Shown: one piece after another, positions 1 through 64,000 of the stretch
How the letters are laid out: every line of letters begins with the position of its first letter
Position numbering within the stretch: position 1 is the stretch's first letter
The notes under the pieces: model-generated
What the model saw: the letters and a program-made list of their open reading frames with translations, nothing else
The model's database searches: none
Told to the model about the DNA's origin: nothing
Program-made: the position numbers and the translations under genes
DNA from: a virus
Direction: 5' to 3' (one strand)
Virus record (IMG/VR): IMGVR_UViG_3300045988_165521
Length of the DNA: 64,000 nucleotides

Positions 1-644
1 AACACAAAATAACTAAGAACAACTGCTATAATCAAAATTTCTTTAGTAAAATTGATTCTCATGATAAAGCATACTTTTTAGGATTTTTAATGGCAGATGG
101 GTATATTTGTACAACTCCTTACAATAAACAAATAGGAATTGGGATTCAGACAAAAGATAAATATATATTAGAATACTATAAAAATTTAATAGGTAAAAAA
201 TTAAATATAAAACAATATAAAAATTCTAGTAAACTAACTATTACTAGTACTATAATGTATAGTGATCTAACTAAATTAGGATTTATAGAAAATAAATCTC
301 ATAATGACTATCATTTTCCAGATATTCCTGATGAATTTAAATCATCTTTCATTTGTGGATATTTTGATGGAGATGGGTGTATAACTATAAAATCTACAGG
401 ATTTAGTGTATGTTCAATATGTTGTAATTCTAAAATATTCTTAGAAGATTTAAAATCTATATTGGCAAAATATAACATACTATGTAGACCTATCTGTAAA
501 GAAATAAAAAATAGAAAAAATTCAATATATGTTTTATATTTATCAGGAAGATCCAACCAATTAAAATTTAAGGATTTTATATATAAGAGCGTTAATGTTT
601 ATCTTGTACGTAAATATGATAAATTTATGAAAATACCGTGCTAA
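1..644 (+). CDS. LAGLIDADG homing endonuclease, intron-encoded, 5'-partial (frame open to the window edge)
   Basis: Two LAGLIDADG motifs are present: AYFLGFLMADGYI (about 69-107) and FICGYFDGDGCI. The frame of track ORF 90..644 stays open upstream to nt 3 (HKITKNNCYNQNFFSKIDSHDKAYFLGFL...). The stop is TAA. Confidence 0.85.
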   Translation, partial: HKITKNNCYNQNFFSKIDSHDKAYFLGFLMADGYICTTPYNKQIGIGIQTKDKYILEYYKNLIGKKLNIKQYKNSSKLTITSTIMYSDLTKLGFIENKSHNDYHFPDIPDEFKSSFICGYFDGDGCITIKSTGFSVCSICCNSKIFLEDLKSILAKYNILCRPICKEIKNRKNSIYVLYLSGRSNQLKFKDFIYKSVNVYLVRKYDKFMKIPC

Positions 645-810
645 CTGTTGTAATAATATATAATGGTAGTGTAACGCGTAGGAAGTGAACCTGTTATACA
701 GAATATAATCTTCCCAAGAGTGTCCATTATCCTTATGGGATAAAAATGTACGCTGAACTATAAGGAAACTTATAGAAGTAGAGATAAAAAGCTCTACGAT
801 AACAAAATTG
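1..810 (+). mobile_element. Group I intron, 3' portion (the 5' splice site lies upstream of the window), inserted in the Walker A codons of an AAA_24-type ATPase gene
   Basis: It carries a LAGLIDADG ORF. The 3' tail 748-810 (gtacgctgaacta...gctctacgataacaaaattg) aligns with the tails of the introns ending at 5643, 20742 and 24148. The P7 halves gcgta (676-680) and tacgc (749-753) covary with gacta/tagtc in the other copies. The intron ends in G (810), directly before the in-frame exon KSTACANLPG. Confidence 0.7.
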
Positions 811-1479
811 AAAAGCACAGCTTGTGCTAATCTTCCTGGAGCATTATGTATCGACCTTGAAGGGGGTGGATATGATTATATTGATGCTGTAAAGGTAAAA
901 GCATCTTCTGTTAAAGATTTAAAAGAAATTTGTGCTGCAATTAAGGAAGCTAAATATCCTTATAAGTTTATTGTATTGGATACAATTACTAGACTTGAAG
1001 AAATGGTTAAACCATTAGCTTTAAAGTTATATTTAAATAGTCCTGCAGGACAAAAGTTTACAGGAGATGACGTACTTGATGCACCAATGGGAGCAGGATA
1101 TAGCGCTCTTCGTAAGGCATTAGAGATGGTTATTGATATGGTATCTAAATGTGCACCTAATATTATTCTTATTTGTCATACAAAGGATTCAGCAATCGGT
1201 AATACTGATATGACTGCAAAGACTATTGACTTATTTGGAAAAGCAGGTAGAATTCTTGCTTCAAAGTCAGATGCTATTGGTTATTTAGATAGAGATGAAG
1301 ATTCAAATACTATTCTAAGTTTTAATACAAATGATAAATTTGTAGAATGTGGTGCTAGACCAGAACATTTACGAAATGCAGATGTAGTATTAGGAGAAAT
1401 GAAGGAAGATGGAAATATTGAATTTCATTGGGAAAGAATTTATCCTTCACTTTTAAATCCTGTAGAAGTTAATATATAA
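811..1479 (+). CDS. AAA_24 / Sak4-like recombination ATPase, exon 2 (exon 1 lies upstream of the window)
   Basis: It starts KSTACANLPGALCIDLEGGGYDY, which is the tail of a GxxGxGK|ST P-loop followed by the family-typical 'IDxEGG'. A Walker B-like FIVLDTIT and ILICHTKD are present. The track ORF's TTG 'start' at 808 is the intron end. Confidence 0.7.
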   Translation, partial: KSTACANLPGALCIDLEGGGYDYIDAVKVKASSVKDLKEICAAIKEAKYPYKFIVLDTITRLEEMVKPLALKLYLNSPAGQKFTGDDVLDAPMGAGYSALRKALEMVIDMVSKCAPNIILICHTKDSAIGNTDMTAKTIDLFGKAGRILASKSDAIGYLDRDEDSNTILSFNTNDKFVECGARPEHLRNADVVLGEMKEDGNIEFHWERIYPSLLNPVEVNI

Positions 1480-1489
1480 TCTAAGGATT

Positions 1490-1945
1490 ATGCTAAAGGT
1501 ATCTTTTGAATTTGACGAAGAATCGAAGGCTGTTACAAATGTTAAAGTTGTTAAAGTGCCTTCAAAATATGATAATATAGATTTACCAATTGTAGAGATA
1601 GGAGATAGTAAGTTAATTATGTCTCCTAAAGCCGTTAGTTTATTATCTGCACAATGCGGAGATCGGATAGCAGTTAATTATATCCAAAAAAGTAACGAGC
1701 TTACAATCCCAGTTATCGGTAAAGCTGAAGTATTTTCAGATCCTGAAAATGGGAACAAATTAACAAAAAGTAATACAGTCTCTTTTAAAGGGACTCAAAA
1801 AACAATTTTATCTAAATATGGTCAACTCTTTAAAATAGAGGAATGTAGACCTGGTATGTTTAAAATGATTAAGATTGATGAATCAGATCTTTCTAAAGCT
1901 GATACCGATTTAGATACAGAAAATTCAGATTTATTAAAAATTTAA
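1490..1945 (+). CDS. hypothetical protein (151 aa)
   Basis: ATG to TAA, tightly packed with its neighbours. No motif recognised. Confidence 0.55.
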   Translation: MLKVSFEFDEESKAVTNVKVVKVPSKYDNIDLPIVEIGDSKLIMSPKAVSLLSAQCGDRIAVNYIQKSNELTIPVIGKAEVFSDPENGNKLTKSNTVSFKGTQKTILSKYGQLFKIEECRPGMFKMIKIDESDLSKADTDLDTENSDLLKI

Positions 1946-1957
1946 AATTATAAGAAT

Positions 1958-2623
1958 ATGTCAATGTTTGATTTTAGTGTAGCAAAGAATGCAAATCAAG
2001 TAACTTCTACTTTCCTTCGTGGAGGAATCCATAATGTAACCTATAAAGGTATTGAATGAGTAGCTAGTCAGAGTGAAGGTAATTCTGATGCTTTTGTTTT
2101 GTTATTTGAAACAAAGGACGGTATCCAGCATCGAGAAACTATTTTTGATCCAAGTAATATAAGTAATTGTACTCAGAGAGCTACAACTCAGTATGGAGAA
2201 AATCCATCTGAAATGGAAAACTTTATGGTTAAGATTACTCAAATCATTAATGCTCTTAATCCTGAATTAGGTGCAAAAATTGCTGCAGGAGAAAAGATTG
2301 AAGTAAGTAGCTTTAAGGCTCTTGCTAAATATTTAAAGGAAAACTTAGCAAGTTCTGTTGGTAAGGAAACTCAAATCAAGTTAATTCCTTATAAAGGTTT
2401 TGCTAATATGCCTAAGTATGTTGCATCAGTAGGTAAAGATGGAGTAGTTCGTAGTAAAACAAAAGTTATTGGTGAAGATTTAACTTTAACTGCTAGAGAA
2501 AAGACTGATATTGAGAATGCTAACTCTGCACAACCTACTAACATGAAAGAACGGGATAAGGATTTAGACGATCTTAAGGAAACGTTTAATGTAAAAGGCT
2601 CAGAAGACGACTTGCCATTCTAA
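1958..2623 (+). CDS. putative ssDNA-binding protein with an acidic C-terminal tip
   Basis: ATG at 1958 is in frame with track ORF 2099..2623 through one TGA (GIE[TGA]VASQ). The C terminus GSEDDLPF resembles the SSB acidic tail (D-D-[IL]-P-F). The gene sits between the recombination ATPase and the primase. Confidence 0.5.
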
Positions 2624-2645
2624 AAAATAATATAGTTAAATTTTA

Positions 2646-3674
2646 ATGGTCTTTACATTAGAACCGATAAATATCACTAAAGAACTTATTTTAAGTAAAG
2701 TTAGTGAAGAAACTTTAATGGAGCATTACTTGGGCATTCCTGTAAAAAAAGGATTGTTCAAGTCTCCATTAAGGCAAGATAGTAAACCTACCTGCGCATT
2801 TTATAGGAATAGGAAAGGAGATTTAATATTTAAAGATTTTCGTGGAGACTTTTATGGAAATTTTATTTCGGTTGTAATGTATAAATTCGATTGTCCTTAT
2901 GGCAAGGCTTTACAAATAATTGCTAATGACTTTGGAATAGTTTCCCGCAAAAATTTAACTATAAATAAACCTCTTATTAAATATACAAATCAAAAGTTTA
3001 ATGATACTACTCAAGCTGTTATTCAAATTGAAGATAAGTCTTGAGAAGATTATGAACTTGAATGGTGATCTAAATATGGTATAGATAAAACTATACTAAA
3101 AAAGTTTCATGTATTTTCATGTAAAAATGTATTTTTAAATGGAAGTATATTTAGTTTACATAAAGATCGGCAATTAGTATTTGGATATTATGGAGGTATT
3201 CGAGAAGATATAGAACGTTGACGTATATATTTTCCTGGAAATATAAAGTATAAGTTTATTTCAAATTGAAAGTCATTTAGATTACAAGGTGCTCATGCAC
3301 TTCCAAAAAATGGAGGAGAATATTTAGTTGTAACGAAATCTTTAAAGGATGTTATGACTCTTTATTCATGTGATAAAATTCCTGCAATAGCTCCAATTTC
3401 TGAAAATTGTTTTTTAACTGAAGCTCAATATACAAAGTTAAAGTCTAAATTCAACAAGATAATTTTATTCTATGATAATGACCTTGCTGGAATTGAAAAC
3501 ATGAATAAAATTCGTAAGAAATTTCCTGACGTACATGTATTATTTATACCTAGACATTATAAAGCTAAGGATATATCAGATTTTTATAAAATGTATGGAA
3601 GGACTAAAACTTTAGAATTAATTGAAAAAGCAAAAAACTACATCTCAGAAAAAGAAAACAGGAGCATACTGTAG
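2646..3674 (+). CDS. DNA primase (TOPRIM type)
   Basis: Track ORFs 2646..3044 and 3354..3674 are in the same frame and are joined through four TGA codons (3042, 3066, 3219, 3267). The bridging sequence reads as protein: EDYELEW[W]SKYGIDKTILKKF...ERWRIYFPGN...SNWKSFRLQG. A TOPRIM-like LVVTKSLKD...ILFYDNDLAGIE is present. The stop is TAG. Confidence 0.75.
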
Positions 3675-4017
3675 AAATAAAGGACATAGATATGAGACAA
3701 AAATTGCTCAGGAACTTAGAAATCTTGGATTTACAGATGTAGTTACATCAAGATCTGAGTCTAAGAGTATGGATGACAAAAAAGTGGATTTAGTTGATCG
3801 CAGTGGTAAGTTACCATGTTATATACAATTGAAAAATACTGTTAATACACCTCAATATCATGCTATTAAAAAAGAATGTCCTTTAAAAGATAAACCTTTT
3901 ATTGTAATTTGAAATAAACAAGTTAAGAAAGAAAAAGTATTTGGTTCTGCAGGAGAAGTAGTAATCATGGATAAAGACTTTTTCTATGAACTCTTATCAA
4001 AATTAATTAATGGATAG
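3622..4017 (+). CDS. Hjc/PD-(D/E)XK-like nuclease, putative Holliday junction resolvase
   Basis: The pattern KGHRYETKIAQELRNLGF...VDLVD...CYIQLKNT fits an E...D...(E/Q)xK nuclease core. One in-frame TGA lies at 3910. The start is uncertain (TTG at 3622 overlaps the primase end). The stop is TAG at 4015-4017. Confidence 0.45.
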
Positions 4018-4216
4018 TTGTAGAGTAGTGTTCACCTCTGCTTCTGGACAAAAAATCATTATTGTATTTACATATGATGAAGAGAAGGATGAATTAAATT
4101 ACGTCCCTCGATTTGAACCTCAAGTTGATGCAAAAACTCAATTAGGTTTGTCTGGAAAGTTATGTGAAATATTTTTAGAAGCATTATCTAGCAAAGATGG
4201 AACAACAAAAGATTAG
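4010..4216 (+). CDS. hypothetical protein (68 aa)
   Basis: ATG to TAG ORF overlapping both neighbours by a few nt. No motif recognised. Confidence 0.4.
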   Translation: MDSCRVVFTSASGQKIIIVFTYDEEKDELNYVPRFEPQVDAKTQLGLSGKLCEIFLEALSSKDGTTKD

Positions 4217-4838
4217 ATACGATTTGACTCCACAATATGGAATTGAGGAGGTCAACAAAATTCTTACAAGTAAATTAAGTAAGTACCAAGAAAACGAATG
4301 GAAAAGAGGTATGAAGTGGACGGATGTTCTCTCATCTCTTAAAAAACACTTGAATCAGTTCGAACGAGGTATTGATTATACAAACGAGGGACTTTTAGAA
4401 ATGGCTGAAGTAGCTACTAATGCATTGATATTATGTGAATTTTATCATATATATCCTCAAGGAGATGATAGAGTTATGGCCCCTATCGATAAGCCTATTG
4501 TTGGATTAGATCTCGATAATGTAGTATTTGATTTCAATAAAGCTTATGAAGACAAGTTTGGTGTTGCTATGAATCCTTACTGGAATGCAAACTATCAGAT
4601 GTCTGAACATCTACATGAATTAGAATCAGATAAAGAGTTTTGGATTAATATTCCTGTATTACATAGACCCTCTTTTGAAGTAGACTATTATGTAACTGCA
4701 AGAAATATTCCAACTGAATGGATTCAGGAAAGTTTACAGAAGAATGGTTTACCATGTGCTCCTGTAATTACAGTACCTTGGAATGCTAGTAAAGTTGAGG
4801 CAATTAAAAGTAGGGGAATTACGATTATGATTGACGAT
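4197..4838 (+). CDS. dNTP pyrophosphohydrolase-like N-domain fused to a 5'(3')-deoxyribonucleotidase (HAD/NT5C-like), exon 1
   Basis: The N-terminal half IRYDLTP...KYQENEWKRG...LLEMAEVATNALILCEF resembles the phage dATP/dGTP diphosphohydrolase N-domain. The second half has HAD motif I (VGLDLDNVVFDF). The exon ends ...ITIMIDD, with the last nt T at 4838 immediately before the intron. Confidence 0.6.
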
Positions 4839-5643
4839 TAAAAATATTACTTCAACTAATCCAGTCGTCATTAAATCGCATGAATTGCTGGAAACTCCAG
4901 AGATGGACAATCAGCAGCCAAGCACACCTTTAACAAAGTGTGAAGGTTCAACGACTAACTAATGAAACTATGTTAACATTAATTTTAATAATACTATTTA
5001 GTTGTAGAATATATTATAATCCTAGTCCATTGTTTGAAGAGTATAAAAATTATAGAAATCAAAAACATGAATTAGAATTAGTACAATGTGCTAATACAGA
5101 TAAGAAAATTAAGCAGCTATTATCTATATACTTAGATAAGTACCAGGGAAATCGAATATGGATAATACAGTATCATAGAGGGATCAATGACTACATGTGT
5201 GGTTCTATGAGATTTGAACTTTATGATAAACAAACTAAACCTATTAAATATCAGTATACTGATTTTAACCTAAGTTGGTATACTCTACCCGATTATTTAA
5301 GAATCCATGATAGTTTTATAGGAAAACTTGAAGAGGTTGATCCTGTTTTATCTATAAGTAATAGTGCAAAATATATTATTTGTAAATTAATAAGAGATTA
5401 CAATAATGTTTCTATTGGTATATTTGGTATATCTTATTTAGATAAGCTTCCTAACAAATTGTTAGAAACAGATCTGCAACAAGATTATATTGAATTACAA
5501 AAATTAATGTTAGAATAGAATATAATTTAGACACGAGCGTGCGACATCTAGAAATAGATGATGATATAGTCTGAACTACAGATATAATCTAAAAATGAAA
5601 CTGTAGAATTAACAGATAAAGAACTGTTAAGTTAACATAATTG
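4839..5643 (+). mobile_element. Group I intron (805 nt) in the deoxynucleotidase gene
   Basis: P1 pairs exon tgacgaT (4832-4838) with intron Gtcgtca (4864-4870), giving U.G at the splice site. Core blocks are gaattgctgg 4882-4891, caatcagcagcc 4908-4919, ggttcaacgacta 4945-4957 and gatatagtctgaacta 5563-5578. It ends ...cataattG (5643). Confidence 0.8.
4970..5518 (+). CDS. intron-encoded ORF of unknown function (182 aa from ATG 4970); no homing-endonuclease motif recognised
   Basis: It lies between the P7 5' strand and the P7 3' strand (the P8 loop region). The hydrophobic N terminus MLTLILIILFSC suggests a signal peptide or membrane anchor. No LAGLIDADG, GIY-YIG, HNH or His-Cys signature is present. 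The track start GTG 4940 overlaps the intron core, so ATG 4970 is more likely. Confidence 0.5.
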   Translation: MLTLILIILFSCRIYYNPSPLFEEYKNYRNQKHELELVQCANTDKKIKQLLSIYLDKYQGNRIWIIQYHRGINDYMCGSMRFELYDKQTKPIKYQYTDFNLSWYTLPDYLRIHDSFIGKLEEVDPVLSISNSAKYIICKLIRDYNNVSIGIFGISYLDKLPNKLLETDLQQDYIELQKLMLE

Positions 5644-5769
5644 AAATATGATAATTATAAAGAAATTACTAATGCGGGAATATTCTGTTATTTAATGGAT
5701 GCTCCTCATAATCAGTATTATCAAGTAGGACATCGTAGAATTTATGATCTTAAAATACCTATTAAGTAA
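5644..5769 (+). CDS. 5'(3')-deoxyribonucleotidase, exon 2 (41 aa)
   Basis: It reads KYDNYKEITNAGIFCYLMDAPHNQYYQVGHRRIYDLKIPIK. Joined to ...IMIDD this gives the NT5C-type IDD...(x)n...L.DAPHN C-terminal region. TAA at 5767-5769 overlaps the next ATG. Confidence 0.6.
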   Translation, partial: KYDNYKEITNAGIFCYLMDAPHNQYYQVGHRRIYDLKIPIK

Positions 5770-6062
5770 TGAACTTAAAGGATAAATTAGAACTGGCCTT
5801 ACATGAAGCCTATATAAAAGCCTATAAATTAGCTGAACCTTCTGCAGACTTTGATATTTTAGTTGAAAATGCAGAAATTATGTCAGATGGCAAGAAGAAC
5901 ATTCATTTTGAAAACTACTTTTTAGATGATGATATTGCAGAAAATATCTTAAATGAAGTAGCTAAGAAATATAAGTTATCTAAATACATGAAAAGCCAGC
6001 TTCATATAGCTTATTATTTAGGTTGTAGTCCAGCGACAAAACGCAAGGAAAATGACAATTAA
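5769..6062 (+). CDS. hypothetical protein (97 aa)
   Basis: ATG to TAA, translationally coupled to its neighbours. Confidence 0.5.
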   Translation: MNLKDKLELALHEAYIKAYKLAEPSADFDILVENAEIMSDGKKNIHFENYFLDDDIAENILNEVAKKYKLSKYMKSQLHIAYYLGCSPATKRKENDN

Positions 6063-7071
6063 CTTAAATGATATAAAACTTAGTCCAGTCTTAGAAAGTG
6101 TATATAGAAGTAAAATAAGTGATGCAGAATATTTCTCAAGCTCTTATTCTAATTATATATCAAATTCTAGATTAAAGTATATAAATCCCGATCAGGGTGG
6201 TAGTCCAAGTTTATATAATAAAGGTATAGAAAATAAATCAACTAATTCTTTAGAATTAGGAACAGCTATACATGAATTATTTTTACAACCAGAGTCTTTT
6301 AAATTAGGTGATTCATATAATAAGCCTACAGCAAAATTAGGTATGGTAATAGATAGTATTATTAAATATAGAAAACAAGGTTATACTATTAGAGAATCTA
6401 TTACTAAAAGCTGTATTGATATAGATTATTATAAAAATAATTTAAATGAGAGTAGAATCCAAAATATAATAAAATCTGGATTAAATTATTATCAAAACTG
6501 CAAAGATTTAATAGAAGGCGATTTAGTAATTTTAAATGATAAACATCGTACAATTTGCAGTAATTGTTTAGAATCGTTATCTAACAATCCTTCAATAGTA
6601 AACTTAGTAAGACCTGAAGGTCTTGAAGCTTATAATGAAGATGCTTTGTTCATAGATATTATTGGCGAATATAATAATAGTAAATGTATATTAAAATTAA
6701 AAATGAAAGCTGATAATTGGACGATTGATAAAGATAATAAAATAATTACTCTTAATGATTTAAAGACTACGGGTCATTTACTTGAACAATTTATGAATGG
6801 AAGTTTTTGGAATTTTCATTATCATAGACAGATGGGAATGTACCTATGGATGTTACTTCAATTCTGTAAAAAAGAATATGGATACACTCCTAAAGACTGG
6901 ACTTTTCAAGCTAATATTATTGCCGTTGAAACTACAGGCTCTAACAGAGCTAGTGTTTTTAATATTGATTCAGATATACTTAATATAGGTAGATTAGAAT
7001 TTTGTAGACTTCTAAAAATGGTTGCATATTGTGAAATCAATGGTTATTCTGATGATGTTACATTTATTTAA
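6052..7071 (+). CDS. PD-(D/E)XK family exonuclease (DUF3799-like)
   Basis: GTAIHELFL is present, followed by ...KADNWTID...ITLNDLKTTG (D...D/ExK), followed by HYHRQMGMYLW. Confidence 0.6.
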   Translation: MTINLNDIKLSPVLESVYRSKISDAEYFSSSYSNYISNSRLKYINPDQGGSPSLYNKGIENKSTNSLELGTAIHELFLQPESFKLGDSYNKPTAKLGMVIDSIIKYRKQGYTIRESITKSCIDIDYYKNNLNESRIQNIIKSGLNYYQNCKDLIEGDLVILNDKHRTICSNCLESLSNNPSIVNLVRPEGLEAYNEDALFIDIIGEYNNSKCILKLKMKADNWTIDKDNKIITLNDLKTTGHLLEQFMNGSFWNFHYHRQMGMYLWMLLQFCKKEYGYTPKDWTFQANIIAVETTGSNRASVFNIDSDILNIGRLEFCRLLKMVAYCEINGYSDDVTFI

Positions 7072-7073
7072 AT

Positions 7074-7625
7074 ATGCGCAAATTAGAAATTCAGGCTTAT
7101 ACCTTAGATGAAGCTAAAATTAATGCTTTTAAACAAGGTATAACTGTAGTACAAGATGCTACCAGAAGCTGAAAAAAATCTGGATCTCCAGTTCTAACTA
7201 AAGATATGAATATATTTGCTGCAGATTTTCTTGAACAAAAAGGAATGTTTGATTTTGAAGGTGCTGGTATTATTATTGCTATAAAATCTGGCACTAAAGA
7301 TACTCGTAAGAAACCTTATAAAGTTATTAGTTCAAGACGTAAAGGACGTTGTAAGCTTTATCGAACTATTGAAATTCGTTTAAAACGTAATCATGAAGTG
7401 ATTGGAGAAGCAGTAAACAAAACTGAAGCGTTAAATCTAGCTAAAAGTTTAATTCGTAACTTTCGTGAAAATGTGTATGCAAAAACTGTATACAATACTA
7501 AAGATATTGATTTTGAACTTGAATATATGCCTTCTACTAAGGCAGAAAAAGGGCAATATATTGTCTTTGGAGTAGAACAATCTGATGTAAAACTCAGTAA
7601 AAGAAAGAATAGAGGGGCAGAGTAA
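7074..7625 (+). CDS. hypothetical protein (183 aa)
   Basis: ATG at 7074 is in frame with track ORF 7206..7625 through one TGA (ATRS[TGA]KKSG). A hairpin terminator follows. Confidence 0.5.
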
Positions 7626-7640
7626 TCTGCCTCTTTTATT
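7611..7640 (+). terminator. intrinsic terminator-like hairpin
   Basis: The sequence is agaggggcaga-gtaa-tctgcctct followed by tttatt. It overlaps the stop of the upstream ORF. Confidence 0.5.
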
Positions 7641-7666
7641 CTCTTTATATATAAAATTATATATAA

Positions 7667-9910
7667 ATGACTATAGAAGAATGGTTAAATAAAGACGAAC
7701 TTGCAATAACAATTTGAAATAATAAATATAGATTTGAAAATGAATCATTAGACGCGTGGTTTAAACGAGTAAGTAATAATAATCCTGAAGTCGAAAAACT
7801 AATCAGAGAAAAGAAATTTATTTTTGGAGGACGAATTTTAGCAAATAGAGGTTTGAATTCTAAAAATAAAAAAATTACTTATTCAAATTGCTATGTAATT
7901 GCTCCTCCACAAGATAATCTTGAATCTATTTTTGAATGTGGATCTAAGCTAGCTCGTACTTTTAGTTATGGAGGTGGATGTGGAATTGATATTTCAAATC
8001 TCCGTCCAACAGGATCTAAAGTAAACAATGCAGCAAAAACAACATCTGGTGCAGTTAGCTTTATGGATTTTTATTCATATATTACTGGATTGATTGGACA
8101 ATCTGGAAGACGTGGGGCATTAATGATCTCAATATCTTGTGATCATCCAGATCTTGAAGAATTTATTGAACTTAAGTCAAATTTAGATAAAGTTACAAAA
8201 GCTAATATTTCTGTTAGAGTTAGTGATAACTTTATGAAATCTGTTATTAATGCAGAAACTTTGATTCTTAAGTTTATTACAGATACAGGAGAAGTTATAA
8301 CTAAAGAAGTTGAAGCTTATCCTATTTTTAGAAAATTAGCAGAGATGAATTGAGATTATGCAGAGCCTGGAATTTTATTCTGGGATGCTATTAAAAATTG
8401 AAATCTTCTCTCAAATAACCCTGATTTTTCTTTTGCTGGAGTAAATCCATGTGCAGAAGAACCACTTCCTGCAGGCGGTAGTTGTTTATTAGGAAGTATA
8501 AATCTTGCAGAATTTGTTACAGAATGTGAAACATTTGACTTTGTAGGATTTAAAGATACTGTTAAAAAAGCAGTAGTTGCATTAAATGAAGTACTTGATG
8601 AAGGTCTTCCATTACATCCTCTTATTGAGCAAAGAGAATCTGTTAAAAATTGGAGACAGATTGGACTAGGAGTAATGGGATTAGCAGATATGTTTATAAA
8701 ACTAGGTATTAAGTATGGCAGTGAAGAATCTATTAAATGGATTAATATGATTGGAACTGAAATGATCTTTTCAGCTTTGGAAAGTTCTAATGAACTAACA
8801 ATAAGTAAAGGAGCATATCCAATGTTTAATACAAAAGTTGTAGATACACCTTTCTTTCAAGCGCTTAATACTAAGGAAAATAATCTTCGATATCAGGAAT
8901 TAAGAAGTAATGTTCTTTTAAGAGGATTATGTAATTCTCAGTTATTAACTTGTGCTCCTACAGGTAGTATTGCTACTATGTTAGGAATTTCAACAGGTTG
9001 TGAACCTATTTTTGCAACTTCTTATACAAGAAAAACAGAATCTTTAGTTGATAAAGAGAAACTTTATAAAGTATATACTCCAATTATCCAGAATAATTTC
9101 ATTTCAAAAGGAGTTCCTGAAAATCAACTTCCAGAATATGTAGTAACTTCAGAGAACATTCCTTATACAGAGAGAATTCAAGTTCAAGCTGCTTTACAAA
9201 GATATATAGATGCTTCAATTTCCTCAACAATAAACTTACCTGAATCTGCTACAATAGATGATGTTGAAAGAATTTATAGACTTGCATGAGAGTATCATTT
9301 AAAAGGCGTAACTGTTTATAGAGCAGGTTGTAAAAGAGGAGCTATTTTATCTAAGAAACCTATGGGAAGTAAAGAATTAATGAAGCGTCCAGAATCAATT
9401 GATGCTAAATTAATTAGATTTAAAAATGGAACTGAAAACTGGATTGCATTTGTAGGTTTAGTTGATGATAGACCTTATGAAGTATTTACAGGAATTAATA
9501 ATATTGAGGATTTTCCAATTCCCTCAACTATTACCGAAGGTAAAATTATTAAGGTAAAAGATGAATTTGGTAAACGATATGATTTTCAATATGTCGATAA
9601 GTATGGATATACAAATCGATTAGGAGGATTGTCTCGCATCTTTAATCAAGAATACTGGAATTATGCTAAATTAATATCTGCTCTATTAAGAGGAGGAATT
9701 GAATTAGATAAAGTAGTCAAGATTATTGATGGTATGCATTTTGAATCTGATACTTTAAATACCTGGAAGAATGGAGTAAAAAGAGCAATAAAAACATTTA
9801 TTGTTAATGGAACAGAATCTCACGAACTTTGCCCAGATTGTGGTGACCATTTAATATATGAAGGTGGTTGTACTATATGTAAGAGTTGTGGATTTAGTCG
9901 TTGTGTATAA
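7667..9910 (+). CDS. nrdJ: class II (adenosylcobalamin-type) ribonucleotide reductase
   Basis: Track ORFs 7853.., 8675.. and 9362.. share the frame of ATG 7667 and are joined by TGA at 7715, 8351, 8399 and 9287. Motifs are YSNCYV, SYGGGCGIDISNLRP, TSGAVSFM, NPCAEEPLPAGGSCLLGSINL, TVYRAGC, and a C-terminal CPDCG...CTICKSCG zinc ribbon. Confidence 0.85.
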
Positions 9911-9951
9911 TTGTAAATAATAAAATATTAATAGATTAAAATTTAAGAGAT

Positions 9952-10314
9952 ATGAAGACAGAAAGAATCGTTTCCGCTCACGGATTAGAAGGTTATCGTG
10001 TAACTGATAGTGGTAAACTTATTGGTAAGAGAAATTGTCAGTTAGTTGGATGCTTAAGTAATGGTTATACTCGATATACTGTTAGAGTAAATAAGAAAAC
10101 TAAGAGTATTAATGGAGCTCGTGTAGTTTGGGAAAGTTTTTATGGTCCGATTTCTAAAGGCTTTGAGATTGACCACATTAATGGAGATCGAAGTGATAAT
10201 CGTTTGTCTAATCTTAGAGTAGTAACTCATAAGGAAAATATGGCAAATCCTATTACTCGTGCTAGAATGGGTAAACCTCGTAAGCGTTATTCAGTAAAAT
10301 ATGAAAAAGTATAG
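9952..10314 (+). CDS. free-standing HNH homing endonuclease (120 aa)
   Basis: It contains EIDHINGDRSDNRLSNLRVVTHKENMAN. It is intergenic between nrdJ and dut, and its end overlaps the dut start. Confidence 0.8.
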   Translation: MKTERIVSAHGLEGYRVTDSGKLIGKRNCQLVGCLSNGYTRYTVRVNKKTKSINGARVVWESFYGPISKGFEIDHINGDRSDNRLSNLRVVTHKENMANPITRARMGKPRKRYSVKYEKV

Positions 10315-10855
10315 TGAAGAATTTCGTGATGCAATGACCGATGTTGAAGTAGTTAATATTTCTAAAAATACTCTTCCAGAGTATACTGAAGAATGAGATG
10401 CTGGTTGTGATGTTAGAGTCGACTTTAGTAGAATAACTTCAGATGAACCACTAAAAACAAAAGGAGATTGCCAATTTCTATTTGAAAACGAAGTTAATCC
10501 ATTAAAATCTTTTATTCTTGAACCTAGATCTCGAGCAATTATACCTACAGGTTTATTTGTTTGTATTCCAAAAGGATATGAAATACAAGTACGCCCAAGA
10601 TCTGGTTTAAGTTTTAAGGTTGGTCTTACTTTAATTAATTCTCCAGGTACAATTGATGCAAGATATCGGGACGAAGTAGGTTTACTTGTTGTTAATAATG
10701 GTTCTGAACCTGTTGTAATAACAGATGGAGAACGTATTGGACAGCTAGTACTTAAGCGTGTTGAATTTATTAATTGGATTGTAAAACGTTCTGTTAAAGA
10801 ATTCTCTGATCAATCTGATAGAGGTGGAGGAACAGGACATTCTGGAGTAAATTAA
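10301..10855 (+). CDS. dut: dUTP pyrophosphatase
   Basis: This gene is not in the track as one ORF because of a TGA (PEYTEE[TGA]DAGCDV). Motifs are RPRSGL, GTIDARYRDE, ERIGQLVL and a C-terminal RGGGTGHSG. The stop is TAA at 10853-10855. Confidence 0.85.
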
Positions 10856-10856
10856 A

Positions 10857-12242
10857 ATGATTTTAAACTATGATTTACCAAAATTAGAATCTGAATTACT
10901 TTCATTTCAACTAGATTCTAAGCAAAAAGAAGTACTTGAATCAGCTCTAAACTATATTAAAAGTGATATTAAGATTAATTCTGATACTAAACATTTGTGC
11001 ATATCAGGTAGAGCAGGTACTGGAAAAACTCAAATATGTGCTTTAATTGTGAAGATATTGAAGGATAATAATATTCCATTTTTGGTAATTACTCCTACAA
11101 ATAAGTCAAAGAACGTAATAGCTTCTGTAGTTGATTCAGAAGCTATTACTGTTCATAGACTATTAAGTTTATCTCCACAAGTTGATATACTTGAATTAGA
11201 TCTTAAAGAGTTAAACTTTATACAAAAAAATGCTATATATTTACAATATAAAGCAGTTTGGATTATTGATGAATGTAGTATGGTTAATGATAATTTATAT
11301 AAATTAATTATTGATCAAGCTACTGATCATCAATGTAAAATTATATGGCTTGGAGATGAAAAACAGTTAAGCCCTGTAAGTCAAAAACAAGTATCTAAAA
11401 CATTTAGAAATTCTACTAAATACACTTTAGATAAAGTATATCGTCAATCTTCAGATTCTCCAATTGGAAAAATATTAGAAACGTTACGTTCTAAGCCAAT
11501 TAGTAGATTTGAATCTACGCCAGATAGTGATTCTGGATCTTTAAAAGTATACAATAATATTCGAGAAATGTTAGAAGAGCATTGCTATCTATTTAAGGTT
11601 GGAATGAATCTTGAAGATCAACATATTATAAAATTAGTCACATATACTAATAAAAGGATTGAAGCTTTAAATCAAATTATTAGACGTTTAGTTTTTAATG
11701 ATGATGAGGAGTATCATTTTGGAGAGGTCTTAACTGGGTATGATTCTTGTATGTATAAAAATCAAGGTATTATTGAAAACTCATCTGATTATTTAGTTAG
11801 AGAAGTTGAAGATACTACATTTCAAGGATTAAAAGCATATAAATTAACTTTATATGATCCTTCTAAAGAGTGTGATATTGAGATTACTATAATTTCAAGA
11901 TATAATAGTAGTTATGATATTGCTAATTTAGCAGCTCGAATTGATAATATGAGAGTTAAAGCTGTAAAAAGTAAAAATGGCAAAGATTGGAGAGCTTATT
12001 ATCAATTTCGAGAAGCGTTTCTTACTCCCTTTGATTTAGTACATGAAGGAAGAGTTATAAAGAGAAAATCTTTAGACTATGGATATTGTATATCTGCACA
12101 TAAATCACAATCTTCTTCATATTTAGCAGTATTAGTTGATATGGAAAATATTTTGCAATGTACAGATCCTGAGGAATTACGACAATTACAATATGTAGCT
12201 TTATCTCGAACTACTAATGATATATATTTATATCAAAGATAA
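10857..12242 (+). CDS. SF1 DNA helicase (Dda/RecD-like)
   Basis: Motifs are GRAGTGKT, ITPTNKS, WIIDECSMV, WLGDEKQLSPV, ISAHKSQSSSY and YVALSRT. Confidence 0.85.
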   Translation: MILNYDLPKLESELLSFQLDSKQKEVLESALNYIKSDIKINSDTKHLCISGRAGTGKTQICALIVKILKDNNIPFLVITPTNKSKNVIASVVDSEAITVHRLLSLSPQVDILELDLKELNFIQKNAIYLQYKAVWIIDECSMVNDNLYKLIIDQATDHQCKIIWLGDEKQLSPVSQKQVSKTFRNSTKYTLDKVYRQSSDSPIGKILETLRSKPISRFESTPDSDSGSLKVYNNIREMLEEHCYLFKVGMNLEDQHIIKLVTYTNKRIEALNQIIRRLVFNDDEEYHFGEVLTGYDSCMYKNQGIIENSSDYLVREVEDTTFQGLKAYKLTLYDPSKECDIEITIISRYNSSYDIANLAARIDNMRVKAVKSKNGKDWRAYYQFREAFLTPFDLVHEGRVIKRKSLDYGYCISAHKSQSSSYLAVLVDMENILQCTDPEELRQLQYVALSRTTNDIYLYQR

Positions 12243-12243
12243 T

Positions 12244-13449
12244 ATGACAAATTACTTCTTTAAAAGAGACAATAATAATAAGATTCGAGTAGTTCAACTA
12301 AATTTAAATGAACATACTGATATTCAATCGAATGAAAAATTCTATTCAATAACTGGAGAAACTGGCGTATTGAATGGAAAAATGGTTAAACGACCTTTAG
12401 TTACTATTGAACAAGGTAAAGTTAAAAGAACTGTCAAAGAACAAGCTGAATTACAATATAATAGCTTATGCAATAGCTATTTAGATAAAGGGTATAAATC
12501 TCAAGAGGAACTTAAAATAAAAGATATAACAGATGAATCAGAAGTAGATTTAAAAGTTCCTAAACAGAATACCGACGCAAAAGGAAACTTAAAGCCTATG
12601 TTGGCTCTTAGTGTTGATAGTCTCCCAAAATCTAAACAAAATATATTAGACAATAAATGATATGCTTCAACTAAGCTAGATGGAGTAAGGTGTCTAATGT
12701 ATTATAAGGATAAGGAAGTTTATACTTCTTCTAGAGGAGGTAAAGATTATGATACTCCTACAACTTATATTCGTAAGAATACATTCTTAAATCAATTTTT
12801 TAATAATAATCCAAATGTAGTATTAGATGGAGAATTATATATTCATGGAAAGCCTCTATCTTATATTAGTGGAATTGTTAGATTACAAGATCTTTGTGAA
12901 AAACACGAAGAACTTCAATATTATGTTTATGATATAGTTGATGAAACTAAAACTTTTCAGGAAAGACTAAAAATTCTAACTGAGTTAGATAAATGTATGA
13001 GTTTAAGTTCTATTATTCCTAATAGAGTTGTAGTAGTTAATCATGAAAGTGTATCTGGAAAGGATGCAATTGTTCAACTTCATAATCAGTATATATCTGA
13101 AGGTTATGAAGGTTTAGTTATTAGAGATCCAAATGAAAAATATAAATGTGGAGCTCGAGATAAGCGAATGCTAAAAGTAAAAATGTTCCAGGATGATGAA
13201 TTTGAAATAACTGGAATGACTGATGGCCTTCGAGAAGAGGATTTTGTTTTTAATATGAAAACAAAGGACGGATATCCATTTGAAGCTAAGCCTATGGGAG
13301 ATAGAGCTTTAAAGAAGTGATATCGAGAAAATATAGACAAATTAATAGGACAAATGGGTACAGTAAAGTATTTTGGATATACTGCAACAGAAAATGCAGT
13401 TCCAAATCTTCCAGTATTCAAAAGTCTACGAGATAAAACTGATTTATAA
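12244..13449 (+). CDS. ATP-dependent DNA ligase
   Basis: ATG at 12244. Track ORFs 12217.. and 12697.. are in frame and are joined by TGA at 12658 and 13318. Motifs are motif I STKLDGVR, EGLVIRD and RMLKVK. The stop is TAA at 13447-13449. Confidence 0.8.
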
Positions 13450-13847
13450 TGAAACTTACATTAAAGCAACTTAAAGATTTAATTTCAAGTTATCGTACTG
13501 CTTTAAATGAAGCAGAGAATTTTGAAAGACTAGGTTTTGATATTAGAAGTAGTGAGATGTGGTATTATTTAGAACATGCTCTTGATATAGCTTTAACGTT
13601 GTATTTTGGAGAGAATGTTTCTGAAAAAATATGGAATTTTATTTTAAATGATTCTGTAAATGAATTTGCTACTATTGAGGAATTATTTGAATTTGTATCA
13701 GATAAATATTCAGAATTAGTTAATAAAGATACAGCACTTACACTTGATCAACTTCAAACATTATTTCCTCAGGAAGAAATGTTTAAGTATTTTGATAAAG
13801 TAATTAAAGAACAAACTAAACAAAAAGAAAATGAAACAACCGTTTAA
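13449..13847 (+). CDS. hypothetical protein (132 aa)
   Basis: ATG to TAA ORF, start/stop coupled to its neighbours. Confidence 0.5.
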   Translation: MKLTLKQLKDLISSYRTALNEAENFERLGFDIRSSEMWYYLEHALDIALTLYFGENVSEKIWNFILNDSVNEFATIEELFEFVSDKYSELVNKDTALTLDQLQTLFPQEEMFKYFDKVIKEQTKQKENETTV

Positions 13848-14280
13848 CCTATCTCAAGAAAAAATTGATCAACTTTTTCGACATTGTATATTCGATCTAA
13901 CTCCAAAAGCTATAGGTAATAAATATATGTATTATCATACTTCTGATAACGCTTATCGATATAGAATTCAATGGACTGAAAAAGATGATAGATCTTATCA
14001 TTCTTATCCATGTAGCGATATTACAGAAGATCTTTTTGAATCAGATAACTTAAAATTTAGGATAATTATATATCGTACTTTTGAAGATACTGTATTTGGA
14101 GCGTATCCATGTACTAGTATTGCTCTTGAAGTATCTGATTTAGATTTTGAAGAACTTCAAAAAGTTAAATTAGAAATATATAATACATATAAGGAATTTT
14201 ATAATGATTTATTAGAAAGTGCTCCTTGTGAACTTTCATCTATTGAAGCACATCCTAGAGTTATAAAACCTAATGAATAA
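13831..14280 (+). CDS. hypothetical protein (149 aa)
   Basis: ATG to TAA ORF overlapping both neighbours. Confidence 0.5.
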   Translation: MKQPFNLSQEKIDQLFRHCIFDLTPKAIGNKYMYYHTSDNAYRYRIQWTEKDDRSYHSYPCSDITEDLFESDNLKFRIIIYRTFEDTVFGAYPCTSIALEVSDLDFEELQKVKLEIYNTYKEFYNDLLESAPCELSSIEAHPRVIKPNE

Positions 14281-14776
14281 AGAAGAGATTAAGGAATTAA
14301 AAGAGAACAAGGATATTAAGTATATTTATAAAATTCCTTGTTCTCTTTTTGAAACTGATCTTTTAGTTATCATTGGAAACATTAAAACCAAATATGATAA
14401 AGAAAAACATTGTTTATATTTTTCTTTTGAAGATTGGTTTCAAAGAACTGATTGTGGGGATCTTTTACCATATGTATGTTCTACACTTAATAAAAAAGGA
14501 AAGATAAAAGAATATCTTAATGTTTATGTAAAACCTGATTTAGTTAAGTTTAGAAATTATATTATTAAAGATCCTAGTATTACTCCTTTAGAAAAGTATA
14601 TAGAAGTTAATTGGGCATTACAAATTCTTAGAGAGTTTAAAGTAAATCGTCCAGATGTGTTTTCTAGAGAATCTAATCTTGAAGAACTTATGAAAAATAA
14701 GTACCAAAAAGATTTAAGTACTTTTCTAACAGAAGTCCATCCTATGTATATAAAGCAATTTTATGACAAAAAATAA
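14273..14776 (+). CDS. hypothetical protein (167 aa)
   Basis: ATG to TAA ORF overlapping both neighbours. Confidence 0.5.
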   Translation: MNKEEIKELKENKDIKYIYKIPCSLFETDLLVIIGNIKTKYDKEKHCLYFSFEDWFQRTDCGDLLPYVCSTLNKKGKIKEYLNVYVKPDLVKFRNYIIKDPSITPLEKYIEVNWALQILREFKVNRPDVFSRESNLEELMKNKYQKDLSTFLTEVHPMYIKQFYDKK

Positions 14777-15209
14777 ATTAACAATAATTGTAATGGTTGG
14801 ACCTCCAGCTAGTGGCAAAACTTCGTGGTCTAAAGAGTTCGTGAAGGGAAAGTCTACTTGGATTCGGGTGAATAGGGACGATCTCCGACTTATGTGCGGT
14901 GATTATTGGATTCCGTCTCGGGAAAAGTTAATTAATACTCTTGAGGAAACAACTATTACCTCTGCTTTAGAGCAAGGTTATAACGTTATAATTGATGCTA
15001 CTAATCTTAACCCTAAAACTAGGGCTAAATGGGAAGAAATTGCCTCAAATTTCGATGCAAATATTGAATATAAGGAAATAGTTATTCCATATAAAGAAGC
15101 TGTTAAACGGGATAAAAATAGGGATTTACAAGTAGGTGAAGATACAATACGTATATTTTATCGAAAATATTATCCTGAGCTACTAAAACAAGAATTAGAC
15201 GAAATATAA
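14763..15209 (+). CDS. P-loop kinase (polynucleotide kinase / AAA_33-like)
   Basis: Walker A is MVGPPASGKTS, followed by RVNRDDLR and IIDATNLNPKTR, as in T4 Pnk-type kinase domains. Confidence 0.6.
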   Translation: MTKNKLTIIVMVGPPASGKTSWSKEFVKGKSTWIRVNRDDLRLMCGDYWIPSREKLINTLEETTITSALEQGYNVIIDATNLNPKTRAKWEEIASNFDANIEYKEIVIPYKEAVKRDKNRDLQVGEDTIRIFYRKYYPELLKQELDEI

Positions 15210-15210
15210 T

Positions 15211-15375
15211 ATGAAATATATACTTATTGAGTGGCCTGAAGTTCAAGAATTAATGAGTTATGATGATTTTGATTGTCATGCGCATCTTGTTAATGATGAA
15301 GGTTGAATTGATCAGTATGGCCCTTCTTCATACTTTGTAGAAGAGGATTGATTAAAAAAGTTAAAGAAATGTTAA
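15211..15375 (+). CDS. small hypothetical protein (54 aa, two in-frame TGA)
   Basis: It reads MKYILIEWPEVQELMSYDDFDCHAHLVNDEG[W]IDQYGPSSYFVEED[W]LKKLKKC and is only visible with TGA=W. Confidence 0.35.
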
Positions 15376-15400
15376 GAATATATAATATTTATATCCAGAT

Positions 15401-15455
15401 ATACAATAAATTGTGTTTACTCAATAATATAGTTCTACAGGAAAATTTATTGTAT
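15401..15455. repeat. perfect 12-bp inverted repeat with a 31-nt spacer in an intergenic region
   Basis: The arms are atacaataaatt (15401-15412) and aatttattgtat (15444-15455). Confidence 0.6.
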
Positions 15456-15477
15456 TTAACACTAATACTACAATCTT

Positions 15478-15828
15478 ATGTCCACTAGATCTAGAATAGG
15501 AATGATAAATCCATATGGTAGTGTTAGTTCAATTTATTGTCATTTTGATGGATATCCAGAAGGTGTTGGGAAAACTCTACATGATAATTGGAATGATATA
15601 AACGATATTATTGAACTAATTGCTAATGGAGATATATCTTGTTTAGGAACAGATTTAGATATAACAAGTTTTTATGCAGATGGATCTGGCGCAATTATAT
15701 CTCCAACTGAAGAAGATTACTATAATTTAGATCCAATAATGATTGAGTATCATTATTTACATAAAAATGGAGAATGGATATGTAAAGAGGTAAACCTTAA
15801 GGAACGTTTTAATGAAAGCTCGAGTTAA
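15478..15828 (+). CDS. hypothetical protein (116 aa)
   Basis: ATG to TAA ORF after a 100-nt intergenic gap. It contains an IYCHFDGYPEGVG motif of unknown meaning. Confidence 0.5.
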   Translation: MSTRSRIGMINPYGSVSSIYCHFDGYPEGVGKTLHDNWNDINDIIELIANGDISCLGTDLDITSFYADGSGAIISPTEEDYYNLDPIMIEYHYLHKNGEWICKEVNLKERFNESSS

Positions 15829-16009
15829 GAATTTTGATGTAGAGGTAGAACCTATGACTAAATATGAATTTTATGATAGAATTAAGAAAATTCAGTTACA
15901 ACATCCTGAAAATAAATGAGTCAAAGGTTATTATATTAACTGGAATGGATATGAATTCTGGTTAATGGAAGAAAATTTTAATAAATTATATGAAATAATA
16001 GAATGTTAA
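15812..16009 (+). CDS. small hypothetical protein (65 aa, one TGA)
   Basis: It reads MKARVKNFDVEVEPMTKYEFYDRIKKIQLQHPENK[W]VKGYYINWNGYEFWLMEENF.... It overlaps both neighbours by a few nt. Confidence 0.35.
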
Positions 16010-17952
16010 TCCGAGGTAAAACTGTATATGTTTATGATATTGAGATATTTCCAAATGTATTTCACTGTACAGTAAAAAATTCTGAAACAGGAGAATATTT
16101 ATATTTTGAAATTTCTGAAAGACGAAATGATCTTCTAAAACTAGTTGATTTCTTTTGAACTATTCAAGAAGAACCTCAAGATGGCATTTGAGCAAAAAAC
16201 TATACTACAGATCTACAATTCTTTACAGATAAAATATTTTGTGGATATAATAATTTACATTATGATAATCCTATAATTAATTATATTATTGATTATCATA
16301 AGAAATTGTCAACACTTGATTATCTTAGTGTTTGCAAATCTTTATATAATCTTAGTAATGAAATTATTAGATCTACAGATAGTAACTTTACTTCTTGGAG
16401 TAAATGGAAATATAAAATTTATTTTGAAACCTTGGATTTGCTTACAATGTTATATTCTCAAAAATTGCGAGTGGGATTAAAAGAAATGCAAGTAACTATG
16501 CAATTTCATAATGTTCAAGAATATGAAGGAGATTTCCAAACCTGACTTCCTGCATCTGAAATTCCTAATATGATAAAATATAATATTAACGATGTTGATT
16601 CTACTGAGGAATTATTAAATCGGTGTAAAAAGGATATAGAATTACGATTAGCAATCGAAGATGAATATGGAGTAAAAGTATTAAATAAAGATGGTGTAAA
16701 CATTGGAATGAAGATTATTACTCAAAAATATCTTGAGAAAACAGGTCAAACTTGAAATCAAATCAAGGATTTACGTTCTCCTTGTGATATGATTGATCTA
16801 AGTAAAGTTATTCTTCCAATTGTTAAGTTTGATACACCGATTCTCCAAGAAGTTCTAAAAGATATGAAAAGTCAAACTGTTTCACCTGGTAGAAAAGGTT
16901 ATGAAAAACATTTTATACTAGATGGATTAGAATATTGCGTGGGCGTGGGAGGGATTCATACAGTAAATAAACCTGAAGAAGTTATACCTTCTAATGATCA
17001 GATACTCAGTGACATAGATGTAGCTTCTCTATATCCGAGTATGATAATTGAACATGAATTTTATCCTCAACATCTTGGTAGAGAATTCCTTGAGGTTTAT
17101 TCCCAAATTAAAAATGAGCGTATTGAGGCTAAACATAATGGAAATAAAATAAAAAATGAAACATTAAAACTTGCTCTTAACGGATTAAGTGGAAATTTGC
17201 AAAATGAACACAACTTTTGTTATAGTCCGTTTACCGTTATGCAAATTAGAATTAACGGACAATTATTATTATTAATGTTAGCCGAACGATTAATTGCAAT
17301 AGGTTGTAAAATTGTTCAAGCTAACACTGATGGCTTATTTGTTCTGCGCCCAAAAAATAAAGAGCAGGAGTTTCAAGATGTTTGTAAAGATTGGGAAAAG
17401 TTAACTAAACTTAATCTTGAAGAAGATCGTTTTGAAGCTATGTTCCAATTTGCAATTAATGATTATTTAGCAATTAAAGAAGGATATTCTAAAACTAAAA
17501 ATCCTGATTTGTTAAAAACTAAAGGAATGTTTATTGATAAAGTTAAACTTGGTAAAGGTATGGATGCTACTATTATACCTGAAGCTATTAACAAATGTTT
17601 AGCTGACGGAATTCCTGTTGAAGAGACAATTCGAGGATGTAAAGACATTAATAAGTTTATTACTTATCAGAAAGTAAGTAAAGATTATTCTGTTGAATAT
17701 GATGGTAAAATTATTCAAAGAATTAATCGTTATTATATTTCTACTGATGGTCCTTGGTTATATAAGTGTAAAATTGATAGTAATGGTCGTCGATATAATT
17801 ATATCAAGTTGTTAACTGATTCTGGAGTAACAATTATGAATACTATTGACGATAAGACAAAGATTCCAAATAATATTAATTATCCATTTTATATTGCGTC
17901 TGCTCAAAAGATAGTATATTTATTTAAACATAAGCAATTGAGCTTATTCTAA
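16003..17952 (+). CDS. family B DNA polymerase (649 aa)
   Basis: ATG at 16003. Track ORFs 16306.., 16570.. and 16789.. share the frame and are joined by TGA at 16156, 16189, 16543 and 16753. Motifs are Exo I YDIEIFPN, Exo II GYNNLHYDNPII, Exo III YNINDVDSTEELL, motif A DVASLYPS, motif B KLALNGLSGN and motif C QANTDGLFV. Confidence 0.85.
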
Positions 17953-17961
17953 AATATAAAA

Positions 17962-18025
17962 TTTTAATGTAATTTGGTGTTTTAAATATAAATTTATATA
18001 TTTGTAACATCAAATTACATTAAAA
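17962..18025. repeat. 20-bp near-perfect inverted repeat (24-nt loop) downstream of polB, enclosing a promoter-like motif
   Basis: The arms are ttttaatgtaatttggtgtt (17962-17981) and aacatcaaattacattaaaa (18006-18025). There is one G.T mismatch. Confidence 0.6.
17973..18004 (+). promoter_or_regulatory. Bacteroidota-type promoter candidate (TTTG-N20-TAtaTTTG) upstream of the free-standing GIY-YIG gene
   Basis: TTTG lies at 17973-17976 and tatatttg at 17997-18004. The ATG follows 32 nt downstream. Confidence 0.45.
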
Positions 18026-18035
18026 ATAATATACT

Positions 18036-18824
18036 ATGAAAAATAACAAATGATGCGTTTATAAACATACAAGTCCTTCCAAAGGAGTTTATATTGGAAT
18101 AACTAAACAAAATCCAGTAATTAGATGAAGTAACGGTTCTGGATATAAAAGAAATCCATATTTTTATAAAGCTATACAAAAGTATGGATGGGATAATTTC
18201 AAACATGAAATACTTTTCTCTAACTTAACACAAGAAGAGGCAGAAAGATATGAAAAAAACTTAATATCTGAGTATAGAAATGGAGGTAAATGCTATAATA
18301 TTCTAGATGGAGGGTTAGCTGCAGTAGTAGATACTTCTAAAAAAGTCTACCAATACACTTTAGAAGGTAAGTTTTTAAAAGAATGAACTTCAGCTACGGA
18401 AGCAGCAAAATTTTACAAAGTCACACAAAGTACTATTACAAATTGTTGTAATCCAAATTACAGAACTAAAACTGCTTGTGGATTTATTTTTAGTTATAAT
18501 AAAACTTCTAAAAAAGATCCTATTATCTCTGTTTCTACAAAAGCAGTAAATCAATATGATTTACATATGAATTTAATAAAAAAATGGCCATCTAGAAGAA
18601 AAGTCCAAAAAAACTTCCCAAATTGAAGAATTGGGGCATGTTTAAATGGTAAGGTTAAATCTTGTAACGGTTATATATTTAAATATACTGATGACGCTAT
18701 ATCAGAAAAACCTGTACATAAAGGAAAATTAGTTACTATTAATGGAATTACTTATCAATCATTAAAGCATGCTTCTACTGCTTTAGGAATTACTGTATAT
18801 AAAATAAAAAAATTGTTATGTTAA
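18036..18824 (+). CDS. free-standing GIY-YIG homing endonuclease (262 aa)
   Basis: This gene is absent from the track because of in-frame TGAs (18051, 18126, 18384, 18624). It reads MKNNK[W]CVYKHTSPSKGVYIGITKQNPVIR[W]SNGSGYKRNPYFYKAIQKYGWDNFKHEILF...EEAERYEKNLISEY, followed by C-terminal helix-turn-helix-like repeats (ATEAAKFYKVTQSTI...). I walked the frame fully. The stop is TAA at 18822-18824. Confidence 0.8.
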
Positions 18825-19078
18825 AATTATTGAAATTCGGAGCATCTTATTGTGCTCCATGTAGAGCTATGGCTCCTATTTTAGAAGAATTAAAATCTAA
18901 AATTGATATACAAGATATAGACGTAGACGAAGCAGATCCTGTAGTACTTACTAATTATAAGATTAGAAATATTCCTGTATTAGTCTTATTAAAAGATGAT
19001 AAAGAAGTTTGAAGACATGTTGGAAGTATTTCAAAATCTGACTTAGAAAAAGAAATTGAAAAATATGAAGCTAATTAA
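18818..19078 (+). CDS. thioredoxin-like protein (86 aa)
   Basis: It has a CxxC site, FGASYCAPCRAM. One TGA at 19010 (KEV[W]RHVG) extends track ORF 18818..19012 to TAA at 19076-19078. Confidence 0.7.
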
Positions 19079-19580
19079 ACCTTATTTTGAAATTATAGAA
19101 CAGGAATCTGGACTTGAAGGTATTTATAAACAAATTGAACTCGCAGGAAGAACTTGTTATAAATCAGAAGATAAAATAACTCCTGATTCTGCTAAAGGAT
19201 TTGTCGATAGAATGATCAAATCTGGTCATGGCGCTATGCTAGAACATGGTACTGTATATTTAAAAGCTGATTCTGAATTTTATAATCCTTTTATTCAACC
19301 AGAAGACGGAGAGGAAGAAGAATACAATGATTTATTTAAATATGGCGATAATAACTATTCGGTTTGTCATGAACAAAGAAGTGTAAATGGAAATACGATT
19401 TATGTCACCACTAATCTTAGAGTATTAGTAGAAAATAACTGGCTTGATGATCTAAAATATCTCTGTGAACCTACTGAATATCATGAAAAACGAATTACAG
19501 TAAAGTTTATTTGTGATCGTGGTGTATCTCATGAATTTGTAAGACATAGAGTATTCTCTTTTGCTCAGGAATCTACCCGT
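19065..19580 (+). CDS. thyX: flavin-dependent thymidylate synthase, exon 1
   Basis: It contains GRTCYKS, SGHGAMLEHGTVYL and FVRHRVFSFAQESTR. The exon ends after cgT (19580), inside the RHR...S..R|Y motif. Confidence 0.8.
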
Positions 19581-19670
19581 CAAGAAACAATGGCGGCTTA
19601 AATAAGTAATTATTTATGCATAACCCAGTGAATTGCTGGAAGGCTAAAATTTATTAAACTTTTCTACAAG

Positions 19671-19702
19671 TTTGGATATATCCAAATTTATCATTAACTT
19701 TG
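19671..19702 (+). promoter_or_regulatory. Bacteroidota-type promoter candidate (TTTG-N20-TAacTTTG) inside the thyX intron, upstream of the HNH ORF
   Basis: TTTG lies at 19671-19674 and taactttg at 19695-19702. The ATG is at 19733. Confidence 0.45.
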
Positions 19703-19732
19703 TTACAGTAATAAATATAAAATTTTTAAGCT

Positions 19733-20509
19733 ATGAGAAAAATGGATATTAACGTAGGTGATAAATTTGGAGATTGGACTGTAACAAATATAAATGTTCT
19801 ATCAAAGAATAAAAGTAGATATGTATTATGTCAGTGTAAATGTGGCTATATGGGAGAAGTTAATGCCTCAGCCCTTAGAACTGGAAGGAGTTCTAGCTGT
19901 AAATCCTGTGCCAAAAGGAAAAATACCACAATTTTAAAAGTAGGAAGTAAATACAAACATTGGACTATACTAGAAGGTCCAATATACAAAAATTCTACTG
20001 CTTATTACAAAGTTAGATGTGATTGTGGGACTGAAACCTATAAGTTACCTATAGAACTTCTTTATAAAGATAGGGACTTTCAATGTGAAAAATGTGCTCA
20101 TAAAGAGAATATGGAAAATATTAGAAAGAAAAATGGAGAAGTTGGAGAACTTACTAAAACTGAATATACTAGGCTTAAGAGGTCTGCTGAAAAGAGAGCT
20201 TATGTTTTTGAGGTTTCTATAGAATACTTATGGAATCTATTTCAAGAACAAAAACAAATTTGTGCTATTACTGGGGATTATATCCCTAATATAGAAGAAG
20301 CTTCTCTTGATAGAATAGACTCCTCTAAAGGGTATATTGAAGGTAATGTTCAATGGGTAACTTATCAAGCTAACTTAAGTAAACATGTTATGACAATGGA
20401 ACAATTATACGAGTTTTGTAGAAAAGTATTAAATCATGCTAATCAGCAGCCAAGCCAGAGGTTAACAACTCTGGAAGGTTCAGAGACTAATTGATGAAAC
20501 TATGTCTAA
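19733..20509 (+). CDS. intron-encoded HNH homing endonuclease
   Basis: The N-terminal Cys-rich repeats are CQCKCGYMGEV...CKSCA and CDCGTE...CEKCA. The C-terminal region is SLDRIDSSKGYIEGNVQWVTYQANLSKH. The track end at 20494 is a tandem TGA-TGA; with TGA=W the ORF runs to TAA at 20507-20509. The 3' end overlaps the intron core. Confidence 0.75.
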
Positions 20510-20742
20510 AATAATTTTTGAATGTCCTGTATTGCAGGAATTTTGGGACAAATATATAGCCAATAGAGATTGGAATAAAACTTGTAAAGAGATTAGTACA
20601 ATTCTTGATGGCTTAGAGTATTTTAGTGTAGAATATAATTCAAACACGAGTGCTGGACATCCTTTATAGGATGATGATATAGTCCGATACTCTGAGGAAA
20701 CTCAGAGAGTTCAAGATAAAGAGCTTGAACATTAACTAATTG

Positions 20743-21168
20743 TACTGTAATTATAGCAAAGATAAGTTTGGAAGTGAGCTTACTTTTATTATTCCTTATT
20801 GGACAAATATTCCAGAAGGACAAAGTTATTGGCATGATGGCATTGGGTATCGCGTAGGAGCAGATATTCAAAATAAAGATTTTGGATATATTGAGAAGTC
20901 TCCAAACTATTTTAATTTCTTATCTTCTTTAGAAGAATCAGAAAAATGTTATCTTAGACTATTAAATGAAGGATGGGTTCCTCAACAAGCTCGTTCTATA
21001 CTTCCAAATTCTCTCAAAACAGAGTTAGTAATGACTGGAACTCTTGAACAATGGAAAGGATTCTTTAAGTTACGTAGTCCATTATATGGAGCAATAGGAG
21101 CTCATCCTCAAGCAGCAGAACTAGCAGATAAACTGTATATACAGTTTAAGGAGAAAAATTATATTTAA
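20743..21168 (+). CDS. thyX: flavin-dependent thymidylate synthase, exon 2
   Basis: It starts YCNYSKDKFGSELTFIIPYW directly after the intron terminal G. The 'TTG start' of the track ORF at 20740 is the intron end. Confidence 0.8.
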   Translation, partial: YCNYSKDKFGSELTFIIPYWTNIPEGQSYWHDGIGYRVGADIQNKDFGYIEKSPNYFNFLSSLEESEKCYLRLLNEGWVPQQARSILPNSLKTELVMTGTLEQWKGFFKLRSPLYGAIGAHPQAAELADKLYIQFKEKNYI

Positions 21169-21169
21169 A

Positions 21170-21397
21170 ATGAGCCATTATAAAGAAACAGTACAGTATG
21201 ATCATATAGATGAAGAACAAGAACATTCTTTTAGACATCTTTATGCAGATTGAAATTCTAAAACAAATACTGTAACTGTATGAAATAAAGAAGGTATAGT
21301 TATATATAGTGGATACGATGATGAAGCTAAAGCTTTAGGTTGTTTATTATCTAATATTAGATGTCAAAAAATCGATAAATTTCCACATGAAGATTAA
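21170..21397 (+). CDS. small hypothetical protein (75 aa, two TGA)
   Basis: It reads MSHYKETVQYDHIDEEQEHSFRHLYAD[W]NSKTNTVTV[W]NKEGIVIYSGYDDEAKALG.... Confidence 0.35.
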
Positions 21398-21409
21398 AAA
21401 ATTTAAGAT

Positions 21410-22603
21410 ATGCAACTCATTAAAGCATGTAAAGAATTAATGATTAGAGAGCCCTTTTATGGGCTCTTTCTTCTTAATTTAAATAAAGAAATATCTGATA
21501 CATATGTAGATACAGCTTGTGTTTCTAGAAATGGAGTAAATTCTAAACTAGTTATAAATCCTAATTACTGAGATAAATTAACTGACAATCAGCAGTTAGG
21601 TTTATTAAAACATGAGCTAATTCATATATGTTTTAACCACATGTTTATTGAATCAGAACTTCGAATTAGTGACCACAAACTATTCAATATTGCTTGCGAT
21701 TTAGTTTGTGATCAATATATAAAAGATGTTCCTGATAATATGTGGGATCAACTAAAAGATAAATATCCTGATTTAGTAAAAAACTTAGAAAAGGACAAAG
21801 GTGCAAAATATTATTATGAAGAGCTAATAAAATATGCACAAAAAAATTCTCAATCTGGACAGAAAGGATCAGGTAGTGGGAATAGAGGCACAATACAAGG
21901 TCTTGATGGAATTAGTGGAGGAGCTGATGATCATAAGTCTTGGAAAGAATATCAAAATCTTGATGAAGCAGGAAAAAAATTAATGCAAAATCAAACTGAG
22001 CATCAATTAAAAGAAGCAGCTACAGCTACTACTAAAAGTAGAGGTAGCATTCCAAGAGAATTTCAATCAATAATTGATGCATTATTTAAAGTAGATCCTC
22101 CTATATTTAATTGGAAAATGTATTTCCGAAGATTATTAGGAAATTCATTTAAAACGTATACAAAAAAATCTCTTCGAAAAGAGTCTAATAGATTTGTTGG
22201 AAGTGCTGGAATCAAAGTAAAGCATAAACAACATATTCTTGTTGGAATTGATACATCTGGATCTGTAAGTGATTCAGAATTACAAGATTTCTTTAGTGAA
22301 ATCTATCACATATATAAAACTGGGTCTATGGTAACTATTGTAGAATGTGATGCCGATATTCATAAAATATATGAATATAAAGGAAAGTTTGATGGAAAAA
22401 TTACAGGTAGAGGAGGTACAGATTTTAAACCTGTAATAGATTATTATAACGCTAATCTAAATAAATATACTACCTTAGTATTTTTTACTGACGGTTATGC
22501 TCCATTAGACACATTCAAACCTATGCGACAAATGATGTGGGTTATTACAAGTAATGGGCATAAAACCCAAAAATATCCAGGACATACTATTTTTATACCA
22601 TAA
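21410..22603 (+). CDS. VWA-domain protein with an N-terminal HExxH metallopeptidase-like domain (DUF2201-like)
   Basis: ATG at 21410 is joined to track ORF 21641.. through a TGA (NPNY[W]DKL). Motifs are LLKHELIHICFNH (HExxH) and the MIDAS-like VGIDTSGSVSD. Confidence 0.65.
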
Positions 22604-22606
22604 AAT

Positions 22607-23101
22607 ATGAAGAAAAATATAAATACAATTAATATTGAAGAATTAAAAACATTAGCTAGTTATATTATTGATAATAATAAACGATTATATAATGAGCATA
22701 AAAAGACTACTGCAATTGAAGTAGTAGGTGAATCTGGTTTAGGTAAAACTTCTGCTATCATTCAGTTAGCTCAAGAAAGAGGAATGGACTGTATTAAACT
22801 TAATCTTTCTCAGTTAGAGGAATTAGGTGATCTTATTGGTTTTCCAATTAAAGAGTATTATGTTTGTACAGAGCGTCCTAGACTTGATGATGATGGAATG
22901 CCTGTTGTAGAAAATGAAATAGTAATTAAGGATGAGGAATGTCTTTGGGTATCTGCAGATGTACTAGATTCTTATATTGCAGAGGGTTATAGAATTAAAG
23001 ATAATATATCTCGAATGGGATACGCTCTTCCTGCATGGGTTCCTACTTCTCGAAATGAAAATGGCACAATTTTAATTCTTGATGACTTTAATCGTGCGGA
23101 T
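22607..23101 (+). CDS. MoxR-like AAA+ ATPase, exon 1
   Basis: Walker A is GESGLGKTS and Walker B is ILILDDFNRAD. The exon ends at T 23101. Confidence 0.7.
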
Positions 23102-23121
23102 TAAAAAATATATTGTAAAGT

Positions 23122-23152
23122 TTTGTTTCCCTGAATAAATTTAGTATCTTTG
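23122..23152 (+). promoter_or_regulatory. Bacteroidota-type promoter candidate (TTTG-N19-TAtcTTTG) inside the intron, upstream of the GIY-YIG ORF
   Basis: TTTG lies at 23122-23125 and tatctttg at 23145-23152. The ATG is at 23169. Confidence 0.45.
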
Positions 23153-23168
23153 ATATAAATTTAAAAAT

Positions 23169-23912
23169 ATGGAAAAACTAACATTACAAAAGATTAAAGT
23201 TTATAAAAAAGTTTGTGGAATTTATAAAATAAAGATCCACGATAAAGAATATATAGGAAGTTCAAAAAATATTCAGCATAGATTAAGACAACATCTAATT
23301 ACTTTAAAACAAAATAAACATCACAATCATACTATGCAAAATTTGTATAACAAGTATGGCATTGATAATATTTATTTTGAAGTTATAGAAACTTGTCTTG
23401 AGGAAAATAGAATTAGTAGAGAAAAATACTATATAAATAGTATTAAACCTTATATAAATCATATTTTAGACCCTGAGAATATCATTAGAGATAAAGAATA
23501 TAAACATAGAATAAGTATCTCTAAAAAGAAATATTATGAGACACATTCTCCAGTTAATATAAAAATGGTATATCAGTATAGTTTAGAAGGAAAATATCTT
23601 CAAAGTTATAAATCGATAACAGATGCAGCTATATCTACTAACCAAGATACTACTGCAATATGTAGTGTATGTAATAATCGTAGTTATACTGCTGGTGGAT
23701 ATAGATGATCATTTGAATTAAAAGAAAATCTTTCTAAACTAAAAAAGAAATATAAGAAAATACCTGTTATTCAATATTCACTTGATAATGTTTTTATTAA
23801 AGAGTGAGATTCTAAAACAGATGCTGAAAAAGAACTAAAAATTTGTAATATATCTCGCGCTATAAGAAAAAATCTTACTGCAGGAGGATATAAATGAAAG
23901 TATAAAATCTAG
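23169..23912 (+). CDS. intron-encoded GIY-YIG homing endonuclease (247 aa)
   Basis: It contains GIYKIKIHDKEYIGSSKNIQHRLRQH...NR...REKYYI. Track ORF 23169..23708 continues through TGA at 23706, 23808 and 23895 to TAG at 23910-23912. Confidence 0.8.
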
Positions 23913-24148
23913 AGGTCCGCATAAAATAGCGTGAATTGCTGGAAAAGCCTGAGGAGGTCAATCAGCAGCTAAGCTAATTAGTAATAATTAGAAAGTTCAA
24001 CGACTAGTACATGGAGTCCAGGAATGGATGGTAAAGTACCACGAGTGCGCTACACTATTTATATAGTGAAGATATAGTCTGAACTACGTTATAACCTAAG
24101 AAAAGACGTAGAAGTATAGGATAAAGAGCCTATACGATAACAATAATG

Positions 24149-24931
24149 CCTAGATTTATACAAGCTACCATGGAGCTTATTGACCGAGGAGAATATATTT
24201 CATGGAGTCTTCCTCCTAATTGTACAATTATATTAACATCAAATCCTGATAATGGTGATTATAATGTTAATTCTATGGATAATGCCCAAAAGACTCGATA
24301 TATTAGTTTCGAATTAGGTTTTGATAAAGATGTATGGGCTCGTTGGGCTGAGAAAGAGGGTATTGATGGTCGTTTTATCAATTTCGTATTATCTTATCCT
24401 GAGATTATGAACAAGGAGGGAGGAGTACAAAAAGTTAATCCTCGAAGTTTAGTAACCTTTGCAAATACTATTTCAGGTTTTAAAGATTGGTCAGATACTA
24501 ATACTTTAGGTTTAATTCTTAATATTGCTCAAGGTTGTTTTACTTCTGAAGAAAACGTTATTGGAAACTTATTTACTACATTTATTGCTAATAAGTTAGA
24601 TAAATTAATGGACCCAGATACAATGTTAAATAAAGATTGGGATTATGTTAAAGGAGAATTAGCAAAACAAGTATATGATGGTACTAACTATCGTGCAGAT
24701 ATTGCTGCAGTTTTAACAACTCGATTCTGTAATTTTGTAAATCTATATTTTGATACAAAAGGTAGTAAAACAGAAGTAGCTGTTGATAGAATTCTTAAAA
24801 TTATTGAGCATGATAAGATGTTATTTTCTGAGGATTTGATTTTCAGTTTAATTAAAACTCTCCAAAAAAATCATCCTACAAGATGTAATAAATTATTATT
24901 GAATCCTAAAGTAGCTAGAAAGTTAATATAA
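24149..24931 (+). CDS. MoxR-like AAA+ ATPase, exon 2
   Basis: It starts PRFIQATMELIDRGEY. Joined to ...DDFNRAD this matches the MoxR DEINRA-x3-Q-x-ALLE-x-M-x-E pattern. The ATG at 24146 of the track ORF belongs to the intron end. Confidence 0.7.
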   Translation, partial: PRFIQATMELIDRGEYISWSLPPNCTIILTSNPDNGDYNVNSMDNAQKTRYISFELGFDKDVWARWAEKEGIDGRFINFVLSYPEIMNKEGGVQKVNPRSLVTFANTISGFKDWSDTNTLGLILNIAQGCFTSEENVIGNLFTTFIANKLDKLMDPDTMLNKDWDYVKGELAKQVYDGTNYRADIAAVLTTRFCNFVNLYFDTKGSKTEVAVDRILKIIEHDKMLFSEDLIFSLIKTLQKNHPTRCNKLLLNPKVARKLI

Positions 24932-24932
24932 T

Positions 24933-26132
24933 ATGTTATTTAATTTAAGTAATACAAAATTAAGAATAGTTGTTTGCGACTATTATAGAAGACAAGGAAA
25001 TAGTAATAATGGTTACTGTTATAACAACATAAGTAACACTTGCCTTGCAGATATGATTGTTGTTTATGATGTTAATGGGAGTAAAAAACATATTGGAGAC
25101 GATTGCTATTATACTAGTCCTTTTTGTGCAGAAAAAGTATTTGGTATGTATTTAGGAGATAGTGATAGTATAGAAACTATCATTTCTTCTAAAACTTTAA
25201 CAAGTTTAGCTGGAGTGAAAAGAGTATATTTTGATCCTAAATCTAAATATCCTCGATTTAAACTAAGCGAAGCTACCACTATAAAACGTAGTTTAACTGC
25301 TGCAAAAGCAGATGTTTGTATATTGCCAAAAGTAGAATATAGTGTATATACGCCTAAATATAGTTCAGGAGGTGCTCCAAGGGATAAAAACATTAAATTA
25401 TATTATTCTCCATCAGAAGATACTTATTATCTAATTGATCATAAACCTGGAGCTTGTTATCAAAGTAGTTCTACTAAAGACTTAAACAACTTTATTAATA
25501 AAGCGATAAATACTAGCTCTTCAGATCCTCTTGAACAGTTTGCTTCAGCAGTAATGGCTGAGGGAATTATTCCTGCAGACTGTACATTATTTTATTCAGG
25601 CAAATGCTGTTTCTTTACAGATAATTCAGAGTATGAGCAAGTTAATAATATTTTAAATAATTATATGAAAGTAATATATGATACAGAATTAGATAAATTT
25701 GTAAGTAATAATTTATCTAATCTTACAGAGGACGATCTTAAATCTTTATCTGGAATGTTAGGTTCTCAAGATCCTACTGTTGTAGGTATGGGTATTAAAT
25801 TACTCTCTGGATATAATATTCCAGATTCAGTTTGTTCTGTAGGTATTCTACTTATGAGTAACTGGAATACTATTACAAGTAATTCTGCTTTTAAAAGTGT
25901 AGGATTTCAACAAATTTTAAATACATTAGGAATTTCTGAAAGAGAGGTTTATAGTGGCATTACTGATAATATTATAAATAAACTTTATAAAAGTAGTACA
26001 AATGATGCAGATAAAGAAAAGGCTAGAAAGATAGTTATAGACAAACTCAAGAAAAGTTTTGAAAAGAAATGGGCTGAACATAAGTCGCAACTTGATGCTA
26101 TACCTATGAACTTCGATTTTACATTAGAATAA
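24933..26132 (+). CDS. hypothetical protein (399 aa)
   Basis: Long uninterrupted ATG to TAA ORF. No motif recognised. Confidence 0.6.
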   Translation: MLFNLSNTKLRIVVCDYYRRQGNSNNGYCYNNISNTCLADMIVVYDVNGSKKHIGDDCYYTSPFCAEKVFGMYLGDSDSIETIISSKTLTSLAGVKRVYFDPKSKYPRFKLSEATTIKRSLTAAKADVCILPKVEYSVYTPKYSSGGAPRDKNIKLYYSPSEDTYYLIDHKPGACYQSSSTKDLNNFINKAINTSSSDPLEQFASAVMAEGIIPADCTLFYSGKCCFFTDNSEYEQVNNILNNYMKVIYDTELDKFVSNNLSNLTEDDLKSLSGMLGSQDPTVVGMGIKLLSGYNIPDSVCSVGILLMSNWNTITSNSAFKSVGFQQILNTLGISEREVYSGITDNIINKLYKSSTNDADKEKARKIVIDKLKKSFEKKWAEHKSQLDAIPMNFDFTLE

Positions 26133-26858
26133 GTGAAAAATATAATAGCTATTCAAGGTTTTAAAGGAAGTGGAAAAGATGAAGTTGCTAAATATCTAAA
26201 CTATTTATTAAATACTCCAACTTGTTTACATTCTTATAATATTGCTTCTGCATTAAATTTTACTCCTGTACCGTTTATGATTTCAAAGCGTTGAAAGATA
26301 GTACATTATGCAGATAAACTAAAGGAAATGTTATCTATTATGATGAATGTAGATAAGAGTAAGTTTGATGATAGAGAATTTAAAGAATATTATCATTTTG
26401 ATTTTCAGAAGTTTTTACTTTACGATAGTAGAGTAAAAACTTTTGGAAACGAACCTACAGATAAAGTATTTGCTAGAGAATTAAAAAAAGAAAATAGAAA
26501 TTTAGCTATAGAATATAATTTATCTATTAGACAAATATTACAATATTTTGGTACAGATATAATGCGTAAATATTTTGGAGATAAATTATGAATATATTCA
26601 ACACTTCAAAGTGGAAATAAAAGTAATATTGTAATTGCAGATCAAAGATTTGCAATTGAAAATGAAGTAGTAAAAGAATACAATACCTTTATTATTCATG
26701 TAACAAGAAAAGGTTGTAGTATAGGTTTACATTCTTCAGAAAGAGAACTAGATACTCTTTATAAAAAACATAAATTTGATATATCGTTAGTAAATAATGG
26801 TACATTAAAAGAATTATTTAATAAATGTAAAAATATTGTATATGGCTACTGAAATTAA
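26133..26858 (+). CDS. deoxynucleoside monophosphate kinase (T4 gp1-like)
   Basis: GTG at 26133. It contains IQGFKGSGKDEVAKYL, followed by ...DDREFKE...IRQILQYFGTDIMRKYFGDKL[W]. In-frame TGAs lie at 26292, 26589 and 26850. The stop is TAA at 26856-26858. Confidence 0.65.
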
Positions 26859-27006
26859 GTTTTGTAAAAACTGCGCAGATAATAAAATTACACATGAGTT
26901 TCAAGATGAAAAATACGGAAAATTTATTCGTGTTTTTAATATTGGAGAGAAATCAGGTACTTCTACTTGTACCATTTGTAATGGCGGTAAAAAAGCTAAG
27001 AAATAA
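26842..27006 (+). CDS. small zinc-ribbon protein (54 aa)
   Basis: It reads MATEIKFCKNCADNK...STCTICNGGKKAKK, with two CxxC pairs. Confidence 0.45.
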   Translation: MATEIKFCKNCADNKITHEFQDEKYGKFIRVFNIGEKSGTSTCTICNGGKKAKK

Positions 27007-27314
27007 TGAATAAAATTATATATAAATATCCTCTAGATTTTACTTATCCTCAAACGATTAAGTTACCTAGTAGTGCAGAAATTTTATATGTTGATAGCCA
27101 AAGAAATACACCTACAATTTGAGCTATAATAGATACAGATGATAAATCAACAATAGAGGTTGATGTTTATATAATTGGTACTGGTCAAGCTTTTGATGCT
27201 AGTAATAAATTATATGTTGGTTCATGTATAACTGAAAACGGACTCTTTGTTTGGCATATATTTATTGATTATTCTAAGAGCGAAAATATAATATTACCAG
27301 GTGTTGATCTTTAA
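27006..27314 (+). CDS. hypothetical protein (102 aa, one TGA)
   Basis: It reads MNKIIYKYPLDFTYPQTIKLPSSAEILYVDSQRNTPTI[W]AIIDTDD.... It is the last plus-strand gene before the terminators. Confidence 0.45.
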
Positions 27315-27340
27315 AAAATAAATTGTTTTACTTCTATGAA

Positions 27341-27378
27341 AAATCCCCTTACTTGCTTAATTGCGAGTAAGGGGATTT
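27341..27378. terminator. bidirectional intrinsic terminator hairpin between the convergent modules
   Basis: A perfect 13-bp stem, aaatccccttact / agtaaggggattt, with a 12-nt loop. An A-run lies on the left flank and a T-rich tract on the right. Confidence 0.7.
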
Positions 27379-27384
27379 CTTTTG

Positions 27385-27420
27385 CCTCTATCTGCTTATG
27401 CGGATAGAGGTTATTTTTTT
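27385..27420 (+). terminator. intrinsic terminator hairpin with a T-run
   Basis: The stem is cctctatc (27385-27392) / gatagagg (27403-27410), followed by ttattttttt. Confidence 0.6.
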
Positions 27421-30400
27421 AATCTAATTTATCTCCAATATACTTAAGATCACTCATAAATCCAAATGTACTTGTAGCTCCTTCCCAGAGATTTTTATCT
27501 CCAGTAATAACAGCTGTACTTTGATTTACAATATTCTTAATAATAGAGTATGCAGGTGGATTTAAGTCTCCTGCAAATTGTGCAACAATATTTTGAATTG
27601 GACCATCTTGAAATGATGTATATAAAGCCATAGCTCCTAAGTGTCCTAATGCTCCTAATTCTTCTTTATTTTCTTCTGAAAGGAATACTGCATATATCAT
27701 CCACATTATTAGACTCATAAATATTAAATCAGTTAAGAATAAATAAAAATTAGCCTTTTTAGTTGGATTAGCTCATAATGCTTTAAATTCATTATAATCC
27801 ATTTTACCTATAGCTTTTAGAAAATCAATCATAGAATAAGCAATACCTTCAATAAATCTTCCTTGCCATTCTACATAAGGAGTAGCTGTTTCTCCTTCTT
27901 TTACATTTGTTTCAAGATCAACTCTTGTAGTAGGTAACCCATTTTCTCCTGTTGATTGAATCATTACATAACGAACTCCATTTTCATCAAATTTTTCTAC
28001 AAACTTACCTTGATCATAAGTTCCAGGTTTAAGAATCCATTGTTCAAGTTTAGCAGAAAGGAATGTACGGAATTGTAACATCATAGCTCCCATAAACATA
28101 CTTTTAGCAAGCATCTGAGTATTTTTATCATAGTGTCCAAAACAAAGTTCTGCAAAAGACTTAATACTTGTTGCTTCTCTAACAGTATAGGCTCTAGGTA
28201 ATGGTTGTCCTTTTTCAATATTTCATCCTTCTTGATTGAATTGCTGTCTATAAGCTTCATATAATCCTTCTTGTCTCTTATAAGCTTCAGAATTTACATC
28301 AGCTCCTGCAGCAGTAAACACATTAAAACGTTTATCCTTCTTAAAGTCATATACTAATTCATCATCTGAATTTAAACTATATGCTTCTCAGCATCCATCA
28401 TGAATCATTTTTGCAATTAATAAGCCCATTCTATGATATACATCAGGAGCTCTATTACAAACATATAACATATCAGAATTAAAGTTCTTAATACCATTAC
28501 GAGATTGACTGAGTTCTTTTTGAACTATGTCGGCGTCCATATTAGCCATACCAAAGTCTGCATTTAAAGCTTCAACTTTTGTTAAAGTAGCAATACGCTT
28601 TGGACTATCTTTAAAGATAATTCCTCAAGCTTCAGCTAAATCCTTTCCAGAAAATTGATCTTTTCCATAAGCATTTGTCATAGCTCTACTAATATGAATT
28701 CACATACCTTGCATCATTTCTCGAAGTCCAGATCTTAAGTTAAGACCTAAAGCAGTAGCAGTAGTAAATTTCTTAATTGCAGCTAAAGTTTTATAAACAG
28801 GTTGTAAACCTTTATCCATAATAGGTTTATTATAGATATTAACTGTTAGATACTTATCAAGAAATTCAAGTAAGTTTTCTGCTTCTTGTCCATACATTGC
28901 TTGATTATACTGTAATGCTATTTTAATTCCTTGAATTTGAGGAATAATATCATTGTATTCTGCTTCTGCAACATATGCATGAATATAGCTTCTTAATAAA
29001 TCTTCGAGTTGAGTTTCAAGACTATTTATTCCATGATTTGATATAATTTGCTCTCGGGTATCATTTCCAATTTTAAATTTGTTATATACTCTTTGCGCAT
29101 CTTTAGCAAGATCAAAATCCTTCATTTGTTCCTCAAACAGCCTTAACATATTAGTAACTTTTTGATACTCCATTTTAAGACCTTCTTTAAAACCTTTATT
29201 ATGGAATTGAGACTTCATAGAACCAATAGTTACAGGAACTTGATAATAAGTTCCGTCTTCTATTGCTTGTTGATAACGTCCAGGATTTCCTTCAAAACGA
29301 AGTTGGTTTACAATTTCTGTAAATGTTTTTATTAACGCTTTTTCTTCTTTAGCTAAAGAACTATCATTAATGTCTTTTAACATAAAATCTTTTGTAATAT
29401 TACCATTTTCATCTCTTCTAAATAGATTATCAAAATATTTTACTTCTCCACCTATTAAACGGTTTTGATCTTTAAATTTATAAAATTCCTTAAATACTTT
29501 TCTAATCTTAGAATCCCAAGCTAATTCTTGTCTACGTATCTTAGTTTCTGTTACTGCAACAATACGTCCAACTTCTTGAGCTGTTAATGAAGGAGAATTA
29601 TTAATACTTGTAATATTAGTTCCTGCGTGAAAACTACCTGTTACACTAACTCATTTTGCAGGGTCTGGTTCAATATAAACTTCATATCCTCTTACTTTGT
29701 TAAGAGCTTTTCCAAGTAACATATAGGAAGTTTGTAAAGGATCATCAAAATTTCATTGCCCAGTATGTATTGCTTTACGCAATCCCTGAGCGTTATCTAG
29801 TTTCCTAAGTTCTTCCATTCTATTTTTTAGAAATTCTCCACCTTTAATAACATCATCGGCACTAAATGTAACAGCTCAATTTCCAATATGTTTTAGTTTT
29901 TCAGGACCACATATATCAGTAATTGTACTTACCACAGATTCAAGAGTTGAACTAAAGTTTGATCTTTTAAGATTTATAGGAACATTGTGTATTCTACATA
30001 ATTCTACAAAGTTATCATATAACTTATCAAAATATTGCTCTGAACCAGTTTGTTGCCAAATATTAATACTTTCAATTTTATTAATTCGATAATTTTCATA
30101 TTTAATAGCATCGCTATTTAGTAATGCCATTACTTTAATTAAGTCAATATTTCCATTTGTCGCAGACATTATTTTATGTTCATCAACATCTCGATTAGCT
30201 ATTGTTGAACCTAAAATATTTGTTCCCTTTTCAAGTTTAACTGTTTGATGAGTAACATTATTTGTAATAGATACTATTTCTAATACTTTATTTTTTGTAA
30301 ATACTAGTAAACCTGCAGAAATAAATGATGGATTATTTTCAAATTGCCATTCTCCTTCAATATATTTTTCAATATGTCTACGTAAAAAGTCTCCTTTATA

Positions 30401-31855
30401 TGGATTATCCTTTGCAATATCGTTAATATCCATCGATCCCTGCTGGACATTTATAATATCCTGAGCAATATCAGCTAACTCATTTCCACGTCGCTCATTA
30501 ATACTTTTTATATAGTCCTCTAACTTTTTATCAAGTTCTTCTTCCGTTTGAGCATATTCTCACCTACTTTTTACAGAATCTTTAGGTTTATATTCATTTC
30601 AGAATCTATATTTTCCATATCCTGCTTCAGGAGCAGAAGAACTAATATATTGAACGATTTTTTCTTTATAAAACTTAAAGTTTGCGTTCTTTCTTTGAAC
30701 TTTTGAAGATAGTTCATAATTAGGAAAGAACTTACTCATAGGTTCTTCAATAGTTTTAATAATATCAAATGAATCTGTTAAACGTCTAATAGGAATAATT
30801 TCTCTAACTCTATCATAATATTTTCCAATTGTATTAGATGGATTTACTATAATATTATCAGAATCAATGTATACACTCGATAAATTATCAATTTGAGATA
30901 AATTATCATTTCCTGAATTATCTTTTTTATAATCAATATCAAGTTTAACAGGAATAATTCCTACTGTAGCTACATTAATACCTTGTTGTTCTAACATAGC
31001 TTTATAGAAGTTTAACTGATATGCTGCACCTAATTTTTTAGTAGAAGCTCATACATTATTTAATAATGCATTTCTAGTTTCATCTCAAGCTCCTACTGCT
31101 TTTCGAGATACTTTAAAATCTCGAATATGAGCATTACCATTTTTATCTACAATTAATAAGTCAATTCTACCATTAATTGAATTTAATCCTGCTGCTTTAT
31201 AAGGTTCAGCTATATCTTCAGAAACAATTGGTATTTCAGTAATGAATTTACAGTCTCTTCCAAATTTTTCTTTAGTGTCTTCTATAAAATCTCTTAATTG
31301 GTTTTGTAACAATGATACTTGCTCTTCATTTAATAATTTTGGAGTATATTCTATTTCAGGATTAATTACAGATTCAAAAAGTTTATGTACTTCTGTACCA
31401 TAATCGGTTAGTTGAGTTCAACTCTTTTGTAGATCCTCCAAATATTTATCTGCTTCGTTCGAAGTCATGCCTTTTTTCATTAGTCTTTCTTTTTCTCTTT
31501 TCAGATACTCTTCAAGATTAAATTTTGTAACTAATACTTTAGCTAAATCAAAAGGATCTCCATAGGTTGTAAGGAACTTAGTAACACCCATTGATTTATC
31601 TAATTTTAGAGCAATTTCCTTTTCTCCGTCTTCATTTGTTATTTCAAACTCTGTAGCAAGTGATTTATATTTTTTTATAGCTTCACTTATTTTATCTACA
31701 GTGACTTGTTGTTGATCTACTTGTAGTGTTGCATCAACATTATCAACTACCATATTTTGAGCGTAGTTGTCAAGAAACGTGTCCAACTCCATTTCGGAGT
31801 TGAACACTTTCTTTTCACCGTTTATCGTAATTTCGTATGTACAATTTCTTGCCAT
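27419..31855 (-). CDS. giant protein (1478 aa) with a RecB-type PD-(D/E)XK nuclease domain near the N terminus
   Basis: A single frame is open from ATG 31853-31855 to TAA 27419-27421 with TGA=W. It joins track ORFs 31418.., 31085.., 30599.., 29876.., 28700.., 27773.. and 27419... I walked all gaps and found no TAA or TAG. The nuclease motifs are GRIDLLIVDKNGNAHIRDFKVS (about 31108-31173) and QLNFY (about 31001-31018). Confidence 0.75.
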
Positions 31856-34800
31856 TATTTACAATCTTCTTTTATAATATCATCATTCATTAATTTATTC
31901 TTGATTGTAGCTACTTTTTGACTAAGTTTATAGTTTTCATGAATAAAACTATCATAGAATGGCATGATTTCTCCACTATTAATAATAGCTTTAAGTTCAG
32001 GATTAGTAATTGAAAGAATTTCATCTATAATTTCTAATTCTACATCAGATTTAATATGTCCATTATAATAGTCTGTAATCATAGTTGCTAAAACTTCTTC
32101 ATCAAAGTCAGATCCTTTCTTATTTTTATAATAAGGATTTTGTCGCATTTTATTTCATAATTCAGTATCCTGTATATTACCTAAAATCTTATAATAAGAC
32201 TCGGCATACATATTTCTGGCATCTGCTAAGTATAGATGTGAGAATTCATGAATTAGAGTATCGTCTGTAGCTCTATCAATATTAATATAAATTATTCCTT
32301 CTTTAATAAATCCTTTTGCATTTTTAGTTGCAGTATCTTCATTAATTACATCCTGATCTGTTACTAATCTTACATTTTGTAAAGAATTTACATTTTTTAC
32401 TAATTCTGTAATCTTAGTAGACATTGGAGTTTTTAAGTCATAGAATTTGGTTGGTCCATTATTAAATAAAGTAAGTTGATTTGGATCAGTTCTAACAAAA
32501 GCTCCTGAATTAAAGATAATATATTTTAGAGTTCTAGATATAAGATTTTTAGAAGATGTATTAGTATTATTAAACTCGTCTACTAATATGTTATGTTCAC
32601 CTATTAGTTTATTAGTTACAGCATACATTCTTTGATCATATCCTTCATCAAATAACTCTGCTACACTTTCAGCTATACCTCATTCCGTATAATAGTCAAA
32701 ATCAATGTAAGAAACAACTTCTTCATTATTTTTATCTGCTTTTGTTTCTGCAACTTCAATAATTTTAGCAATTTTTAAAGCTTCTTCAACAGATATGTCT
32801 GTTTTAGGAATATTGAATCTTACTTGTCTATACTGTTCATTTCCATCAGATACTAATATTGGTTTAGTAGTGTCTGTAGTTGAATCATTATAATCTCTAT
32901 CTAAAGAAGTGTTTTCTTCAGATTTAAATCCAATGGTTTCAACATTTTCATTTGCTGCATTAATAAGTACTGCTTCTGCTCTTTCTGCCATACTATCATT
33001 TGGATCTCGTTTTAGGAATGTATTAGCAAGTTCTTGTGGATTTTGTTGGTCAATTCAATTATTATAATCAACAACTCATAATGAATTATCTCCACTTGCT
33101 ACTAAGTCCTCAAACAAACGAGTTAATGAAGCCTGTCCAAAACCATCTTTATTAACAATTAAGTTATATAAATAGAAGGCATTAACAGGATTTAGAGCTC
33201 CAAATTCAGGAATCGTAACTTTATTTAAACTATTAAAATCTCGTAAGATTTGTTCATAAAGAGCTTTAGTCTTTTGACTATTATCTATCTGCATCATATT
33301 AAATGGAAGTTTATAAAAACCTCTTTCCTTACCTTCTGAATCAGTTTTTAATCCAAAGCATAAATATTTAATAAATGCATTATCAGGTAATTTTTCTTTA
33401 AGTGTAGGAATAATATAATCCTCAATATACATTCTAAATGAATCAATATTATCCTTACTGTCTAGATTAATTATAAAGTTTTCATCTTTATTAATTAAAA
33501 TAGAATTTTCTACCTTATATTTCTGATTAACTGGAACTTGAAAACTTAAATTTTTAGTTTTAATTCATGAATCAATTAAGAAATCATCAATATTATTTCT
33601 AGTTTGTCTAAATTCTTCTATAGATAACTTACTTCCTCTTTTAGGAGTAGTTTCATCTATAACAATAGATTCAACTTGATTTCTAACTGATAATCGATTA
33701 AGAACTTCATTATCAACACTTAGAATATTAAACATTTCTTTGAAGTGTGGAACACTAGCTATAACATCTAATATATTAAATGTAGTCTTAACTTTTTCAT
33801 AGTTATCAATTTGTTGTAATCTGTATTCTTCATTAGCAGCAAACTTTAGTAGATTAAATTTCTCTCCAATTTCATCTTTAAACTTATCATTAATAAATGT
33901 TTCAATTCCCTTAATATAAGAATACTTTCCTCATTTATCTGTAGGAAGTCCTTGATTAATTTTTAATAATCTACCTAGAATTCTAATTTCTTCTGCACCT
34001 TTAGCTTTCTTCTTTAATGTTTTAAATAAAATTTCAGTTCTCTCATTTGCTTTTTTAATATCAGCTTCAGATGCATTTGGTTTATAAACTGCATATCTTG
34101 AAGGATCCTCAATAGCTTGATCAATGAAATGAATTTTATTTTTTGGAATTGGATCTGTTCAAAGATTTGTATTATATTCCGATACAAGTTTAGTAACTTC
34201 TTCAGATACCATTAAATCTCCAATTCTTCTTAAGTCCTCTCCAAGCATTAAACTATATACATAAAGATCAACTCAATTAGAGTCTGCATTAATTTTCTTA
34301 AGAATTAACTCCTTAGCATTATCTGTTGCAGCATTCAGTAACTCTCCCATATCAAGAGATTTATCAGTTAATCTTCTTTGGAAGTCTATTAGCTGAATAA
34401 TATTATTTGCAATATCTGCAGGAACTGCATATTTAGAAATTCATTCAGGATCATTTTCAAACATAGAAAAATCTACATTTGCTAATGTAATTAATTGTTC
34501 TGTTCCATTACGTTGAGAACCTTTAATAAATGAATATCTACTTAAAAGTTGTCTAGTTGTATCAAAATCTCTATTTACAATACTATCATAAACTTGTTTA
34601 AATCTAGTATTATATAAGTTAGATAATGCAAAGAAACTCTTTAATCCTGTAGCAACATTACCAATTACAGTTTTACCAACCATATTTTGAATTTGCATTA
34701 AATATTTACTAGCAGAATTATAAGGATTCATAATTTTTGCACTTTCTCCTAATACAGATTTACTTGCAAGTTCTTGCATATGAGATGTTGTAATAGGCAT

Positions 34801-34971
34801 TGTAAGGTTAATCTGATTTTTAGGACTCAGTATTACATCAAATACACCATTTACAATTGCATTTCTTATAGCATCCTGTTTTAAGAATGGAGATATTTTT
34901 GGATCTTCTGCATTTGTAAGTAATTTTCCATTATCAGAAATAGAATAACCTAATATATAAACTTTATCGAT
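31855..34971 (-). CDS. giant virion-type RNA polymerase-like protein, exon 2 (C-terminal 1038 aa) with a zincin HExxH domain
   Basis: It starts IDKVYILGYSISDNG.... It joins track ORFs 34441.., 33076.., 32680.., 32155.. and 31855.. through TGA only. DTLIHEFSHLY contains the HEFSH codons at 32236-32250. The stop is TAA at 31855-31857. Confidence 0.75.
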
Positions 34972-35280
34972 CATTTTTGTTAGCTTATACTTTCGTATAA
35001 GATCAGACTATATCTTATATTAAATTACTATTACCATAATTTAATATCCTCTTATTTCCATAAAATAATGTACTCTACTTGTTTATTCCTAATAATATTT
35101 CTTTATTAGTATACTTTCGATAGTCGTTGAACCCTTCTTTTCAGAATCGGCTGCTGATTGTCCAATACTTATAATTTTTAAACATTCACACTTAAATCAT
35201 TTTTAGATTTTATGTTGTAGTTTATAAGTCTCTAAGGAGTTTCCAGCAATTAAAGAGGTTTTATTATGACACGTAACTCT
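34972..35280 (-). mobile_element. ORF-less group I intron (309 nt) inside the RNAP catalytic DxDxD motif
   Basis: This is the only block in the 9.1-kb frame with in-frame TAA/TAG (35203, 35020, 35008). Core blocks, in plus-strand coordinates, are ccagcaatt 35243-35251, ggctgctgattg 35149-35160, tagtcgttgaacc 35121-35133 and tcagactatatc 35003-35014. P1 pairs exon attatgaT (35288-35281) with Gtcataat (35270-35263). It ends ...aaaaatG (34972). Confidence 0.85.
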
Positions 35281-38200
35281 ATCATAATCAGACCCTTGCA
35301 ACCATGTCTGATTGGTTGGTACGTAGACCTCGTTTATGTCACTATCAGTAAATAGAACTACTTCCATTGGCATGAATGACTGCATTGACTGACAAGGAAT
35401 ACGAGTACCTACAAATCTTAAACTTTGCTCAAACGCTTTATATTTTCTATCAGCGATTTTCATAATTCTATTACTAAATCTAATATTTTGATTATCACTT
35501 AACATTTGAATTAGCACTTGAGGATTTATAGATTTGTAATCTAAAATTTCTCTAGTTTTAATATCTCCAAAATCATCATAATATGATAAAGTAACATTAT
35601 CTGACGTAAATTGATTTGCAATTAAGTTTTTGTAATTAGATAATGTATAGTTATACTTATAGTTATTATAGATTCTAGAGTTATTAATTTCAGAAAATCT
35701 TTCAAAGTTATCTACAATTACTAGGTCATGTATATTTCCCGCAGTATCAGTATATTTATAAAACTTCTTACCTTCTGCAGATGCTATTTCTTTTCCATTG
35801 TAGTAAACAGAATTATCAACTATAGTAAAATCTCCATTTGGAGTTAAAGTATCCTTATATAAATTATTCAGATTTTGGTCTCCAATTTTTACATAAAGTT
35901 TTTTTCCAGTTCCATCAAATAATATTATATCATAAGATTCAGGATCAGGATTATCATTGTTATAATAACCTTGAATTCTCTCTTTAAAGAACTCAGCTCC
36001 TCTTTGCTTAATTTTAGCTATAGAATCTCCTGGCAATAGACCTAATTGTTTAGCATATAATTTACCCATAATAATCTGGGCAGGAATTACTTGTACAGAT
36101 TCAGGTTGTACATATATACCTTTTCATTGGATCATCTTACCATCAGCTAAATCATTTAATAATTTTTGCTGAGATTTATGTAACGAGTTTTCTATAAAGT
36201 CAATATCGATTTCTCCCGCACTAGGAATTAATGTTCCTGCTGCTCTACGAATTAGAGCTATTCTCTCTGTAGTAATAATATTAACTCATTCTAGTTGCTC
36301 AGGGGTTAAATCTTTTTCAGGTTTTCCTTTAAGCCCAAGTTCCTTTTTAATATTAGATCTTAATTCATCATATAGAGATTCTACAGTAGTACTAGAGGTT
36401 CCATTAAGATAATGTAATGCACGAGTTATATCTCCTTCAAAAATACTATGTTTTTCTCCCTCAATAATAAATATTGTATCAGAGCCTTTAAGATTTTTTG
36501 GACGTAAAGATAATCTTTGTGCATATCTCTTATCTAAGTTTTTATACCAATCGTATTTTGAATAATTATCAATTTTTACAATATCATACATATCAGTAGT
36601 AACCTTTCCCATATATCCTTGATATAGTCTCTGTCCTTCTTCGTTTAATAAAGGTTCTTCTCCATTAAACATCGGATCATTATAAACTACTAATGTATCT
36701 TCAAAATCGATAGGATTTTCAGCAGTAAGTTCTGTAACAAATGGGTTAATAAGATTTTCTCCATTACGAGTAACAAAAGGACCTTGCATTGCTTCATTAA
36801 TAGTTAAATCTGCAAGACGAGGATCTGTAGCTCTACCTACCTTTCTTACTAAATCTAAAAGTTCATCGTAGTTATAGTTATATCCTCCTCAGTTAAAATA
36901 CTGTTGTATTCCATATGATGGATTTAATACAGATGCAACACCATCATAATGACGTCTAATTGCATCTTTTACTAAAGAAGATGTAACTGTTGAGTTAAAG
37001 ATACCATTAATAGTACCTGCACTAAAAGGAATTTTATAATCGATTTTCTTTTCATTAAAACTTTGTTGAGCAAGTTTTATAAAAGATTGTGCAAGTCCTA
37101 AAGTATCTTTATTATTTGTTTGAAAAGCTTTAACTAAAGCTTTACCATAAATTTCATATAAGGCTTGTTGATCTCCTGTTTCAAGAACTTCATGAATTTC
37201 TGCAATAGCATCATGACATAATTTACCAATTTCTTGATATACTTTTGTTGCTAAATCGTGTGTAAATCCATTTTGTTCAAGAGCACTAATCATCTGAGTC
37301 ATTTCAGTAACTTCTGCTTCATCAAGTTCGTGATCTGCATTCATCTGAACTCCTCCAAACTTAGTTGACATTGTAGTAAACCATAAATCAGAATCATTAG
37401 TTCAAATATCATCACCATTAACATTAGAAGCTCCTACTTTGATAGCAGACTTATTTACAAGATACCCAATCATATAGTCTTTTAGATTATTATCATTAAT
37501 AATATCATTAACAACATCTAAATTATTTTCTGATCAATATAATTGTTTCATGGTATCATTGTATTCCATTGATCATGCTCCACCAAATATTTGATCTAAA
37601 TCATATATACTACTAATTTTAATATCTGTATCGAGTATACTATTTTCTCCAATTATATTACCAAATATATCGGTTTCAATACGTTCTACTTGAGCTACAT
37701 TATTATTAATAACTACATGATTTATTTTCCAATAAGTTTGGTTATCAGGTTCTCTATAGAAGAGATTATCAAATACTTTGTCATAAACGATTGTTACACT
37801 AGGATCAAATAGTAAATTATGCATTTTTCTAAACATATTTTCTAACTTGATATCTGATCCCCATGATGTACGCCTATTAGCATTTGTAATCTCATATTCT
37901 GCTCACTTTAATAATTTAGGTAAACCATATTCTCCATTCATATCTGCTAAAATAGTCTTTTTATTTCTACCTACTTTAGCATCAATTAGTGATACATTTT
38001 GTTGTCTAGAAAAATACGGACTTGTAAATCCAGATCCGTCCATAGAATCAACACTATCAGTCATACCAGAAATATTTTGTACAGCAGCTCCAATATCTCC
38101 AACTACAGCCATTTTAACTTTTGGAGCAACTCCATTTTTTAATCCTTGTGCAAAGGAATGATGAGTAGCTCCATAAATAACCATACGTTTTACCTGAGAA

Positions 38201-40998
38201 ATTCATCTGCTTGCAAAACTATGTTCAAGATATCCTTCTGTTGCAGAAACCTCTTTATTCTTATTTGGGTGAGCGTAAACTCCTCCAACCATCATTTTAT
38301 TATATTCATTACTTAAAAATGAATCCATAATGAAATACGAATAAAGCATAGGATTTAATTTACCATCCTTATCATGTATTGTTACATAAGGAACTGTATA
38401 TGATATTGGCTCATCATTTTCATCAACAGTTTCAATAGTTCTTTCAGAAATTCAGTTACTTCATTTTCTAGCAGAAAATGCCTTATATACATTTTTGTCA
38501 GAAGATATACTCTCTCAAGCTTTTGAGCTGTCTTCAAGAAACCTATTTAATTGATAATTAATAAACTCATCAAATTGATTTCTTTCGCTGAATATATTAT
38601 AAAGATTTTCAAGTGTTTCATTAAAGACATTTTTCTTAGTATATGGATCTTTAGATATATGAACTTCTTCAATAAATTCTAATCCGCTGTCTCTAAATTT
38701 TTGCTTAATATCTGCAAGTTTTGTTTTTGCAATATATTCTTTTAGATCACTTATAGTCTTAAATTCTTTACCTGTAGCTTGAGTATAGTCGTTTAAGATT
38801 TTATTAATTAAGTTCGTATATTGACTTTGATTTGTTTTAAATCAAATATTCATAATAGGTTCTAAATCAGATACATTCTTACTAGAATAATATTTCTCTA
38901 AAACTTCCTTAAAATTAATTGAACCTAAATCTTTAAAATCTCAATTTTGACTTAAATCAAATTGCATTACAAAATGTTTATTTTTATCTGAATAAACTGT
39001 TGATTGCAATCCAATTACTCCATTTACCTTTCCACCCTGCTCAGAAACAGATTTACTTGAAGTTAATCCTTCAAAGAAATCATATACTATTGCAAGATGT
39101 ATTACTTCATCTTCAGTAAGATTACTAGATTGTTTAGTATAATCTCCAATAGTTACTTCTGCTCGAATCTTTGGATTTTTAATACGTTGAATATTGTTAA
39201 ATACAGCATTATCACTCATTACTGTATCAGATCCTCATCCAAGTTCATCATGTAAATATTGGCTCATTTTCTTATGAGAGTACGCTAAACAAACCATTTG
39301 ATATAATGGTAAATTGTTACCTTCTGCATTCTTAATAACATTAATTGTATCAGAACCATTAGTAACACTTAATACTTTTGCTAAATCATTTGCTTGCCCA
39401 AAGAAGCCATTTTTGCCTATATCAATAATTTGACCTGAGTTAGCACTATATAAAATACTACCTAATATTGGAGTTAATAATGTAATTTTATTTACATTTT
39501 TTTCTCTTGGGAATACTTGTTCTGCAACTTGATTAAAATCATCTGCTACTAAAAATGAAGCAAAATCCATAAGTAAATCGTCCATTAAAGTATCAGATAT
39601 TATTCCTGCAGAATTAATTTCTCCAGTATCAGGATTATATTTTAAATTTAAAGTATTACTGCCTTCTGTAATACTAATATTAGTTCCAATAATATTAATA
39701 TCATATTTTCCTAACTTATTTTGGAAGTTAGTTTTATTATCAATTCAGTAAGTACTTGCAGCTTTAATAATATCTGTAAGAAAATATCTCTGTATTTGTA
39801 CAGGTCTATCAGTTAAATTCTTACCAGTTAATTCTCCAGTTAAGTTATCTTTACCATAACTAATATAACTTGACAATACTGTCTTATTCATTAGATGTGT
39901 ATACATTTGTTTAATTGGAGTAGCCATTTTATCTGAATAGATAAACTTAGCAATACCTCTTAACTTATTTTGTAAGTAAGTTGTATGTTCTGGTGCTACA
40001 GATTTAGTTGCTAGTGCATTTAAATATTTTCCAATAATTTTACTCATATCCATATTGCCCTCTTTAGCTATTTCATCAACTATTTCAGGGTCAACACTTT
40101 CCTCCATAAATAATTTTACTTTACCCATAGCTGAATTAAATCCAGATAAGGTAATAGCTGTATTTTCTATAATAACACCATCTTCATTAACTTCAGGAAA
40201 ATATGAAAGTAAAATTTTTGCGAGGTCACTGACGGATTCTTCAGCTCCCATAAATTCATTATTACTAAAACCAGTATAGTGTGTAACATTCGGACCATCA
40301 TAATTATAACGTCCTACAGCATAAGTTGAACTATTTTTATATTCTGGTTTAATAGAAATAAATGGAGTATATAATCTCAATATATCATCAAAAGTTTTTA
40401 ATGTTACATATGCATTATATGCATTAAAATATTTTTGATCTTGAGTAAGTCCTGCATTTTTAATGTAGGCTTCATATTCTTTTATAGTATCTTCAAATAC
40501 ATTAATAATAGATTTAGGTTCTGAGTCAATGCTAATAGGAGTTAGAGGTTTTCCCATGAACTCACTAATAATAGATAAAAGTTCTTGTTTATATTTAAAA
40601 ATTCCAGTATTTAAATTGGAATAACTTCCTAAAGTAGCATTTGCATCTATAAAAGAATCAGAATTAATATCAAATACAGACATAGAAATAATCTTTTTTG
40701 CTGTATCGTCAATCATTTTATTATATTGTCTTGAATTATCAATATAATATTGTTGAGGTGAAGATCCTTCGGGAGGAAGTTCAATACCTAATCTACTACT
40801 AATCTTTTTAGGTTCAGATACAGGTGTTGGAGCGGAGTCTGTATAGACTCCACTCACAAACATATTAAACACCTCATCTGGATTTGTAAAATGCTCATTT
40901 ATGAACACTTTAAACGCATTTAAATCTGGTGAATCACCTCTAAGTAAGTTCTTCAGTAATGGATAATATGCTGAAGAATATCCACATTTAACACTCAT
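35281..40998 (-). CDS. giant virion-type RNA polymerase-like protein, exon 1 (N-terminal 1906 aa)
   Basis: ATG at 40996-40998. It joins track ORFs 39745.., 39235.., 38941.., 37903.., 37573.., 36889.., 36286.. and 35203.. through TGA only. It ends ...VGTRIPCQSMQSFMPMEVVLFTDSDINEVYVPTNQTWLQGSDYD, which mirrors beta-prime RAPTLHR...NADFDGD. Confidence 0.75.
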
Positions 40999-43900
40999 TA
41001 TTTTCTAATTTTGCTATTAAGTATTTCTGTACATTTTCTCTTAACTCGTTGAGAGTTTCATTTGTACTAACTTCGTTATAATATGTACTTGCTATAGTTT
41101 CAGTTACTTCTGTATTTTGCATTAGAGCTTTAAGGTACATTAAAATATTAGGACTTGATTTATATAAATCTTTTGCAGAATTTAAATAATCTCTAAGTTC
41201 TATATATTCATTCATTGTATTAAACTCTCTAATTGAGTAAACTCCATCTTTATTTTCAAGTACAAAATTCTTTGAATTATTGTTCAAAGATACTAAAAAT
41301 GGTACAAATTTCAAATTATTTCTAGAGATAATTGTAACATCATCTGGATTCTCTCCATAAGCTTGTTTAAACAAATTCTTAAGCATAGGAGTAAGATCAT
41401 CCTTTATTTCCTTCATTACAATTTCAGGATTATTAGAGTCTCCAACAATTTGAATTATTGTATAATTTGGAGTAGTAACTTTATTTAATATTTCATTATT
41501 AACATCATTAACTGTTGATTCTAATAAGTCTATATTTGTAATTTGTTTGTTTACTCCAAACTGTTTAAACGCCTCATTAATTTTATTAATCTTTTGACGT
41601 TGTAAATCCTCTTGAATAGCTCTTTCAGGATTAACTTGAATCTTGTCATAATCTATAATAAAATCGTTTCCTATTAAATTAGAAGCATTTGTAGAATATA
41701 GTTTATTTGCAGTATCAACTTCATAGTAGAATTGAGATCCTGGAACTACTTTAACTATATTATCAAATACATAAATACCTTGCTTAAAGTTTGGATTGTT
41801 TTCAATATGTTCTTGAAGTTTTTCAGTTTTTCCAACAAAGTCTGCAAAGATATTATATATCATAAATGATGGATCATTAAATTCAAATTTACCAACTCTA
41901 CTAATGTAACCTGTTTGCATTAACATTTGATTAGAATCGAAAGATCCAAACTCATTATTTAGTAAAGAATCAAAATCAGAATAAGTTTTTCCATTAACAA
42001 CATATTGTCCATTCTCCATAGTTACTATTCTTTCAGTAACGTTTCCTCTATCAGCTTGAGTTACTTTATCTTCATAAGTAACTCTAATAGCATTAGTATA
42101 TCCTGATTGTGTATTTAATAATGCTCCTAATCTAAATAATATAGTACTCTTATAAGGAGAGAAATATGCAAGTGAAATCAATTGTCCAGCTCTTTCTCTG
42201 TTAAGATTATTTCTAACTTTAACATTTTTGTCTCCTGCTTTTCTTTGTGCATTAAATAAATTAACATTATTAATTGCAGTATGAATTATATTATCTAAAG
42301 AAGCAACACTATTTATTCCTATTAATCGAATTCTAGGATCATTTTGAACAGTATTTAAAATAGTTCCGTCTTCTGCTACTTGTGCTTTTAAGTGAGCTTC
42401 AAATTCCTTTTGACTAACTAATGGATCAGCAGAGAATAACATAAATGTATTTCCTCTATTCTGATACATAAATGCATAGTTTCTTGAATCTGCTTCAAAT
42501 GTGTTTCCTACTCATTTAATATGATCCTGCCAATCTGACTTACGTACTACTAAAGATACTAATTTTCCGTAAGAAGAGAATAAACCTCCTTTATTTAAGG
42601 CACTTGTATTAAAGTTAGATACATCAACAGTTGTTAACTCTCCTTCTCTTGTAAACTTAGCATAACTTCCAATTGTAAAATCTCCTGTATATATTCCAAA
42701 TCTTGGAGTTGTAAACAATAGAGGAATTTGTGCTGTTTTATCTTTTATCTGAATTTTTGCTACTAATAATCCTCTTCGCCCATTATCATATGGAACTACT
42801 TCAAAAATAGGTTTAGTTTTTAGTGCAGTTTCTAGTTCACTAAAAGCACGACCCATAGCTCTATCTTTATTTAAAGCTTGTCCTAATCGTACAATTTCTC
42901 TTGGATTTTTATAATATCCATATTTAAAATAAGCAGCAATTAAATTTAAAGCTCTAATATATTTAGGAGCTGCAAGTTTACCTTTTATTCCTAATATATT
43001 AAATAAAGAAGATTCTGTAGCTTGATCATAATTTCATAAATTATTTAAATAGAAATCTGCAATATCATTCCATTTAGAAATATTTAAAGGATTATCTGTT
43101 ATTCCTATATTCTGAGGAACTTCTTCAAGTATATCTACAGGAGGAGTAACAGATTGTTCAACATTAGGAGCATGTACTGGATTTTGATCTGTAACAGGAG
43201 GTTGTTCTCTAGTATTACTATTGAATGTTTGTTTGCTTTGTGCTTCAGCTACAGTATTTTTAGTCTCTGGTTCTACAGAAGCTTGTCTAACTGGTTCCTT
43301 AGGAGATTCACTAACTATTTCTGCTTCTGGTGTAGGTTCTACTCTTGGCTTAATATTTTGTTCTGAAGTTGGTATAACAGGTTCAGCTACAATTGGATTT
43401 GGATTTACTTCTTCATAATCAATAGATTCAGGACTATTCTCTAATAACTTAGTTCTTCAGTCTTTGAAATCACTAATTTGTTCAGGAGATACTTCAATAC
43501 TTCCTGCACTAGTCATATCATTAATTGTGTTTAACTTTAAATCTAGACTAATCCCGTTATCTACAATAATTGTACCTTTTGTAGAACGTTGAGTTAATGT
43601 ATATAAATCCTTAAGAGTTAAATAGTGTTTTCCACTCGTATCTTTCCAACTCTTGTCTATGATTGCAAATTCAAATTCATCACCTTGGACACTATCTAAT
43701 CCTACTACTTTAACATTATTAATAGCAGTATATTTAGCAGGATTATCAGTTATAATTGCAATATCATTAGATAGTTTAGATAACTTTTCTACTATTTTAG
43801 GTACTTCATCTGAACTATTAATAAATTTCTCCCCACCAAACGTTTCAGTAGTTTCAAAATATTTAAGTTTAATACTATTTTCAGATAATATCTGTTTCGT

Positions 43901-46900
43901 TAATAAATCGATCTCACTTTCAAGCATACTTGGATTATCATAGTATTTATCTCAAGTTTGATCTAATATGCTATTTAAAATAGTATAGTTATCATATTTT
44001 GCAATATTATTTGGACGTAATGGAGCAGTTAAATTTGGAGTACGTGTAAAATAAGTATCCTCAATTCCTAAATTTCTTCTTGCATTTTCATAGAAAATAT
44101 AAGCTGAATTTTGTTTATAATCTCCTAATCCAACAATTAAGATATTATTTTTATTTGCCCATCTTGTAATTAATTCAAGATCAATTTTAGAAAACTGACT
44201 AATTTCATCAATAAATATGATTCTATTCTCAGTTTCTGCAAACATTGTAGCTGGATTTAATTTTAAATCCTTAAGAGTATATGTAGGTATTTCATCACTT
44301 CCAACAATTTTATTAATATCTGATTCAGAAATTTGTTTTCCCAGAATCTGTTCAATTAATTCTGCTTTCGTATATGATAAACCGTCATGCTCAATTGCTG
44401 CAGATAATCGATCTGTTTGTTTTCTTGTTGGAGCTACAGTTACAATTTTATATGCAGGCATCATTTTACGTAGCACATAAGCTACACCTTGTGTTTTACC
44501 TGTACCTGCTCCTCCAAATGTTGCAATAAAGTTTAATAACTGACTTTTATTCTGTATATAGCTATCATCTGATGTAGCTTTTGCTTTTGCAGATAAATAT
44601 TTAACAAATTCATTAAATAAATCTTTTCTTTCAGATGTTGCGTGTATTAATCTAATTGCATATTCTTGAGAAAAAATTGGAGCTTTATTAAATGATTCAT
44701 CAGTAATAACAGTTTTTAAGTTGTTATAGAAATTTGCAGAAGGATATGCAATTAAAGACAATAAATAAACTGCCTGATCATAATCAGTAATCGCTTCAGT
44801 ATCTCTAGCAAGCTTAGTAGGTCTTGCTGTAATTAAAGAAGTTGGTTCGAATAGTGAAGTGATGCGGTCAACTATTTCGCTATTAGATAATTTTTGATCA
44901 TCTATAAGTTGATAGATTTTGGTTTCTAATCTAATAGAAGCCTCTTCAAATTCTTTAAAATTACTCTCCTTAATTTCTCCTGATGGAAAATCTGATTCAG
45001 CAATTAATTGGTTAAGATCTAAGTTAAATAATGATGCAAACTTATCTTTGATTACAGAATTTTCATTATTAAGTAACAGATTTGTAAATCTCTGTCTCAT
45101 ATTAATAGCAATATCTTTCTGTTCTCTAATTTTTTGTGCATTATTATTTTCTGCAATATTTATTAATGTATCAAGTCTAACCTTAATTGCTTTAAGATCT
45201 GAAGACATATTAACGGCAGTTTCTGTATCAATTTCTGCAAGTAGATCTTTAGCTAATTTTTTCTTGAACTTATTAATTTGAGTGTTATATCCTCCATCTA
45301 TAGAAGCAATAACAAGAGAATTTAAAATATCAATAAATCTACTGGTTTCTTTAAGTCTAGTTAAAGCATCCTTATTATTAATAATATAATCCTCTAATGA
45401 ATCACTATTAAGGTAACTATTATACTCTTTTACAATCAAATTAACAATATTTTGACTAATTCCATTAGTAGATACTGCAAATTTTTCTAATAACTCATAT
45501 GCAGGGGATACCTTAATTTCAGATTTAAGATCTGAAACCTCATTAATAAAATCAATAAACGTTCTTCCAGATATTCTCGGAATAATTCCAGCTAATATTT
45601 CATCTGCACTTTGTCCTAAAAAGTCTGATAAATTTACTAATCCATCACTTTGTAAAAGATTTTGATATGCAGTTTTAATTTGATTTATATCTCCTTTTGA
45701 TACAATATCTTGAAAAACAGCTAAGTCATTTGCAATTCCAAGAGTCATTGACTCATAGCCTACACTATCACCTTCTGTTCTTTCTATATATGTATTAATA
45801 GCTTTTTCTCAATTAGCTGCAGCAATTCCTTCAGTAAATCCATTTACATAAAAATAACTCTTCATTAATGCAACAAGGTCTACATCTGTTACATCAGTAT
45901 ATAAAGAATTGGTCTTTAAATAGTTTAAGAAGTCAATATAGCTATTTGCATATGTATTTAAGGCAGCTTCATTATCAGCTATAAATGTATCTGGTCTAGC
46001 TAATACTTTTCTACCTTCTTCACTCAGCTCCTGAGTTAATCCAAATTCATGTCTTTTAACTAAGAAATCTTTGTAGTTTTCAGTTAATTGTAATTTAGTT
46101 TGAAGTTCAGATACTTCTTCATTAATTTCAACTCCTTCGGGAAGTTTAGAAATAGCTTCATCTATTTGTGCCTTTAGATTAGCAATTTCTTTATCAATGT
46201 TTTTAATACGATTAGTTTGAATAGTTTCACCTGGAGCATAAGCTTTACTTAAGTCTACAGTTTTTTGAGATACAGCTACTAAATCTTGTGCAATAGATTC
46301 ATTTAGACTATTAAATAAATCATACGCAGCAAACACCTTTGTTTTCTCAGTTGATTTAGAATATTTTTCATATTCTTCTTTAATCACAACTTTTTCATCA
46401 GATGTTAATTGATCGAAGTCTTTCTGATATCGAACTTTGGTAAAATTATGAATACCTAAGTCATCAACAAAAGCAGTTGCTAATGCAGGAGTAGCTGCAA
46501 ATCTTGCTTGCCCAAAATAATAGTCATTAAGTTCTCCAGAGACTATTTTATCACGTCTTGCTCTTAAATCATCAAGTTTTGCTTTTAGTCTTTGAAATTC
46601 TACATCATTTTGAGCTGCTGCTATTTTGTTATCCACATCTTTAGGAGTTTTAGGCTCAAGTTCAGTAGGAGTAATCTTAGATTCTAAAGCTACTTTAGTT
46701 TTTAAGATATCTTCTGTAAGATCATTCCAATCAGAGAATATTTTACTATAAACTCCAGTTTCAATTAACTGATTTTTAAGGCTTTCTCTCTGAATATTCT
46801 TAGCTAAATTTTCAGTTACATTAATACCAGTCATAGCTGATAATGCTTGTAACTCTTCATCAGAAATGTTTAGTCCCTCTTCATTGATAATACTATCAAT

Positions 46901-48874
46901 CCGATCGATGTAACTATTAATTTGGTTATAAATAACATCGTTCTGAGATTCTCCTTCTTTTGCAGATTCGTAATTAATTTTATATCCGTCAGGCTCTTTA
47001 ACAAGTTCAAACGATTTACCCGAAAGATTTCTACTTCCAAGAGCTCCTTTATCACGTAATCTTGTTAATTCTCTTTTTAAATCAGAGGTTTTGCCATTTC
47101 TTATTAAGTATATAATTTCTTGTAGAGAATCATTAGGTTTTTGAATTGCCTCATCATTTATAGAATTAATTCTTGAATCTCATTTTTCATGTAAACTAAA
47201 TACAGCACCACCAATAGCACCTCCCATAAATGCAGAAGTATAACGTGCAAACGCTTCTTCTGTACTTATACCAAAATCGAGTTGTTTATCCTTATCTACA
47301 ATACCCATTGTGTTTAACGCTGAGTAAAGTGCTTTTACCATGTCAGATGAAACTTCTTCTGCTACTTCTTCAACTCCTTCATTAACACTGTCATATAAAA
47401 TATTTCCAGGTTTCATTTTAGAGATTCGTTGCTGAATTTGGTTTTTAGTTTTCATAACCCAATTTGCAGCAGCTTTAGGAGAAACAATTCCTTTGTTGAT
47501 GTTTTCATTAGTTACTTTTTCAGCAACGTCTTTAATAACTCCTTTTACAGATGTACGGTCGAGATATGTATCTTTAAACCAAAAATCTTTAAAATAGTCA
47601 TTATTCATTAATGCAAACATTGCTCCCATTACAGATAACATTCCTAATCCTGCAACTCTATCAGATGCTCCAGCTTGCTTAAACGCATCATAGGCATCTG
47701 TAGAAGAGGTTCCTGCCATATAAGCTAAAGATAAAGCTCTACCTCATTTAATTGTATTTTCACTAACATTTTCTTTACCTACTATTCACTTCGGTATTTG
47801 CCCAATTACTCTTTGTTGAAATAATTGTCTTGAGCTATCTTCAACTAATTTTCCAATATTTTCTACGTTTCAGAAACTATTTCTTCCATAATCAGAAACA
47901 CTTCCATCAAATCTAGAAAACCAAGCTTGAATATCGGTAGCAGTTTGTGCTGATTTAGAGTTAGTTAAATCTCCCTTAGCAATACCTTCGATACTTCTAA
48001 ATAATACTGGGAATAATTTTCCTATTTCAACAGCAGCTGTCATACCACCATATACTTGTCCAACATATGGAATAAGCATTGGACCTACTTTAAATAAAAC
48101 CTTTGCTAAGGTACCTCCAACACTTTTATCTAATCCATCTGAATCAAAGAAATCATATTTATTCCATTTACTTCCATCAACAGTTAATGTATCAGAGATA
48201 TGTAAAATATCTTTCCCTGTAAGTGGTCTATTTCCTAATGTTTCATAAAATGGATCTCCCTCACTATTAAATTTTAAATCTCCTGCTTTATGTGAAACAG
48301 TTCTTCCATTTACTTCATGAGTTCCATCTTCATCTCATTGAGCTAATACAAGTGTAGGACGAGCTATAGCACCTAGTCCACCTCATTCATTAGGTGTTCA
48401 ATCCTCAAACTTACCAGTATCATAATTAAATATCTTATTTGTTTGTGCTACTTCACGTATCGACATAGTTGGATCAGAAGTTTCATATAGATTAACTATA
48501 CCTCGACTTCTTCTTTCAGGATTAGAGAATTTAACTAATCTTGAACTAACATCCAGTACATCGCCGCCGAGAGGTGCAAAATAATCTGCAGGATCATATG
48601 TAAATGAATCCATAGCAGTACTTGCTAAATTAGCTTCATCTGCACGATTATATAAGTCTAAAACGTCTTTATAATATGTATCGAATTTTTGATTATCAAA
48701 TTCTCCTCTATCGTTTTTAAACGCCTCTTGTATTTCTGGTATACCTTTATAATATTCTCTATCTTTAACATTAGAGTTATCAGGAGTTATTCCTAAATTA
48801 ACTAACTCTTGAACACTTTTGTCTGGCTGAAAAAATAATGCCGCCAGCCAATCATTTTTCTTCTGATCCATCAT
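40988..48874 (-). CDS. giant multidomain protein (2628 aa) with an embedded complete SF1 helicase core
   Basis: The frame is open from ATG 48872-48874 (upstream in-frame TAA at 48878) to TAA 40988-40990. It joins track ORFs 48398.., 47870.., 47180.., 45809.., 43952.., 43457.., 42512.. and 40988.. via TGA only; I walked the gaps. The helicase motifs (about 43560-44530) are GGAGTGKT, VAPTRKQ, IFIDEISQ, GLGDYKQ, VQGDEFEF and LYTLTQRSTKG. A P/E/Q/V-rich linker lies at about 43150-43440. Confidence 0.75.
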
Positions 48875-48877
48875 ACT

Positions 48878-50773
48878 TTAAAAATTAGCTTTTATGCTTT
48901 GTTGTTGTTTTTTCAGATTTGCCTGATTATATATATCTCTATATTCACTAGCACTTCCAATTTCATGATTAGATGCAACAGTTGCAAGTTTAGAATCATG
49001 CATAGGCATAAATATCATTCCTTTATACATTGAATTTTTATTGCCATGAAATATTTTTCCAAAGAAGCCTGGCTTAAAGTTATCAACCTTTTTGTCTGAT
49101 TTCTTTACTACATCTCCTCCATAATTTACATAAGTTGAATAGATATCAAATATTCTATCTTTATCTGGTCCATCAACATGTCATAACCAAGGAGAATTAC
49201 TATCAAAGTCAATAGCTTTATCACTAGCATAACCTGATAATCCAAAAAATACCATCATATCTTCAGGTCTGAATTTTCATCTATTAGTTTCAGTATCAAA
49301 CTCTAAGTCTAGATCATATTCATGTAATTTTTCTATCATTCTTTGTCTAGATACATTAGGATTATCTTCAATTCATTCCTCAAATTTTGTATATCGATCA
49401 TATGCATCTAAGTCAGGCTTATAAACTCCCATTTGTTCTGCATCTCGATCTTTTGGAAGTCACATTCTACTAAGTGAACTAGAGCCATCTCACACAAGTC
49501 TATTTAAATCAATATCTGATATTCTTTGATCTCCAAAGAAAATAGAATTTTTATCAACAATATTACCTATTTCAGCCTTATCCAATACATTTTTTAATGT
49601 ATTTTGAGTTACTTGTGTGCCATTCTTATCTTGTAATGGATAATCCCTAGTTACAATTTCTAACCCTCCTTTGGCATCAGATGTTGATAAAACTGCAATT
49701 TTAGGATCTACAACTCTACCTGCAGCAATAGTTTCTAGAGAGCTTCTATTAACATCTTTATCAGTTCCTCCAGAACTTCCACTGCCTGCTTTAGATGCAG
49801 TTGAATCATAATCTAAAGCTTGTGTATTTTCTACACTATGATTTGTATGTTCAACTACAGCAATTTGTAGTAATCGTTTTACATCTTCAGGATTACTTGG
49901 ATTAAAACCTTCAGCAGCTGCTTGAGCTCTTAAAACGTTTTTCATATTTTGTGGAAGAGTCTTATATAAATAATTAACAGCTAAATCAAGACTTTCTTTA
50001 TCATGATATCCCTGATTAGATGTACTATTTGATTCTGTAACTTTATATATTCCATCTGGTCCATTAAATCCTAATAATTGTTCAAATCCTTTTTCAATTT
50101 TATTCTGATATTTAGAAGTATATCTATCAAACTGATTTGAGGATTTATTAGTTCCAAACGCTCCAATAGTAGCTTTTACATAATCTACTATAGATTTCAT
50201 TCCAACTGTATTAGATAAATCTGTAAGGATACTATTATTATATGCTAGTTCTGGACGTTCTTCTCGAAGATGAATTAATTGAGAATTAGTTAATGCTTGA
50301 TATTTTTGTGGATTTTTATAATAAGTATCTGCAGATATAGTCTTAATACTGCCGTCTTTATTATACACATATAAGCTACCTTCATTACTAATTGCAACTT
50401 CAGACCCAGATCCTTCTTTAATAATTTGTTCTGATGCAGTTTCATGTAATTCATTATTATGTTTAATTCTATTAGCTAAAGATTGTAATCTAATTAAATC
50501 AGACATATCATATTGATTACTCTGTCCAGATACAAATAATTCACCTAAGTTTTGAGATTTTCTTAAAAAACTATTAGCTCTATCTAAGAAGTAATCTACA
50601 TCATTAGGTAACCCATTCTCTTTAAGAACATTAATAATTTCTTTTTGAATAAGTTGTTCTTCTTTATTTTCACTTGTTTTAGAGGTCTGAGTAGCAACTT
50701 GTGTAGGCTCTGCAGCATCTCTAAAAAAGGGGGTATAACTAATACCCCCGTTTTGATATCTCTTTATCTTCAT
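48878..50773 (-). CDS. putative internal virion/ejection protein (631 aa) with an N-terminal KRYQNGG tag
   Basis: ATG at 50771-50773. Track ORF 49490..50773 continues through TGA (49490, 49460, 49373, 49277, 49181) to TAA at 48878-48880. Confidence 0.65.
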
Positions 50774-50775
50774 AT

Positions 50776-53700
50776 TTATGACATCATTTTTAGAAATAAC
50801 TTAATAATGTTATTATTTAGTTCTCCAACAGCCTTATTGATAGCTTTTTGCTGGTCTAGATATTGTTGCTCATCTGTTTTACGTAAATATCTACCGCCAG
50901 ATTTATAACTATAAGGTATAAATCTTTGAATAGGAATTTGCTCAGGATTAGTATAATTAATTAAATATGGTTTTGTATCTAATTTGTTTCCTCCAAGCCA
51001 AAATCTTCTTTGAGATTGCTGATAAGGATTAACTAAAGCCTCAATTCCATATTTACTTCTATTAGTAGCAATATCTCCAGAATATTTGTAATTTAAATAA
51101 TCATCGATTTTCCAACCACTATATTCTGGATTTTTACCCTCATTCTGTTGCCAATTATAGAACTCATTAATTTTACTATTTCTAAAATTAGTAAACCAAT
51201 TACTGAAATCTCCAGCAGCCTTTTGTTGTGCTAATTGAGCTTGTAAAGCTTGTTTTTCATTTAGATCCTTGGCATAGTCTCCTCTTAACTGATAAATAAG
51301 ATTCTTAACATTTTGAGTTTGTTGCGTAATCTTATTAGCATCAGCCATATCTAACTGAGCTAAACCTTGTGCTCAACGGTTTCTATTCTCATTAGTTATC
51401 TGAGTTCTAATATTAGCGTATTGTTGTTTTTGAGCAAGTAACTTATCATTATATTGATCTATCATTTGAGAAAATTTAGCATCTCTTTCTCCTTCTAATT
51501 GATCAACATTCATATCTCTCATAAGTCTTTCTGCTAATACTTTATTTGGATCACTAGTCGATGTCTTATATTGACGCATACTTTTAATGCGATCATTATA
51601 CATTCTATGCAACCCATTATCACTAAATCTAGAGTAAAACTCAGTAGGCATTTGTTGTTGAGAACCTATCATTCCTTTACGAATGGCATCTTTCATTTTT
51701 TGGGTAGTACGATTGATACCTATTGTAGAAGTAATAAAGTCTCCTATTCCCATTACCATATCAGGATTAATATTAAATCCTTTTCCTTTGCCATGTCCAA
51801 AAGCTGTATAATCAGAGTTATCTGTATTATATGAGGATCTGTTTAAATTAGACAAAGTTCTACTAGTAGAATCATTAAGTAATTCTTCTTTTGAATCTAA
51901 CCTTCCTTTAAACCCAAGATTATTATTAATTTGAGCCATTTTAGCATCATTTAAAATTGAATTATACTGATTCCTCACTACAGTATTTTGAGGTGATTGA
52001 ACAGCTTTATTTAAGCTTGTAGAAGCACGTTTAATAGGAGTTCCAACAACAGCAACTGGATCTACTTGTACATTAATCGGATTATTATTTTTATCTAGCA
52101 TATAATCAGCTACACTAGTTCAATTTTGATCTATTGGAGTACTAAATGTAGGATACTTAGTACCAGGTTGTGCTTTTATAATTTTACCGCCTTTTTTATA
52201 AAATACTGGATTATTCTCTGGTTTATAATACCAGAGATGTTGTGGTTGATTACTAAATATTCCTAAGTTAGGAGCTAAGTTAGAATAGATTGGCATTGTA
52301 ATAGGTCTCCGTTTTAGAGCTGTAACAGATGTAAACATTTCAGGTCCTCCGAAAAATCTTTGAACTTGAGAAGTTTGTTTATCTACATAGTTCTTAAAAT
52401 AAGGATTACTTCTATTAGTTTTTGCATCTCTAGTAGCAGCAGTCTTATTCCAATTTCACCAACCCATATCATCTGGATTTCTATAAGTACTAGGAAGTTC
52501 ATCATATTTAAATTGTCCTGTATTAAGTCCTTTACCTATTGAAGACTTCCAAGGTTTTCTCCAATTGAAATTTACATTAGAAGAACGTTTAATACCATAC
52601 TCAGAAAGTAAGTCAGTAACATTATCTGTTTTAGCTTTACCTAATTTTCCAATAATTATTTCCTCTAACTTTTCAGTTTTTTGATTTTTTGGAAGTGAAT
52701 TGACCGACTCAATCTCAGAACGACCTAATTTAATGGTAGGAAGATTTTTGTTATTAGTTGGTTTTAAAGTAACCATATCAGAGTTTCCTCCTTTTAATTT
52801 TGCACTTCCTGTGTTACGTTTTAAATTAGCAAAACCTCTAACTCCATTTAATACAGTACGAACATCTTTAATAGTTCATTTACCATCTTGAATATTTTCT
52901 CATGCAGTTGCTAATCCAGATGCAGCACTTCCAAAACTAACTCCTCTAGTTGCTCACTTAACAGCATTTGCGACAGCCTTAGATTTCTTTAAAGCTTTAG
53001 CTATTTTTGCTGCCTTAGCTCCTGAGCCAATCCCAGGAAGTAAAGTAGCTGCATCTAATCCTAGATTAAGTGCTAAATTACTAACATCGCCTCAATCTAA
53101 TCCATCTCTAGCAATATCTGCTCCAAAACCAGTTAATGAACCTACTGCACCAACTCCAGCTCCAGCAACATTGCCAAATCCTGGTACAAAAGTAGCACCT
53201 AAAGAAGCAGCATCTGCAACTAAAGCTGCAATTTCAGCTTTGTCAGCAGCAGTTAATTGTGTACCATCTCCAATAGTTTTTTCTTCTCCAGCAGCGCGAA
53301 GTTTTTTATCTGATTGTTGAATTGCTTGTTTACTAGCTTTTGCACTATTAACTCTATTTGCAGCAACTCCTCCAATTTGATATTTAATAACTCCTCCGTT
53401 TTTATTACTTGGAACTCTATAAGCTAAACCTAATTGTTCTAAGCCTTCAGGAGTAGTAATACTTCTTAGAGCAGAATTACCTCCTGTTCCTGAATATTGC
53501 TGTTGATACTTACCAAGCGTTTGAGTTTTAATTAAATCCTGAAATAATTGATATAAATCAGGATATTTTTGTCCAATAATTGGATTAAACTTAGCATGAC
53601 GAGTACTAATTGTAGCTATATATGGATTTCTAATAATATCACTAATATATCCCTTAACTTCTGGATCTCTTAAGATTTCAGGATGTTGCTCAATATATTG

Positions 53701-55386
53701 TCCTAAACGAGAATCAATATTCCAATAATAATTTCTCATACTATCTTCAGATCCAGGTAAACGACTATTTAATGTATAGTTATCATTTCCTGGGTTTTCG
53801 TCATGAAAATAGTATAATTGAGTTTGAGGATTATAATACAATGTAGCTCTTGTTTGAGGATTTGAAGCATCTCCAGTACTTGCTACTTCTTTATATCCTC
53901 CAGTATTTCCTATAGTATAGTAACTATTAAAAGCAGTTGTAGGATTATTTTCATAGTAAGAATTAACTATATTTGGATCTAATTGCTCTTGTAAAGTATT
54001 ATTATAATTAATTCTTTGTTTAGTTAAAGGATCAATATATACTCTTTCTGCTAAAGTTCTTAAAGGGTGTCCATAGGGATCAAACTGAGAAGAATCTTCA
54101 GGATTGTAATTAGGAAAATAATCATAAACTAAAGGATCACCTGCTTGTCTAACATAGTTACCAGTTAGATCTGCAGCATATCGATTTGGTTGAAAATACG
54201 GGGACCACATTGGATTACCTTCTGAATCAACAGAAGTACTAAACCATGGAGATCTAGAACGATTTTCATCCCAATATTGTTTAATAATTGAAGAATTACC
54301 AGCAGTTCTCTTATTATCTGCTACAAAATCTAAATACTTTTGAATTTTAGATAAACTATCTTGGTCATCACCCCTATATACTTTTCCATTAATAACAAAT
54401 AAACCAGAGTCATCTGGAATATAATCCGCATAACTTCCATATTTTCTTTTAAATTCATTATTAAGTCATGCATCTCCAGTTCCAATATATGATAATAATT
54501 CTGGATTATTTATAGTTACATTCCCATTTGAATCAACGTTAAATAGGTTATGGTACTTATCATAATCTCATCCTGCTTTACTTCAGTTTTCTTTTGTTTT
54601 CTTAAGTTCTTCTTGTGCAGGATCTACTTCTTTTTGAGCTTGAACAGGTTTACTTCCTCCTAAAAAGATACCAATATCATCTAATGCCATAGCATCTTCA
54701 TCCGTCCAATTTCCTTGTTCAAGCCTAGATATAATATCTTCTATGCCTTGCTCACCATATTTATTGTAAAAGTCTATATAAGCTTGCTTATCTAAATCAT
54801 TATAGCCTTTAAATTGATCATTATCCCCATAACCTGCAATATCTTTTAGACTACGAAGTCTTCTAGTTGCTTTTAGATTATTAGCTCCATTTATATAAAC
54901 TCTATTTCCATTTACTAATTCAAAATCTCCAGTATCTTTATTACGCTTATATTCCATAGTAATATCACTAGACCAATCTCTAATATTAATTGGATCTAAT
55001 GCTTCTACTGGCTTTTTATATTGAAAATCCTTTAAAGCATGAACTGCATTTCTTGCAGTATTTTCTTTTCCCCTTCATAGATTTCCAAAACTTCTGCCAA
55101 GTCTACTTCGACGTTTACCTAAACGTTCTGCTTGATTATTAGTAACATCAAACTGTACTCCTTCTAATCTATCGGCACTAGAATTATATGATAAATTAGC
55201 ACCTGATCTTAGAGCATCAGTTATTTTACTAAATTGATATGCAGTATCTTGATCTAATGTTTTTCCATAAGAAGACATCTGATTTAGAAAATCATCATCA
55301 ACCTGATATTGATTACCATCTATAGTAAAAGTGCCGTATTTTTGAGGAGTAGAACCACCTTGTTGATATTTAATTACTTGTGCCAT
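50776..55386 (-). CDS. giant putative internal virion/ejection protein (1536 aa) with glycine-zipper segments
   Basis: ATG at 55384-55386 (upstream in-frame TAA at 55402) to TAA at 50776-50778. It joins track ORFs 55075.., 54583.., 53092.., 52456.., 52120.., 51373.. and 50776.. through TGA only; I walked all gaps. It contains the Gly/Ala-rich hydrophobic stretch GATFVPGFGNVAGAGVGAVGSLTGFG. Confidence 0.7.
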
Positions 55387-55410
55387 TTTATCACACTTGC
55401 TTTATATATA

Positions 55411-55444
55411 AAAAGGGAGATTGATCATATCAAATCTCCCTTTT
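55411..55444 (-). terminator. intrinsic terminator after the small GC-rich gene
   Basis: The stem is aaaagggagatt / aatctccctttt with a 9-nt loop. On the minus strand the hairpin is followed by a T-run (plus-strand A-run from about 55410). Confidence 0.6.
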
Positions 55445-55461
55445 ATCTAATGATCATTAAA

Positions 55462-55791
55462 TTACTTTTTAGCAAAGAATTTATTTTTCATTTCCCCGCC
55501 ATTTTCTTTCTTAGCACATTTCTTGCGGCCTACCATCTTTCCACCTTTCTTAAATACAGGTTCTCCTTCAGGAACTTGTCCAACAGGACCTTGTGGTCCT
55601 TCGCTCATAGCTTGTTGTAAAAGAGCTAAGAAACCTTCACAGACTTGAGCCATTGCTTGACAGTCTTGCGTCTGTAATGCTTGAGCTGCCATTTCTGCTA
55701 ACATTTGTAGTGGATCTTGTCCACCTTGTGGACCAGCAGGTGCCGCAGGAACAGGAGCGGACCCGCCTTCTTGATACTTTTTAACTTTCAT
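55462..55791 (-). CDS. small Ala/Gln/Pro/Gly-rich basic-tailed protein (109 aa), compositionally GC-rich
   Basis: It reads MKVKKYQEGGSAPVPAAPAGPQGGQDP...EGPQGPVGQVPEGEPVFKKGGKMVGRKKCAKKENGG. It runs ATG to TAA with its own promoter-like motif and terminator. Confidence 0.65.
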   Translation of the reverse strand: MKVKKYQEGGSAPVPAAPAGPQGGQDPLQMLAEMAAQALQTQDCQAMAQVCEGFLALLQQAMSEGPQGPVGQVPEGEPVFKKGGKMVGRKKCAKKENGGEMKNKFFAKK

Positions 55792-55859
55792 AATTTAAAT
55801 TATTTTAATTTTTATAGATATCTCATAACTCTATGATTGTCATATATTCATTTAATGCC

Positions 55860-55891
55860 CAAAGATAACACTTTAGTTCTTAATATCCAAA
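55860..55891 (-). promoter_or_regulatory. Bacteroidota-type promoter candidate (TTTG-N20-TAtcTTTG) for the 109-aa gene
   Basis: On the minus strand, TTTG is plus-strand caaa at 55888-55891 and TATCTTTG is plus-strand caaagata at 55860-55867. The ATG lies 68 nt downstream. Confidence 0.45.
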
Positions 55892-55936
55892 TAAAATTAC
55901 TAAAATTTTCATTTACACTAAATTTTTATGAAAACA

Positions 55937-55968
55937 CTTGCTACATTAGCAATATTATATTATCTTTG
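55937..55968 (+). promoter_or_regulatory. plus-strand promoter-like motif (cTTG-N20-TAtcTTTG) in a minus-strand region
   Basis: cttg lies at 55937-55940 and tatctttg at 55961-55968. It points toward the plus-oriented terminator at 56072-56105. Confidence 0.3.
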
Positions 55969-55974
55969 TTCCAC

Positions 55975-56100
55975 AACCCAAGAGTATAAAATGAGTCTAT
56001 TTCATTCTCTTTGGAGATGCTAGATTAAACATGAGGCAATATAGGGTTATAAAAGATAGTTAGTATCTTTTAAGGAGAGTAAGAAATTACTCTCCTTTTT
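55975..56100 (+). ncRNA. candidate small non-coding transcript bounded by the promoter-like motif and a plus-oriented terminator
   Basis: It contains only a 10-codon ORF (MSLFHSLWRC). The boundaries are inferred from flanking signals only. Confidence 0.2.
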
Positions 56101-56105
56101 CTTTA
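56072..56105 (+). terminator. intrinsic terminator hairpin with a GAAA tetraloop and a plus-strand T-run
   Basis: The sequence is aaggagagtaa-gaaa-ttactctcctt followed by tttctt. There is no T-run in the minus orientation. Confidence 0.5.
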
Positions 56106-56106
56106 T

Positions 56107-56709
56107 CTATTTAGGAGATTCGATAAACTCACTTGGACGATTATCCTGTTCATTTATATATTTAAAAATCTTTTTTCCAAGTTTAGCATAATCAGAATCA
56201 GCTTTACTTTTATTAGCTCTTTTTGCTAATTTTATTAAAGTTCTAGAATTTTTTCTTGAGAAAATACGTTCGCCACCAACTAAATCCATTTGAGGTTTTC
56301 CATCAGATCCAAGAATATACATTTTATCAATTTCTTTTTCATCTATATCCTCTTCAAAGTCTAATTCGTCTCCAATCTGAATTCCAGAATTAGCATTAAC
56401 TTCTAATACATATTTAGTTCTTCCTTCTTCATCTTCAGGAGTAGAAATAATTGGTTCAGAACTATGAGCTTTACCTAATACTACATTATAAACTTCATCA
56501 TCTTGATTTATAAATACTAAATCAATATCGAATTCCATTTCCTCTGTATTAAATACTACTTGACCTTGATCTTCAGGCATTATAAATAACATACCCTCGT
56601 CATCATCCATAGATTCTACATTACCTAAACCCTGAATTCTTTCTTCTTCCGTTTCTGCTATTAGAACTTTATATTCTTTATCTGCTATTTCTATTTTTAC
56701 CTCTTTCAT
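56107..56709 (-). CDS. DUF192-domain protein (200 aa)
   Basis: YKVLIAETEEERIQGLGNVESMDDDEGMLFIMPEDQGQVVFNTEEMEFDIDLVFINQDDEVYNVV...YVLEVNANSGIQIGDEL matches the DUF192 pattern (A.T...R..GLM...GMLF...M.nt..pLDi.Fi). The stop is TAG at 56107-56109. Confidence 0.6.
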   Translation of the reverse strand: MKEVKIEIADKEYKVLIAETEEERIQGLGNVESMDDDEGMLFIMPEDQGQVVFNTEEMEFDIDLVFINQDDEVYNVVLGKAHSSEPIISTPEDEEGRTKYVLEVNANSGIQIGDELDFEEDIDEKEIDKMYILGSDGKPQMDLVGGERIFSRKNSRTLIKLAKRANKSKADSDYAKLGKKIFKYINEQDNRPSEFIESPK

Positions 56710-58052
56710 TATTTCACACTTTTAATTAGTCCACTTCTATCATCTGTATTCTTTAATAGTTCATGACAAACTAATTTTCCAGCTTCAATTGCAATTTCGT
56801 TGGATGAATCTTCTTGATATGCTTTATATAAAGCCTCAAGTTTATCAGTAAATTCTTTTCTAAGTGTCCATTCTTCCTTTTCAATTTCTGCTGTCTGAAC
56901 AATTCCTCCTTCAGATTGTGCTACTACAGGAATTCCTTTTTTAGTAATTTGATCTTTTAATTCTGGATTTACATTTTCTAAATGATGTTTATGTGCATGT
57001 AAGTTTCCTTCAGGAATTAAATTCATCTTACCTCCGAGTTGGAATTTTTGTGTTTCTGTAGATTGTGTTGGTCGTTTCTGTAAGAATGCTCTAGCTTCAT
57101 CTAATTCAGGAAATTTCATTCCGTTTTTAGCCAAGGAATACATATTATCTAATCCATTATAAGTATTGAAGTTTTTACTAGCAAGAGACTGACCTATTTG
57201 ATTATTCAGTCGCTTTTTACCTGCATCTGTAATATCTAAAGTAGTATTTTGCATTCTTCTAGCTCTAGTTATAGCATTTTGGCCTTTTCGATGAAATCCA
57301 AAGTCAAATAATCCAGCTTTTTTATTACTATATTTATCAATACTATTACTGATAAATTTCTTTGAACCACTATATTCGTTACTAATATCAGATGTATTAT
57401 CTACTAATTTATTAATACGCTTTCCTCCAATACCATTAATTAAATTTAATGCAGCTCCAGCAGCCATTCCAATAGGGCCAAGCATACTTAGACCATCACT
57501 TACCATTCCTTGTATTTGAGAACCAGTACCTTCAACACGATCTTTAGTTCCTCCAATAAGATTTCCTATAGTTTTAGCTCCAGTATTAATCATTCCACCC
57601 ATAGGATTAAATTGACTTACTACATTGTGTCCTATGTCTTTAACTCCAGACATTACTTGAGCAGTAGATCCAGTTTTCTCATTTCCTACAAGGGCTGTGT
57701 TAAGATTTCCAATGAACTGGTCTCCCATTTGAAAAGCTCCTCCAAATTTGCCATTTAGCTTATTTACAGTTTCTGCTCCAGCAAATGTATCATTCTGTCA
57801 ATTTCTAACAGAATCTACAGTTTTTTGTGAAAACATACCTTTTGCGGTAGAGAAAGGATTCCTTTTATCTGCATCAGAATCAGATTTAGTATCTTTAAAA
57901 TTTCCAATATCTGATTTGATTTTATTCATAGAAGCACTAATGAAAGCATTATAGTTTCCTAAGTTAAGACCAAGCTGTTTTAACATATCTGGACTAATAA
58001 TATTCCCAGAACTAACTCCTCCTATTTCCATTTTTTTTATTCTTTTATGCAT
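56709..58052 (-). CDS. putative internal virion/ejection protein (447 aa) with a glycine-zipper segment
   Basis: Track ORFs 57798..58052 and 56709..57728 are in frame and joined by TGA at 57798. It contains LSMLGPIGMAAGAALNLINGIGG, and FQLGGKMNLIPEGNLHAHKHHLE. The stop TAA at 56709-56711 overlaps the next ATG. Confidence 0.65.
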
Positions 58053-61000
58053 AACTTTGAGTCATTAATGTTTGTAATGCAGTAATAATAACAAGTTTAT
58101 CACCTTTATATTTAACTCTAATTCTTGCATATTTATCTCGAACTTTAGTTGCCTTTAATGGAGATTCAAAATCATTAGAGCTTGTTTGTTCATAATATAT
58201 TGGTTGTACTTGGAAATACCAAGAATCTTCACTATAGTATATATTACCTAATCGTCTTCCATATTCTTTTATATTTAAACAATCTGCATGTACATTTAAG
58301 TAATATTCATTTCGAATTGGATCTCATGTAACTTCTGTTTTATATCCTTTAGATTCTTTATCTAAATAGATTTCTGGGAAATTAGCGTTTGTAGATTCAT
58401 TTTTATTAAAAGTTTTATTTCTATAAATAGCTCTTTTACTAAATTCATATACATCTCCAGTAATTTCTATTTCAATAGAATTTGGTTCAACATTATTAGA
58501 TATTATTACTAAATTGTCAAATATTTTATGAATTCCTTTTGGTTCATTAACTATAAATTCAAACTCAAAAGGTTCCTGTTTATTATATCATTTAGTAGGT
58601 AATATTTGATTTGTTTCATCACTATCAAAATAATTTATCTCATCAATAATGTTACTTCTACCATGTACGAAAATATTATATAATAGTGCCTTATTTCAAT
58701 CATCTTGATATTTCAACATGTCGAATTCTTTTAGCACCTCATAAGGAATAATAGCTCCAGCTGTATATGATCGTTCAATTCCAAAAACAATACAATTACT
58801 CATAAGATTTCCACTCTCATCTTCAGAAGGATTATCTTCTGATGAAGTTACAACATATGGAGTATATTTTACTTCAATAGTATAATATAAATAGCCTCTA
58901 TCCTCTTTTCTGTATAGATCTTTAAATTCTATTGAAAATGGAGCCGCATCCTTCTGTTCAAGATAATTAGCATAGATTATTTTCTGACGGTCCTCTTCTG
59001 ATTCAGCATCTATAGCATTTCCAACATTTTTATTTTTAATTTCAACCCAATTCTCACTTACTTCATCCATAAGCCAGGTTTCTTCATTTGCTTTGCATTC
59101 AATAAGTGAATCAGTTTTTATTTCATCTTCGTCTCAGTAATATCCTTTTATAACGACACTATTAACATTATATCCATCATATCCATCAACTGTGAAAGTA
59201 AACTTTGAGTATTCTCTATCAGAAGTAACATATTTTCCAGTTCATTCTTCTCCTACCTTTACAAGATCATCAGTTTTCCGAAGATTATTACTTATTATAC
59301 TAAATATTTTACTCTTAAGCAAATCAAAACTAAAATATGTATTATTTATATTTTCTGATAATAAAGGAACTCACGAATATCTAGTAACTCACATGCTACG
59401 TACTTCATTATAACATATATTCCAAATTTTATCATTATTATAAAAAGTGAACATAACATCATTTTTATAAGCATTAAAGTGAGTTTTAACATTTCTCGTT
59501 CCTAATGCTACTGTTTTTTCAAGTTCCTTAAGATTTATTTCATCATTAAGGAATCTTTGAATTGTAAAATCAGATATAAGTTCAAGACCTCTATCAGAAA
59601 ATCTCCAAATTTTCTTAGTATATGTATCAACACCATATACTGCCCTAGGAGTTCTTATAATAGAGTCTTTTCATATAGAACCATACATATCAGATATAAT
59701 TGTCATTTGCTTTTGTAATACTCCAGATCCATACATATGAATATTTTGCCCAGTAATAGTTTGAATAAGAGCTTTTTCATTTATTGGAACAATAGCTATA
59801 GCATGTTCAAATACAGTTAATAGATTTCCTCCTCAAGGAAGAATTTTTACTATACCTCCATATTGTCTATCTAAATCTTCATATGATAATCCTTGGAATA
59901 CCTTATATGAGTTCTTAAAGTTTCCATCTACCTGAATATCACTAAACATTATACGAGTATCAAACTCGTCAACCTCATAAGGTACATCTATGTGCTTATA
60001 ATTTCTTTTAAATCCTAGAGTAGTACTATATCCTCTATTATATAAGTTACTTTCTGGAATTTTAGCAGAAGATTTAGTAGACATACCTTGTATAGGATAA
60101 AATCCTCTTGGATTTCCCATTAATGCAATTTCTTCTGTATTAAACTCATCAATACTTCTAAGAGAAATATTATTATTAGATAATCCTTTAAATGTTACTC
60201 AACTTCCAATAGCTACTGCATTAATATCTCCAATATTTATATCATCCCAGTTTTCAGTATTTCTAATACCTTTAAAATTATCTTTTCAAGTATTAAAATC
60301 TACTATTGTATCATTTGTAGGAACTGTTTGAGAAGTGAAGTTTCTATGTAACCTAATGGTAGTTGTATAAGTAAAGCAATCACCACGATATAATATTGGA
60401 ATCATACTCCAATTAAATTCTATAGAATTACCTTCCACGTCTTTATAATCAGTAGTACAATCTGTAATATCTTTGTCTTTTATTACACTAGTATCTGTAG
60501 CATATCTATCAGATACTGCAAAGTAAGGAGAATTATCATCGATTCTTATTTGAAAATATTCCTTATTAAATGTTTCGGAGTAATTTTTTATATAAACATT
60601 ATATAATGATGATTTACCAAGTAAAGTGTTACATCCTACAAAATCAGTAAATACTCCTCTAACTAATTGAGCATCGCTTGATTCTATATCCTCTTTTCCA
60701 AAACAGGTTTGTTGTTTAATTTCTTCTTGCATTCCTGCTCTAGTACAAAAGATATTATCATTAATAATTTTCTGAGGAATATCCGAGTCTATATATAAAA
60801 GTTCGCTTGTTGTTTCTGCATTTGTACTTTCAACATTTGTTAAATCTAAGGTATAACTTCTTCCTGATGCGTTATATTGATTAAACTTGTATGCTTCTAC
60901 TAATTTATATCTATCTGAGTTAAGTAGAGATTGCATTTGCTTATCACACTTAACATCTGCTGATAATAATCCTGAATAGCTACAATTGTTACTATATATA

Positions 61001-62565
61001 AGTTTTGAATCATAATCGTTAATCAATACCTTATTTTTATTTACAAAAGATTCTGTTACAAGCTTTGGATTTTGGCCTCCTTCAGAAAGATCAAGACAAG
61101 GAACTCCACTTACAGTGTCAACTCCTATAGATAACCCAGAGAATAAAAATGTTGGAATACGCTGTTGCCTAACAAAGTAGTATCCCTTAATATTCAGTTC
61201 TTTAAGTTTATTAATTACAAATTCAGGGATTCTAATTTTTAATCCCAATGGCTTCACAGATTTTCCGTCATGATCAATAATAGTCTTATCTTTAGTAAAT
61301 CTAAATACTCCTCTTGTATTTTCTAAAGTTTCTAAAGATATAAAATCTTTATTTTCTATAGTTTCAGGATCTCTTAAGTCTATATTATAATCATAATTAC
61401 ATTTATTACTTGATATTATCTCTCCATTATCCCCTTTTTCTTTAAAATGATAAGTTGAAAGATTAAAATCAATACCTCTAAGATTATATACAGGAGATAA
61501 ATGCTCATCATTATATATAAATACTACTCCTAGTCTATAAATTTCTCCAGGGAAATATCCAAGTCTATAATATATATTATATGGAGAATAGTATTCTGCA
61601 GCAGTAATATCCCCTTTATAAATTCCATATTTATCTGTAATATATCCTATATCATGTTCTTGACATTCTTCTACATTAATATATAACGCAAGATTACTTA
61701 AAGTGGCAGAGTCTTCTTTAAGTTTTGAAACATTTGCAAAGAATAATCTATTTTGAACTTGTGCCTGGCTTTTTACAGACTCTACATAGTTATATTGTAT
61801 ATTTAAATCTTCTGCAGTTATGTCTTCAAGTTCTTCAAATCCATTAATGGTTATTGTTTGATTGACATCAGTTATTTCATAAGTCTTTTTTATTTTATGA
61901 AAATCTGTTTTAGAAATACCATTTACATCACAACTTGTTCTACTATAATATATATTTATATAACTAAAAGACGTATCTATATTCTTAAGATAAAGTATTA
62001 TAGATTTATCAGTACGTTCATCCATATAAGCTCCAACACAAGTCTTAGGATTTGATAAATCTCCTTTAAATACAGACACTATTCCTGATTCAGCAACAAT
62101 ATCAGTTTCATTATAGTCACTATCAGAATATTTTATATAAAATATATAATTCCCTCCTTTGAGAGTTCCAAAGTAATCTACATTTTTAAATTGAATCTTT
62201 GGAATTCTAGTAACGTTTCTAAATAACCTAGTTTGTTGATCTAATTCATTTTCTGTATATAAATTAGATTGTTTAATTTGGTTTCGATTTATAATTTTAT
62301 ATCTATTATTTTCTAATAACGCTACTCTAGTATTTATTATTCTAGGAGGATTTTTATCATCGTTGAATATTAAATTTGTACTTCCATCATAAGAACTTTG
62401 ACATTCTATGTCTATAGGATTTTCTAGATCTAATTTTAATTGAGAATTACTTACTGTAAAATCATCAATCTGATCATCAGATTTTTTTAAATTACGTAAA
62501 GGATTATACTCTCAAGCAATATCTCCAGTATCCTTGTACTTTTTTACTTTCAGTTTTATATCCAT
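58045..62565 (-). CDS. large structural (tail-associated?) protein (1506 aa)
   Basis: ATG at 62563-62565 (upstream in-frame TAA at 62587) to TAA at 58045-58047. It joins track ORFs 60286..62079 (whose 'start' is an internal GTG), 59833..60120 and 58696..59070, plus unlisted segments, through TGA only; I walked the gaps. The function is assigned from position only. Confidence 0.6.
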
Positions 62566-64000
62566 TATTGCCCGTCATCATATATATTAGAAATAAACTC
62601 TCTTGCTACAGAACGCGTATTATTATCTGTCTCTCTCATAAACAATTCTAAAGTAGCATCCATATTAGATCTTACTTGATCTGTAAACACCATACTTTTT
62701 ATAGCATTAGTTAATTTCACTTTATTTGCATTCTCATTATACTCATGAATAAGATACAGGTCTCCACTTTTTATATTCGGCTGTCTTTCTAATTCATCTA
62801 CTTTAATTCTTACATCACTATTCTTATTATCTATTAACCTTTGGAGTTCATATTTAAAAGATTCATCAGGAGTAACTATACAATTAAAATTGACATTTGT
62901 ATTTGTAGATATCACATTATTGTCTGCAAAAGATACTCCATTAAATATTGAATCTATTTCATCTGGAATGTCAACTCCCTCATCCATGAAATATTTTCAA
63001 TTATATGTTCCAGAAAGATTAATAGTTTTTATATATACTGGATTTATAAGAGATTCTCTATAGTTATATAAAGAATAATAAATTATATTATTTTTAGAAG
63101 ACATACAATATCTTAAACAGTATATCATCATAAGATAGGAATATATACAAGTTTTAGAAATATAAGAAGCATCTTTCTCTGAAGGCGCCTTATTAGCACA
63201 GTAATATATACAAGGTCATGAATTTTTTGTTTCATATGACATTGCAAGACAGAAATTATTTGCAGATCCGTATCTGCTAAAGAAACCAGAATCTCCAGAA
63301 TGGCTACTATCATTACCATATTTTGCATTATAGAAATTATATATATTAAATCCATAATCATCTGCATAACTTTTTGTACTAGTTGCAGAATGGCCATTTG
63401 GTTTTCAATCTGTTCTATGCCAATTAGTTCCACTTGAAATATTTAAATCTCCAAGAACACTAGGTCAGTTCTTTTCTGGAGTGAATGCTTCTGTATTCTC
63501 ACCATAATACAACTTATTGTTTTCAAACCTAATAGTAAAAGGACCTACCTCTTTCCACCAGAAACACATTGATCATTTATCTCTTCCAGAACCGTCTTTT
63601 CTAAATTCTACATATTCAGGTCTATATTCTATTGTATGAGTATCGTCTTTATCTGTAACTTTAGTTTTAGTTTTTCCAATAGGATGATATTCATATAAAT
63701 ATTTATCACTACTACTGATTTCTTTTACAATATTATATTCAGTATTTGTAACTGTAAAAGTATTAAACAAATCAAATGAAAAAGATCCATCTATTTTATT
63801 AAAGAGTAGTGTATAAGTATTGCCTTTAGAATCTATAGCCTTGCCATTGTTAACAGTAACGCCTTTAGAAGTGATTCATCTTCATAATCTACCGTCATCT
63901 CCATTTTGGTCTTTTGGAACAGATATAGTATATACTTCAGAGTTTCCTACCTTTTTAATAGAATATGTATTGCCTTGTTTAAATATAGTCTTAATTCCAA
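62565..64000 (-). CDS. structural-module protein, C-terminal part (more than 478 aa; the start lies beyond the window)
   Basis: The frame of track ORFs 62565..62987 and 63573..63770 is open from the window edge to TAA at 62565-62567 with only TGA in between. The bridging translation (…GTNWHRTDWKPNGHSATSTKSYADDYGFNIYNFYNAKYGNDSSHSGDSGFF…) looks protein-like. Confidence 0.55.

What the first reader, a model, noticed from the sequence alone, without database searches (positions are those of the whole stretch)
1..64000. TGA is a sense codon (best read as Trp) in every gene class, including the earliest-type replication genes
Wherever neighbouring track ORFs share a frame, the only codon separating them is TGA. 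Every re-joined gene ends in TAA or TAG.

I walked the gaps codon by codon:
- Primase has TGA at 3042, 3066, 3219 and 3267.
- nrdJ has TGA at 7715, 8351, 8399 and 9287.
- polB has TGA at 16156, 16189, 16543 and 16753.
- The RNAP-like gene has 24 in-frame TGA by my count.

Two nrdJ TGAs fall where class II RNRs, as I recall them, carry Trp. These are AEMN[TGA]DYAEPG (the A-W-x-x-G-[ED]-P-G pattern) and RLA[TGA]EYHLKGVTVYR (the A-W...KG.TVYR pattern). TGG is used alongside TGA.

Recoding here is not restricted to late or structural genes. Primase, polymerase, ligase, RNR, dUTPase and two homing endonucleases all need TGA read-through. No suppressor tRNA gene lies in this window.

Together with the Bacteroidota-like promoter motifs (separate finding), this raises the question of how the first round of translation is achieved.
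Basis: partly seen in the sequence, partly recalled or inferred. Interest (0 to 1): 0.75.

Follow-up and report, generated by a model that had tools for sequence, protein, structure and literature searches.

The report
Gut phage reads TGA as tryptophan
This 64-kb stretch comes from a very common ~175-kb crAss-like phage of the human gut that reads the stop codon TGA as tryptophan in its replication and virion genes; this kind of recoding is already described for the group, and the puzzle of how the first proteins get made goes away because a block just upstream of the window hardly uses TGA.

Summary
All twelve listed TGA coordinates are in frame. Reading TGA as sense raises coding density from 71% to 94%, and 27 of 50 genes carry 120 in-frame TGAs.

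TGA means Trp, not Gly:
- Three of the four NrdJ TGAs sit in the few columns where diverse homologues mostly have Trp.
- Relatives swap TGA and TGG at the same sites.
- TGA+TGG is a constant ~12 per 1000 codons in all modules.

The window belongs to an extremely prevalent Zeta-type crAss-like phage. TGA→Trp recoding, including in PolB, is already published for this group.

I reassembled the whole genome from near-identical contigs. A ~36–43-kb block upstream of the window is almost TGA-free and holds about 25 tRNA genes and a tmRNA. TGA's share of Trp codons rises from 0.16 (that block) to 0.43 (replication) to 0.59 (virion). So the "first round of translation" does not need TGA read-through.

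One point stays open. No tRNA with a UCA anticodon exists anywhere in this clade's genome. The only phage Trp tRNA keeps the anticodon CCA. Sense TGAs avoid a following T, which suggests competition with a release factor.

Verdict: correct, already known, modest interest.

The parts
1..27314 (+). Replication and nucleotide-metabolism module: 39 called genes, 38 in-frame TGA against 68 TGG, 18 genes with at least one TGA.
   Evidence: Gene calls; Pfam hits; synteny with called genes in L001 and L009.
2646..3674 (+). Toprim primase with in-frame TGA at 3042, 3066, 3219 and 3267.
   Evidence: Pfam Toprim_2, E = 1.1e-06.
7667..9910 (+). Class II (B12-dependent) ribonucleotide reductase NrdJ. TGA at 7715, 8351, 8399 and 9287 (aa 17, 229, 245, 541).
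   Evidence: Pfam Ribonuc_red_lgC, E = 5.3e-97. In 150 diverse representatives W is the commonest residue at aa 17, 229 and 541, and Y then W at aa 245. The T. maritima NrdJ alignment has W at aa 229.
10301..10855 (+). dUTPase with one in-frame TGA (aa 32).
   Evidence: Pfam dUTPase, E = 2e-16. The site aligns to His in 7n56, so it is not a conserved Trp.
12217..13449 (+). ATP-dependent DNA ligase with two in-frame TGA.
   Evidence: Pfam DNA_ligase_A_M, E = 3.8e-26. The TGA at aa 148 aligns to Tyr in 4d05.
16003..17952 (+). Family-B DNA polymerase with four in-frame TGA.
   Evidence: There is no Pfam hit. The sequence itself shows DIE (Exo I), DVASLYPS (motif A), KLALNGLSG (motif B) and NTDG (motif C).
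18036..18824 (+). GIY-YIG/NUMOD homing endonuclease with four in-frame TGA. A Bacteroidota-type promoter motif lies 32 nt upstream.
   Evidence: Pfam; motif at 17973-18004.
18818..19078 (+). Thioredoxin with one in-frame TGA.
   Evidence: Pfam Thioredoxin, E = 2.6e-15.
19733..20509 (+). HNH-like endonuclease ORF. It follows a Thy1-like (thyX) ORF fragment at 19065-19601 and ends ...TGA TGA AAT TAT GTA TAA. The tandem TGA may be the ancestral stop.
   Evidence: Translation; 88% nucleotide match to the thyX region of a Kehishuvirus; the Thy1 hit on the preceding ORF is faint.
23169..23912 (+). Second GIY-YIG/NUMOD homing endonuclease with three in-frame TGA. A promoter motif lies 17 nt upstream.
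   Evidence: Pfam; motif at 23122-23152.
27419..64000 (-). Block of giant ORFs on the minus strand (virion or injected proteins): 11 genes, 82 in-frame TGA against 49 TGG. The ORFs are 27419-31855 (13 TGA), 31855-34974 (9), 35203-40998 (15), 40988-48874 (12), 48878-50773 (5), 50776-55386 (11), 58045-62565 (12) and 62565 to beyond 64000.
   Evidence: Only 58045-62565 has a PHROG hit, to a virion structural protein (phrog_15100). RNAP identity not confirmed.
55860..55891 (-). Bacteroidota-type promoter-like motif (TTTG-N19-21-TAnnTTTG), 69 nt upstream of gene 55462-55791. It is one of 6 matches in the window, against 2.1 expected.

Best explanation
The window covers the replication module and part of the virion module of a ~175-kb Zeta-type crAss-like phage of the human gut. 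In its middle and late genes UGA is decoded as tryptophan (shown).

The recoding is graded along the genome (shown):
- A ~36-43-kb block just upstream of the window is almost free of in-frame TGA. It carries about 25 tRNA genes and a tmRNA.
- The replication genes use TGA for about 43% of Trp codons.
- The virion genes use it for about 59%.

The likely sequence of events is inferred. The upstream block is expressed first and can be translated with the host's standard code. Its RNA genes need no translation. Once UGA-decoding capacity is in place, the TGA-containing replication and virion genes yield full-length proteins.

The decoder is unresolved. This clade has no tRNA with a UCA anticodon. 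My best guess is that the phage's own tRNA-Trp(CCA), which has the U11-A24 pair of UGA-reading tRNA-Trp variants, reads UGA by a C-A wobble in competition with host RF2. It may be helped by a phage factor not yet identified.
For: Trp assignment:
- NrdJ columns in diverse homologues.
- TGA/TGG swaps in relatives, never to Gly.
- TGA+TGG is 12.3, 12.7 and 11.4 per 1000 codons in the three modules.
- Coding density rises from 71% to 94%.

Lineage:
- The window is 99.6% and 98.4% identical to IMG/VR contig 3300014793_000001 (174,492 bp) where they overlap.
- A relative at about 85% identity has exactly the length of phage c815351 in Table 1 of PMC12386605, 173,322 bp.
- TerL, portal and major head protein have PHROG hits.

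Gradient:
- TGA/(TGA+TGG) is 0.16, 0.43 and 0.59. Early block vs replication p = 9e-6; replication vs virion p = 0.004.
- 47 of 58 genes in the upstream block are TGA-free.
- The major head protein has 0 TGA and 7 TGG.

tRNAs:
- The full circle was scanned: L391, L306, L094, L075, L015, window, L105, L125, L199, L279, L319. L391 overlaps L319, which closes it.
- Tools were ARAGORN, including relaxed settings, Rfam, and my own search for a UCA anticodon stem-loop followed by a T-loop motif. None found a UCA tRNA.
- One tRNA-Trp(CCA) is identical in 13 loci.

Competition with a release factor: T follows sense TGA in 12% of cases, against 24% after TGG (p = 0.003). A and G are enriched.

Precedents: G24A, A9C and 4-bp-stem variants of tRNA-Trp(CCA) read UGA (PMC13092985). 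Zinderia, Stammera and a Providencia symbiont use UGA = Trp with trnW(CCA) (PMC10540940).
Against: - The timing of expression is inferred from gene order and content only.
- The upstream block still has 20 in-frame TGAs. Several lie at 85-99% of ORF length and may be real stops. Three are in an HNH endonuclease.
- A24 is not special. 45 of 62 similar bacterial tRNA-Trp genes have U11-A24. The phage tRNA has G9 and a normal 5-bp anticodon stem, so two of the three known UGA-reading features are absent.
- Proteins with 12-15 TGAs need near-complete read-through, which weak near-cognate reading alone would not give.
- No release factor or TrpRS was found among the ten upstream-block proteins scanned.
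- The genome circle is a composite of closely related contigs, not the window's own molecule.
Confidence: 0.75

Rival explanations
1. The host itself uses genetic code 4: no RF2, and its own tRNA-Trp(UCA). The phage then simply matches its host and needs no suppressor or code switch.
For: - No UCA tRNA anywhere in the clade's genome.
- TGA occurs in replication genes as well as virion genes.
- The anticodon arm of the phage tRNA-Trp is identical to that of many Bacillota, Izemoplasmatales and Mycoplasmatota genomes.
- Gut bacteria that read UGA as Trp do exist (PMC13462651).
Against: - The upstream block is nearly TGA-free although the DNA is 29% G+C.
- TGA is avoided in the major head protein.
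- T is depleted after sense TGA, as expected if a release factor competes.
- Sister clades carry their own UCA tRNAs.
- The phage is found in 13,592 collection blocks, which fits an abundant gut host.
- Relatives are predicted to infect genera that, to my knowledge, use the standard code (PMC12386605).
- Bacteroidota-type promoter motifs are enriched.
Confidence: 0.12
2. UGA is decoded by something the tRNA finders cannot see. Candidates are a highly non-canonical suppressor RNA, or C34-to-U editing or modification of a Trp tRNA. Near-cognate reading by an unmodified tRNA-Trp(CCA) would then not be the mechanism.
For: - Only about 35% of TGA-recoded phage genomes have a detectable suppressor (bioRxiv 10.1101/2021.08.26.457843). 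The same mismatch is noted in PMC7886860 and PMC12386605.
- C-to-U editing of tRNA-Trp for UGA reading is known in trypanosome mitochondria (PMC8677022).
- The upstream block encodes a methyltransferase, an RNA ligase and an HD-domain protein of unknown targets.
- A degenerate tRNA-like gene lies at L306 507-575.
Against: Relaxed ARAGORN, Rfam and my own search for a UCA anticodon stem-loop followed by a T-loop motif found no candidate over the whole circle. No deaminase was seen among the proteins scanned, but only ten were scanned.
Confidence: 0.3
3. TGA codes for glycine (code 25) or selenocysteine. Alternatively, the TGAs are true stops in fragmented or decaying genes.
For: One dUTPase TGA aligns with a position that is Gly in E. 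coli Dut, by my reading of the motif.
Against: - Gly is found at 5 of about 560 aligned homologue residues across the four NrdJ sites.
- No TGA-to-GGN swap occurs in any relative.
- The same TGAs are conserved in many near-identical contigs.
- Density of 94% and ORFs up to 2629 codons.
- 120 sites is far too many for Sec, and no SECIS-type or other Rfam hit is present.
Confidence: 0.02

Closest known systems
Zeta-group crAss-like phages with opal (TGA to Trp) reassignment (Yutin et al. 2021, PMC7886860; proposed Echekviridae, PMC12386605)
   Same: - Genomes of about 155-190 kb from the human gut, with low G+C.
- PolB or PolA, many homing endonucleases and introns, and a tRNA block at one end.
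- TGA read as Trp, with TGA-containing PolB explicitly described.
- Several members show opal suppression without a detectable suppressor tRNA.
- A relative of the window has exactly the length of c815351 in that paper's table.
   Different: The published accounts stress recoding of late genes. Here TGA makes up 43% of Trp codons in the replication module. The whole-genome gradient, the nearly TGA-free tRNA block, the CCA-only Trp tRNA and the tmRNA are not described there: 'tmRNA' and 'tRNA-Trp' have zero mentions in PMC12386605.
Stop-codon-recoded gut phages with a temporal code switch (Borges et al., bioRxiv 10.1101/2021.08.26.457843)
   Same: Genes compatible with the standard code lie next to recoded structural and lysis genes. 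Replication genes are 'variably' recoded, and mostly recoded in Lak phages. Suppressors are detected in only about 35% of TGA-recoded genomes.
   Different: Jade phages carry a code-change module of suppressor tRNA, TrpRS and RF1. Nothing comparable was found here, only a general tRNA set with tRNA-Trp(CCA).
Bacteria that read UGA as Trp while keeping trnW(CCA): Zinderia, Stammera, Providencia siddallii PSAC (PMC10540940)
   Same: UGA is read as Trp without a UCA anticodon. In PSAC, UGA still serves as a stop in some genes and a release factor is still present.
   Different: Those are reduced endosymbiont genomes with a lost or crippled prfB. Here a virus must impose the reading inside a host that most likely has RF2.
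UGA-reading variants of tRNA-Trp(CCA): Hirsh G24A, A9C, 4-bp anticodon stem (PMC13092985)
   Same: The phage tRNA-Trp has the CCA anticodon and a U11-A24 pair, which is the Hirsh configuration.
   Different: It has G9 and a 5-bp anticodon stem. A24 is common in comparable bacterial tRNA-Trp genes, so it is not evidence of special adaptation.

Membership tests
Genetic code 4 usage (UGA = Trp) | In-frame TGA in conserved genes that end in TAA or TAG | tested here: met
   120 in-frame TGAs in 27 of 50 genes. Coding density rises from 71% to 94%.
Genetic code 4 usage (UGA = Trp) | Trp, not Gly or another residue, opposite TGA in homologues | tested here: met
   NrdJ has W in 73/120, 86/146 and 119/146 homologues at three sites, and Y 67 / W 33 at the fourth. 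Gly is almost absent. TGA and TGG swap in relatives.
Genetic code 4 usage (UGA = Trp) | A tRNA with anticodon UCA | tested here: not met
   None in the window and none in the composite genome of the clade. Sister clades do have one.
Genetic code 4 usage (UGA = Trp) | Absence or inactivation of RF2 during translation | not testable with these tools
   The host is unknown. Depletion of T after sense TGA suggests that a release factor is present.
Zeta-group crAss-like phage | Genome of about 145-192 kb from the gut, with a tRNA block and PolA or PolB | tested here: met
   Near-identical contigs of 173-178 kb. About 25 tRNAs in one region. PolB motifs are present in 16003-17952.
Zeta-group crAss-like phage | crAss-type signature proteins (MCP, portal, TerL, RNAP subunits) placing it in the Zeta clade | tested here: inconclusive
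   There are PHROG hits to major head protein, TerL and portal, but no phylogeny was made. The giant ORFs have no detectable RNAP similarity. The link to the published clade rests on one contig of identical length, 173,322 bp (PMC12386605).
Phage with a temporal code switch (Borges model) | Early genes compatible with the standard code and recoded late genes | tested here: met
   TGA's share of Trp codons is 0.16, 0.43 and 0.59 along the genome. The timing itself is inferred, not measured.
Phage with a temporal code switch (Borges model) | Phage-encoded code-change machinery (suppressor tRNA, aaRS, release factor) | tested here: not met
   No UCA tRNA was found. No RF or TrpRS is among ten upstream-block proteins or in the Pfam labels of the called genes. 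Not every ORF was scanned.
UGA-reading tRNA-Trp(CCA) variants | A24 (Hirsh), C9, or a 4-bp anticodon stem | tested here: inconclusive
   The U11-A24 pair is present. Position 9 is G and the stem has 5 bp (A27-U43 to U31-A39). A24 occurs in 45 of 62 similar bacterial genes. Function is not testable here.

The most novel reading that the evidence does not exclude
This very abundant phage clade recodes UGA to Trp without any UCA suppressor. It floods the cell early with its own tRNA-Trp(CCA), an A24 type that tolerates a C-A wobble, and blunts RF2 by an unknown factor. Its tmRNA handles the ribosomes that still fail. That would make it a natural, virus-imposed 'suppressor-less' code change in a standard-code host.
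Probability: 0.2. Interest if true: 0.7.

Novelty: already known. Interest (0 to 1): 0.3.

Why it matters
Gene calling with the standard code shatters this phage's genes: mean length falls to 185 aa from 420 aa. The right code is therefore needed to annotate one of the commonest phages of the human gut.

The biology is not new. TGA→Trp recoding in Zeta crAss-like phages is published, and so are recoded replication genes in phages.

What remains worth following is the missing decoder. A complete genome holds about 300 TGA Trp codons in its called genes, about 217 of them in the genes analysed. It has no UCA tRNA and a single Trp tRNA with anticodon CCA. This gives a concrete, testable case of a mismatch already noted in the literature for many recoded phages.

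Tried and rejected
**Leads that gave nothing**
- Megablast of 25 kb against GenBank phages found no close relative.
- NrdJ tblastn against phages peaks at 47% identity, in Bacteroides phage BS-TP1 and Clostridioides phages, so no annotated genome of this clade was available.
- PHROGs on six giant proteins gave one hit only.
- A PDB sequence search and tblastn with the 1931-aa ORF gave no RNAP match, so 'RNAP-like' stays unverified.
I walked the genome with protein-seeded locus searches instead.

**Readings rejected**
- Code 25 (Gly), TAG or TAA reassignment.
- A UCA suppressor hidden elsewhere in the genome: none over the closed circle, even at relaxed thresholds.
- A 4-bp anticodon stem in tRNA-Trp: the stem has 5 bp.
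- A24 as a special adaptation: it is common in similar bacterial tRNAs.

**Host clues that are not decisive**
- The exact tRNA-Trp copy in a 'Lactobacillus johnsonii' MAG sits on a 1.1-kb contig and is probably mis-binned.
- The 19-nt anticodon arm points to Bacillota, while the promoter motif points to Bacteroidota.

Full report

- With TGA, TAA and TAG all as stops, the longest ORF is 741 codons. With only TAA and TAG as stops it is 2629 codons.
- A simple greedy gene call covers 70.8% of the window under table 11 and 94.2% when TGA is sense. Mean gene length rises from 185 to 420 aa.
- Making TAG sense gives no gain (72.1%). Making TAA sense gives 79.5%, with no gain in gene length.
- A 2629-codon frame without TAA or TAG has ln P of about -166 at this base composition.
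- My 50 gene calls hold 120 in-frame TGA and 117 TGG. 27 genes have at least one TGA. Stops are TAA 42 times and TAG 8 times.
- ARAGORN finds no tRNA in the window, and Rfam finds no RNA family at gathering thresholds.

One item did not reproduce: '24 TGA in the RNAP-like gene'. No single ORF has more than 15. The count of 24 is the sum for 31855-34974 and 35203-40998, which are separate ORFs.

**2. What the genes are**

Pfam confirms these assignments:
- a Toprim primase
- a class II ribonucleotide reductase (E = 5e-97)
- dUTPase
- an ATP-dependent DNA ligase
- thioredoxin
- two GIY-YIG/NUMOD endonucleases
- a DUF2201 metallopeptidase/VWA protein

The 'PolB' ORF has no Pfam hit. It does show the family-B motifs directly in its sequence (DIE; DVASLYPS; KLALNGLSG; NTDG).

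The minus-strand half consists of giant ORFs. Only one has a PHROG match, to a virion structural protein. I could not confirm any RNA-polymerase similarity by sequence. Yutin et al. note that the RNAP subunits of this group are extremely divergent (PMC7886860).

**3. Which amino acid does TGA encode?**

*Homologue columns.* I compared NrdJ with the best 150 representatives of a 1.84-billion-protein library clustered at 50% identity. The residue opposite each TGA is as follows:

| NrdJ site | Residues in homologues |
|---|---|
| aa 17 | W 73, F 16, Y 11 |
| aa 229 | W 86, H 19, Y 19 |
| aa 245 | Y 67, W 33 |
| aa 541 | W 119, Y 14 |

Only six columns of the whole alignment have more than 50% W. 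Three of those are TGG in the window and three are TGA. Gly appears 5 times in about 560 aligned residues.

*Codon swaps in relatives.* The NrdJ gene of the relatives at 79% identity translates in full under table 11, so it has no in-frame TGA. Across all loci fetched, window TGAs align with TGA or TGG. At low identity they align with Tyr, His or Phe codons, and never with GGN. Window TGGs likewise align with TGA in relatives.

*Frequency.* TGA+TGG per 1000 codons is 12.3, 12.7 and 11.4 in the three genome modules, although the TGA share differs fourfold.

Not every TGA lies at a conserved Trp. One ligase site aligns with Tyr and the dUTPase site with His.

**4. What phage is this?**

- Full-length 747-aa NrdJ proteins at 97-99% identity occur on contigs of 154-171 kb.
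- One 151-aa window protein is indexed in 13,592 blocks of the assembly collection, on contigs mostly 130-177 kb long. This is a very common human-gut phage.
- IMG/VR contig 3300014793_000001 (174,492 bp) is 99.6% identical to the window over 2,310 nt at one end and 98.4% over 8,179 nt at the other.
- A relative at about 85% identity, IMG/VR 3300045988_171911, is 173,322 bp long. That is exactly the length given for the Zeta crAss-like phage c815351 (polB, opal suppression) in Table 1 of PMC12386605.
- TerL, portal and major head protein are recognisable downstream of the window.

I therefore place the window in the Zeta crAss-like group, but I made no phylogeny.

**5. The rest of the genome**

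I walked outward from the window with protein-seeded locus searches. The chain of loci closed into a circle: L391, L306, L094, L075, L015, window, L105, L125, L199, L279, L319. The first 250 nt of L391 overlap the start of L319 at 99.2%.

*RNA genes.* About 25 tRNA genes lie roughly 18-53 kb upstream of the window start. They cover almost all amino acids. A tmRNA lies in the same region (Rfam 98 bits).

*TGA gradient.* The plus-strand genes of that upstream region are almost free of TGA.
- 47 of 58 genes of at least 80 codons have none, and TGA/(TGA+TGG) is 0.16.
- Several of the 20 TGAs that remain lie at 85-99% of ORF length and may be real stops. Three are in an HNH endonuclease.
- TGA becomes frequent only from about 4-11 kb before the window. 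The DEAD helicase has 7 TGA and 0 TGG, and DnaB has 4 and 0.
- The share is 0.43 in the replication module and 0.59 in the virion module. Early block vs replication p = 9e-6; replication vs virion p = 0.004.
- The major head protein has 0 TGA and 7 TGG, while TerL has 10 and 2.

So the genome does hold a block that a standard-code ribosome can translate, and it carries the RNA genes. This matches the model of Borges et al. (bioRxiv 10.1101/2021.08.26.457843). Those authors also report that replication genes are 'variably' recoded, and mostly recoded in Lak phages. Yutin et al. already showed a Zeta-group PolB with multiple TGAs (PMC7886860). That the upstream block is expressed first is my inference from gene order and content.

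**6. What decodes UGA?**

No tRNA with anticodon UCA turned up anywhere on the circle. I used ARAGORN at default and relaxed settings and with introns allowed, Rfam, and my own search for a UCA anticodon stem-loop followed by a T-loop motif.

Sister clades at 75-78% identity do carry UCA tRNAs, at a different place in the block.

The only Trp tRNA of the window's clade has anticodon CCA and is identical in 13 loci. It has G73, a U11-A24 pair, G9 and a normal 5-bp anticodon stem.
- A24 is the Hirsh configuration. G24A, A9C and 4-bp-stem variants of tRNA-Trp(CCA) are known to read UGA (PMC13092985).
- But A24 is ordinary. Of 62 bacterial tRNA-Trp genes that share the same anticodon arm, 45 have U11-A24.
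- Bacteria that read UGA as Trp while keeping trnW(CCA) are known (PMC10540940).

Sense TGAs are followed by T in 12% of cases, against 24% after TGG and 21% overall (p = 0.003). A and G are enriched. This is the direction expected if read-through competes with a release factor. An A after UGA is reported to favour read-through by tRNA-Trp in E. coli (cited in PMC10540940).

No release factor or TrpRS was found among ten upstream-block proteins. Those proteins are an RNA ligase, AAA ATPases, NUDIX, a methyltransferase, DnaJ, an HD-domain protein and a VWA protein.

The decoder therefore remains open. Near-cognate reading by the phage tRNA-Trp(CCA) is my best guess. It is hard to square with proteins that need 12-15 read-throughs unless RF2 is also restrained.

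**7. Host**

The Bacteroidota-type promoter motif TTTG-N19-21-TAnnTTTG occurs 6 times in the window, against 2.1 expected, and none of 100 shuffles reached 6. Four of the six lie 17-69 nt upstream of a gene start on the right strand, and the flanking pieces behave similarly.

PMC12386605 gives iPHoP predictions of Holdemanella or Faecalibacillus for relatives. The anticodon arm of the phage tRNA-Trp is typical of Bacillota.

To my knowledge, all of these candidates use the standard code. A code-4 host cannot be excluded, but it fits poorly with the TGA-free block, the TGA-free head protein and the context bias.

**8. Verdict**

The finding is correct and well observed. It describes a known property of a known phage group. 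The 'first round of translation' problem is an effect of the window's borders. The residual interest lies in the absence of any UCA suppressor in a complete, very abundant genome.

Noticed in passing
L306 9053-9433 (about 38 kb upstream of the window start; also L391 18474-18854): Phage-encoded tmRNA. Rfam RF00023 scores 98 bits. The ARAGORN tag peptide is ANNIFSRIINKVETALFGDIEGVALMAA. It lies in the TGA-poor block with the tRNAs. It is not mentioned in the 2025 paper on this phage group.
   Followed up: partly
L306 507-575; L392 2528-2599; L309 506-576: A tRNA-like gene with good acceptor, D and T arms (Rfam tRNA 51.8 bits) but a truncated anticodon arm. ARAGORN reports a 2-nt 'anticodon'. 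Its function is unknown.
   Followed up: partly
window 19733-20509 (with 19065-19601): An HNH-like endonuclease ORF follows a Thy1-like (thyX) ORF fragment. It ends with tandem TGA TGA four codons before TAA. The region matches the thyX region of a Bacteroides-infecting Kehishuvirus at 88% nucleotide identity. This suggests a mobile element that came from a standard-code phage and kept its original stop.
   Followed up: partly
window 7667-9910 and 2646-3674, compared with L008, L010 and L012: Homing-endonuclease polymorphism between strains. NrdJ is intact in the window but is split into 264-aa and 485-aa parts by a GIY-YIG ORF in other contigs. The primase is split by a LAGLIDADG ORF in L008.
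   Followed up: no
L125 5749-5968 (same site as L199 14719-14938): Group I intron (Rfam RF00028, 92 bits) in the late-gene region outside the window. No group I intron reached threshold inside the window, despite its several endonuclease ORFs.
   Followed up: no
L041 6787-6877 and ten other sister-clade loci: A G+C-rich, 91-nt, selenocysteine-like tRNA with anticodon UCA in sister clades. Other sister clades have Trp-like UCA tRNAs (L045, L051). The clades seem to have solved UGA decoding in different ways.
   Followed up: partly
L015 167-254, L075 9645-9732 (compare L023 708-782): tRNA-Arg(UCU) is 88 nt long in the window's clade but 75 nt in the clade at 85% identity. The extra length could be an insertion or a long variable arm.
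   Followed up: no
L513 (DBFNNF010000292.1, 1,111 nt): An exact copy of the phage tRNA-Trp lies on a tiny contig binned into a Lactobacillus johnsonii MAG. This is most likely mis-binned phage DNA rather than host evidence.
   Followed up: partly
window 17973-18004, 19671-19702, 23122-23152: Three of the six Bacteroidota-type promoter motifs in the window sit directly upstream of homing-endonuclease ORFs. These mobile genes may carry their own host-type promoters.
   Followed up: partly

What the first reader, a model, noticed from the sequence alone, without database searches (positions are those of the whole stretch)
1..35280. One group I intron scaffold present in five copies, with cargo in four different loops and three endonuclease families
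The five introns are <1-810, 4839-5643, 19581-20742, 23102-24148 and 34972-35280 (minus strand). They share blocks of near-identical core sequence and a common 3' end ...(a)a(t/a)tG.

The extra ORFs sit at different places in the scaffold:
- GIY-YIG lies between the 5' splice site and the internal guide sequence (the P1 loop).
- HNH lies after the AATTGCTGG element, with its 3' end overlapping the core.
- LAGLIDADG lies upstream of P7.
- The unknown ORF lies between the two P7 strands (the P8 region).
- One copy is ORF-less.

The first copy shows compensatory changes in the putative P7 (GCGTA/TACGC instead of GACTA/TAGTC). That supports the helix and argues against recent duplication.

All five insertion sites fall in catalytic or nucleotide-binding motifs: P-loop GK|ST, HAD IDD|, ThyX STR|Y, AAA+ NRAD|P and RNAP DYD|ID.

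This density of introns in one 64-kb stretch looks like an intron family actively spreading within a recoded phage genome and repeatedly capturing different endonuclease cassettes.
Basis: partly seen in the sequence, partly recalled or inferred. Interest (0 to 1): 0.75.

Follow-up and report, generated by a model that had tools for sequence, protein, structure and literature searches.

The report
Five group I introns, crAss-like phage
Five essential genes in this stretch of a gut crAss-like phage, which reads TGA as tryptophan, are each interrupted by a self-splicing group I intron; this kind of intron load is already published for such phages, but one intron has no gene of its own and sits in the RNA polymerase active-site motif, and another carries a holin-like membrane-protein gene instead of an endonuclease.

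Summary
Five group I introns lie at the stated coordinates. The first runs off the window; the full element spans about -310 to 810.

- Covariance models built only from other phages' introns hit these five sites and nothing else in the 64 kb.
- Each intron has a P1 helix with a U.G pair at the 5' splice site, a terminal G, and helices P3-P9.
- Splicing restores gap-free proteins. Intron-less alleles or homologues exist for all five sites.

Corrections:
- The cargo sits in three places, not four. GIY-YIG is in the P1 loop. HNH and LAGLIDADG are both in the P5 loop. The unknown ORF is in the P7.1/7.2 extension, not P8.
- The P-loop junction is YG|KST, not GK|ST.
- The five are not one scaffold copied within this genome. 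Each core is closer to introns in other viral contigs than to its neighbours.

The window matches the "Zeta" crAss-like phages of Yutin et al. 2021: TGA recoding, with near-identical relatives on 90-175 kb contigs. That paper already reported very high intron density.

New details:
- Near-identical phages differ in having empty, ORF-less or ORF-containing versions of the same sites.
- The ORF-less 309-nt intron splits the RNA polymerase DxDxD motif. Yutin et al. reported DxDxD disruptions that they left unexplained.
- The "unknown ORF" is a membrane-anchored, GAF-like protein resembling T4 holin T. It also occurs in a thyX intron elsewhere.

The parts
1..810 (+). Intron I1, 3' 810 nt. The full element spans about window -310 to 810 (1121 nt), in the AAA_24 ATPase gene at Walker A ...KYG|KST.
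   Evidence: R2 hit at 753-783, 19.5 bits. 5' part read from L204, 100% identical over window 1-822. Intron-less alleles with 100% identical protein. ORF-less 299-nt variant.
1..644 (+). LAGLIDADG homing endonuclease ORF of I1. The start lies off the window at about -159. It sits in the P5 loop and its last codons overlap P4' (634-639).
   Evidence: Pfam LAGLIDADG_3, E=3.7e-17. Helix map. The ORF-less variant shows the cassette boundaries.
811..1479 (+). Exon 2 of the AAA_24 ATPase (crAss 'ATP_43b'-type).
   Evidence: Pfam AAA_24, E=4.6e-20.
4197..4838 (+). Exon 1 of the dGTP_diPhyd_N plus nucleotidase (HAD-like) gene. Ends ...MIDD.
4839..5643 (+). Intron I2. P1 GACGAU/GUCGUC, no P2, P3 4876-4882/5538-5544, P7 4953-4957/5567-5571.
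   Evidence: R1 81 bits and R2 54 bits. Helices. Empty alleles with identical flanks, plus 396-nt and 1705-nt variants. The 396-nt variant scores 44.5 bits on RF00028.
4970..5518 (+). Cargo ORF of I2 (182 aa; a GTG at 4940 is an alternative start) in the P7.1/7.2 apical loop. One N-terminal transmembrane helix plus a GAF-like domain, resembling T4 holin T. Not a recognisable endonuclease.
   Evidence: No Pfam or PHROG hit. AF2 pLDDT 95. Foldseek. dN/dS 0.25-0.42.
5644..5769 (+). Exon 2 of the HAD-like gene (KYDNYKE...).
19065..19580 (+). ThyX exon 1. Ends ...QESTR.
   Evidence: Pfam Thy1, E=6.3e-32 on the spliced product.
19581..20742 (+). Intron I3. P1 CCGU/GCGG, P2 19600-19615, P3 19625-19630/20651-20656, P4 19634-19639/20443-20448, P7 20485-20489/20680-20684.
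   Evidence: R1 44 bits and R2 60 bits. A Kehishuvirus thyX intron with about 88% identical core scores 71.8 bits on RF00028. 76 of 80 related thyX genes are continuous at STR|Y.
19733..20494 (+). HNH endonuclease ORF in the P5 loop of I3. Its 3' end overlaps P4'-P6-P7. It reads on to 20509 if TGA = Trp.
   Evidence: phrog_3322 E=9e-19 and phrog_374 (HNH endonuclease) E=6e-18. Absent from the Kehishuvirus homologue.
20502..20669 (+). Short 55-aa ORF in the P7.1/7.2 loop of I3. Probably not a conserved gene.
   Evidence: Sequence reading. Counterparts in L330 and Kehishuvirus are similar only where the ORF overlaps the RNA core.
20743..21168 (+). ThyX exon 2 (YCNYSKD...).
22607..23101 (+). MoxR-like AAA ATPase exon 1. 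Ends ...LDDFNRAD.
   Evidence: phrog_1297, E=7e-33 on the spliced product.
23102..24148 (+). Intron I4. P1 23096-23101/23915-23920 with an 813-nt P1 loop, no P2, P3 23927-23933/24046-24052, P7 24002-24006/24075-24079.
   Evidence: RF00028 66.9 bits, E=3.9e-17. R1 82 bits and R2 43 bits. Uninterrupted homologues align without gaps across the junction.
23169..23912 (+). GIY-YIG plus NUMOD1 endonuclease ORF in the P1 loop of I4. Three in-frame TGA codons are read as Trp.
   Evidence: Pfam GIY-YIG E=4.4e-7 and NUMOD1 E=2.7e-11. Sequence.
24149..24931 (+). AAA ATPase exon 2 (PRFIQATMEL...).
35281..40998 (-). Virion RNA polymerase exon 1. Ends ...GSDYD.
   Evidence: DFDxD/DxDxD motif literature.
34972..35280 (-). 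Intron I5, ORF-less, 309 nt. P1 AUUAUGAU/GUCAUAAU, P3 35258-35253/35053-35048, long P5 extension, P7 35125-35121/35010-35006.
   Evidence: RF00028 34.6 bits, E=2.9e-7. R1 53 bits. R2 34 bits. 11 contigs at 97-99% aa have an exact empty site and 5 carry the same 309 nt.
31855..34971 (-). RNA polymerase exon 2 (IDKVYILG...). The spliced product is 2945 aa when TGA = Trp.

Best explanation
The window comes from a TGA-recoded crAss-like (Crassvirales, most likely 'Zeta'-type) gut phage.

What the five elements are. Each of five essential genes is interrupted by a self-splicing group I intron of the phage IA type, which has a P7.1/7.2 extension. After transcription, the 5' exon end pairs with the internal guide sequence to form P1 with a U.G wobble. 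An external guanosine bound in P7 attacks the 5' splice site. The terminal G then replaces it and the exons are ligated, restoring the open reading frame. This step is inferred from structure; splicing was not assayed.

How they spread. The introns belong to a large pool shared among phages. They reached these genes by separate homing or recombination events during co-infection, not by copying from one another inside this genome.

The endonuclease genes. Three introns carry homing endonuclease genes that entered peripheral loops as independent cassettes: LAGLIDADG and HNH in L5, and GIY-YIG in L1. These probably cut intron-less alleles at conserved active-site codons and drive gene conversion.

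The other two. I5 has no ORF and must rely on recombination or on a trans-acting endonuclease. I2 carries a non-endonuclease passenger in its P7.1/7.2 loop: a membrane-anchored GAF-like protein of T4 holin-T architecture.
For: Shown here:
- Family membership by covariance models built without window sequences and by Rfam.
- Covariation in P4/P5/P6 across 58 distinct sequences, mostly not used to build the model: 94.9% of cells paired, 15 of 17 pairs with double changes, 0 of 500 shuffles as high.
- Helix maps with U.G and terminal G for all five introns.
- Compensatory P3, P4 and P7 differences between copies.
- Gap-free spliced proteins.
- Exact empty sites in near-identical phages for I1, I2 and I5, and in related thyX and ATPase genes for I3 and I4.
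- Six synonymous differences within about 9 nt either side of the I1 junction, between alleles that are otherwise identical over the 90 nt compared. This fits a co-conversion tract.
- ORF-less or ORF-variant versions of I1, I2 and I3.
- Each core is closer to outside introns than to its neighbours in the window.
- TGA = Trp: ORF coverage rises from 18,475 to 26,625 aa, and the GIY-YIG ORF has 3 in-frame TGA codons.

From the literature:
- Homing endonucleases target codons for functionally critical residues, and their ORFs sit in peripheral loops (PMC3984707).
- Zeta-group crAss-like phages are intron-rich (PMC7886860).
Against: - No transcript or splicing data are available.
- Rfam finds nothing in the whole window at gathering thresholds.
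- Three lineages fall below the gathering score even on short sub-windows: I5 at 34.6 bits and the I2 type at 44.5 bits. The I1 type gives no Rfam hit at all.
- P1 of I3 is only 4 contiguous base pairs.
- No empty allele of I4 was seen among about 20 close relatives, so it may be fixed and immobile.
- Presence/absence polymorphism could reflect loss as well as gain.
- The holin-like assignment of the I2 cargo rests on a predicted fold only.
Confidence: 0.88

Rival explanations
1. One reading: a single intron scaffold has multiplied within this genome, moving from gene to gene and picking up a different endonuclease each time.
For: All five share the P3-P9 core and four share exact core blocks. 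I2 and I4 are each other's closest partners inside the window, with local scores of 40 and 48. Five introns in 41 kb is dense.
Against: Every window core has a better match outside the genome than inside it. I3 scores 71/65 against other contigs but at most 31 inside. I4 scores 55/55 against 40/48. I2 scores 51/51 against 40/48. I5 and I1 are distinct subtypes. The shared blocks are invariant across more than 120 unrelated viral contigs. Related phages carry different subsets of these introns.
Confidence: 0.1
2. The interruptions are not spliced. The genes are truly split, are pseudogenes, or are expressed by an unknown mechanism, as Yutin et al. 2021 suggested for disrupted Zeta-group RNA polymerase genes.
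For: There are no expression data. Yutin et al. note disruptions within the DxDxD motif and invoke 'additional, yet unknown expression mechanisms'. Rfam at gathering thresholds sees nothing.
Against: Every interruption has a complete group I core with U.G and terminal G, and removing it restores conserved motifs without gaps. The core helices covary. The genes are essential and otherwise intact, and the RNA polymerase reads as 2945 aa without a stop. Empty alleles differ by exactly the intron.
Confidence: 0.03
3. The 182-aa ORF of I2 is a new kind of homing endonuclease, or an intron maturase, rather than a passenger membrane protein. Its presence in introns of two different genes reflects its own homing into the conserved P7.1/7.2 loop.
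For: The same cassette (86-87% aa), with identical flanks, sits in the same loop of a thyX intron in L329 and L330. It is under purifying selection. I2 has no other endonuclease.
Against: The high-confidence model is one transmembrane helix plus a GAF-like domain with no nuclease-like fold. The best structural matches are GAF domains and T4 holin T. Distant family members are ordinary free-standing phage genes. The L205/L295 variant of the same intron already carries a LAGLIDADG gene. Recombination between the conserved intron flanks is enough to explain the transfer.
Confidence: 0.1
4. The pattern is an assembly artefact: chimeric contigs that mix intron-plus and intron-minus strains.
For: The population is highly polymorphic, and no single IMG/VR contig examined has the window's exact set of introns.
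Against: Each intron-plus junction recurs identically in several independent assemblies: I5 in 5 contigs, I4 in about 20, I1 in at least 3. The junctions are precise and structured. Recombination between co-infecting strains explains the mosaicism naturally.
Confidence: 0.02

Closest known systems
Group I introns of Zeta/Delta-group crAss-like phages (Yutin et al. 2021, Nat Commun 12:1044, PMC7886860)
   Same: Gut crAss-like phages with TGA-to-Trp recoding. Near-identical relatives sit on 90-175 kb contigs, consistent with the published 145-192 kb genomes. Many group I introns lie in core genes, including the AAA ATPase 'ATP_43b'. There are LAGLIDADG-encoding introns in the transcription block, and recoded stop codons occur inside the intron ORFs.
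   Different: That study detected introns through endonuclease protein domains. Here the RNA cores, splice sites and helices are defined. An ORF-less intron is placed exactly in the RNA polymerase DxDxD motif, where they reported unexplained disruptions. Empty, ORF-less and ORF-containing alleles are documented. Membership of the Zeta clade itself was not tested by phylogeny.
Phage T4 td / nrdB / nrdD(sunY) introns and Staphylococcus phage Twort / Bacillus SPO1-type introns (subgroup IA2; own knowledge, and review PMC3984707)
   Same: Several related IA-type introns lie in nucleotide-metabolism and polymerase genes of one phage. Endonuclease ORFs of different families sit in different peripheral loops. 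Insertion is at conserved active-site codons. Related phages are polymorphic for intron presence. ORF-less or defunct-ORF introns are mobilised in trans (T4 mobE/I-TevIII, PMC2790892).
   Different: The density is higher. Three of the five lack P2. There is an 813-nt P1 loop carrying a GIY-YIG gene. The host uses a recoded genetic code. One intron carries non-endonuclease cargo. The IA2 assignment was not tested here.
Kehishuvirus sp. 'tikkala' thyX intron (OQ198717, Crassvirales, host Bacteroides cellulosilyticus)
   Same: The core is about 88% identical to I3 over the aligned blocks, with the same P2 (GUAA loop), P5 and P6, and it is also in thyX. RF00028 scores 71.8 bits.
   Different: It is inserted 14 codons upstream (GVSH|EFV) and has no HNH ORF in P5. 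GenBank annotates it as two thyX CDS plus a hypothetical protein, not as an intron.
T4 holin T (class III holin; PDB 6PSK/6PXE periplasmic domain)
   Same: The I2 cargo and its ~230-aa relatives have one N-terminal transmembrane helix followed by a ~165-aa alpha/beta GAF-like domain. Foldseek E-values are 9e-5 to 6e-4 and TM-scores normalised to the target are 0.65-0.70. BFVD hits are annotated holin, class III holin or T holin.
   Different: There is no sequence similarity detectable by Pfam. The window copy lacks the ~35-aa cytoplasmic N-terminus of its relatives. The top PDB hits are generic GAF domains. No adjacent endolysin was seen and no functional data exist. It is encoded inside an intron.
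Non-endonuclease genes in group I introns: fungal mitochondrial rps3 in the rnl intron, and Clostridioides difficile IStrons (own knowledge; IStron in PMC3984707)
   Same: A group I intron loop hosts a gene that is not a homing endonuclease.
   Different: Here the host is a phage, the cargo is a membrane protein, and the cassette is shared between introns in different genes.

Membership tests
Group I intron (Rfam RF00028) | Covariance-model score at or above the curated gathering score (50 bits) | tested here: inconclusive
   I4 core 66.9 bits and the Kehishuvirus intron, whose core is about 88% identical to I3, 71.8 bits: both met. I2-type 396-nt variant 44.5 bits, E=3e-10 and I5 34.6 bits, E=2.9e-7: significant but below the gathering score. 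I1-type 299-nt variant: no hit. Whole-window gathering scan: 0 hits.
Group I intron | Conserved core: P3-P9 with the P3/P7 pseudoknot, and the P4-P6 domain | tested here: met
   Helix map with coordinates for all five. P4/P5/P6/P6a covary in the family: 94.9% of cells paired, 15 of 17 pairs with double changes, 0 of 500 shuffles as high. P3, P4 and P7 differ between window copies by compensatory changes. The MFE fold of the ORF-less I1 recovers P1, P2, P3, P7.1, P8 and P9, z = -4.25.
Group I intron | 5' splice site after a U that forms a U.G pair with the internal guide sequence; intron ends in G | tested here: met
   I1 ACGGU/GCCGU, I2 GACGAU/GUCGUC, I3 CCGU/GCGG (weak), I4 GCGGAU/GUCCGC, I5 AUUAUGAU/GUCAUAAU. 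All five end ...UG.
Group I intron | Precise removal restores the host reading frame, and intron-less alleles exist | tested here: met
Group I intron | Guanosine-dependent self-splicing | not testable with these tools
   Needs in vitro transcription and splicing, or RNA data.
Subgroup IA (IA2, as in other phage introns) | P7.1/P7.2 extension between P7 and P3'. The IA2-specific peripheral elements were recalled from memory, not from a model. | tested here: inconclusive
   An extra stem between P7 and P3' is present in all five and covaries: GGAAG/CUUCC, CUAA/UUAG, UUGA/UCAA, GUAC/GUAC, and CAGU/ACUG in Kehishuvirus. P2 is absent in I2, I4 and I5. No subgroup-specific model was available.
LAGLIDADG homing endonuclease (I1 ORF) | LAGLIDADG domain(s) | tested here: met
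   PF14528, E=3.7e-17, two stretches. Cleavage activity was not tested.
GIY-YIG homing endonuclease (I4 ORF) | GIY-YIG catalytic domain plus a NUMOD DNA-binding module | tested here: met
   PF01541 E=4.4e-7 and PF07453 E=2.7e-11, two stretches.
HNH homing endonuclease (I3 ORF) | HNH nuclease motif | tested here: inconclusive
   No Pfam family at E<=0.01. PHROGs phrog_3322 'endonuclease' 9e-19, phrog_374 'HNH endonuclease' 6e-18, phrog_1035 'endonuclease VII'.
T4-type (class III) holin, for the I2 cargo | Single N-terminal transmembrane helix plus a large periplasmic domain of the holin-T fold | tested here: met
   AF2 pLDDT 95, helix 2-16 followed by an alpha/beta domain. Foldseek to 6psk_T/6pxe, and to BFVD holins. 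GAF domains in general score slightly better.
T4-type (class III) holin, for the I2 cargo | Sequence membership of the Pfam holin-T family; lysis function; linkage to an endolysin | tested here: not met
   None of the 44 family members gave a Pfam hit relevant to holins; the only hits were three unrelated families in single members, E 0.002-0.004. No endolysin is annotated next to free-standing relatives. Function is not testable here. So it works like, or looks like, holin T but is not filed as a member.
Zeta-group crAss-like phages (Yutin 2021) | Genome of 145-192 kb, TGA or TAG recoding, giant RNA polymerase with DxDxD, very high intron/intein load; the clade is defined by TerL and core-gene trees | tested here: inconclusive
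   TGA = Trp. Near-identical relatives lie on 90-175 kb contigs. RNA polymerase with DYDID. Five introns. No phylogeny was done and TerL was not looked for in the window.

The most novel reading that the evidence does not exclude
Two parts.

(a) ORF-less group I introns escape both endonuclease-domain scans and Rfam gathering thresholds. They could account for at least some of the 'unknown expression mechanisms' proposed for the fragmented RNA polymerase genes of Zeta crAss-like phages. Here a 309-nt intron splits the DxDxD motif exactly.

(b) The P7.1/7.2 loop of these introns acts as a landing pad for non-endonuclease passenger genes. One such passenger is a T4-holin-T-like membrane protein. 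It is under purifying selection and is shared between introns in different host genes, so the introns work as vehicles for accessory (possibly lysis or superinfection-control) genes.
Probability: 0.45. Interest if true: 0.6.

Novelty: new member of a known kind. Interest (0 to 1): 0.42.

Why it matters
crAss-like phages are the most abundant viruses of the human gut. Their Zeta-type members are poorly annotated because recoding, introns and inteins break up their genes.

- **Annotation.** RNA-level models such as R1 and R2 recover intron boundaries that protein-domain scans and default Rfam runs miss. This allows correct reconstruction of essential proteins, including the 2945-aa virion RNA polymerase across its catalytic DxDxD motif.
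- **Homing in the wild.** Closely related phages carry empty, ORF-less and ORF-containing versions of the same sites. This gives a natural system for studying homing, endonuclease capture and intron loss, with predicted target sites for new LAGLIDADG, GIY-YIG and HNH enzymes.
- **Cargo.** The holin-like gene suggests that group I introns in phages can carry genes other than endonucleases.

None of this changes the basic picture, which is textbook group I intron biology already reported for this phage group.

Tried and rejected
- Rfam on the whole window at gathering thresholds, and on 1-36000 at E<=10, found no group I intron. Only short sub-windows gave hits. This is a sensitivity problem caused by long inserts and AT-rich peripheral stems, not evidence of absence.
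- Rfam on the ORF-less I1 variant found nothing.
- ARAGORN found no tRNA or suppressor tRNA in the window.
- Megablast of 25 kb against GenBank phages gave only two short hits, so the genome is not in that collection.
- Pfam did not recognise the HNH ORF or the I2 cargo. PADLOC and NCBIfam were not tried.
- AF2 on the shallow 13-sequence alignment gave pLDDT 45.7 and was discarded. The 44-sequence alignment was needed.
- A profile search of the cargo family against PDB sequences gave only noise.
- The RNAalifold consensus for the 3' core alignment captured only P9, because MAFFT misaligned P8. P3, P7 and P8 were therefore checked by explicit pairing in a script, not by a formal covariation test.
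- The R1 hit at 52947-53049 (16.6 bits) was considered as a sixth intron. It was rejected because it lies inside a continuous 1536-aa ORF and has no matching 3' core.
- Inteins, group II introns and frameshifts were rejected as explanations. There is no in-frame Hint domain and no reverse-transcriptase ORF, and exact group I cores are present.
- P10 pairing was not resolved convincingly.

Full report
**What the window is.** G+C content is about 29%. Reading TGA as a sense codon raises total ORF coverage from 18,475 to 26,625 aa, whereas TAG recoding adds little. The GIY-YIG ORF contains three in-frame TGA codons. With TGA = Trp the window encodes a replication and nucleotide-metabolism block on the plus strand: primase-like Toprim, RNR, helicase, ligase, ThyX and AAA ATPases. 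The minus strand carries giant proteins, including an RNA polymerase with a DYDID motif. The only GenBank phage with a meaningful DNA hit is a Crassvirales member, Kehishuvirus. Near-identical genes occur on IMG/VR contigs of 90-175 kb. This matches the 'Zeta' crAss-like phages of Yutin et al. 2021: 145-192 kb, TGA or TAG recoding, and up to 14 introns per genome (PMC7886860). Clade membership was not tested by phylogeny.

**Are the five introns real?** Rfam at gathering thresholds finds nothing in the window, and a permissive scan of 1-36000 also finds nothing. On short sub-windows RF00028 appears:
- I4 core, 66.9 bits, above the gathering score of 50.
- I5, 34.6 bits, E=2.9e-7.
- A 396-nt variant of I2 from a sister phage, 44.5 bits.
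- The Kehishuvirus intron, whose core is about 88% identical to I3, 71.8 bits.

The exact elements AATTGCTGGAA, AATCAGCAGCC and GATATAGTCYGA each occur exactly once in each of the four complete introns; elsewhere in the window there are only mismatched matches at about the chance rate.

From those relatives alone I built two covariance models. R1 covers the 5' core (P3 to P7). R2 covers the 3' core (P3' to P9).
- R1 hits the window at 23926-24006 (82 bits), 4875-4957 (81), 20404-20489 (44) and 35121-35201 minus (35). The next best is 16.6 bits, inside a continuous ORF.
- R2 hits 20642-20714 (60), 5529-5601 (54), 24037-24119 (43), 34976-35016 minus (34) and 753-783 (19.5, E=0.003).

So there are exactly five members and no sixth.

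On 58 distinct family sequences, mostly not used to build the model, the P4/P5/P6/P6a pairs are 94.9% paired. Fifteen of 17 pairs show changes on both sides, and 0 of 500 shuffles reach the observed values.

**Anatomy of each copy.**
- All five have P1 with a U.G pair at the splice site and end in G.
- P3 differs between copies by compensatory changes: UCGCAUG/CGUGCGA, CCAGUG/UGCUGG, UAGCGUG/UGCGCUA, CCUCUU/AAGAGG and AUGGGCA/UGUCCAU.
- The 5' part of I1 was recovered from contig L204, which is identical to the window over positions 1-822. The full intron spans about -310 to 810 (1121 nt). Its P1 is ACGGU/GCCGU, it has an 8-bp P2, and its P4 is also swapped (ACGGUG/UACCGU).
- A 299-nt ORF-less version of I1 exists in sister phages. 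Rfam misses it. Its minimum-free-energy fold recovers P1, P2, P3, P7.1, P8, P9 and the next stem, with z = -4.25.

**Where the cargo sits.**
- GIY-YIG (23169-23912) lies between the 5' splice site and the guide sequence GUCCGC (23915-23920). That is the P1 loop, as claimed.
- HNH (19733-20494) lies between the P4 strands, in L5, and runs into P4'-P6-P7.
- LAGLIDADG in I1 lies in the same place, L5, with its last codons forming P4'.
- The unknown ORF of I2 lies after P7 and before the conserved CACGAG-P3' element. This is the apical loop of a covarying stem in the P7.1/7.2 extension, flanked by the conserved GAAAC and GAAUAUAAU motifs. It is not in P8.

Cargo therefore occupies three locations, not four. 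I5 is ORF-less and is of a different subtype.

**Insertion sites and empty alleles.** Spliced products are gap-free.
- *g1, AAA_24 ATPase.* The junction is ...SKPKYG|KST, in Walker A. At least 16 contigs carry an uninterrupted junction there. They differ from the intron-plus allele by six synonymous changes within about 9 nt either side of the junction (CCT AAA TAT GGC|AAG TCA versus CCA AAA TAC GGT|AAA AGC). Over the 90 nt compared they are otherwise identical. This pattern is what a co-conversion tract would leave.
- *g2, dGTP_diPhyd_N plus nucleotidase.* The junction is IDD|KYD. Thirteen contigs examined have the empty site at 99-100% protein identity. Three have a 396-nt intron, and one (plus L205) has a 1705-nt intron with a LAGLIDADG gene in the P1 loop together with the unknown ORF.
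- *thyX.* The junction is QESTR|Y. It is continuous in 76 of 80 relatives. The closest (75% aa) has the same ACCCGT|TACTGT junction.
- *g4, MoxR-like ATPase.* The junction is LDDFNRAD|PRF. The 1045-1049-nt intron is present in all of about 20 close relatives. Uninterrupted homologues at 52-72% identity align across the junction without gaps.
- *RNA polymerase.* The junction is GSDYD|IDK. Eleven contigs at 97-99% identity have the exact empty site and five have the same 309-nt intron. Two carry a related LAGLIDADG-containing intron 6 nt upstream, at GSD|YDID.

DFDxD/DxDxD is the catalytic motif of the crAss-like virion RNA polymerase (bioRxiv 10.1101/2020.03.07.982082; PMC7886860). Insertion at codons for critical residues, and ORFs in peripheral loops, are standard for homing-endonuclease-bearing introns (PMC3984707).

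**One scaffold spreading within the genome?** No. Local alignment scores of the 5' and 3' cores are higher against introns in other contigs than against any other window intron:
- I3: 71/65 outside versus at most 31 inside.
- I4: 55/55 versus 40/48.
- I2: 51/51 versus 40/48.
- I5: 37/43 versus at most 23.

The shared blocks are invariant across the whole family. Sister phages carry different subsets. Contig 173911, for example, has I1, I3, I4 and I5 but lacks I2, and it has a further intron in the DUF3799 nuclease gene that the window lacks. thyX alone has three insertion sites within 17 codons in different phages, and one thyX (L330) carries an intein plus two introns. The picture is a shared pool of introns and endonuclease cassettes exchanged among co-infecting phages.

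**The 'unknown ORF'.**
- Close homologues (63-99% identity) are all unannotated. dN/dS is 0.25-0.42, so the gene appears to be under purifying selection.
- The same cassette, with identical flanks, occupies the same loop of a thyX intron in L329 and L330.
- An exhaustive profile search found 82 representative clusters with E <= 0.001, most of them about 230 aa. These have a ~35-aa N-terminus, one transmembrane helix and a conserved C-terminal domain. None gave a meaningful Pfam hit, and there were no PDB sequence hits.
- Distant members are free-standing phage genes.
- With the deeper alignment AlphaFold gives pLDDT 95. Foldseek finds GAF domains, the periplasmic domain of T4 holin T (6psk_T, 6pxe) and viral proteins annotated as holin, class III holin or T holin.

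I read it as a holin-T-like membrane protein carried as passenger cargo. This rests on a predicted fold, and the window copy lacks the N-terminal cytoplasmic segment of its relatives.

**Relation to what is known.** High intron density with recoding in these phages is published (Yutin 2021). Those authors detected introns by endonuclease domains. [quoted passage not shown] The ORF-less I5, which is invisible to such scans and to default Rfam, is a concrete explanation for that kind of disruption in this phage.

**Verdict.** These are genuine group I introns. The introns are new members of a known kind, with two side findings worth following up.

Noticed in passing
window 4970-5518 (alternative GTG start at 4940); relatives L329:2501-3046, L330:2501-3049, L205:2971-3576: The cargo ORF of I2 is not an endonuclease. 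It has one transmembrane helix plus a GAF-like domain resembling T4 holin T (AF2 pLDDT 95). It belongs to an unannotated family of 279 proteins with E<=1e-5, most about 230 aa. The same cassette sits in a thyX intron in other phages.
   Followed up: yes
L292:3143-3538 (same site as window 4839-5643): A 396-nt version of I2 carries, in the same P7.1/7.2 loop, a 49-60-aa strongly hydrophobic ORF (MIKYIFNYIWYLIQLPIYFILMCCVFTIPLAAMLWGF...). This may be another small membrane protein, or it may be chance.
   Followed up: no
window 18036-18824 and 9952-10314: Two free-standing homing-endonuclease-like genes: GIY-YIG plus NUMOD1 just upstream of the thioredoxin-thyX pair, and HNH_3 just downstream of RNR. 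These are candidates for trans-acting mobilisation of ORF-less introns.
   Followed up: partly
L204:189-268 (minus); corresponds to the window gene 6052-7071: Sister contig IMGVR_UViG_3300045988_173911 has another group I intron, with a variant P4 (UCGGUG/UACCGA), after ...SRLKYINP in the DUF3799/PD-(D/E)XK nuclease gene. The window's copy of that gene is uninterrupted.
   Followed up: partly
L330:67-4745; L329:1891-3615; L001:2531-3865: thyX is a hot spot. There are three different intron sites within 17 codons (GVSH|EF, VRH|RV, STR|YC). One thyX carries an intein (after ...GRT) plus two introns. GenBank annotates the Kehishuvirus tikkala thyX as two CDS plus a hypothetical protein rather than as an intron.
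   Followed up: partly
L314-L321 (g1 homologues): Eight contigs have a second intron site in the AAA_24 ATPase at residue 123|124. One contig (3300029251_000002) appears to carry both that intron and I1.
   Followed up: no
L260:2004-2939: A LAGLIDADG-containing intron sits 6 nt upstream of the I5 site in the RNA polymerase (GSD|YDID). Its long P5 extension looks nearly identical to that of I5 on reading the two sequences (not quantified), but P1, P3, P6 and P8 differ. This suggests modular recombination between introns.
   Followed up: partly
window 1-64000: No tRNA gene, and no suppressor tRNA, is present in the 64-kb window despite pervasive TGA = Trp use in both the replication genes and the giant minus-strand genes.
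   Followed up: no
window 27000-27500: The strand switch between the plus-strand replication block and the minus-strand giant-gene block coincides with the GC-skew turning point. A strong hairpin lies at 27339-27382 and looks like a bidirectional terminator.
   Followed up: no

Follow-up and report, generated by a model that had tools for sequence, protein, structure and literature searches.

A predicted ORF-less group I intron between catalytic Asp codons of a crAss-type phage RNA polymerase gene

Phage group I introns of subgroup IA, such as those of T4 td, nrdB and sunY and of the SPO1 DNA polymerase gene, interrupt essential genes within their catalytic motifs, and versions that carry an ORF occur as well as versions that lack one. 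Their elements follow the order P1-P3-P4-P5-P6-P7-P7.1-P7.2-P3'-P8-P7'-P9, with a U.G pair at the 5' splice site and a terminal G. In the human gut, crAss-like phages of the zeta group rank with the most abundant viruses. Zeta-group genomes of 145–192 kb recode UGA or UAG and carry up to 14 group I introns each, detected by means of endonuclease domains, and a LAGLIDADG intron endonuclease is marked within the transcription gene block (Yutin et al., 2021, Nat Commun, PMC7886860; Fig. 3 legend). The same survey described crAss-like polymerases as extremely divergent and found polymerase ORFs broken by 'stop codons and frameshifts' in the RNAPB' DxDxD, for which it proposed 'additional, yet unknown expression mechanisms' (PMC7886860), a suggestion repeated in a 2023 review (PMC10136315). 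Our literature search found no later paper that explains these breaks in zeta-group polymerase genes.

Two further systems are relevant here. In phage PhiPA3, a group I intron in the gene for the virion RNA polymerase beta-subunit encodes the HNH endonuclease gp210, which has been shown to have nicking activity and attacks a competing phage (Birkholz et al., 2024, Science, PMC11620839). Phage phi14:2 gp66 is a crAss-like virion RNA polymerase with a structure from Drobysheva et al., 2021 (cited in PMC7886860), and its annotation as 'Catalytic RNA polymerase subunit' (g066, NC_021806) rests on MS/MS evidence.

We analyzed a 64,000-nucleotide stretch of viral DNA (IMG/VR record IMGVR_UViG_3300045988_165521; hereafter the window). 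Very probably, its minus-strand block 35280..34972 is an ORF-less, phage IA-like group I intron with P1, P3–P9 and P7.1/P7.2 and no P2, which divides a crAss-type single-chain RNA polymerase gene at phase 0, after the second Asp codon and before the Ile codon of the Mg-binding motif GSD-Y-D^I-D-K (the caret marks a splice junction or insertion site throughout). The phage is of the same kind as the zeta group (PMC7886860): related contigs measure 164–174 kb, with recoded TGA and a high density of introns. Compared with that survey, the present reading explains the break by a ribozyme that lacks an ORF and whose boundaries are placed to the exact base, and it adds a cluster of four insertion sites. 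An intron lacking an ORF would have escaped the survey, since introns were sought there through endonuclease domains.

The PhiPA3 intron is the closest functional precedent: it lies in a virion polymerase gene, directly after two conserved Asp residues, and is polymorphic among related phages (PMC11620839). It differs in that its host is a jumbo phage of Pseudomonas, the polymerase is multisubunit, and the beta-like subunit is struck rather than the DxDxD barrel. It also carries an HNH endonuclease, whereas the window intron has no ORF and its relatives have LAGLIDADG endonucleases. With the T4 and SPO1 introns the window intron has in common the predicted element order, the U.G at the 5' site and the terminal G; unlike them it lacks P2 and has a 70-nt P5 extension, and its subgroup is suggested by predicted helices only. 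The interrupted gene resembles gp66 in encoding a giant single-chain protein within a block of giant co-oriented genes. It differs in length (2944 aa, against 2180 aa for gp66), in being split by an intron where gp66 is uninterrupted, and in using 24 UGA codons where gp66 uses the standard code.

With TGA read as Trp, the minus strand is open over 41004..35206 and again over 35007..31858, with no other open frame in the region, and 35280..34972 is the only interruption of the frame from 40998 to 31855. Joining 35281 to 34971 is in frame and gives a protein of 2944 aa from the ATG at 40998, reading ...NQTWLQGSDYD^IDKVYILG across the predicted junction. The spliced frame contains 24 TGA codons, 5 TGG, no TAG and a single, terminal TAA (31857..31855). 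An earlier, sequence-only reading of the window had described a 9.1-kb frame, open with TGA as Trp, with 24 TGA codons and a 309-nt block, and its coordinates and counts were correct on recomputation; the in-frame excision that it claimed, to 2944 aa with the junction ...TWLQGSDYD^IDKVYILG, likewise stands. Unspliced read-through adds 25 codons, with the peptide ...GSDYDRVTCHNK..., up to a stop at 35205..35203; a product made without splicing would end there, 25 codons into the intron, with the third catalytic Asp absent. The coordinates of the exons, of the intron elements and of the related insertion sites discussed below are collected in the table.

Table. Predicted features of the interrupted polymerase gene and its intron in the window, and intron sites at the same motif in relatives. 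Paired strands are separated by a slash.
Feature	Position	Strand	Details
Exon 1, giant RNA polymerase gene (predicted)	35281..40998	-	1906 codons, 15 in-frame TGA (putative Trp); ends ...GGG TCT GAT TAT GAT (G S D1 Y D2)
Catalytic Asp codons	D1 35289-35287, D2 35283-35281 (exon 1); D3 34968-34966 (exon 2)	-	
Group I intron (predicted)	34972..35280	-	309 nt, phase 0, between D2 and Ile codons of DYD^ID; terminal G = 34972
P1 5' strand	35281..35288	-	last 8 exon bases, AUUAUGAU; U35281 = U.G wobble at 5' splice site
Internal guide sequence, P1 3' strand	35263..35270	-	GUCAUAAU, intron nt 11-18
P3 5' strand	35253..35258	-	CCUCUU, intron nt 23-28; partner AAGAGG 35053..35048
P4	within 35152..35248	-	UGCUGG 35248..35243 with UCAGCA 35157..35152
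P5, inside P4	within 35152..35248	-	UCC 35238..35236 with GGA 35163..35161; P5 extension ~70 nt
P6/P6a hairpin	35131..35151	-	GC-CGA-UUCU-GAAA-AGAA-GG-GU
P7 5' strand	35121..35125	-	GACUA, inside GGUUCAACGACUA
P7.1/P7.2 hairpins (predicted), between P7 and P3'	35056..35120	-	subgroup-IA-like; from the fold
P8 hairpin	35017..35047	-	12-bp A/U-rich stem
P7 3' strand	35006..35010	-	UAGUC, in J8/7-P7 AAGAUAUAGUCU
P9 hairpin	34984..35001	-	CUUAUAC-GAAA-GUAUAAG, then tail CUAACAAAAAUG up to terminal G
Exon 2	31855..34971	-	1038 codons + TAA, 9 TGA; begins ATC GAT AAA (I D3 K)
Site EG[SA]^DYDID (L046, L064)			P1 GGUGCU / GGCACC; GGGUUCU / GGAACCC; ORF in P1 loop
Site GSD^YDID (L019, L020)			P1 GGUAGUGAU / GUUUCUACC; 935 nt; host gene 99% identical to that of the window
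Site GSDY^DIDK (L086)			P1 GUGACUAU / GUAGUCAC; LAGLIDADG ORF
Site GSDYD^IDK (window and others)			P1 AUUAUGAU / GUCAUAAU (window); 309 nt here, 926-930 nt elsewhere

Opposite the TGA codons of the window gene, relatives have mostly TGA or TGG (in L026, for instance, 8 TGG and 5 TGA), and distant relatives have aromatic or hydrophobic codons. The codons of these relatives support TGA being a sense codon, and we infer that it specifies Trp. No tRNA genes were found within the window. The G+C content of the window is 27–33%, and its strand composition changes over near 27 kb, in agreement with plus-strand genes up to ~27 kb and minus-strand genes after it.

The 309-nt block contains AATTGCTGG, CAATCAGCAGCC, GGTTCAACGACTA and AAGATATAGTCTGA, and each strand of the catalytic core is the Rfam consensus or one base off it: GGUUCAACGACUA differs from the consensus GUUCAaAGACUA at one position (C for A), and the J8/7-P7 segment shows no differences. 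P7 is formed by five invariant pairs in the expected pseudoknot; the sequence-only reading had called this GACTA/TAGTC pairing P7-like, and it coincides with P7 in the alignment to RF00028 and is invariant across the introns compared. The two strands of P1 pair at 8/8 positions with the U.G at the splice site, and with the last intron base being G this upholds the splice-site pairing as originally claimed. Two predicted hairpins at 35120..35056 are suggestive of subgroup IA. In related introns this P7.1/P7.2 position holds a LAGLIDADG ORF. No ORF of at least 60 codons is present in the 309 nt, and the intron ends in ...AAAAUG, the last three bases being an ATG in frame with exon 2.

From this anatomy a conventional splicing pathway can be drawn. 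P1 would form in the pre-mRNA between the last 8 exon bases and the guide sequence, so that the U.G wobble comes to lie at the 5' splice site. This site would be attacked by an external guanosine that P7 binds, the freed 3'-OH of the exon would attack after the terminal G, and ligation to ...GAUUAUGAU-AUCGAUAAA... would restore the 2944-codon frame, which would still require 24 UGA codons to be read as Trp. We infer that splicing is initiated by guanosine and autocatalytic. The A+U content of 72%, the long insertions in P5 and P7.1/7.2 and a weak P10 (2 bp at best) suggest that the intron may need a protein cofactor and may not be strictly self-splicing.

A local scan of 34850-35400 with the Rfam Intron_gpI model (RF00028) matched the block end to end over model positions 1-253. 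The score, 34.9 bits with E 2.9e-7, falls short of the gathering score of 50. A scan of this kind was the check proposed along with the sequence-only reading. Scans of the whole window with Rfam at gathering and E-value thresholds missed the intron, as did sub-scans of 8 kb. Three results bear on this low score. A sibling intron with the common core at 23880-24100 scored 65.7 bits in a local scan (E 9e-17), above the gathering score; ten related loci rich in endonuclease-bearing introns gave no Rfam hits at the gathering threshold, indicating that the default filters miss this A+U-rich family; and a family-specific covariance model, R1, built from related introns, recovered the target in two halves, scoring 55.2 bits for 35270..35084 and 50.5 bits for 35040..34972. 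We therefore attribute the low score to the long insertions and to speed filters. R1 also matched 23915-24112 and 4864-4996 and, weakly, two intron halves near 20413-20719. The plus-strand introns of the window do carry the common core, as had been proposed from the letters, and we count three of them (~4842-5643, ~19581-20742 and 23102-24148) rather than the four first reported. Small ORF-less introns of this kind escape both endonuclease-based searches and Rfam at default thresholds, and default Rfam scans yield false negatives among A+U-rich phage introns.

Folding and comparative data are consistent with the group I assignment. An unconstrained minimum free energy fold of the intron with ten exon bases recovered P1, P3, P4, P5 with its extension, P6, P7.1, P7.2, P8 and P9 at -59 kcal/mol (z = -2.66 against dinucleotide shuffles). 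For covariation, we aligned five distinct introns at this motif with MAFFT, with long insertions trimmed to cores. In this alignment 90.7% of cells are paired, against 30–44% when the 3' partners are slid, and 11 of 38 pairs show double-sided changes, including 3 of the 6 pairs of P3; none of 500 shuffles reached the observed values. P4 and P7 are invariant among the five. With five sequences, trimmed insertions and limited power, we regard helix covariation as supporting, not decisive. Together, the local RF00028 match, the sibling above threshold, R1, the fold and the compensatory changes bear out the proposal of a group I intron.

The strongest support for the boundaries comes from comparison of alleles. 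Among relatives, taken from IMG/VR loci on contigs of up to 174 kb, 11 contigs with 96–99% protein identity (L001-3, L008-14, L016) are without the block and read GATTATGAT^AT[CT]GATAAA, the very junction predicted for splicing. At the same level of identity, the 309 nt and their junctions are found unchanged in five IMG/VR contigs (L004-7, L024) and in four ENA/Logan contigs (L079-82), and two further relatives have a different intron 6 nt upstream. Comparison of the DNA leaves a 1-nt ambiguity in the boundaries because an A is common to both ends; the rules of a U at -1 and a terminal G settle it in favor of 35280..34972. A protein search with the junction region returned many homologues with a contiguous ...LQGSD[YLF]DIDK.YI.GY..., and two clusters, of 94 and 80 member sequences, identical to the window, in which GSDYD runs into the read-through RVTCHNKTSLIAG.... 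In a survey of the protein database the motif GSD.DID was contiguous in 61 clusters, while 23 clusters end within it and 15 begin with M-IDK, M-YDIDK or M-DYDIDK. The exact splice sites given by the sequence-only reading are thus corroborated by intron-less alleles with the predicted ligated sequence, by more than 60 homologues with contiguous GSD.DIDK and by covariation of P1 with the exon.

These alleles also bear on the most improbable of the alternatives, that we are dealing with an intein, a chimeric assembly or another artefact, which has in its favor that the block length is divisible by three and nothing else. An intein was rejected on the in-frame TAA stops and on the lack of a Hint domain or other protein-family signal. 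An assembly artefact was rejected because the same 309 nt and junctions appear in independent IMG/VR, ENA and Logan assemblies.

Scarcely more probable is that the gene is expressed without splicing, by translational hopping, frameshifting or 'additional, yet unknown expression mechanisms'. Stops and frameshifts inside the DxDxD of zeta-group polymerases are the precedent for such a reading, and unknown mechanisms have been suggested for them (PMC7886860, PMC10136315). Here, however, all the features of a group I ribozyme are present, and the boundaries of the block are exactly those of the insertion/deletion polymorphism. A bypass of 309 nt would be unprecedented, and no feature of the sequence requires it. 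For this lineage, reading UGA as Trp and splicing a small ORF-less group I intron would suffice, with no new mechanism needed, and annotation of these genomes would gain a single polymerase of 2944 aa.

A third alternative, improbable in our view though the best placed of the three, is that the intron has decayed and no longer splices, leaving either two polypeptides that associate (exon 1 plus 25 residues, and exon 2 translated from the terminal ATG) or a pseudogene copy. The last three intron bases being an in-frame ATG, separate translation of exon 2 with the N-terminus M-IDKVYILG is conceivable, all the more as the end ...AAAAAUG has an A-rich stretch just before it; gene callers give 'M-IDK...' proteins in many relatives, and the window copy has no endonuclease ORF and an Rfam score under the gathering threshold. 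Yet a terminal AUG or UUG is a feature of the family, found also in the introns of other genes in the window, and the core strands keep to the Rfam consensus as described above. Over 9.1 kb both exons have kept an open frame, at least nine independent assemblies and the clusters of 94 and 80 members contain the allele, and in a split enzyme D3 would lie on a different chain from D1 and D2. In addition, the compensatory helix changes and the guide sequences that track changes in the exon indicate selection for splicing.

We next consider the protein that is interrupted. The only DxDxD of phi14:2 gp66 is GSDFDIDKMYVM, at residue 1361, and its counterpart in the window is GSDYDIDKVYIL, so that GSDYDIDKVY in the window stands against GSDFDIDKMY in gp66; G-S-D-x-D-I-D-K is invariant in 18 homologues. 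Pairwise blastp with gp66 as the one subject gave an alignment across the DxDxD (E 9.5e-6, 34% identity) that places window residues 1858-1913 on gp66 1314-1370, and a second collinear segment had E 0.02. With hhalign, a family profile built without gp66 (A1) matched gp66 1151-1800 over 159 columns at a probability of 96.5% (E 8.2e-10). Outside the catalytic segment no similarity to gp66 was detectable. On the strength of the blastp and profile matches with their common motif, the interrupted gene is a homologue of the crAss-type polymerase. The original description of an RNA-polymerase-like gene split between its second and third Asp holds, given the 96.5% hhalign match and the common GSD[YF]DIDK. 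The parallel that it drew to the double-psi beta-barrel of beta-prime does not: against an E. coli beta-prime segment around NADFDGD (sequence approximate), A1 reached an hhalign probability of 0.2%, leaving a resemblance at the level of the motif only.

Broader searches added little to this identification. Searches of PDB sequences (phmmer and hmmsearch), PHROGs and Pfam with the spliced protein or the profile returned nothing informative, and no INPHARED phage matched the gene by megablast; the empty PHROGs, Pfam and PDB searches fit the published extreme divergence of crAss-like polymerases. Searches with tblastn produced weak matches to crAss-like phages with uninformative annotations. An AlphaFold model from 23 sequences had a pLDDT below 50 at the motif, and a deeper model of a 441-aa fragment from a 59–62%-identical relative reached a pLDDT of 81.9. 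As a check for the two double-psi beta-barrels of the gp66 family, Foldseek of the latter against the PDB gave no match at E<=1e-3, to 6VR4 or to any other polymerase, and the proteins matched in BFVD were all uncharacterised, from crAss-like and 'gcode 4' phages. From the MS/MS-based annotation of gp66 and from PMC7886860, the window polymerase would be expected to be packaged in the virion and to transcribe early genes.

Introns at the same motif in other relatives show how the window copy relates to a wider family. Relatives at ~60% identity (L021, L036-L044, L056-58) have a 926–930-nt intron with the same core at GSD[YL]D^IDK. The long alleles at this site encode LAGLIDADG_2 ORFs (E 4e-21 and 5.5e-18), and the ORF with E 5.5e-18 itself uses TGA codons. 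As these relatives carry an endonuclease ORF at the same site and the window copy has none, the window intron is non-autonomous, in a family in which a LAGLIDADG homing endonuclease is encoded by the longer copies. The window intron is present in some and absent from others of a set of near-identical phages. The guide sequences are re-matched to their exons, as in L021 (ACUACGAU / GUUGUAGU) and L036 (ACUUGGAU / GUUCAAGU), and the guide tracks the exon also in L040, L019, L046, L064 and L086.

Across the relatives, group I introns are found at four neighboring sites of the motif, all at phase 0 (GS^D^Y^D^IDK); every one has a matched P1, and most carry a LAGLIDADG endonuclease (see table). Carriers of the intron at GSD^YDID differ from intron-less alleles by four synonymous changes, all of them in bases that form P1. 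One tentative explanation, which we consider possible and rather less than probable, is that the 15 bases encoding D-Y-D-I-D are an intron landing pad in an arms race that crAss-like phages wage when they co-infect a host. Whichever of the four sites it occupies, an intron would disrupt the target of the endonuclease and so shield the polymerase gene; the endonuclease-bearing copies would attack intron-less rivals, as with PhiPA3 gp210; and the window copy would be a 'shield only' immunity allele. Such a competitive function for the site cluster is speculation on our part. As an unusually dense hot spot of four sites, the DxDxD codons should be useful for studying intron retargeting and competition between phages. 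Some close relatives also have a 337-nt intron at another site, NAATD^NAKE, which is 217 codons further downstream.

Using the default Rfam filters, we obtained no Intron_gpI hit in the whole window or in the related phage loci L009, L019, L021, L026, L031, L036, L046, L057, L064 and L086. Many group I introns are nevertheless present in these sequences and were recovered by short local scans. Standard pipelines therefore under-call introns in A+U-rich phages of this kind.

Two group I introns in the window share the conserved core strands of the polymerase intron, the ORF-less intron at the DxDxD motif of the giant RNA polymerase gene. One lies in a gene that, at its N-terminus, shows a match to the dATP/dGTP diphosphohydrolase N-terminal domain, and splits this gene at ...IMIDD/KYDNY... 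(slashes mark insertion points); its P1 is 8/9 paired, and the ORF that it carries has no Pfam match. The other interrupts an AAA+ ATPase-like gene at ...FNRAD/PRFIQ..., and its guide sequence (the 3' strand of P1), GUCCGCAU, pairs at 8/8 positions with the exon end, GUGCGGAU. Because this guide lies downstream of the GIY-YIG/NUMOD1 ORF within the intron, the ORF appears to be located in the P1 loop.

Features in the window, in whole-window coordinates
Feature	Position	Strand	Remarks
Group I intron, diphosphohydrolase-like gene	4842-5643	+	core as in polymerase intron
194-codon ORF	4934-5518	+	carried by the preceding intron
Ribonucleotide reductase-like ORF	7667-9910		4 in-frame TGA
DNA polymerase-like ORF	15985-17952		5 in-frame TGA
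264-codon ORF	18030-18824	+	starts ...WCVYKHTSPSKGVYIGITKQNP...
Probable group I intron, thyX	~19581-20742	+	boundaries set by eye
259-codon ORF	19730-20509	+	in candidate thyX intron
Group I intron, AAA+ ATPase-like gene	23102-24148	+	core as in polymerase intron; RF00028 65.7 bits, local scan
GIY-YIG/NUMOD1 ORF	23145-23912	+	within the preceding intron
Co-oriented giant ORF block	27419-63998	-	1479, 2944, 2629, 640, 1541, 1513 or more codons

A further group I intron is probable within the thymidylate synthase ThyX (Thy1) gene, where it would interrupt the signature ...QESTR/YCNYSK.... This candidate has a weak P1 of 4 bp and weak matches to the family model, a covariance model built from related introns (17-20 bits), and its ORF has no Pfam hit. 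Between the polymerase-like gene and thyX lies the 264-codon ORF, which looks like a GIY-YIG endonuclease and may be free-standing or part of a further intron.

The relatives also carry introns in and near the DxDxD motif. In L019/L020, an intron at 5066-6000 containing a LAGLIDADG ORF is inserted at GSD/YDID, 6 nt upstream of the window's site (GSDYD/IDK). The P5 extension of roughly 70 nt is almost identical between this intron and the window's (35280..34972), whereas the guide sequence, P6 and P8 differ. Introns at the same site as the window's, in L021 and L036, lack the extension. That it is common to these introns at neighboring sites and absent from the two at the same site suggests that introns recombined or that a change of guide sequence retargeted one of them.

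A second site in the polymerase gene, ...LLNAATD/NAKELILKK..., lies 217 codons downstream of DxDxD. Near-identical relatives of the window (L009-L016, L019-L020) have a 337-nt ORF-less intron there (6868-7204 in L009), more distant ones (L022, L028, L033, L036-41, L057-59) have introns of 292-357 nt or 1.2-1.3 kb, and the window has none.

In-frame TGA codons occur in genes of both strands across the window (1-64000) and also in the relatives' intron-encoded endonuclease ORFs, so TGA recoding here extends beyond late genes. ARAGORN found no tRNA genes in the window. Several ORFs of the giant block abut or overlap, and the 2629-codon protein has a Walker-A-like motif, GGAGTGKT; the arrangement of these ORFs is similar to that of the transcription and virion block in crAss-like phages.

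Separately, the database protein P0150, from a 566-bp ENA contig, has the C-terminal end ...GSDYDIDKVCLLYTSRCV. Its tail, CLLYTS, is the translation of the Nextera adapter CTGTCTCTTATACACATCT, and the contig therefore probably terminates in untrimmed adapter.

Follow-up and report, generated by a model that had tools for sequence, protein, structure and literature searches.

A probable cargo module downstream of the muzzle gene

The window, i.e., the whole 64,000-nucleotide stretch from the IMG/VR virus record IMGVR_UViG_3300045988_165521, carries on its minus strand a muzzle (MUZ) protein gene, five genes designated here gpA to gpE, and a giant gene, gpF (Table 1). The muzzle protein is 35-54% identical to proteins of orthologous loci that carry PF25731 (crAss_MUZ), and gpA starts 8 nt ahead of the muzzle gene stop codon on the same strand. 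The location of gpA-gpE directly downstream of the muzzle gene, in the same orientation, is one of the features by which a crassvirus cargo module, as defined in crAss001, is recognized. The order MUZ (PF25731), gpA, DUF192 protein (gpB), gpC, gpD, gpE and giant protein was found in all related loci that extend sufficiently to either side. In a crAss001-type module, giant virion RNA-polymerase-associated proteins come next; here, gpE is followed by four proteins of 1039-2628 aa, and the orthologues of these giant downstream proteins gave weak matches only, to AAA_30/AAA_19. According to the 2023 crAss001 atlas, the muzzle gene of that phage is followed by the genes of the cargo proteins gp45 and gp46 and then by gp47, and the particle stores its cargo proteins in both capsid and tail before ejecting them into the host (PMC10172136). 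The position of gpF is that of crAss001 gp47. Based on this synteny, gpA, gpC, gpD and gpE are probably carried inside the virus particle.

Table 1. Features of the module and of its boundaries, in nucleotide positions of the window
Feature	Position	Strand	Description
Muzzle protein gene	58045..62565	-	1506 aa when TGA is read as Trp; delimits the module on its upstream side
gpA	56709..58052	-	447 aa; degenerate N-terminal tag, Gly-zipper hydrophobic region, conserved C-terminal domain
gpA N-terminal tag, MHKRIKKMEIGG	58017..58052	-	Weakest copy; GG in 3/8 orthologues
gpA internal copy, QKFQLGGKMNLIPEG	57006..57050	-	Start of the conserved C-terminal domain; kept in most gpA relatives
gpB, DUF192 protein	56107..56709	-	200 aa; conserved C-terminal extension; without tag
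gpC	55462..55791	-	109 aa; tag, then Pro/Ala linker, helix with Cys, FKKGGK motif and basic tail
gpC N-terminal tag, MKVKKYQEGG	55762..55791	-	10/10 orthologues
gpC C-terminal copy, VFKKGGKMVGRKK	55519..55557	-	Conserved as [FY][KR][KR]GG[KR]
gpD	50776..55386	-	1536 aa; 11 in-frame TGA; N-terminal tag, three conserved internal copies, Gly-zipper region
gpD N-terminal tag, MAQVIKYQQGG	55354..55386	-	9/10 orthologues
gpD internal copy 1, NKNGGVIKYQIGG	53368..53406	-	Just upstream of the Gly-zipper segment
gpD internal copy 2, FYKKGGKIIKAQPG	52162..52203	-	Doublet Φ-K-x-GG-K-I-x-K-A-Q-x-G(G)
gpD C-terminal copy, YSYKSGGRYLRK	50878..50913	-	Positionally conserved as [YK]K.GG[KRT]
gpE	48878..50773	-	631 aa; tag and YTPFF stretch, variable Ser/Thr/Gln linker, folded body
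gpE N-terminal tag, MKIKRYQNGG	50744..50773	-	9/10 orthologues; G9 in 97% and G10 in 95% of 39 non-redundant relatives
gpF, giant protein	40988..48874	-	2628 aa; downstream boundary, context only; without tag

Read-through ORF lengths and alignment of TGA codons indicate that the window uses TGA as a sense codon for Trp. With TGA read through, ORFs of 150 aa or more add up to 21,933 aa instead of 13,983 aa, and the longest one grows from 741 to 2,629 aa; in alignments with a standard-code relative, TGA stands opposite Trp seven times, Tyr three times and Gly twice. Table-11 gene models are ruled out for the window since TGA is a sense codon, as is TGA=Gly (code 25), given seven Trp versus two Gly. 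Because TGA encodes Trp, the gene models of an earlier note on this DNA were wrong: the many small genes that it had described merge into four proteins (gpA, gpC, gpD and gpE; corrected sizes in Table 1), and three of its internal motif copies all fall within gpD, which is a single protein. Annotation of the window thus needs TGA=Trp, as late genes fragment otherwise.

The phage, a crAss-like virus of the gut, is a probable member of the Zeta group of crAss-like phages. This group is characterized by the largest genomes of the assemblage and by relatives switching between the standard, TAG=Gln and TGA=Trp codes (PMC7886860, Yutin 2021), and a genome analysis of Zeta crAss-like phages has been published (PMC12386605). 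Here, the contigs of relatives measure 160-190 kb and their codes are mixed, with a standard code in L020, recoded TAG in L021 and L027, and recoded TGA in the window and six other loci.

Searches of PHROGs and Pfam with the tagged proteins returned essentially no annotation. The untagged gpB, present in every orthologous module, matched Pfam PF02643 (E=8e-17; 61.6 bits versus a gathering cut-off of 27) and PDB 3m7a (6.7e-5). Gly-zipper hydrophobic segments, previously noticed in several proteins of this region, were located at residues 187-205 of gpA and 719-737 of gpD.

A short motif shared by dissimilar proteins

The proteins gpA, gpC, gpD and gpE share a short linear motif with the consensus [IV]-[KR]-K-[FY]-Q-x-G-G, the first Gly of which lies at residue 8-16, and a variant of it, Φ-K-x-G-G-[KR]-Φ, is found internally and near C-termini. 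All nine peptides listed in the earlier note are present on the minus strand, the exact coordinates of the internal ones being close to those that it gave. The strict pattern [KR][YF]Q.GG has five matches in 19,779 aa, all in the four module proteins and three of them starting at residues 5-6, versus a mean of 0.019 matches, a maximum of two and no N-terminal match in shuffles (n=1000). No match occurred in 9,379 aa of off-strand ORFs, and none of the ~40 other window proteins carries the tag. A chance origin is excluded. In the rest of the proteome, the motif is nearly absent; a comparable frequency in non-structural proteins or in shuffled sequences had been named by the earlier note as refuting its proposal.

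A search of related genomes, as suggested by the earlier note, was run on two relatives and found the tag almost solely in this module. In the whole genome of MT835492.1, all six loose matches belong to the four module proteins, with three N-terminal matches versus 0.06 in shuffles. Those in the whole genome of MT835470.1 correspond to the module and two other likely virion proteins, one extra match being early, at residue 29 of an ORF in the structural region, and another chance-like. That the tag stands at the very N-terminus of consecutive proteins unlike one another was borne out, and the virion module that they form lies directly downstream of a crassvirus muzzle gene; what did not hold is a strictly N-terminal location, since there are conserved internal and C-terminal copies in these proteins and tandem arrays in other phages.

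One relative encodes a 275-aa Lys/Gly-rich protein of repeated motif copies. Small Lys/Gly-rich proteins made of repeated copies were also found in other phages (L097 and L101), and small proteins of other phages can contain 5-7 copies within 170-270 aa. Φ-x-x-GG-like motifs were also seen in internal virion proteins of other phages.

Conservation of the tag across orthologues

A Gly-Gly at residues 8-16 is present in 31 of 38 orthologous N-termini (Table 1). The GG is invariant in all 31 tags, and the profile built from them has Gln at P4 in 21 and F/Y at P5 in 22. Rather than being lost from orthologues, an outcome that the earlier note had regarded as fatal to its proposal, the tag is kept down to ~25% identity and in phages of the standard, TAG=Gln and TGA=Trp codes. 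The codons of GG vary among tags and loci, and the tag Gln of L021 is a recoded TAG. Since codons vary and one Gln is recoded, the tag, non-random by the shuffle control and kept in orthologues, is under protein-level selection; a nucleotide-level explanation is ruled out by the codon variation.

Each protein displays its own pattern of conservation. For gpC, a set of 135 representatives at 50% identity included 120 full-length sequences, among which the N-terminal tag was strict in 85 and looser in 20 more (105/120) and the C-terminal motif was found in 62. Copy 1 of gpD is recognizable at the aligned site in most of eight orthologues, being degenerate in L023 and L027 and located in L020 by motif scan, at 462. 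The same holds for copy 2 in most of the eight, the L028 doublet (1122/1131) falling outside the aligned block. A 360-aa protein of L029 was considered as a split-off middle part of gpD, for which BLAST gave no support. Relatives of gpE form 106 clusters, down to 24% identity, and the tag is kept down to that level. Among 39 non-redundant relatives, the first 20 residues of gpE score 3.09 bits versus a mean of 2.29, and a variable linker follows. The AF2 model of gpE (mean pLDDT 72.7) has a confident body, preceded by residues 1-40 at pLDDT 30-37 without secondary structure, and the tag region is thus predicted to be disordered. The gpA family comprises 1644 matches, and in its alignment A1, G340 and G341 are invariant and F337 nearly so.

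Comparison with crAss001 cargo proteins and other known systems

Like gpA, crAss001 gp45 (PF25725, crAss_CARG1) is encoded immediately after the muzzle gene. In gp45, F-D-T-G-G comes after a basic N-terminus, the transmembrane region is of the Gly-zipper type, aromatic-GG motifs occur several times, and the C-terminal tail reads KKAKGGK. Its portal-bound domain in cryo-EM (425-552; Pfam crAss_CARG1 424-555) starts at N-A-F-G-G, and its tail-barrel-bound helix (214-245) starts four residues after S-A-Y-G-G. The gp45 motifs are mostly aromatic at -1/-2 (A-[FY]-G-G), whereas the tag is Φ-Q-x-G-G, and gp45 has no detectable homology to gpA or gpD; gp46, the next cargo protein, is without such a tag.

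Several lines of analysis led us to reject gpA as a gp45 homologue. No PF25725 match was obtained for gpA even at E<=10 (controls: crAss001 gp45, 2e-66; phi14:2 g070, 3e-10), hhalign aligned gpA with gp45 over the Gly-zipper region only (probability 24%), and an HMM of the gpA C-terminal part scored gp45 no better than shuffled sequences. The AF2 model of gpA was poor (pLDDT 52) and yielded no Foldseek match in the PDB. A likeness seen by eye (LIPEGxLH versus FINEGGSH) is unsupported by any of these Pfam, hhalign, HMM and AF2/Foldseek tests. A large protein search with gp45 retrieved only relatives at least 96% identical, with no diversity. Similarly, gpE was rejected as a gp46 homologue (hhalign probability 0.4%; no Foldseek match in the PDB), its BFVD matches being weak and limited to other proteins of crass-like phages and to one structural protein of phi14:2 (E=3e-3, TM 0.15). 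Because homology of gpA and gpE to gp45 and gp46 was tested and not found, the structural precedent of gp45 is an analogy only.

The capsid-targeting sequence (CTS) of T4, MKTYQEFIAE, attaches to the scaffolding core and is cut off by the prohead protease gp21, which acts at an L/I-x-E site. It begins with Met-Lys and contains Tyr-Gln, as does the tag, but has no Gly-Gly and is otherwise different in sequence. This N-terminal peptide of ~10 residues is common to the unrelated, head-internal and ejected proteins IPI, IPII, IPIII and Alt (PMC3012670). The tag resembles it in being short, N-terminal and common to proteins with no other relationship (internal ones in T4) and differs from it in occurring also internally and C-terminally, in proteins of a crassvirus whereas T4 is a myovirus.

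Gly-Gly motifs are also recognized by adenain and ASFV pS273R (clan CE), two eukaryotic-virus proteases, the adenain consensus being (M/I/L)-X-G-G↓X. As in the tag, a hydrophobic residue stands before the Gly-Gly of these GG-X sites and several proteins of one virus carry them (virion-core proteins in that case), but their (M/I/L) is at P4 whereas the tag has Φ at P5 and Gln at P4. No protease domain, be it prohead-type, clan-CE or other, was detected in the five module proteins or in the 10 ORFs around the portal gene of the standard-code relative MT835470.1. The double-glycine leaders of bacteriocins (C39 peptidase and ABC exporter), likewise short N-terminal peptides ending in Gly-Gly, have 15-30 residues with hydrophobic residues at -4, -7, -12 and -15 plus an acidic residue. 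Unlike these, the tag has 8-16 residues, is basic and has Gln at -4, and the module proteins contain no C39 domain or transporter.

Possible roles of the tag

We give a probability of roughly 0.45 to the tag being a common peptide by which virion cargo proteins dock or are incorporated, in analogy to the T4 CTS. It would be displayed on a flexible N-terminal arm and fold only when bound, within the particle under assembly, to a partner that the tagged proteins have in common. This partner would most likely be the lumen of the portal or tail barrel, or else a scaffold-like adaptor, for which gpC, with a tag at either end, and gpB, the DUF192 protein, are candidates. Several unrelated cargo proteins might be recruited and positioned in this way, and the several copies of a large cargo such as gpD could provide multivalent binding. 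Internal and C-terminal copies and tandem arrays suit a binding module more than a simple leader or a cleavage site; they could equally reflect DNA binding or some other role. The poor conservation of the N-terminal copy of gpA (3/8) speaks against docking. As the giant proteins, cargo in crAss001, are without the tag, it is not the sole incorporation route.

A maturation site, at which a phage or host protease would cut after Gly-Gly, appears unlikely, and could coexist with a targeting role. Such cleavage would remove a propeptide of 8-16 residues from gpC, gpD, gpE and some gpA and divide gpD into several pieces. The invariant GG agrees with it, and cutting GG-VIKYQIGG of gpD at the first GG would create a new N-terminus resembling natural tags; GG-X sites of adenain and pS273R and the removal of the T4 CTS provide general precedents. 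Against this, the peptidase search described above was negative, precomputed Pfam matches of the giant orthologues include no peptidase, gpE conservation runs across the putative scissile bond (GG-I-Y-Y-T-P-F-F), and the hydrophobic residue is at P5 rather than at the P4 of adenain. Cutting every copy in the 5-7-copy proteins of other phages would reduce them to ~10-mers. Less probable still is a nucleic-acid- or polyanion-binding mini-motif, in which an AT-hook-like Gly-Gly turn, with Lys/Arg and an aromatic residue on its flanks, would allow internal proteins to lie within the densely packed AT-rich genome, neutralize it or hold its end. The genome has 29% GC, C-terminal variants lie inside Lys-rich tails (gpC FKKGGKMVGRKKCAKK, crAss001 gp45 C-terminus KKAKGGKVRTKKKK), and the Lys/Gly-rich repeat-copy proteins of one relative and other phages would be in keeping with this role. 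The N-terminal tags, however, have only 2-4 basic residues together with conserved Gln and aromatic residues, those of gpC often precede acidic or Pro/Ala-rich linkers, the internal copy of gpA is invariant and integral to the boundary of a folded domain, and the analogous crAss001 AFGG lies in a portal-bound protein domain, not in DNA-bound density.

The proteins might also have arrived at the tag without any shared function, through constraints on translation start or nucleotide sequence (A-rich Lys codons after ATG, GGNGG) or a generic beta-turn acquired by each protein on its own. Lys-rich, A-rich codons 2-5 are common in highly expressed genes, and the MK[IV]K part could owe something to start-codon context. 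This explanation is already disfavored and strikes us as very improbable: the codons of conserved residues vary freely and include a recoded TAG, the other ~40 window proteins are without the tag, internal and C-terminal copies cannot be start-site effects, and the tag is conserved above most of the protein.

Significance and wider occurrence

The selection and ordering of the proteins that podovirus-like phages pack and eject ahead of their DNA are poorly understood. Cargo storage sites are mapped in the 2023 crAss001 atlas, the available excerpts of which do not mention a recruitment signal (PMC10172136), nor do those of a 2026 paper on N4 ejection proteins (PMC13434306). Literature searches with the motif strings and for crassvirus cargo-targeting signals yielded no description of the tag shared by the module proteins, in agreement with the earlier note, which had not recognized the motif as a described one. 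Its occurrence on unrelated proteins offers a concrete, testable handle on recruitment and a sequence criterion for calling cargo proteins in uncultured crass-like genomes, including the Zeta group, from which gp46 homologues are reported to be missing; no gp45 homologue was detectable in this module. As a docking peptide, it might be employed, like the T4 CTS, to load proteins into abundant gut phages.

It is a more speculative and rather doubtful proposition that Φ-[Q/K/E]-x-G-G, often Lys-flanked, constitutes a widespread and as yet undescribed code by which proteins are addressed to the inside of tailed-phage particles. Such a code would mark crassvirus cargo or ejection proteins, transglycosylase-bearing internal proteins, small Lys/Gly-rich internal proteins and some tape-measure C-termini, and its reader might be a conserved receptor surface, for instance that of the portal wing or tail lumen. 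If this were true, sequence would allow one to predict which proteins of uncultured phages are packaged or ejected, and foreign proteins could be loaded into particles by adding the tag. A loose likeness, by inspection only, links the gpC FKKGGK tail to T7 gp6.7 and gp7.3, small, Lys-rich, ejected virion head proteins without an N-terminal K-[YF]-Q-x-GG: gp6.7 ends in SAFGGKK, and gp7.3 contains KKARAGGKK.

A recoded, probable virion module carrying a shared peptide tag

With a GC content of 28-32%, and genes on the plus strand up to about 27.3 kb and on the minus strand beyond, the window gives fragmented ORFs under the standard code. With TGA read as a sense codon, ORFs of at least 150 aa together cover 21,933 aa instead of 13,983 aa, and the longest ORF grows from 741 to 2,629 aa. 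TAG readthrough brought almost no gain in summed length; TAA readthrough raised it to 20,758 aa and left the longest ORF unchanged at 741 aa. In-frame TGA codons are present on both strands and, when aligned with a standard-code relative, correspond to tryptophan seven times, tyrosine three times and glycine twice, so the code is TGA=Trp. This code holds across the window, in early plus-strand genes (e.g. 7667-9910, +) as in late minus-strand genes (e.g. 27419-31858, -), and any standard-code annotation of the stretch is badly fragmented. No tRNA genes, suppressor or other, were found in the 64-kb window.

Read in this way, the muzzle gene (MUZ) is separated from a set of giant genes by five minus-strand proteins designated gpA to gpE (see table). 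Pfam crAss_MUZ (crassvirus muzzle) was detected on orthologues of the 1506-aa protein in the orthologous loci, and gpB is a DUF192 protein. Contigs of the relatives span 160-190 kb and use the standard code, TAG=Gln or TGA=Trp, sizes and codes that agree with how the Zeta group of crAss-like phages has been described (PMC7886860).

Proteins in and next to the putative cargo module, and tagged proteins found elsewhere
Feature	Locus	Coordinates	Strand	Remarks
MUZ orthologue, 1506 aa	window	58045-62565	-	TGA=Trp ORF
gpA, 447 aa	window	56709-58052	-	TGA=Trp ORF
gpB, 200 aa	window	56107-56709	-	TGA=Trp ORF
gpC, 109 aa	window	55462-55791	-	TGA=Trp ORF
gpD, 1536 aa	window	50776-55386	-	TGA=Trp ORF; 11 TGA codons
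gpE, 631 aa	window	48878-50773	-	TGA=Trp ORF
Four giant proteins, 2628, 1931, 1039 and 1478 aa	window	same region	-	TGA=Trp ORFs
Lys/Gly-rich protein, 275 aa	MT835470.1 (L035/L034)	106500-107327	-	start MATKFQQGG; repeats KCGGKAKRRIKK
Glucosaminidase protein, 981 aa	MT835470.1 (L035/L034)	113887-116832	+	PF01832, 3e-9; start MKVIPKLQQGN
137-aa protein	L042			MMDKKMAGYKDGG, 3 copies
Transglycosylase protein, 661 aa	L042			MNMGGPVMRMQEGG near N-terminus
797-aa protein	L042			start MIMSPAQIKKFQEGG
172-aa protein	L097			seven copies
270-aa protein	L101			five copies
Tape-measure protein	L065			FKKFQEGG near C-terminus, overlaps phrog_35029

The nine tag peptides listed in the earlier note are all present, at or near the coordinates it gave. 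Its gene models have to be corrected for TGA=Trp: once the recoding is taken into account, three of the internal copies that it lists belong to the single protein gpD, and the fourth N-terminal copy lies in the 447-aa gpA, not in an 84-aa ORF. A search of the window proteome (19,779 aa) for the strict form of the tag, [KR][YF]Q.GG, gave five matches, always in gpA, gpC, gpD or gpE, three of which start at residue 5 or 6. Shuffled proteins (1000 times each) gave a mean of 0.019 strict matches, with a maximum of 2 and none at the N-terminus. Off-strand ORFs contained no strict match in 9,379 aa, and none of the replication-side proteins in the window carried the tag. It is a real motif, both conserved and specific: against the two doubts raised in the earlier note, it is not equally frequent in non-structural proteins or shuffled sequences, and orthologues conserve the tag.

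Conservation of the tag

The gene order MUZ, gpA, DUF192, gpC, gpD, gpE, giant is kept, where covered, in 10 loci using three codes. Gly-Gly with its first glycine at residue 8-16 was found in 31 of 38 orthologous N-termini (consensus [IV]-[KR]-K-[FY]-Q-x-G-G), tagged N-termini accounting for 10/10 gpC, 9/10 gpD, 9/10 gpE and 3/8 gpA sequences. Almost all of the 106 gpE cluster representatives, down to 24% identity, begin with M-K-I-K-[RK]-[YH]-Q-x-G-G-[IV]-x-Y-T-P-F. The first 20 residues of gpE reach 3.09 bits per column versus 2.29 for the whole protein (70%-non-redundant set), and a poorly conserved Ser/Thr/Gln-rich stretch follows them. A library of 1.84 billion representatives yielded 135 relatives of gpC, including 120 full-length sequences. 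The strict tag stands at the N-terminus of 85 of these and a looser form at that of another 20; 62 carry a C-terminal [FY][KR][KR]GG[KR]. Three internal sites of gpD, one being the doublet Φ-K-x-GG-K-I-x-K-A-Q-x-G(G), are recognisable at matching positions in most of eight otherwise poorly aligning orthologues, and the internal copy of gpA, Q-K-F-Q-L-G-G-K-M-N-L-I-P, with both glycines invariant, is the opening of a conserved C-terminal domain.

Glycine codons vary freely between tags and between loci, and in the relative MT835492.1 (L021, 7219-7260) the glutamine of the gpC tag is written as an in-frame TAG (AAG TTT TAG GAA GGT GGA), indicating selection on the protein and not on the DNA. The occurrence of TAG at this conserved glutamine also confirms TAG=Gln in that genome.

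Distribution in relatives and in other phages

The pattern recurred when the whole genomes of two relatives were scanned. All six loose matches in MT835492.1 (TAG=Gln, 138 ORFs) fall in the four module proteins, and three are N-terminal versus 0.06 in shuffles. The scan of MT835470.1 (119 ORFs, standard code) matched the module proteins and, in addition, four other proteins. The tagged 275-aa and 981-aa proteins are both encoded outside the cargo module, the gene of the former upstream of terminase-like and portal genes; the latter carries S-F-K-A-G-G-I-I-K-Y-Q / SFKAGGIIKYQEP directly after its glucosaminidase domain. An early copy, Q-Y-Q-V-G-G, stands at residue 29 of a 482-aa ORF in the structural region, and one match lies in a putative nucleotidyltransferase-like protein, so classed from its F-Y-E-V-G-G-K-I-R-D motif, where it looks like a chance occurrence.

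When IMG/VR was scanned at the DNA level for K-K-F-Q-E-G-G, at least 120 loci matched. Among the matches listed, 81 are N-terminal, and the matches include Zeta-type gpC, gpE and gpA proteins as well as unrelated contigs. Since about 14 matches are expected by chance at this collection size (a rough estimate, with uniform base composition), some of the non-Zeta matches are noise; clustered extra copies within the same proteins are not. Virion proteins of four unrelated phage contigs (L042, L097, L101 and L065) carry Φ-[QKE]-x-GG tags and tandem arrays. One of these contigs, L042 (IMGVR_UViG_3300025806_000393), is 17 kb long and has three tagged virion-block proteins next to a transglycosylase. 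Φ-[QKE]-x-GG may be a general label of proteins travelling inside tailed-phage particles.

Possible function of the tag

The AlphaFold2 model of gpE, based on a 31-sequence alignment, was usable (mean pLDDT 72.7), and that of gpA was too poor for use. Residues 1-40 of gpE have pLDDT values of 30-37 and no predicted secondary structure, the body being confident from about residue 45. Short linear motifs that fold upon binding a partner are usually built in this way, as a highly conserved peptide on a disordered arm, placed before a variable linker. The gpE body had no match in the PDB and gave weak matches in BFVD to uncharacterised crass-like proteins.

We tentatively infer that the tag is a common docking or incorporation peptide (probability about 0.45). 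It would bind one partner inside the assembling particle, by which unrelated cargo proteins would be recruited and positioned, and large proteins would use several copies. Cleavage after GG, which is compatible with docking, would account for the invariant GG of the tags and for the GG-VIKYQIGG arrangement; it is nonetheless unlikely, as no protease was found in the module proteins or near the portal gene of MT835470.1, gpE is conserved across the putative cut, the register of the tag differs from adenain-type sites, and small proteins of other phages hold 5-7 copies in 170-270 aa. Less probable still is a DNA-binding mini-motif, which the Lys-rich C-terminal variants would fit better than the N-terminal copies do, and the codon data speak against a start-codon or composition artefact, an explanation that we disfavour.

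For a docking peptide, the closest functional precedent is the capsid-targeting sequence of phage T4, a short N-terminal peptide that directs diverse internal proteins to the scaffolding core (PMC3012670). The literature that was searched gave no description of the present motif; shared targeting or docking peptides of phage internal proteins are already known as a kind.

The published account of crAss001 (PMC10172136) describes the post-muzzle genes as encoding gp45 (cargo 1), gp46 (cargo 2) and RNA-polymerase-associated giants, all present in virions. Gp45 (L022, 11988-14516) has F-D-T-G-G after a basic N-terminus, another five aromatic-GG motifs, and a KKAKGGK tail. Its aromatic-GG motifs (residues 17-21, 205-210, 259-265, 328-333, 422-428, 558-563 and 826-829) flank both cryo-EM-resolved segments: the portal-bound domain (Pfam crAss_CARG1, 424-555) starts exactly at N-A-F-G-G, its ordered part (425-552) having AFGG at the start and FAYGG just past the end, and the barrel-bound helix (214-245) starts four residues past S-A-Y-G-G. 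This resemblance is a suggestive analogy, no more. We could not show that gpA is homologous to gp45 or gpE to gp46. The small ejected head proteins of phage T7 (L159) contain, at the end or inside, SAFGGKK (gp6.7, 365-631) and KKARAGGKK (gp7.3, 1036-1335), which loosely resemble the gpC tail (FKKGGK) and two motifs of crAss001 gp45, KAFGG and NAFGG.

Variation within the module

The DUF192 protein gpB carries a conserved C-terminal extension of roughly 80 aa (M.VL..DG..QM.L.GGERIFSR...LG..F), which shows a weak alignment to the hairpin-plus-helices at the C-terminus of gpA (56709-57050; hhalign P=9e-4, probability 23%). DUF192 was found in all related loci covering the gpB position and is absent after the muzzle gene in crAss001, phi14:2 and cr118_1. 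Between gpB and gpC are 315 nt of non-coding sequence (55792-56106), with a hairpin of 11-bp stem (56072-56097) directly past the gpB stop codon; the corresponding gaps in orthologous loci measure about 110-120 nt. The hairpin may mark the limit of a transcription unit within the cargo module.

The module appears to be prone to gene gain and fission and to the insertion of mobile elements. Two relatives, L029 (3205-6893) and L030 (3634-6502), have a shorter gpD (889 and 955 aa) and additional genes within the module. L029 encodes an extra 360-aa protein starting with MKIQKYRTGG and an extra 818-aa protein with the C-terminal end SYGYKHGGKIKQ, and L030 has a DUF723 endonuclease-like gene. In another relative, L020, a 260-aa Cys-rich insert is located between DUF192 and gpC.
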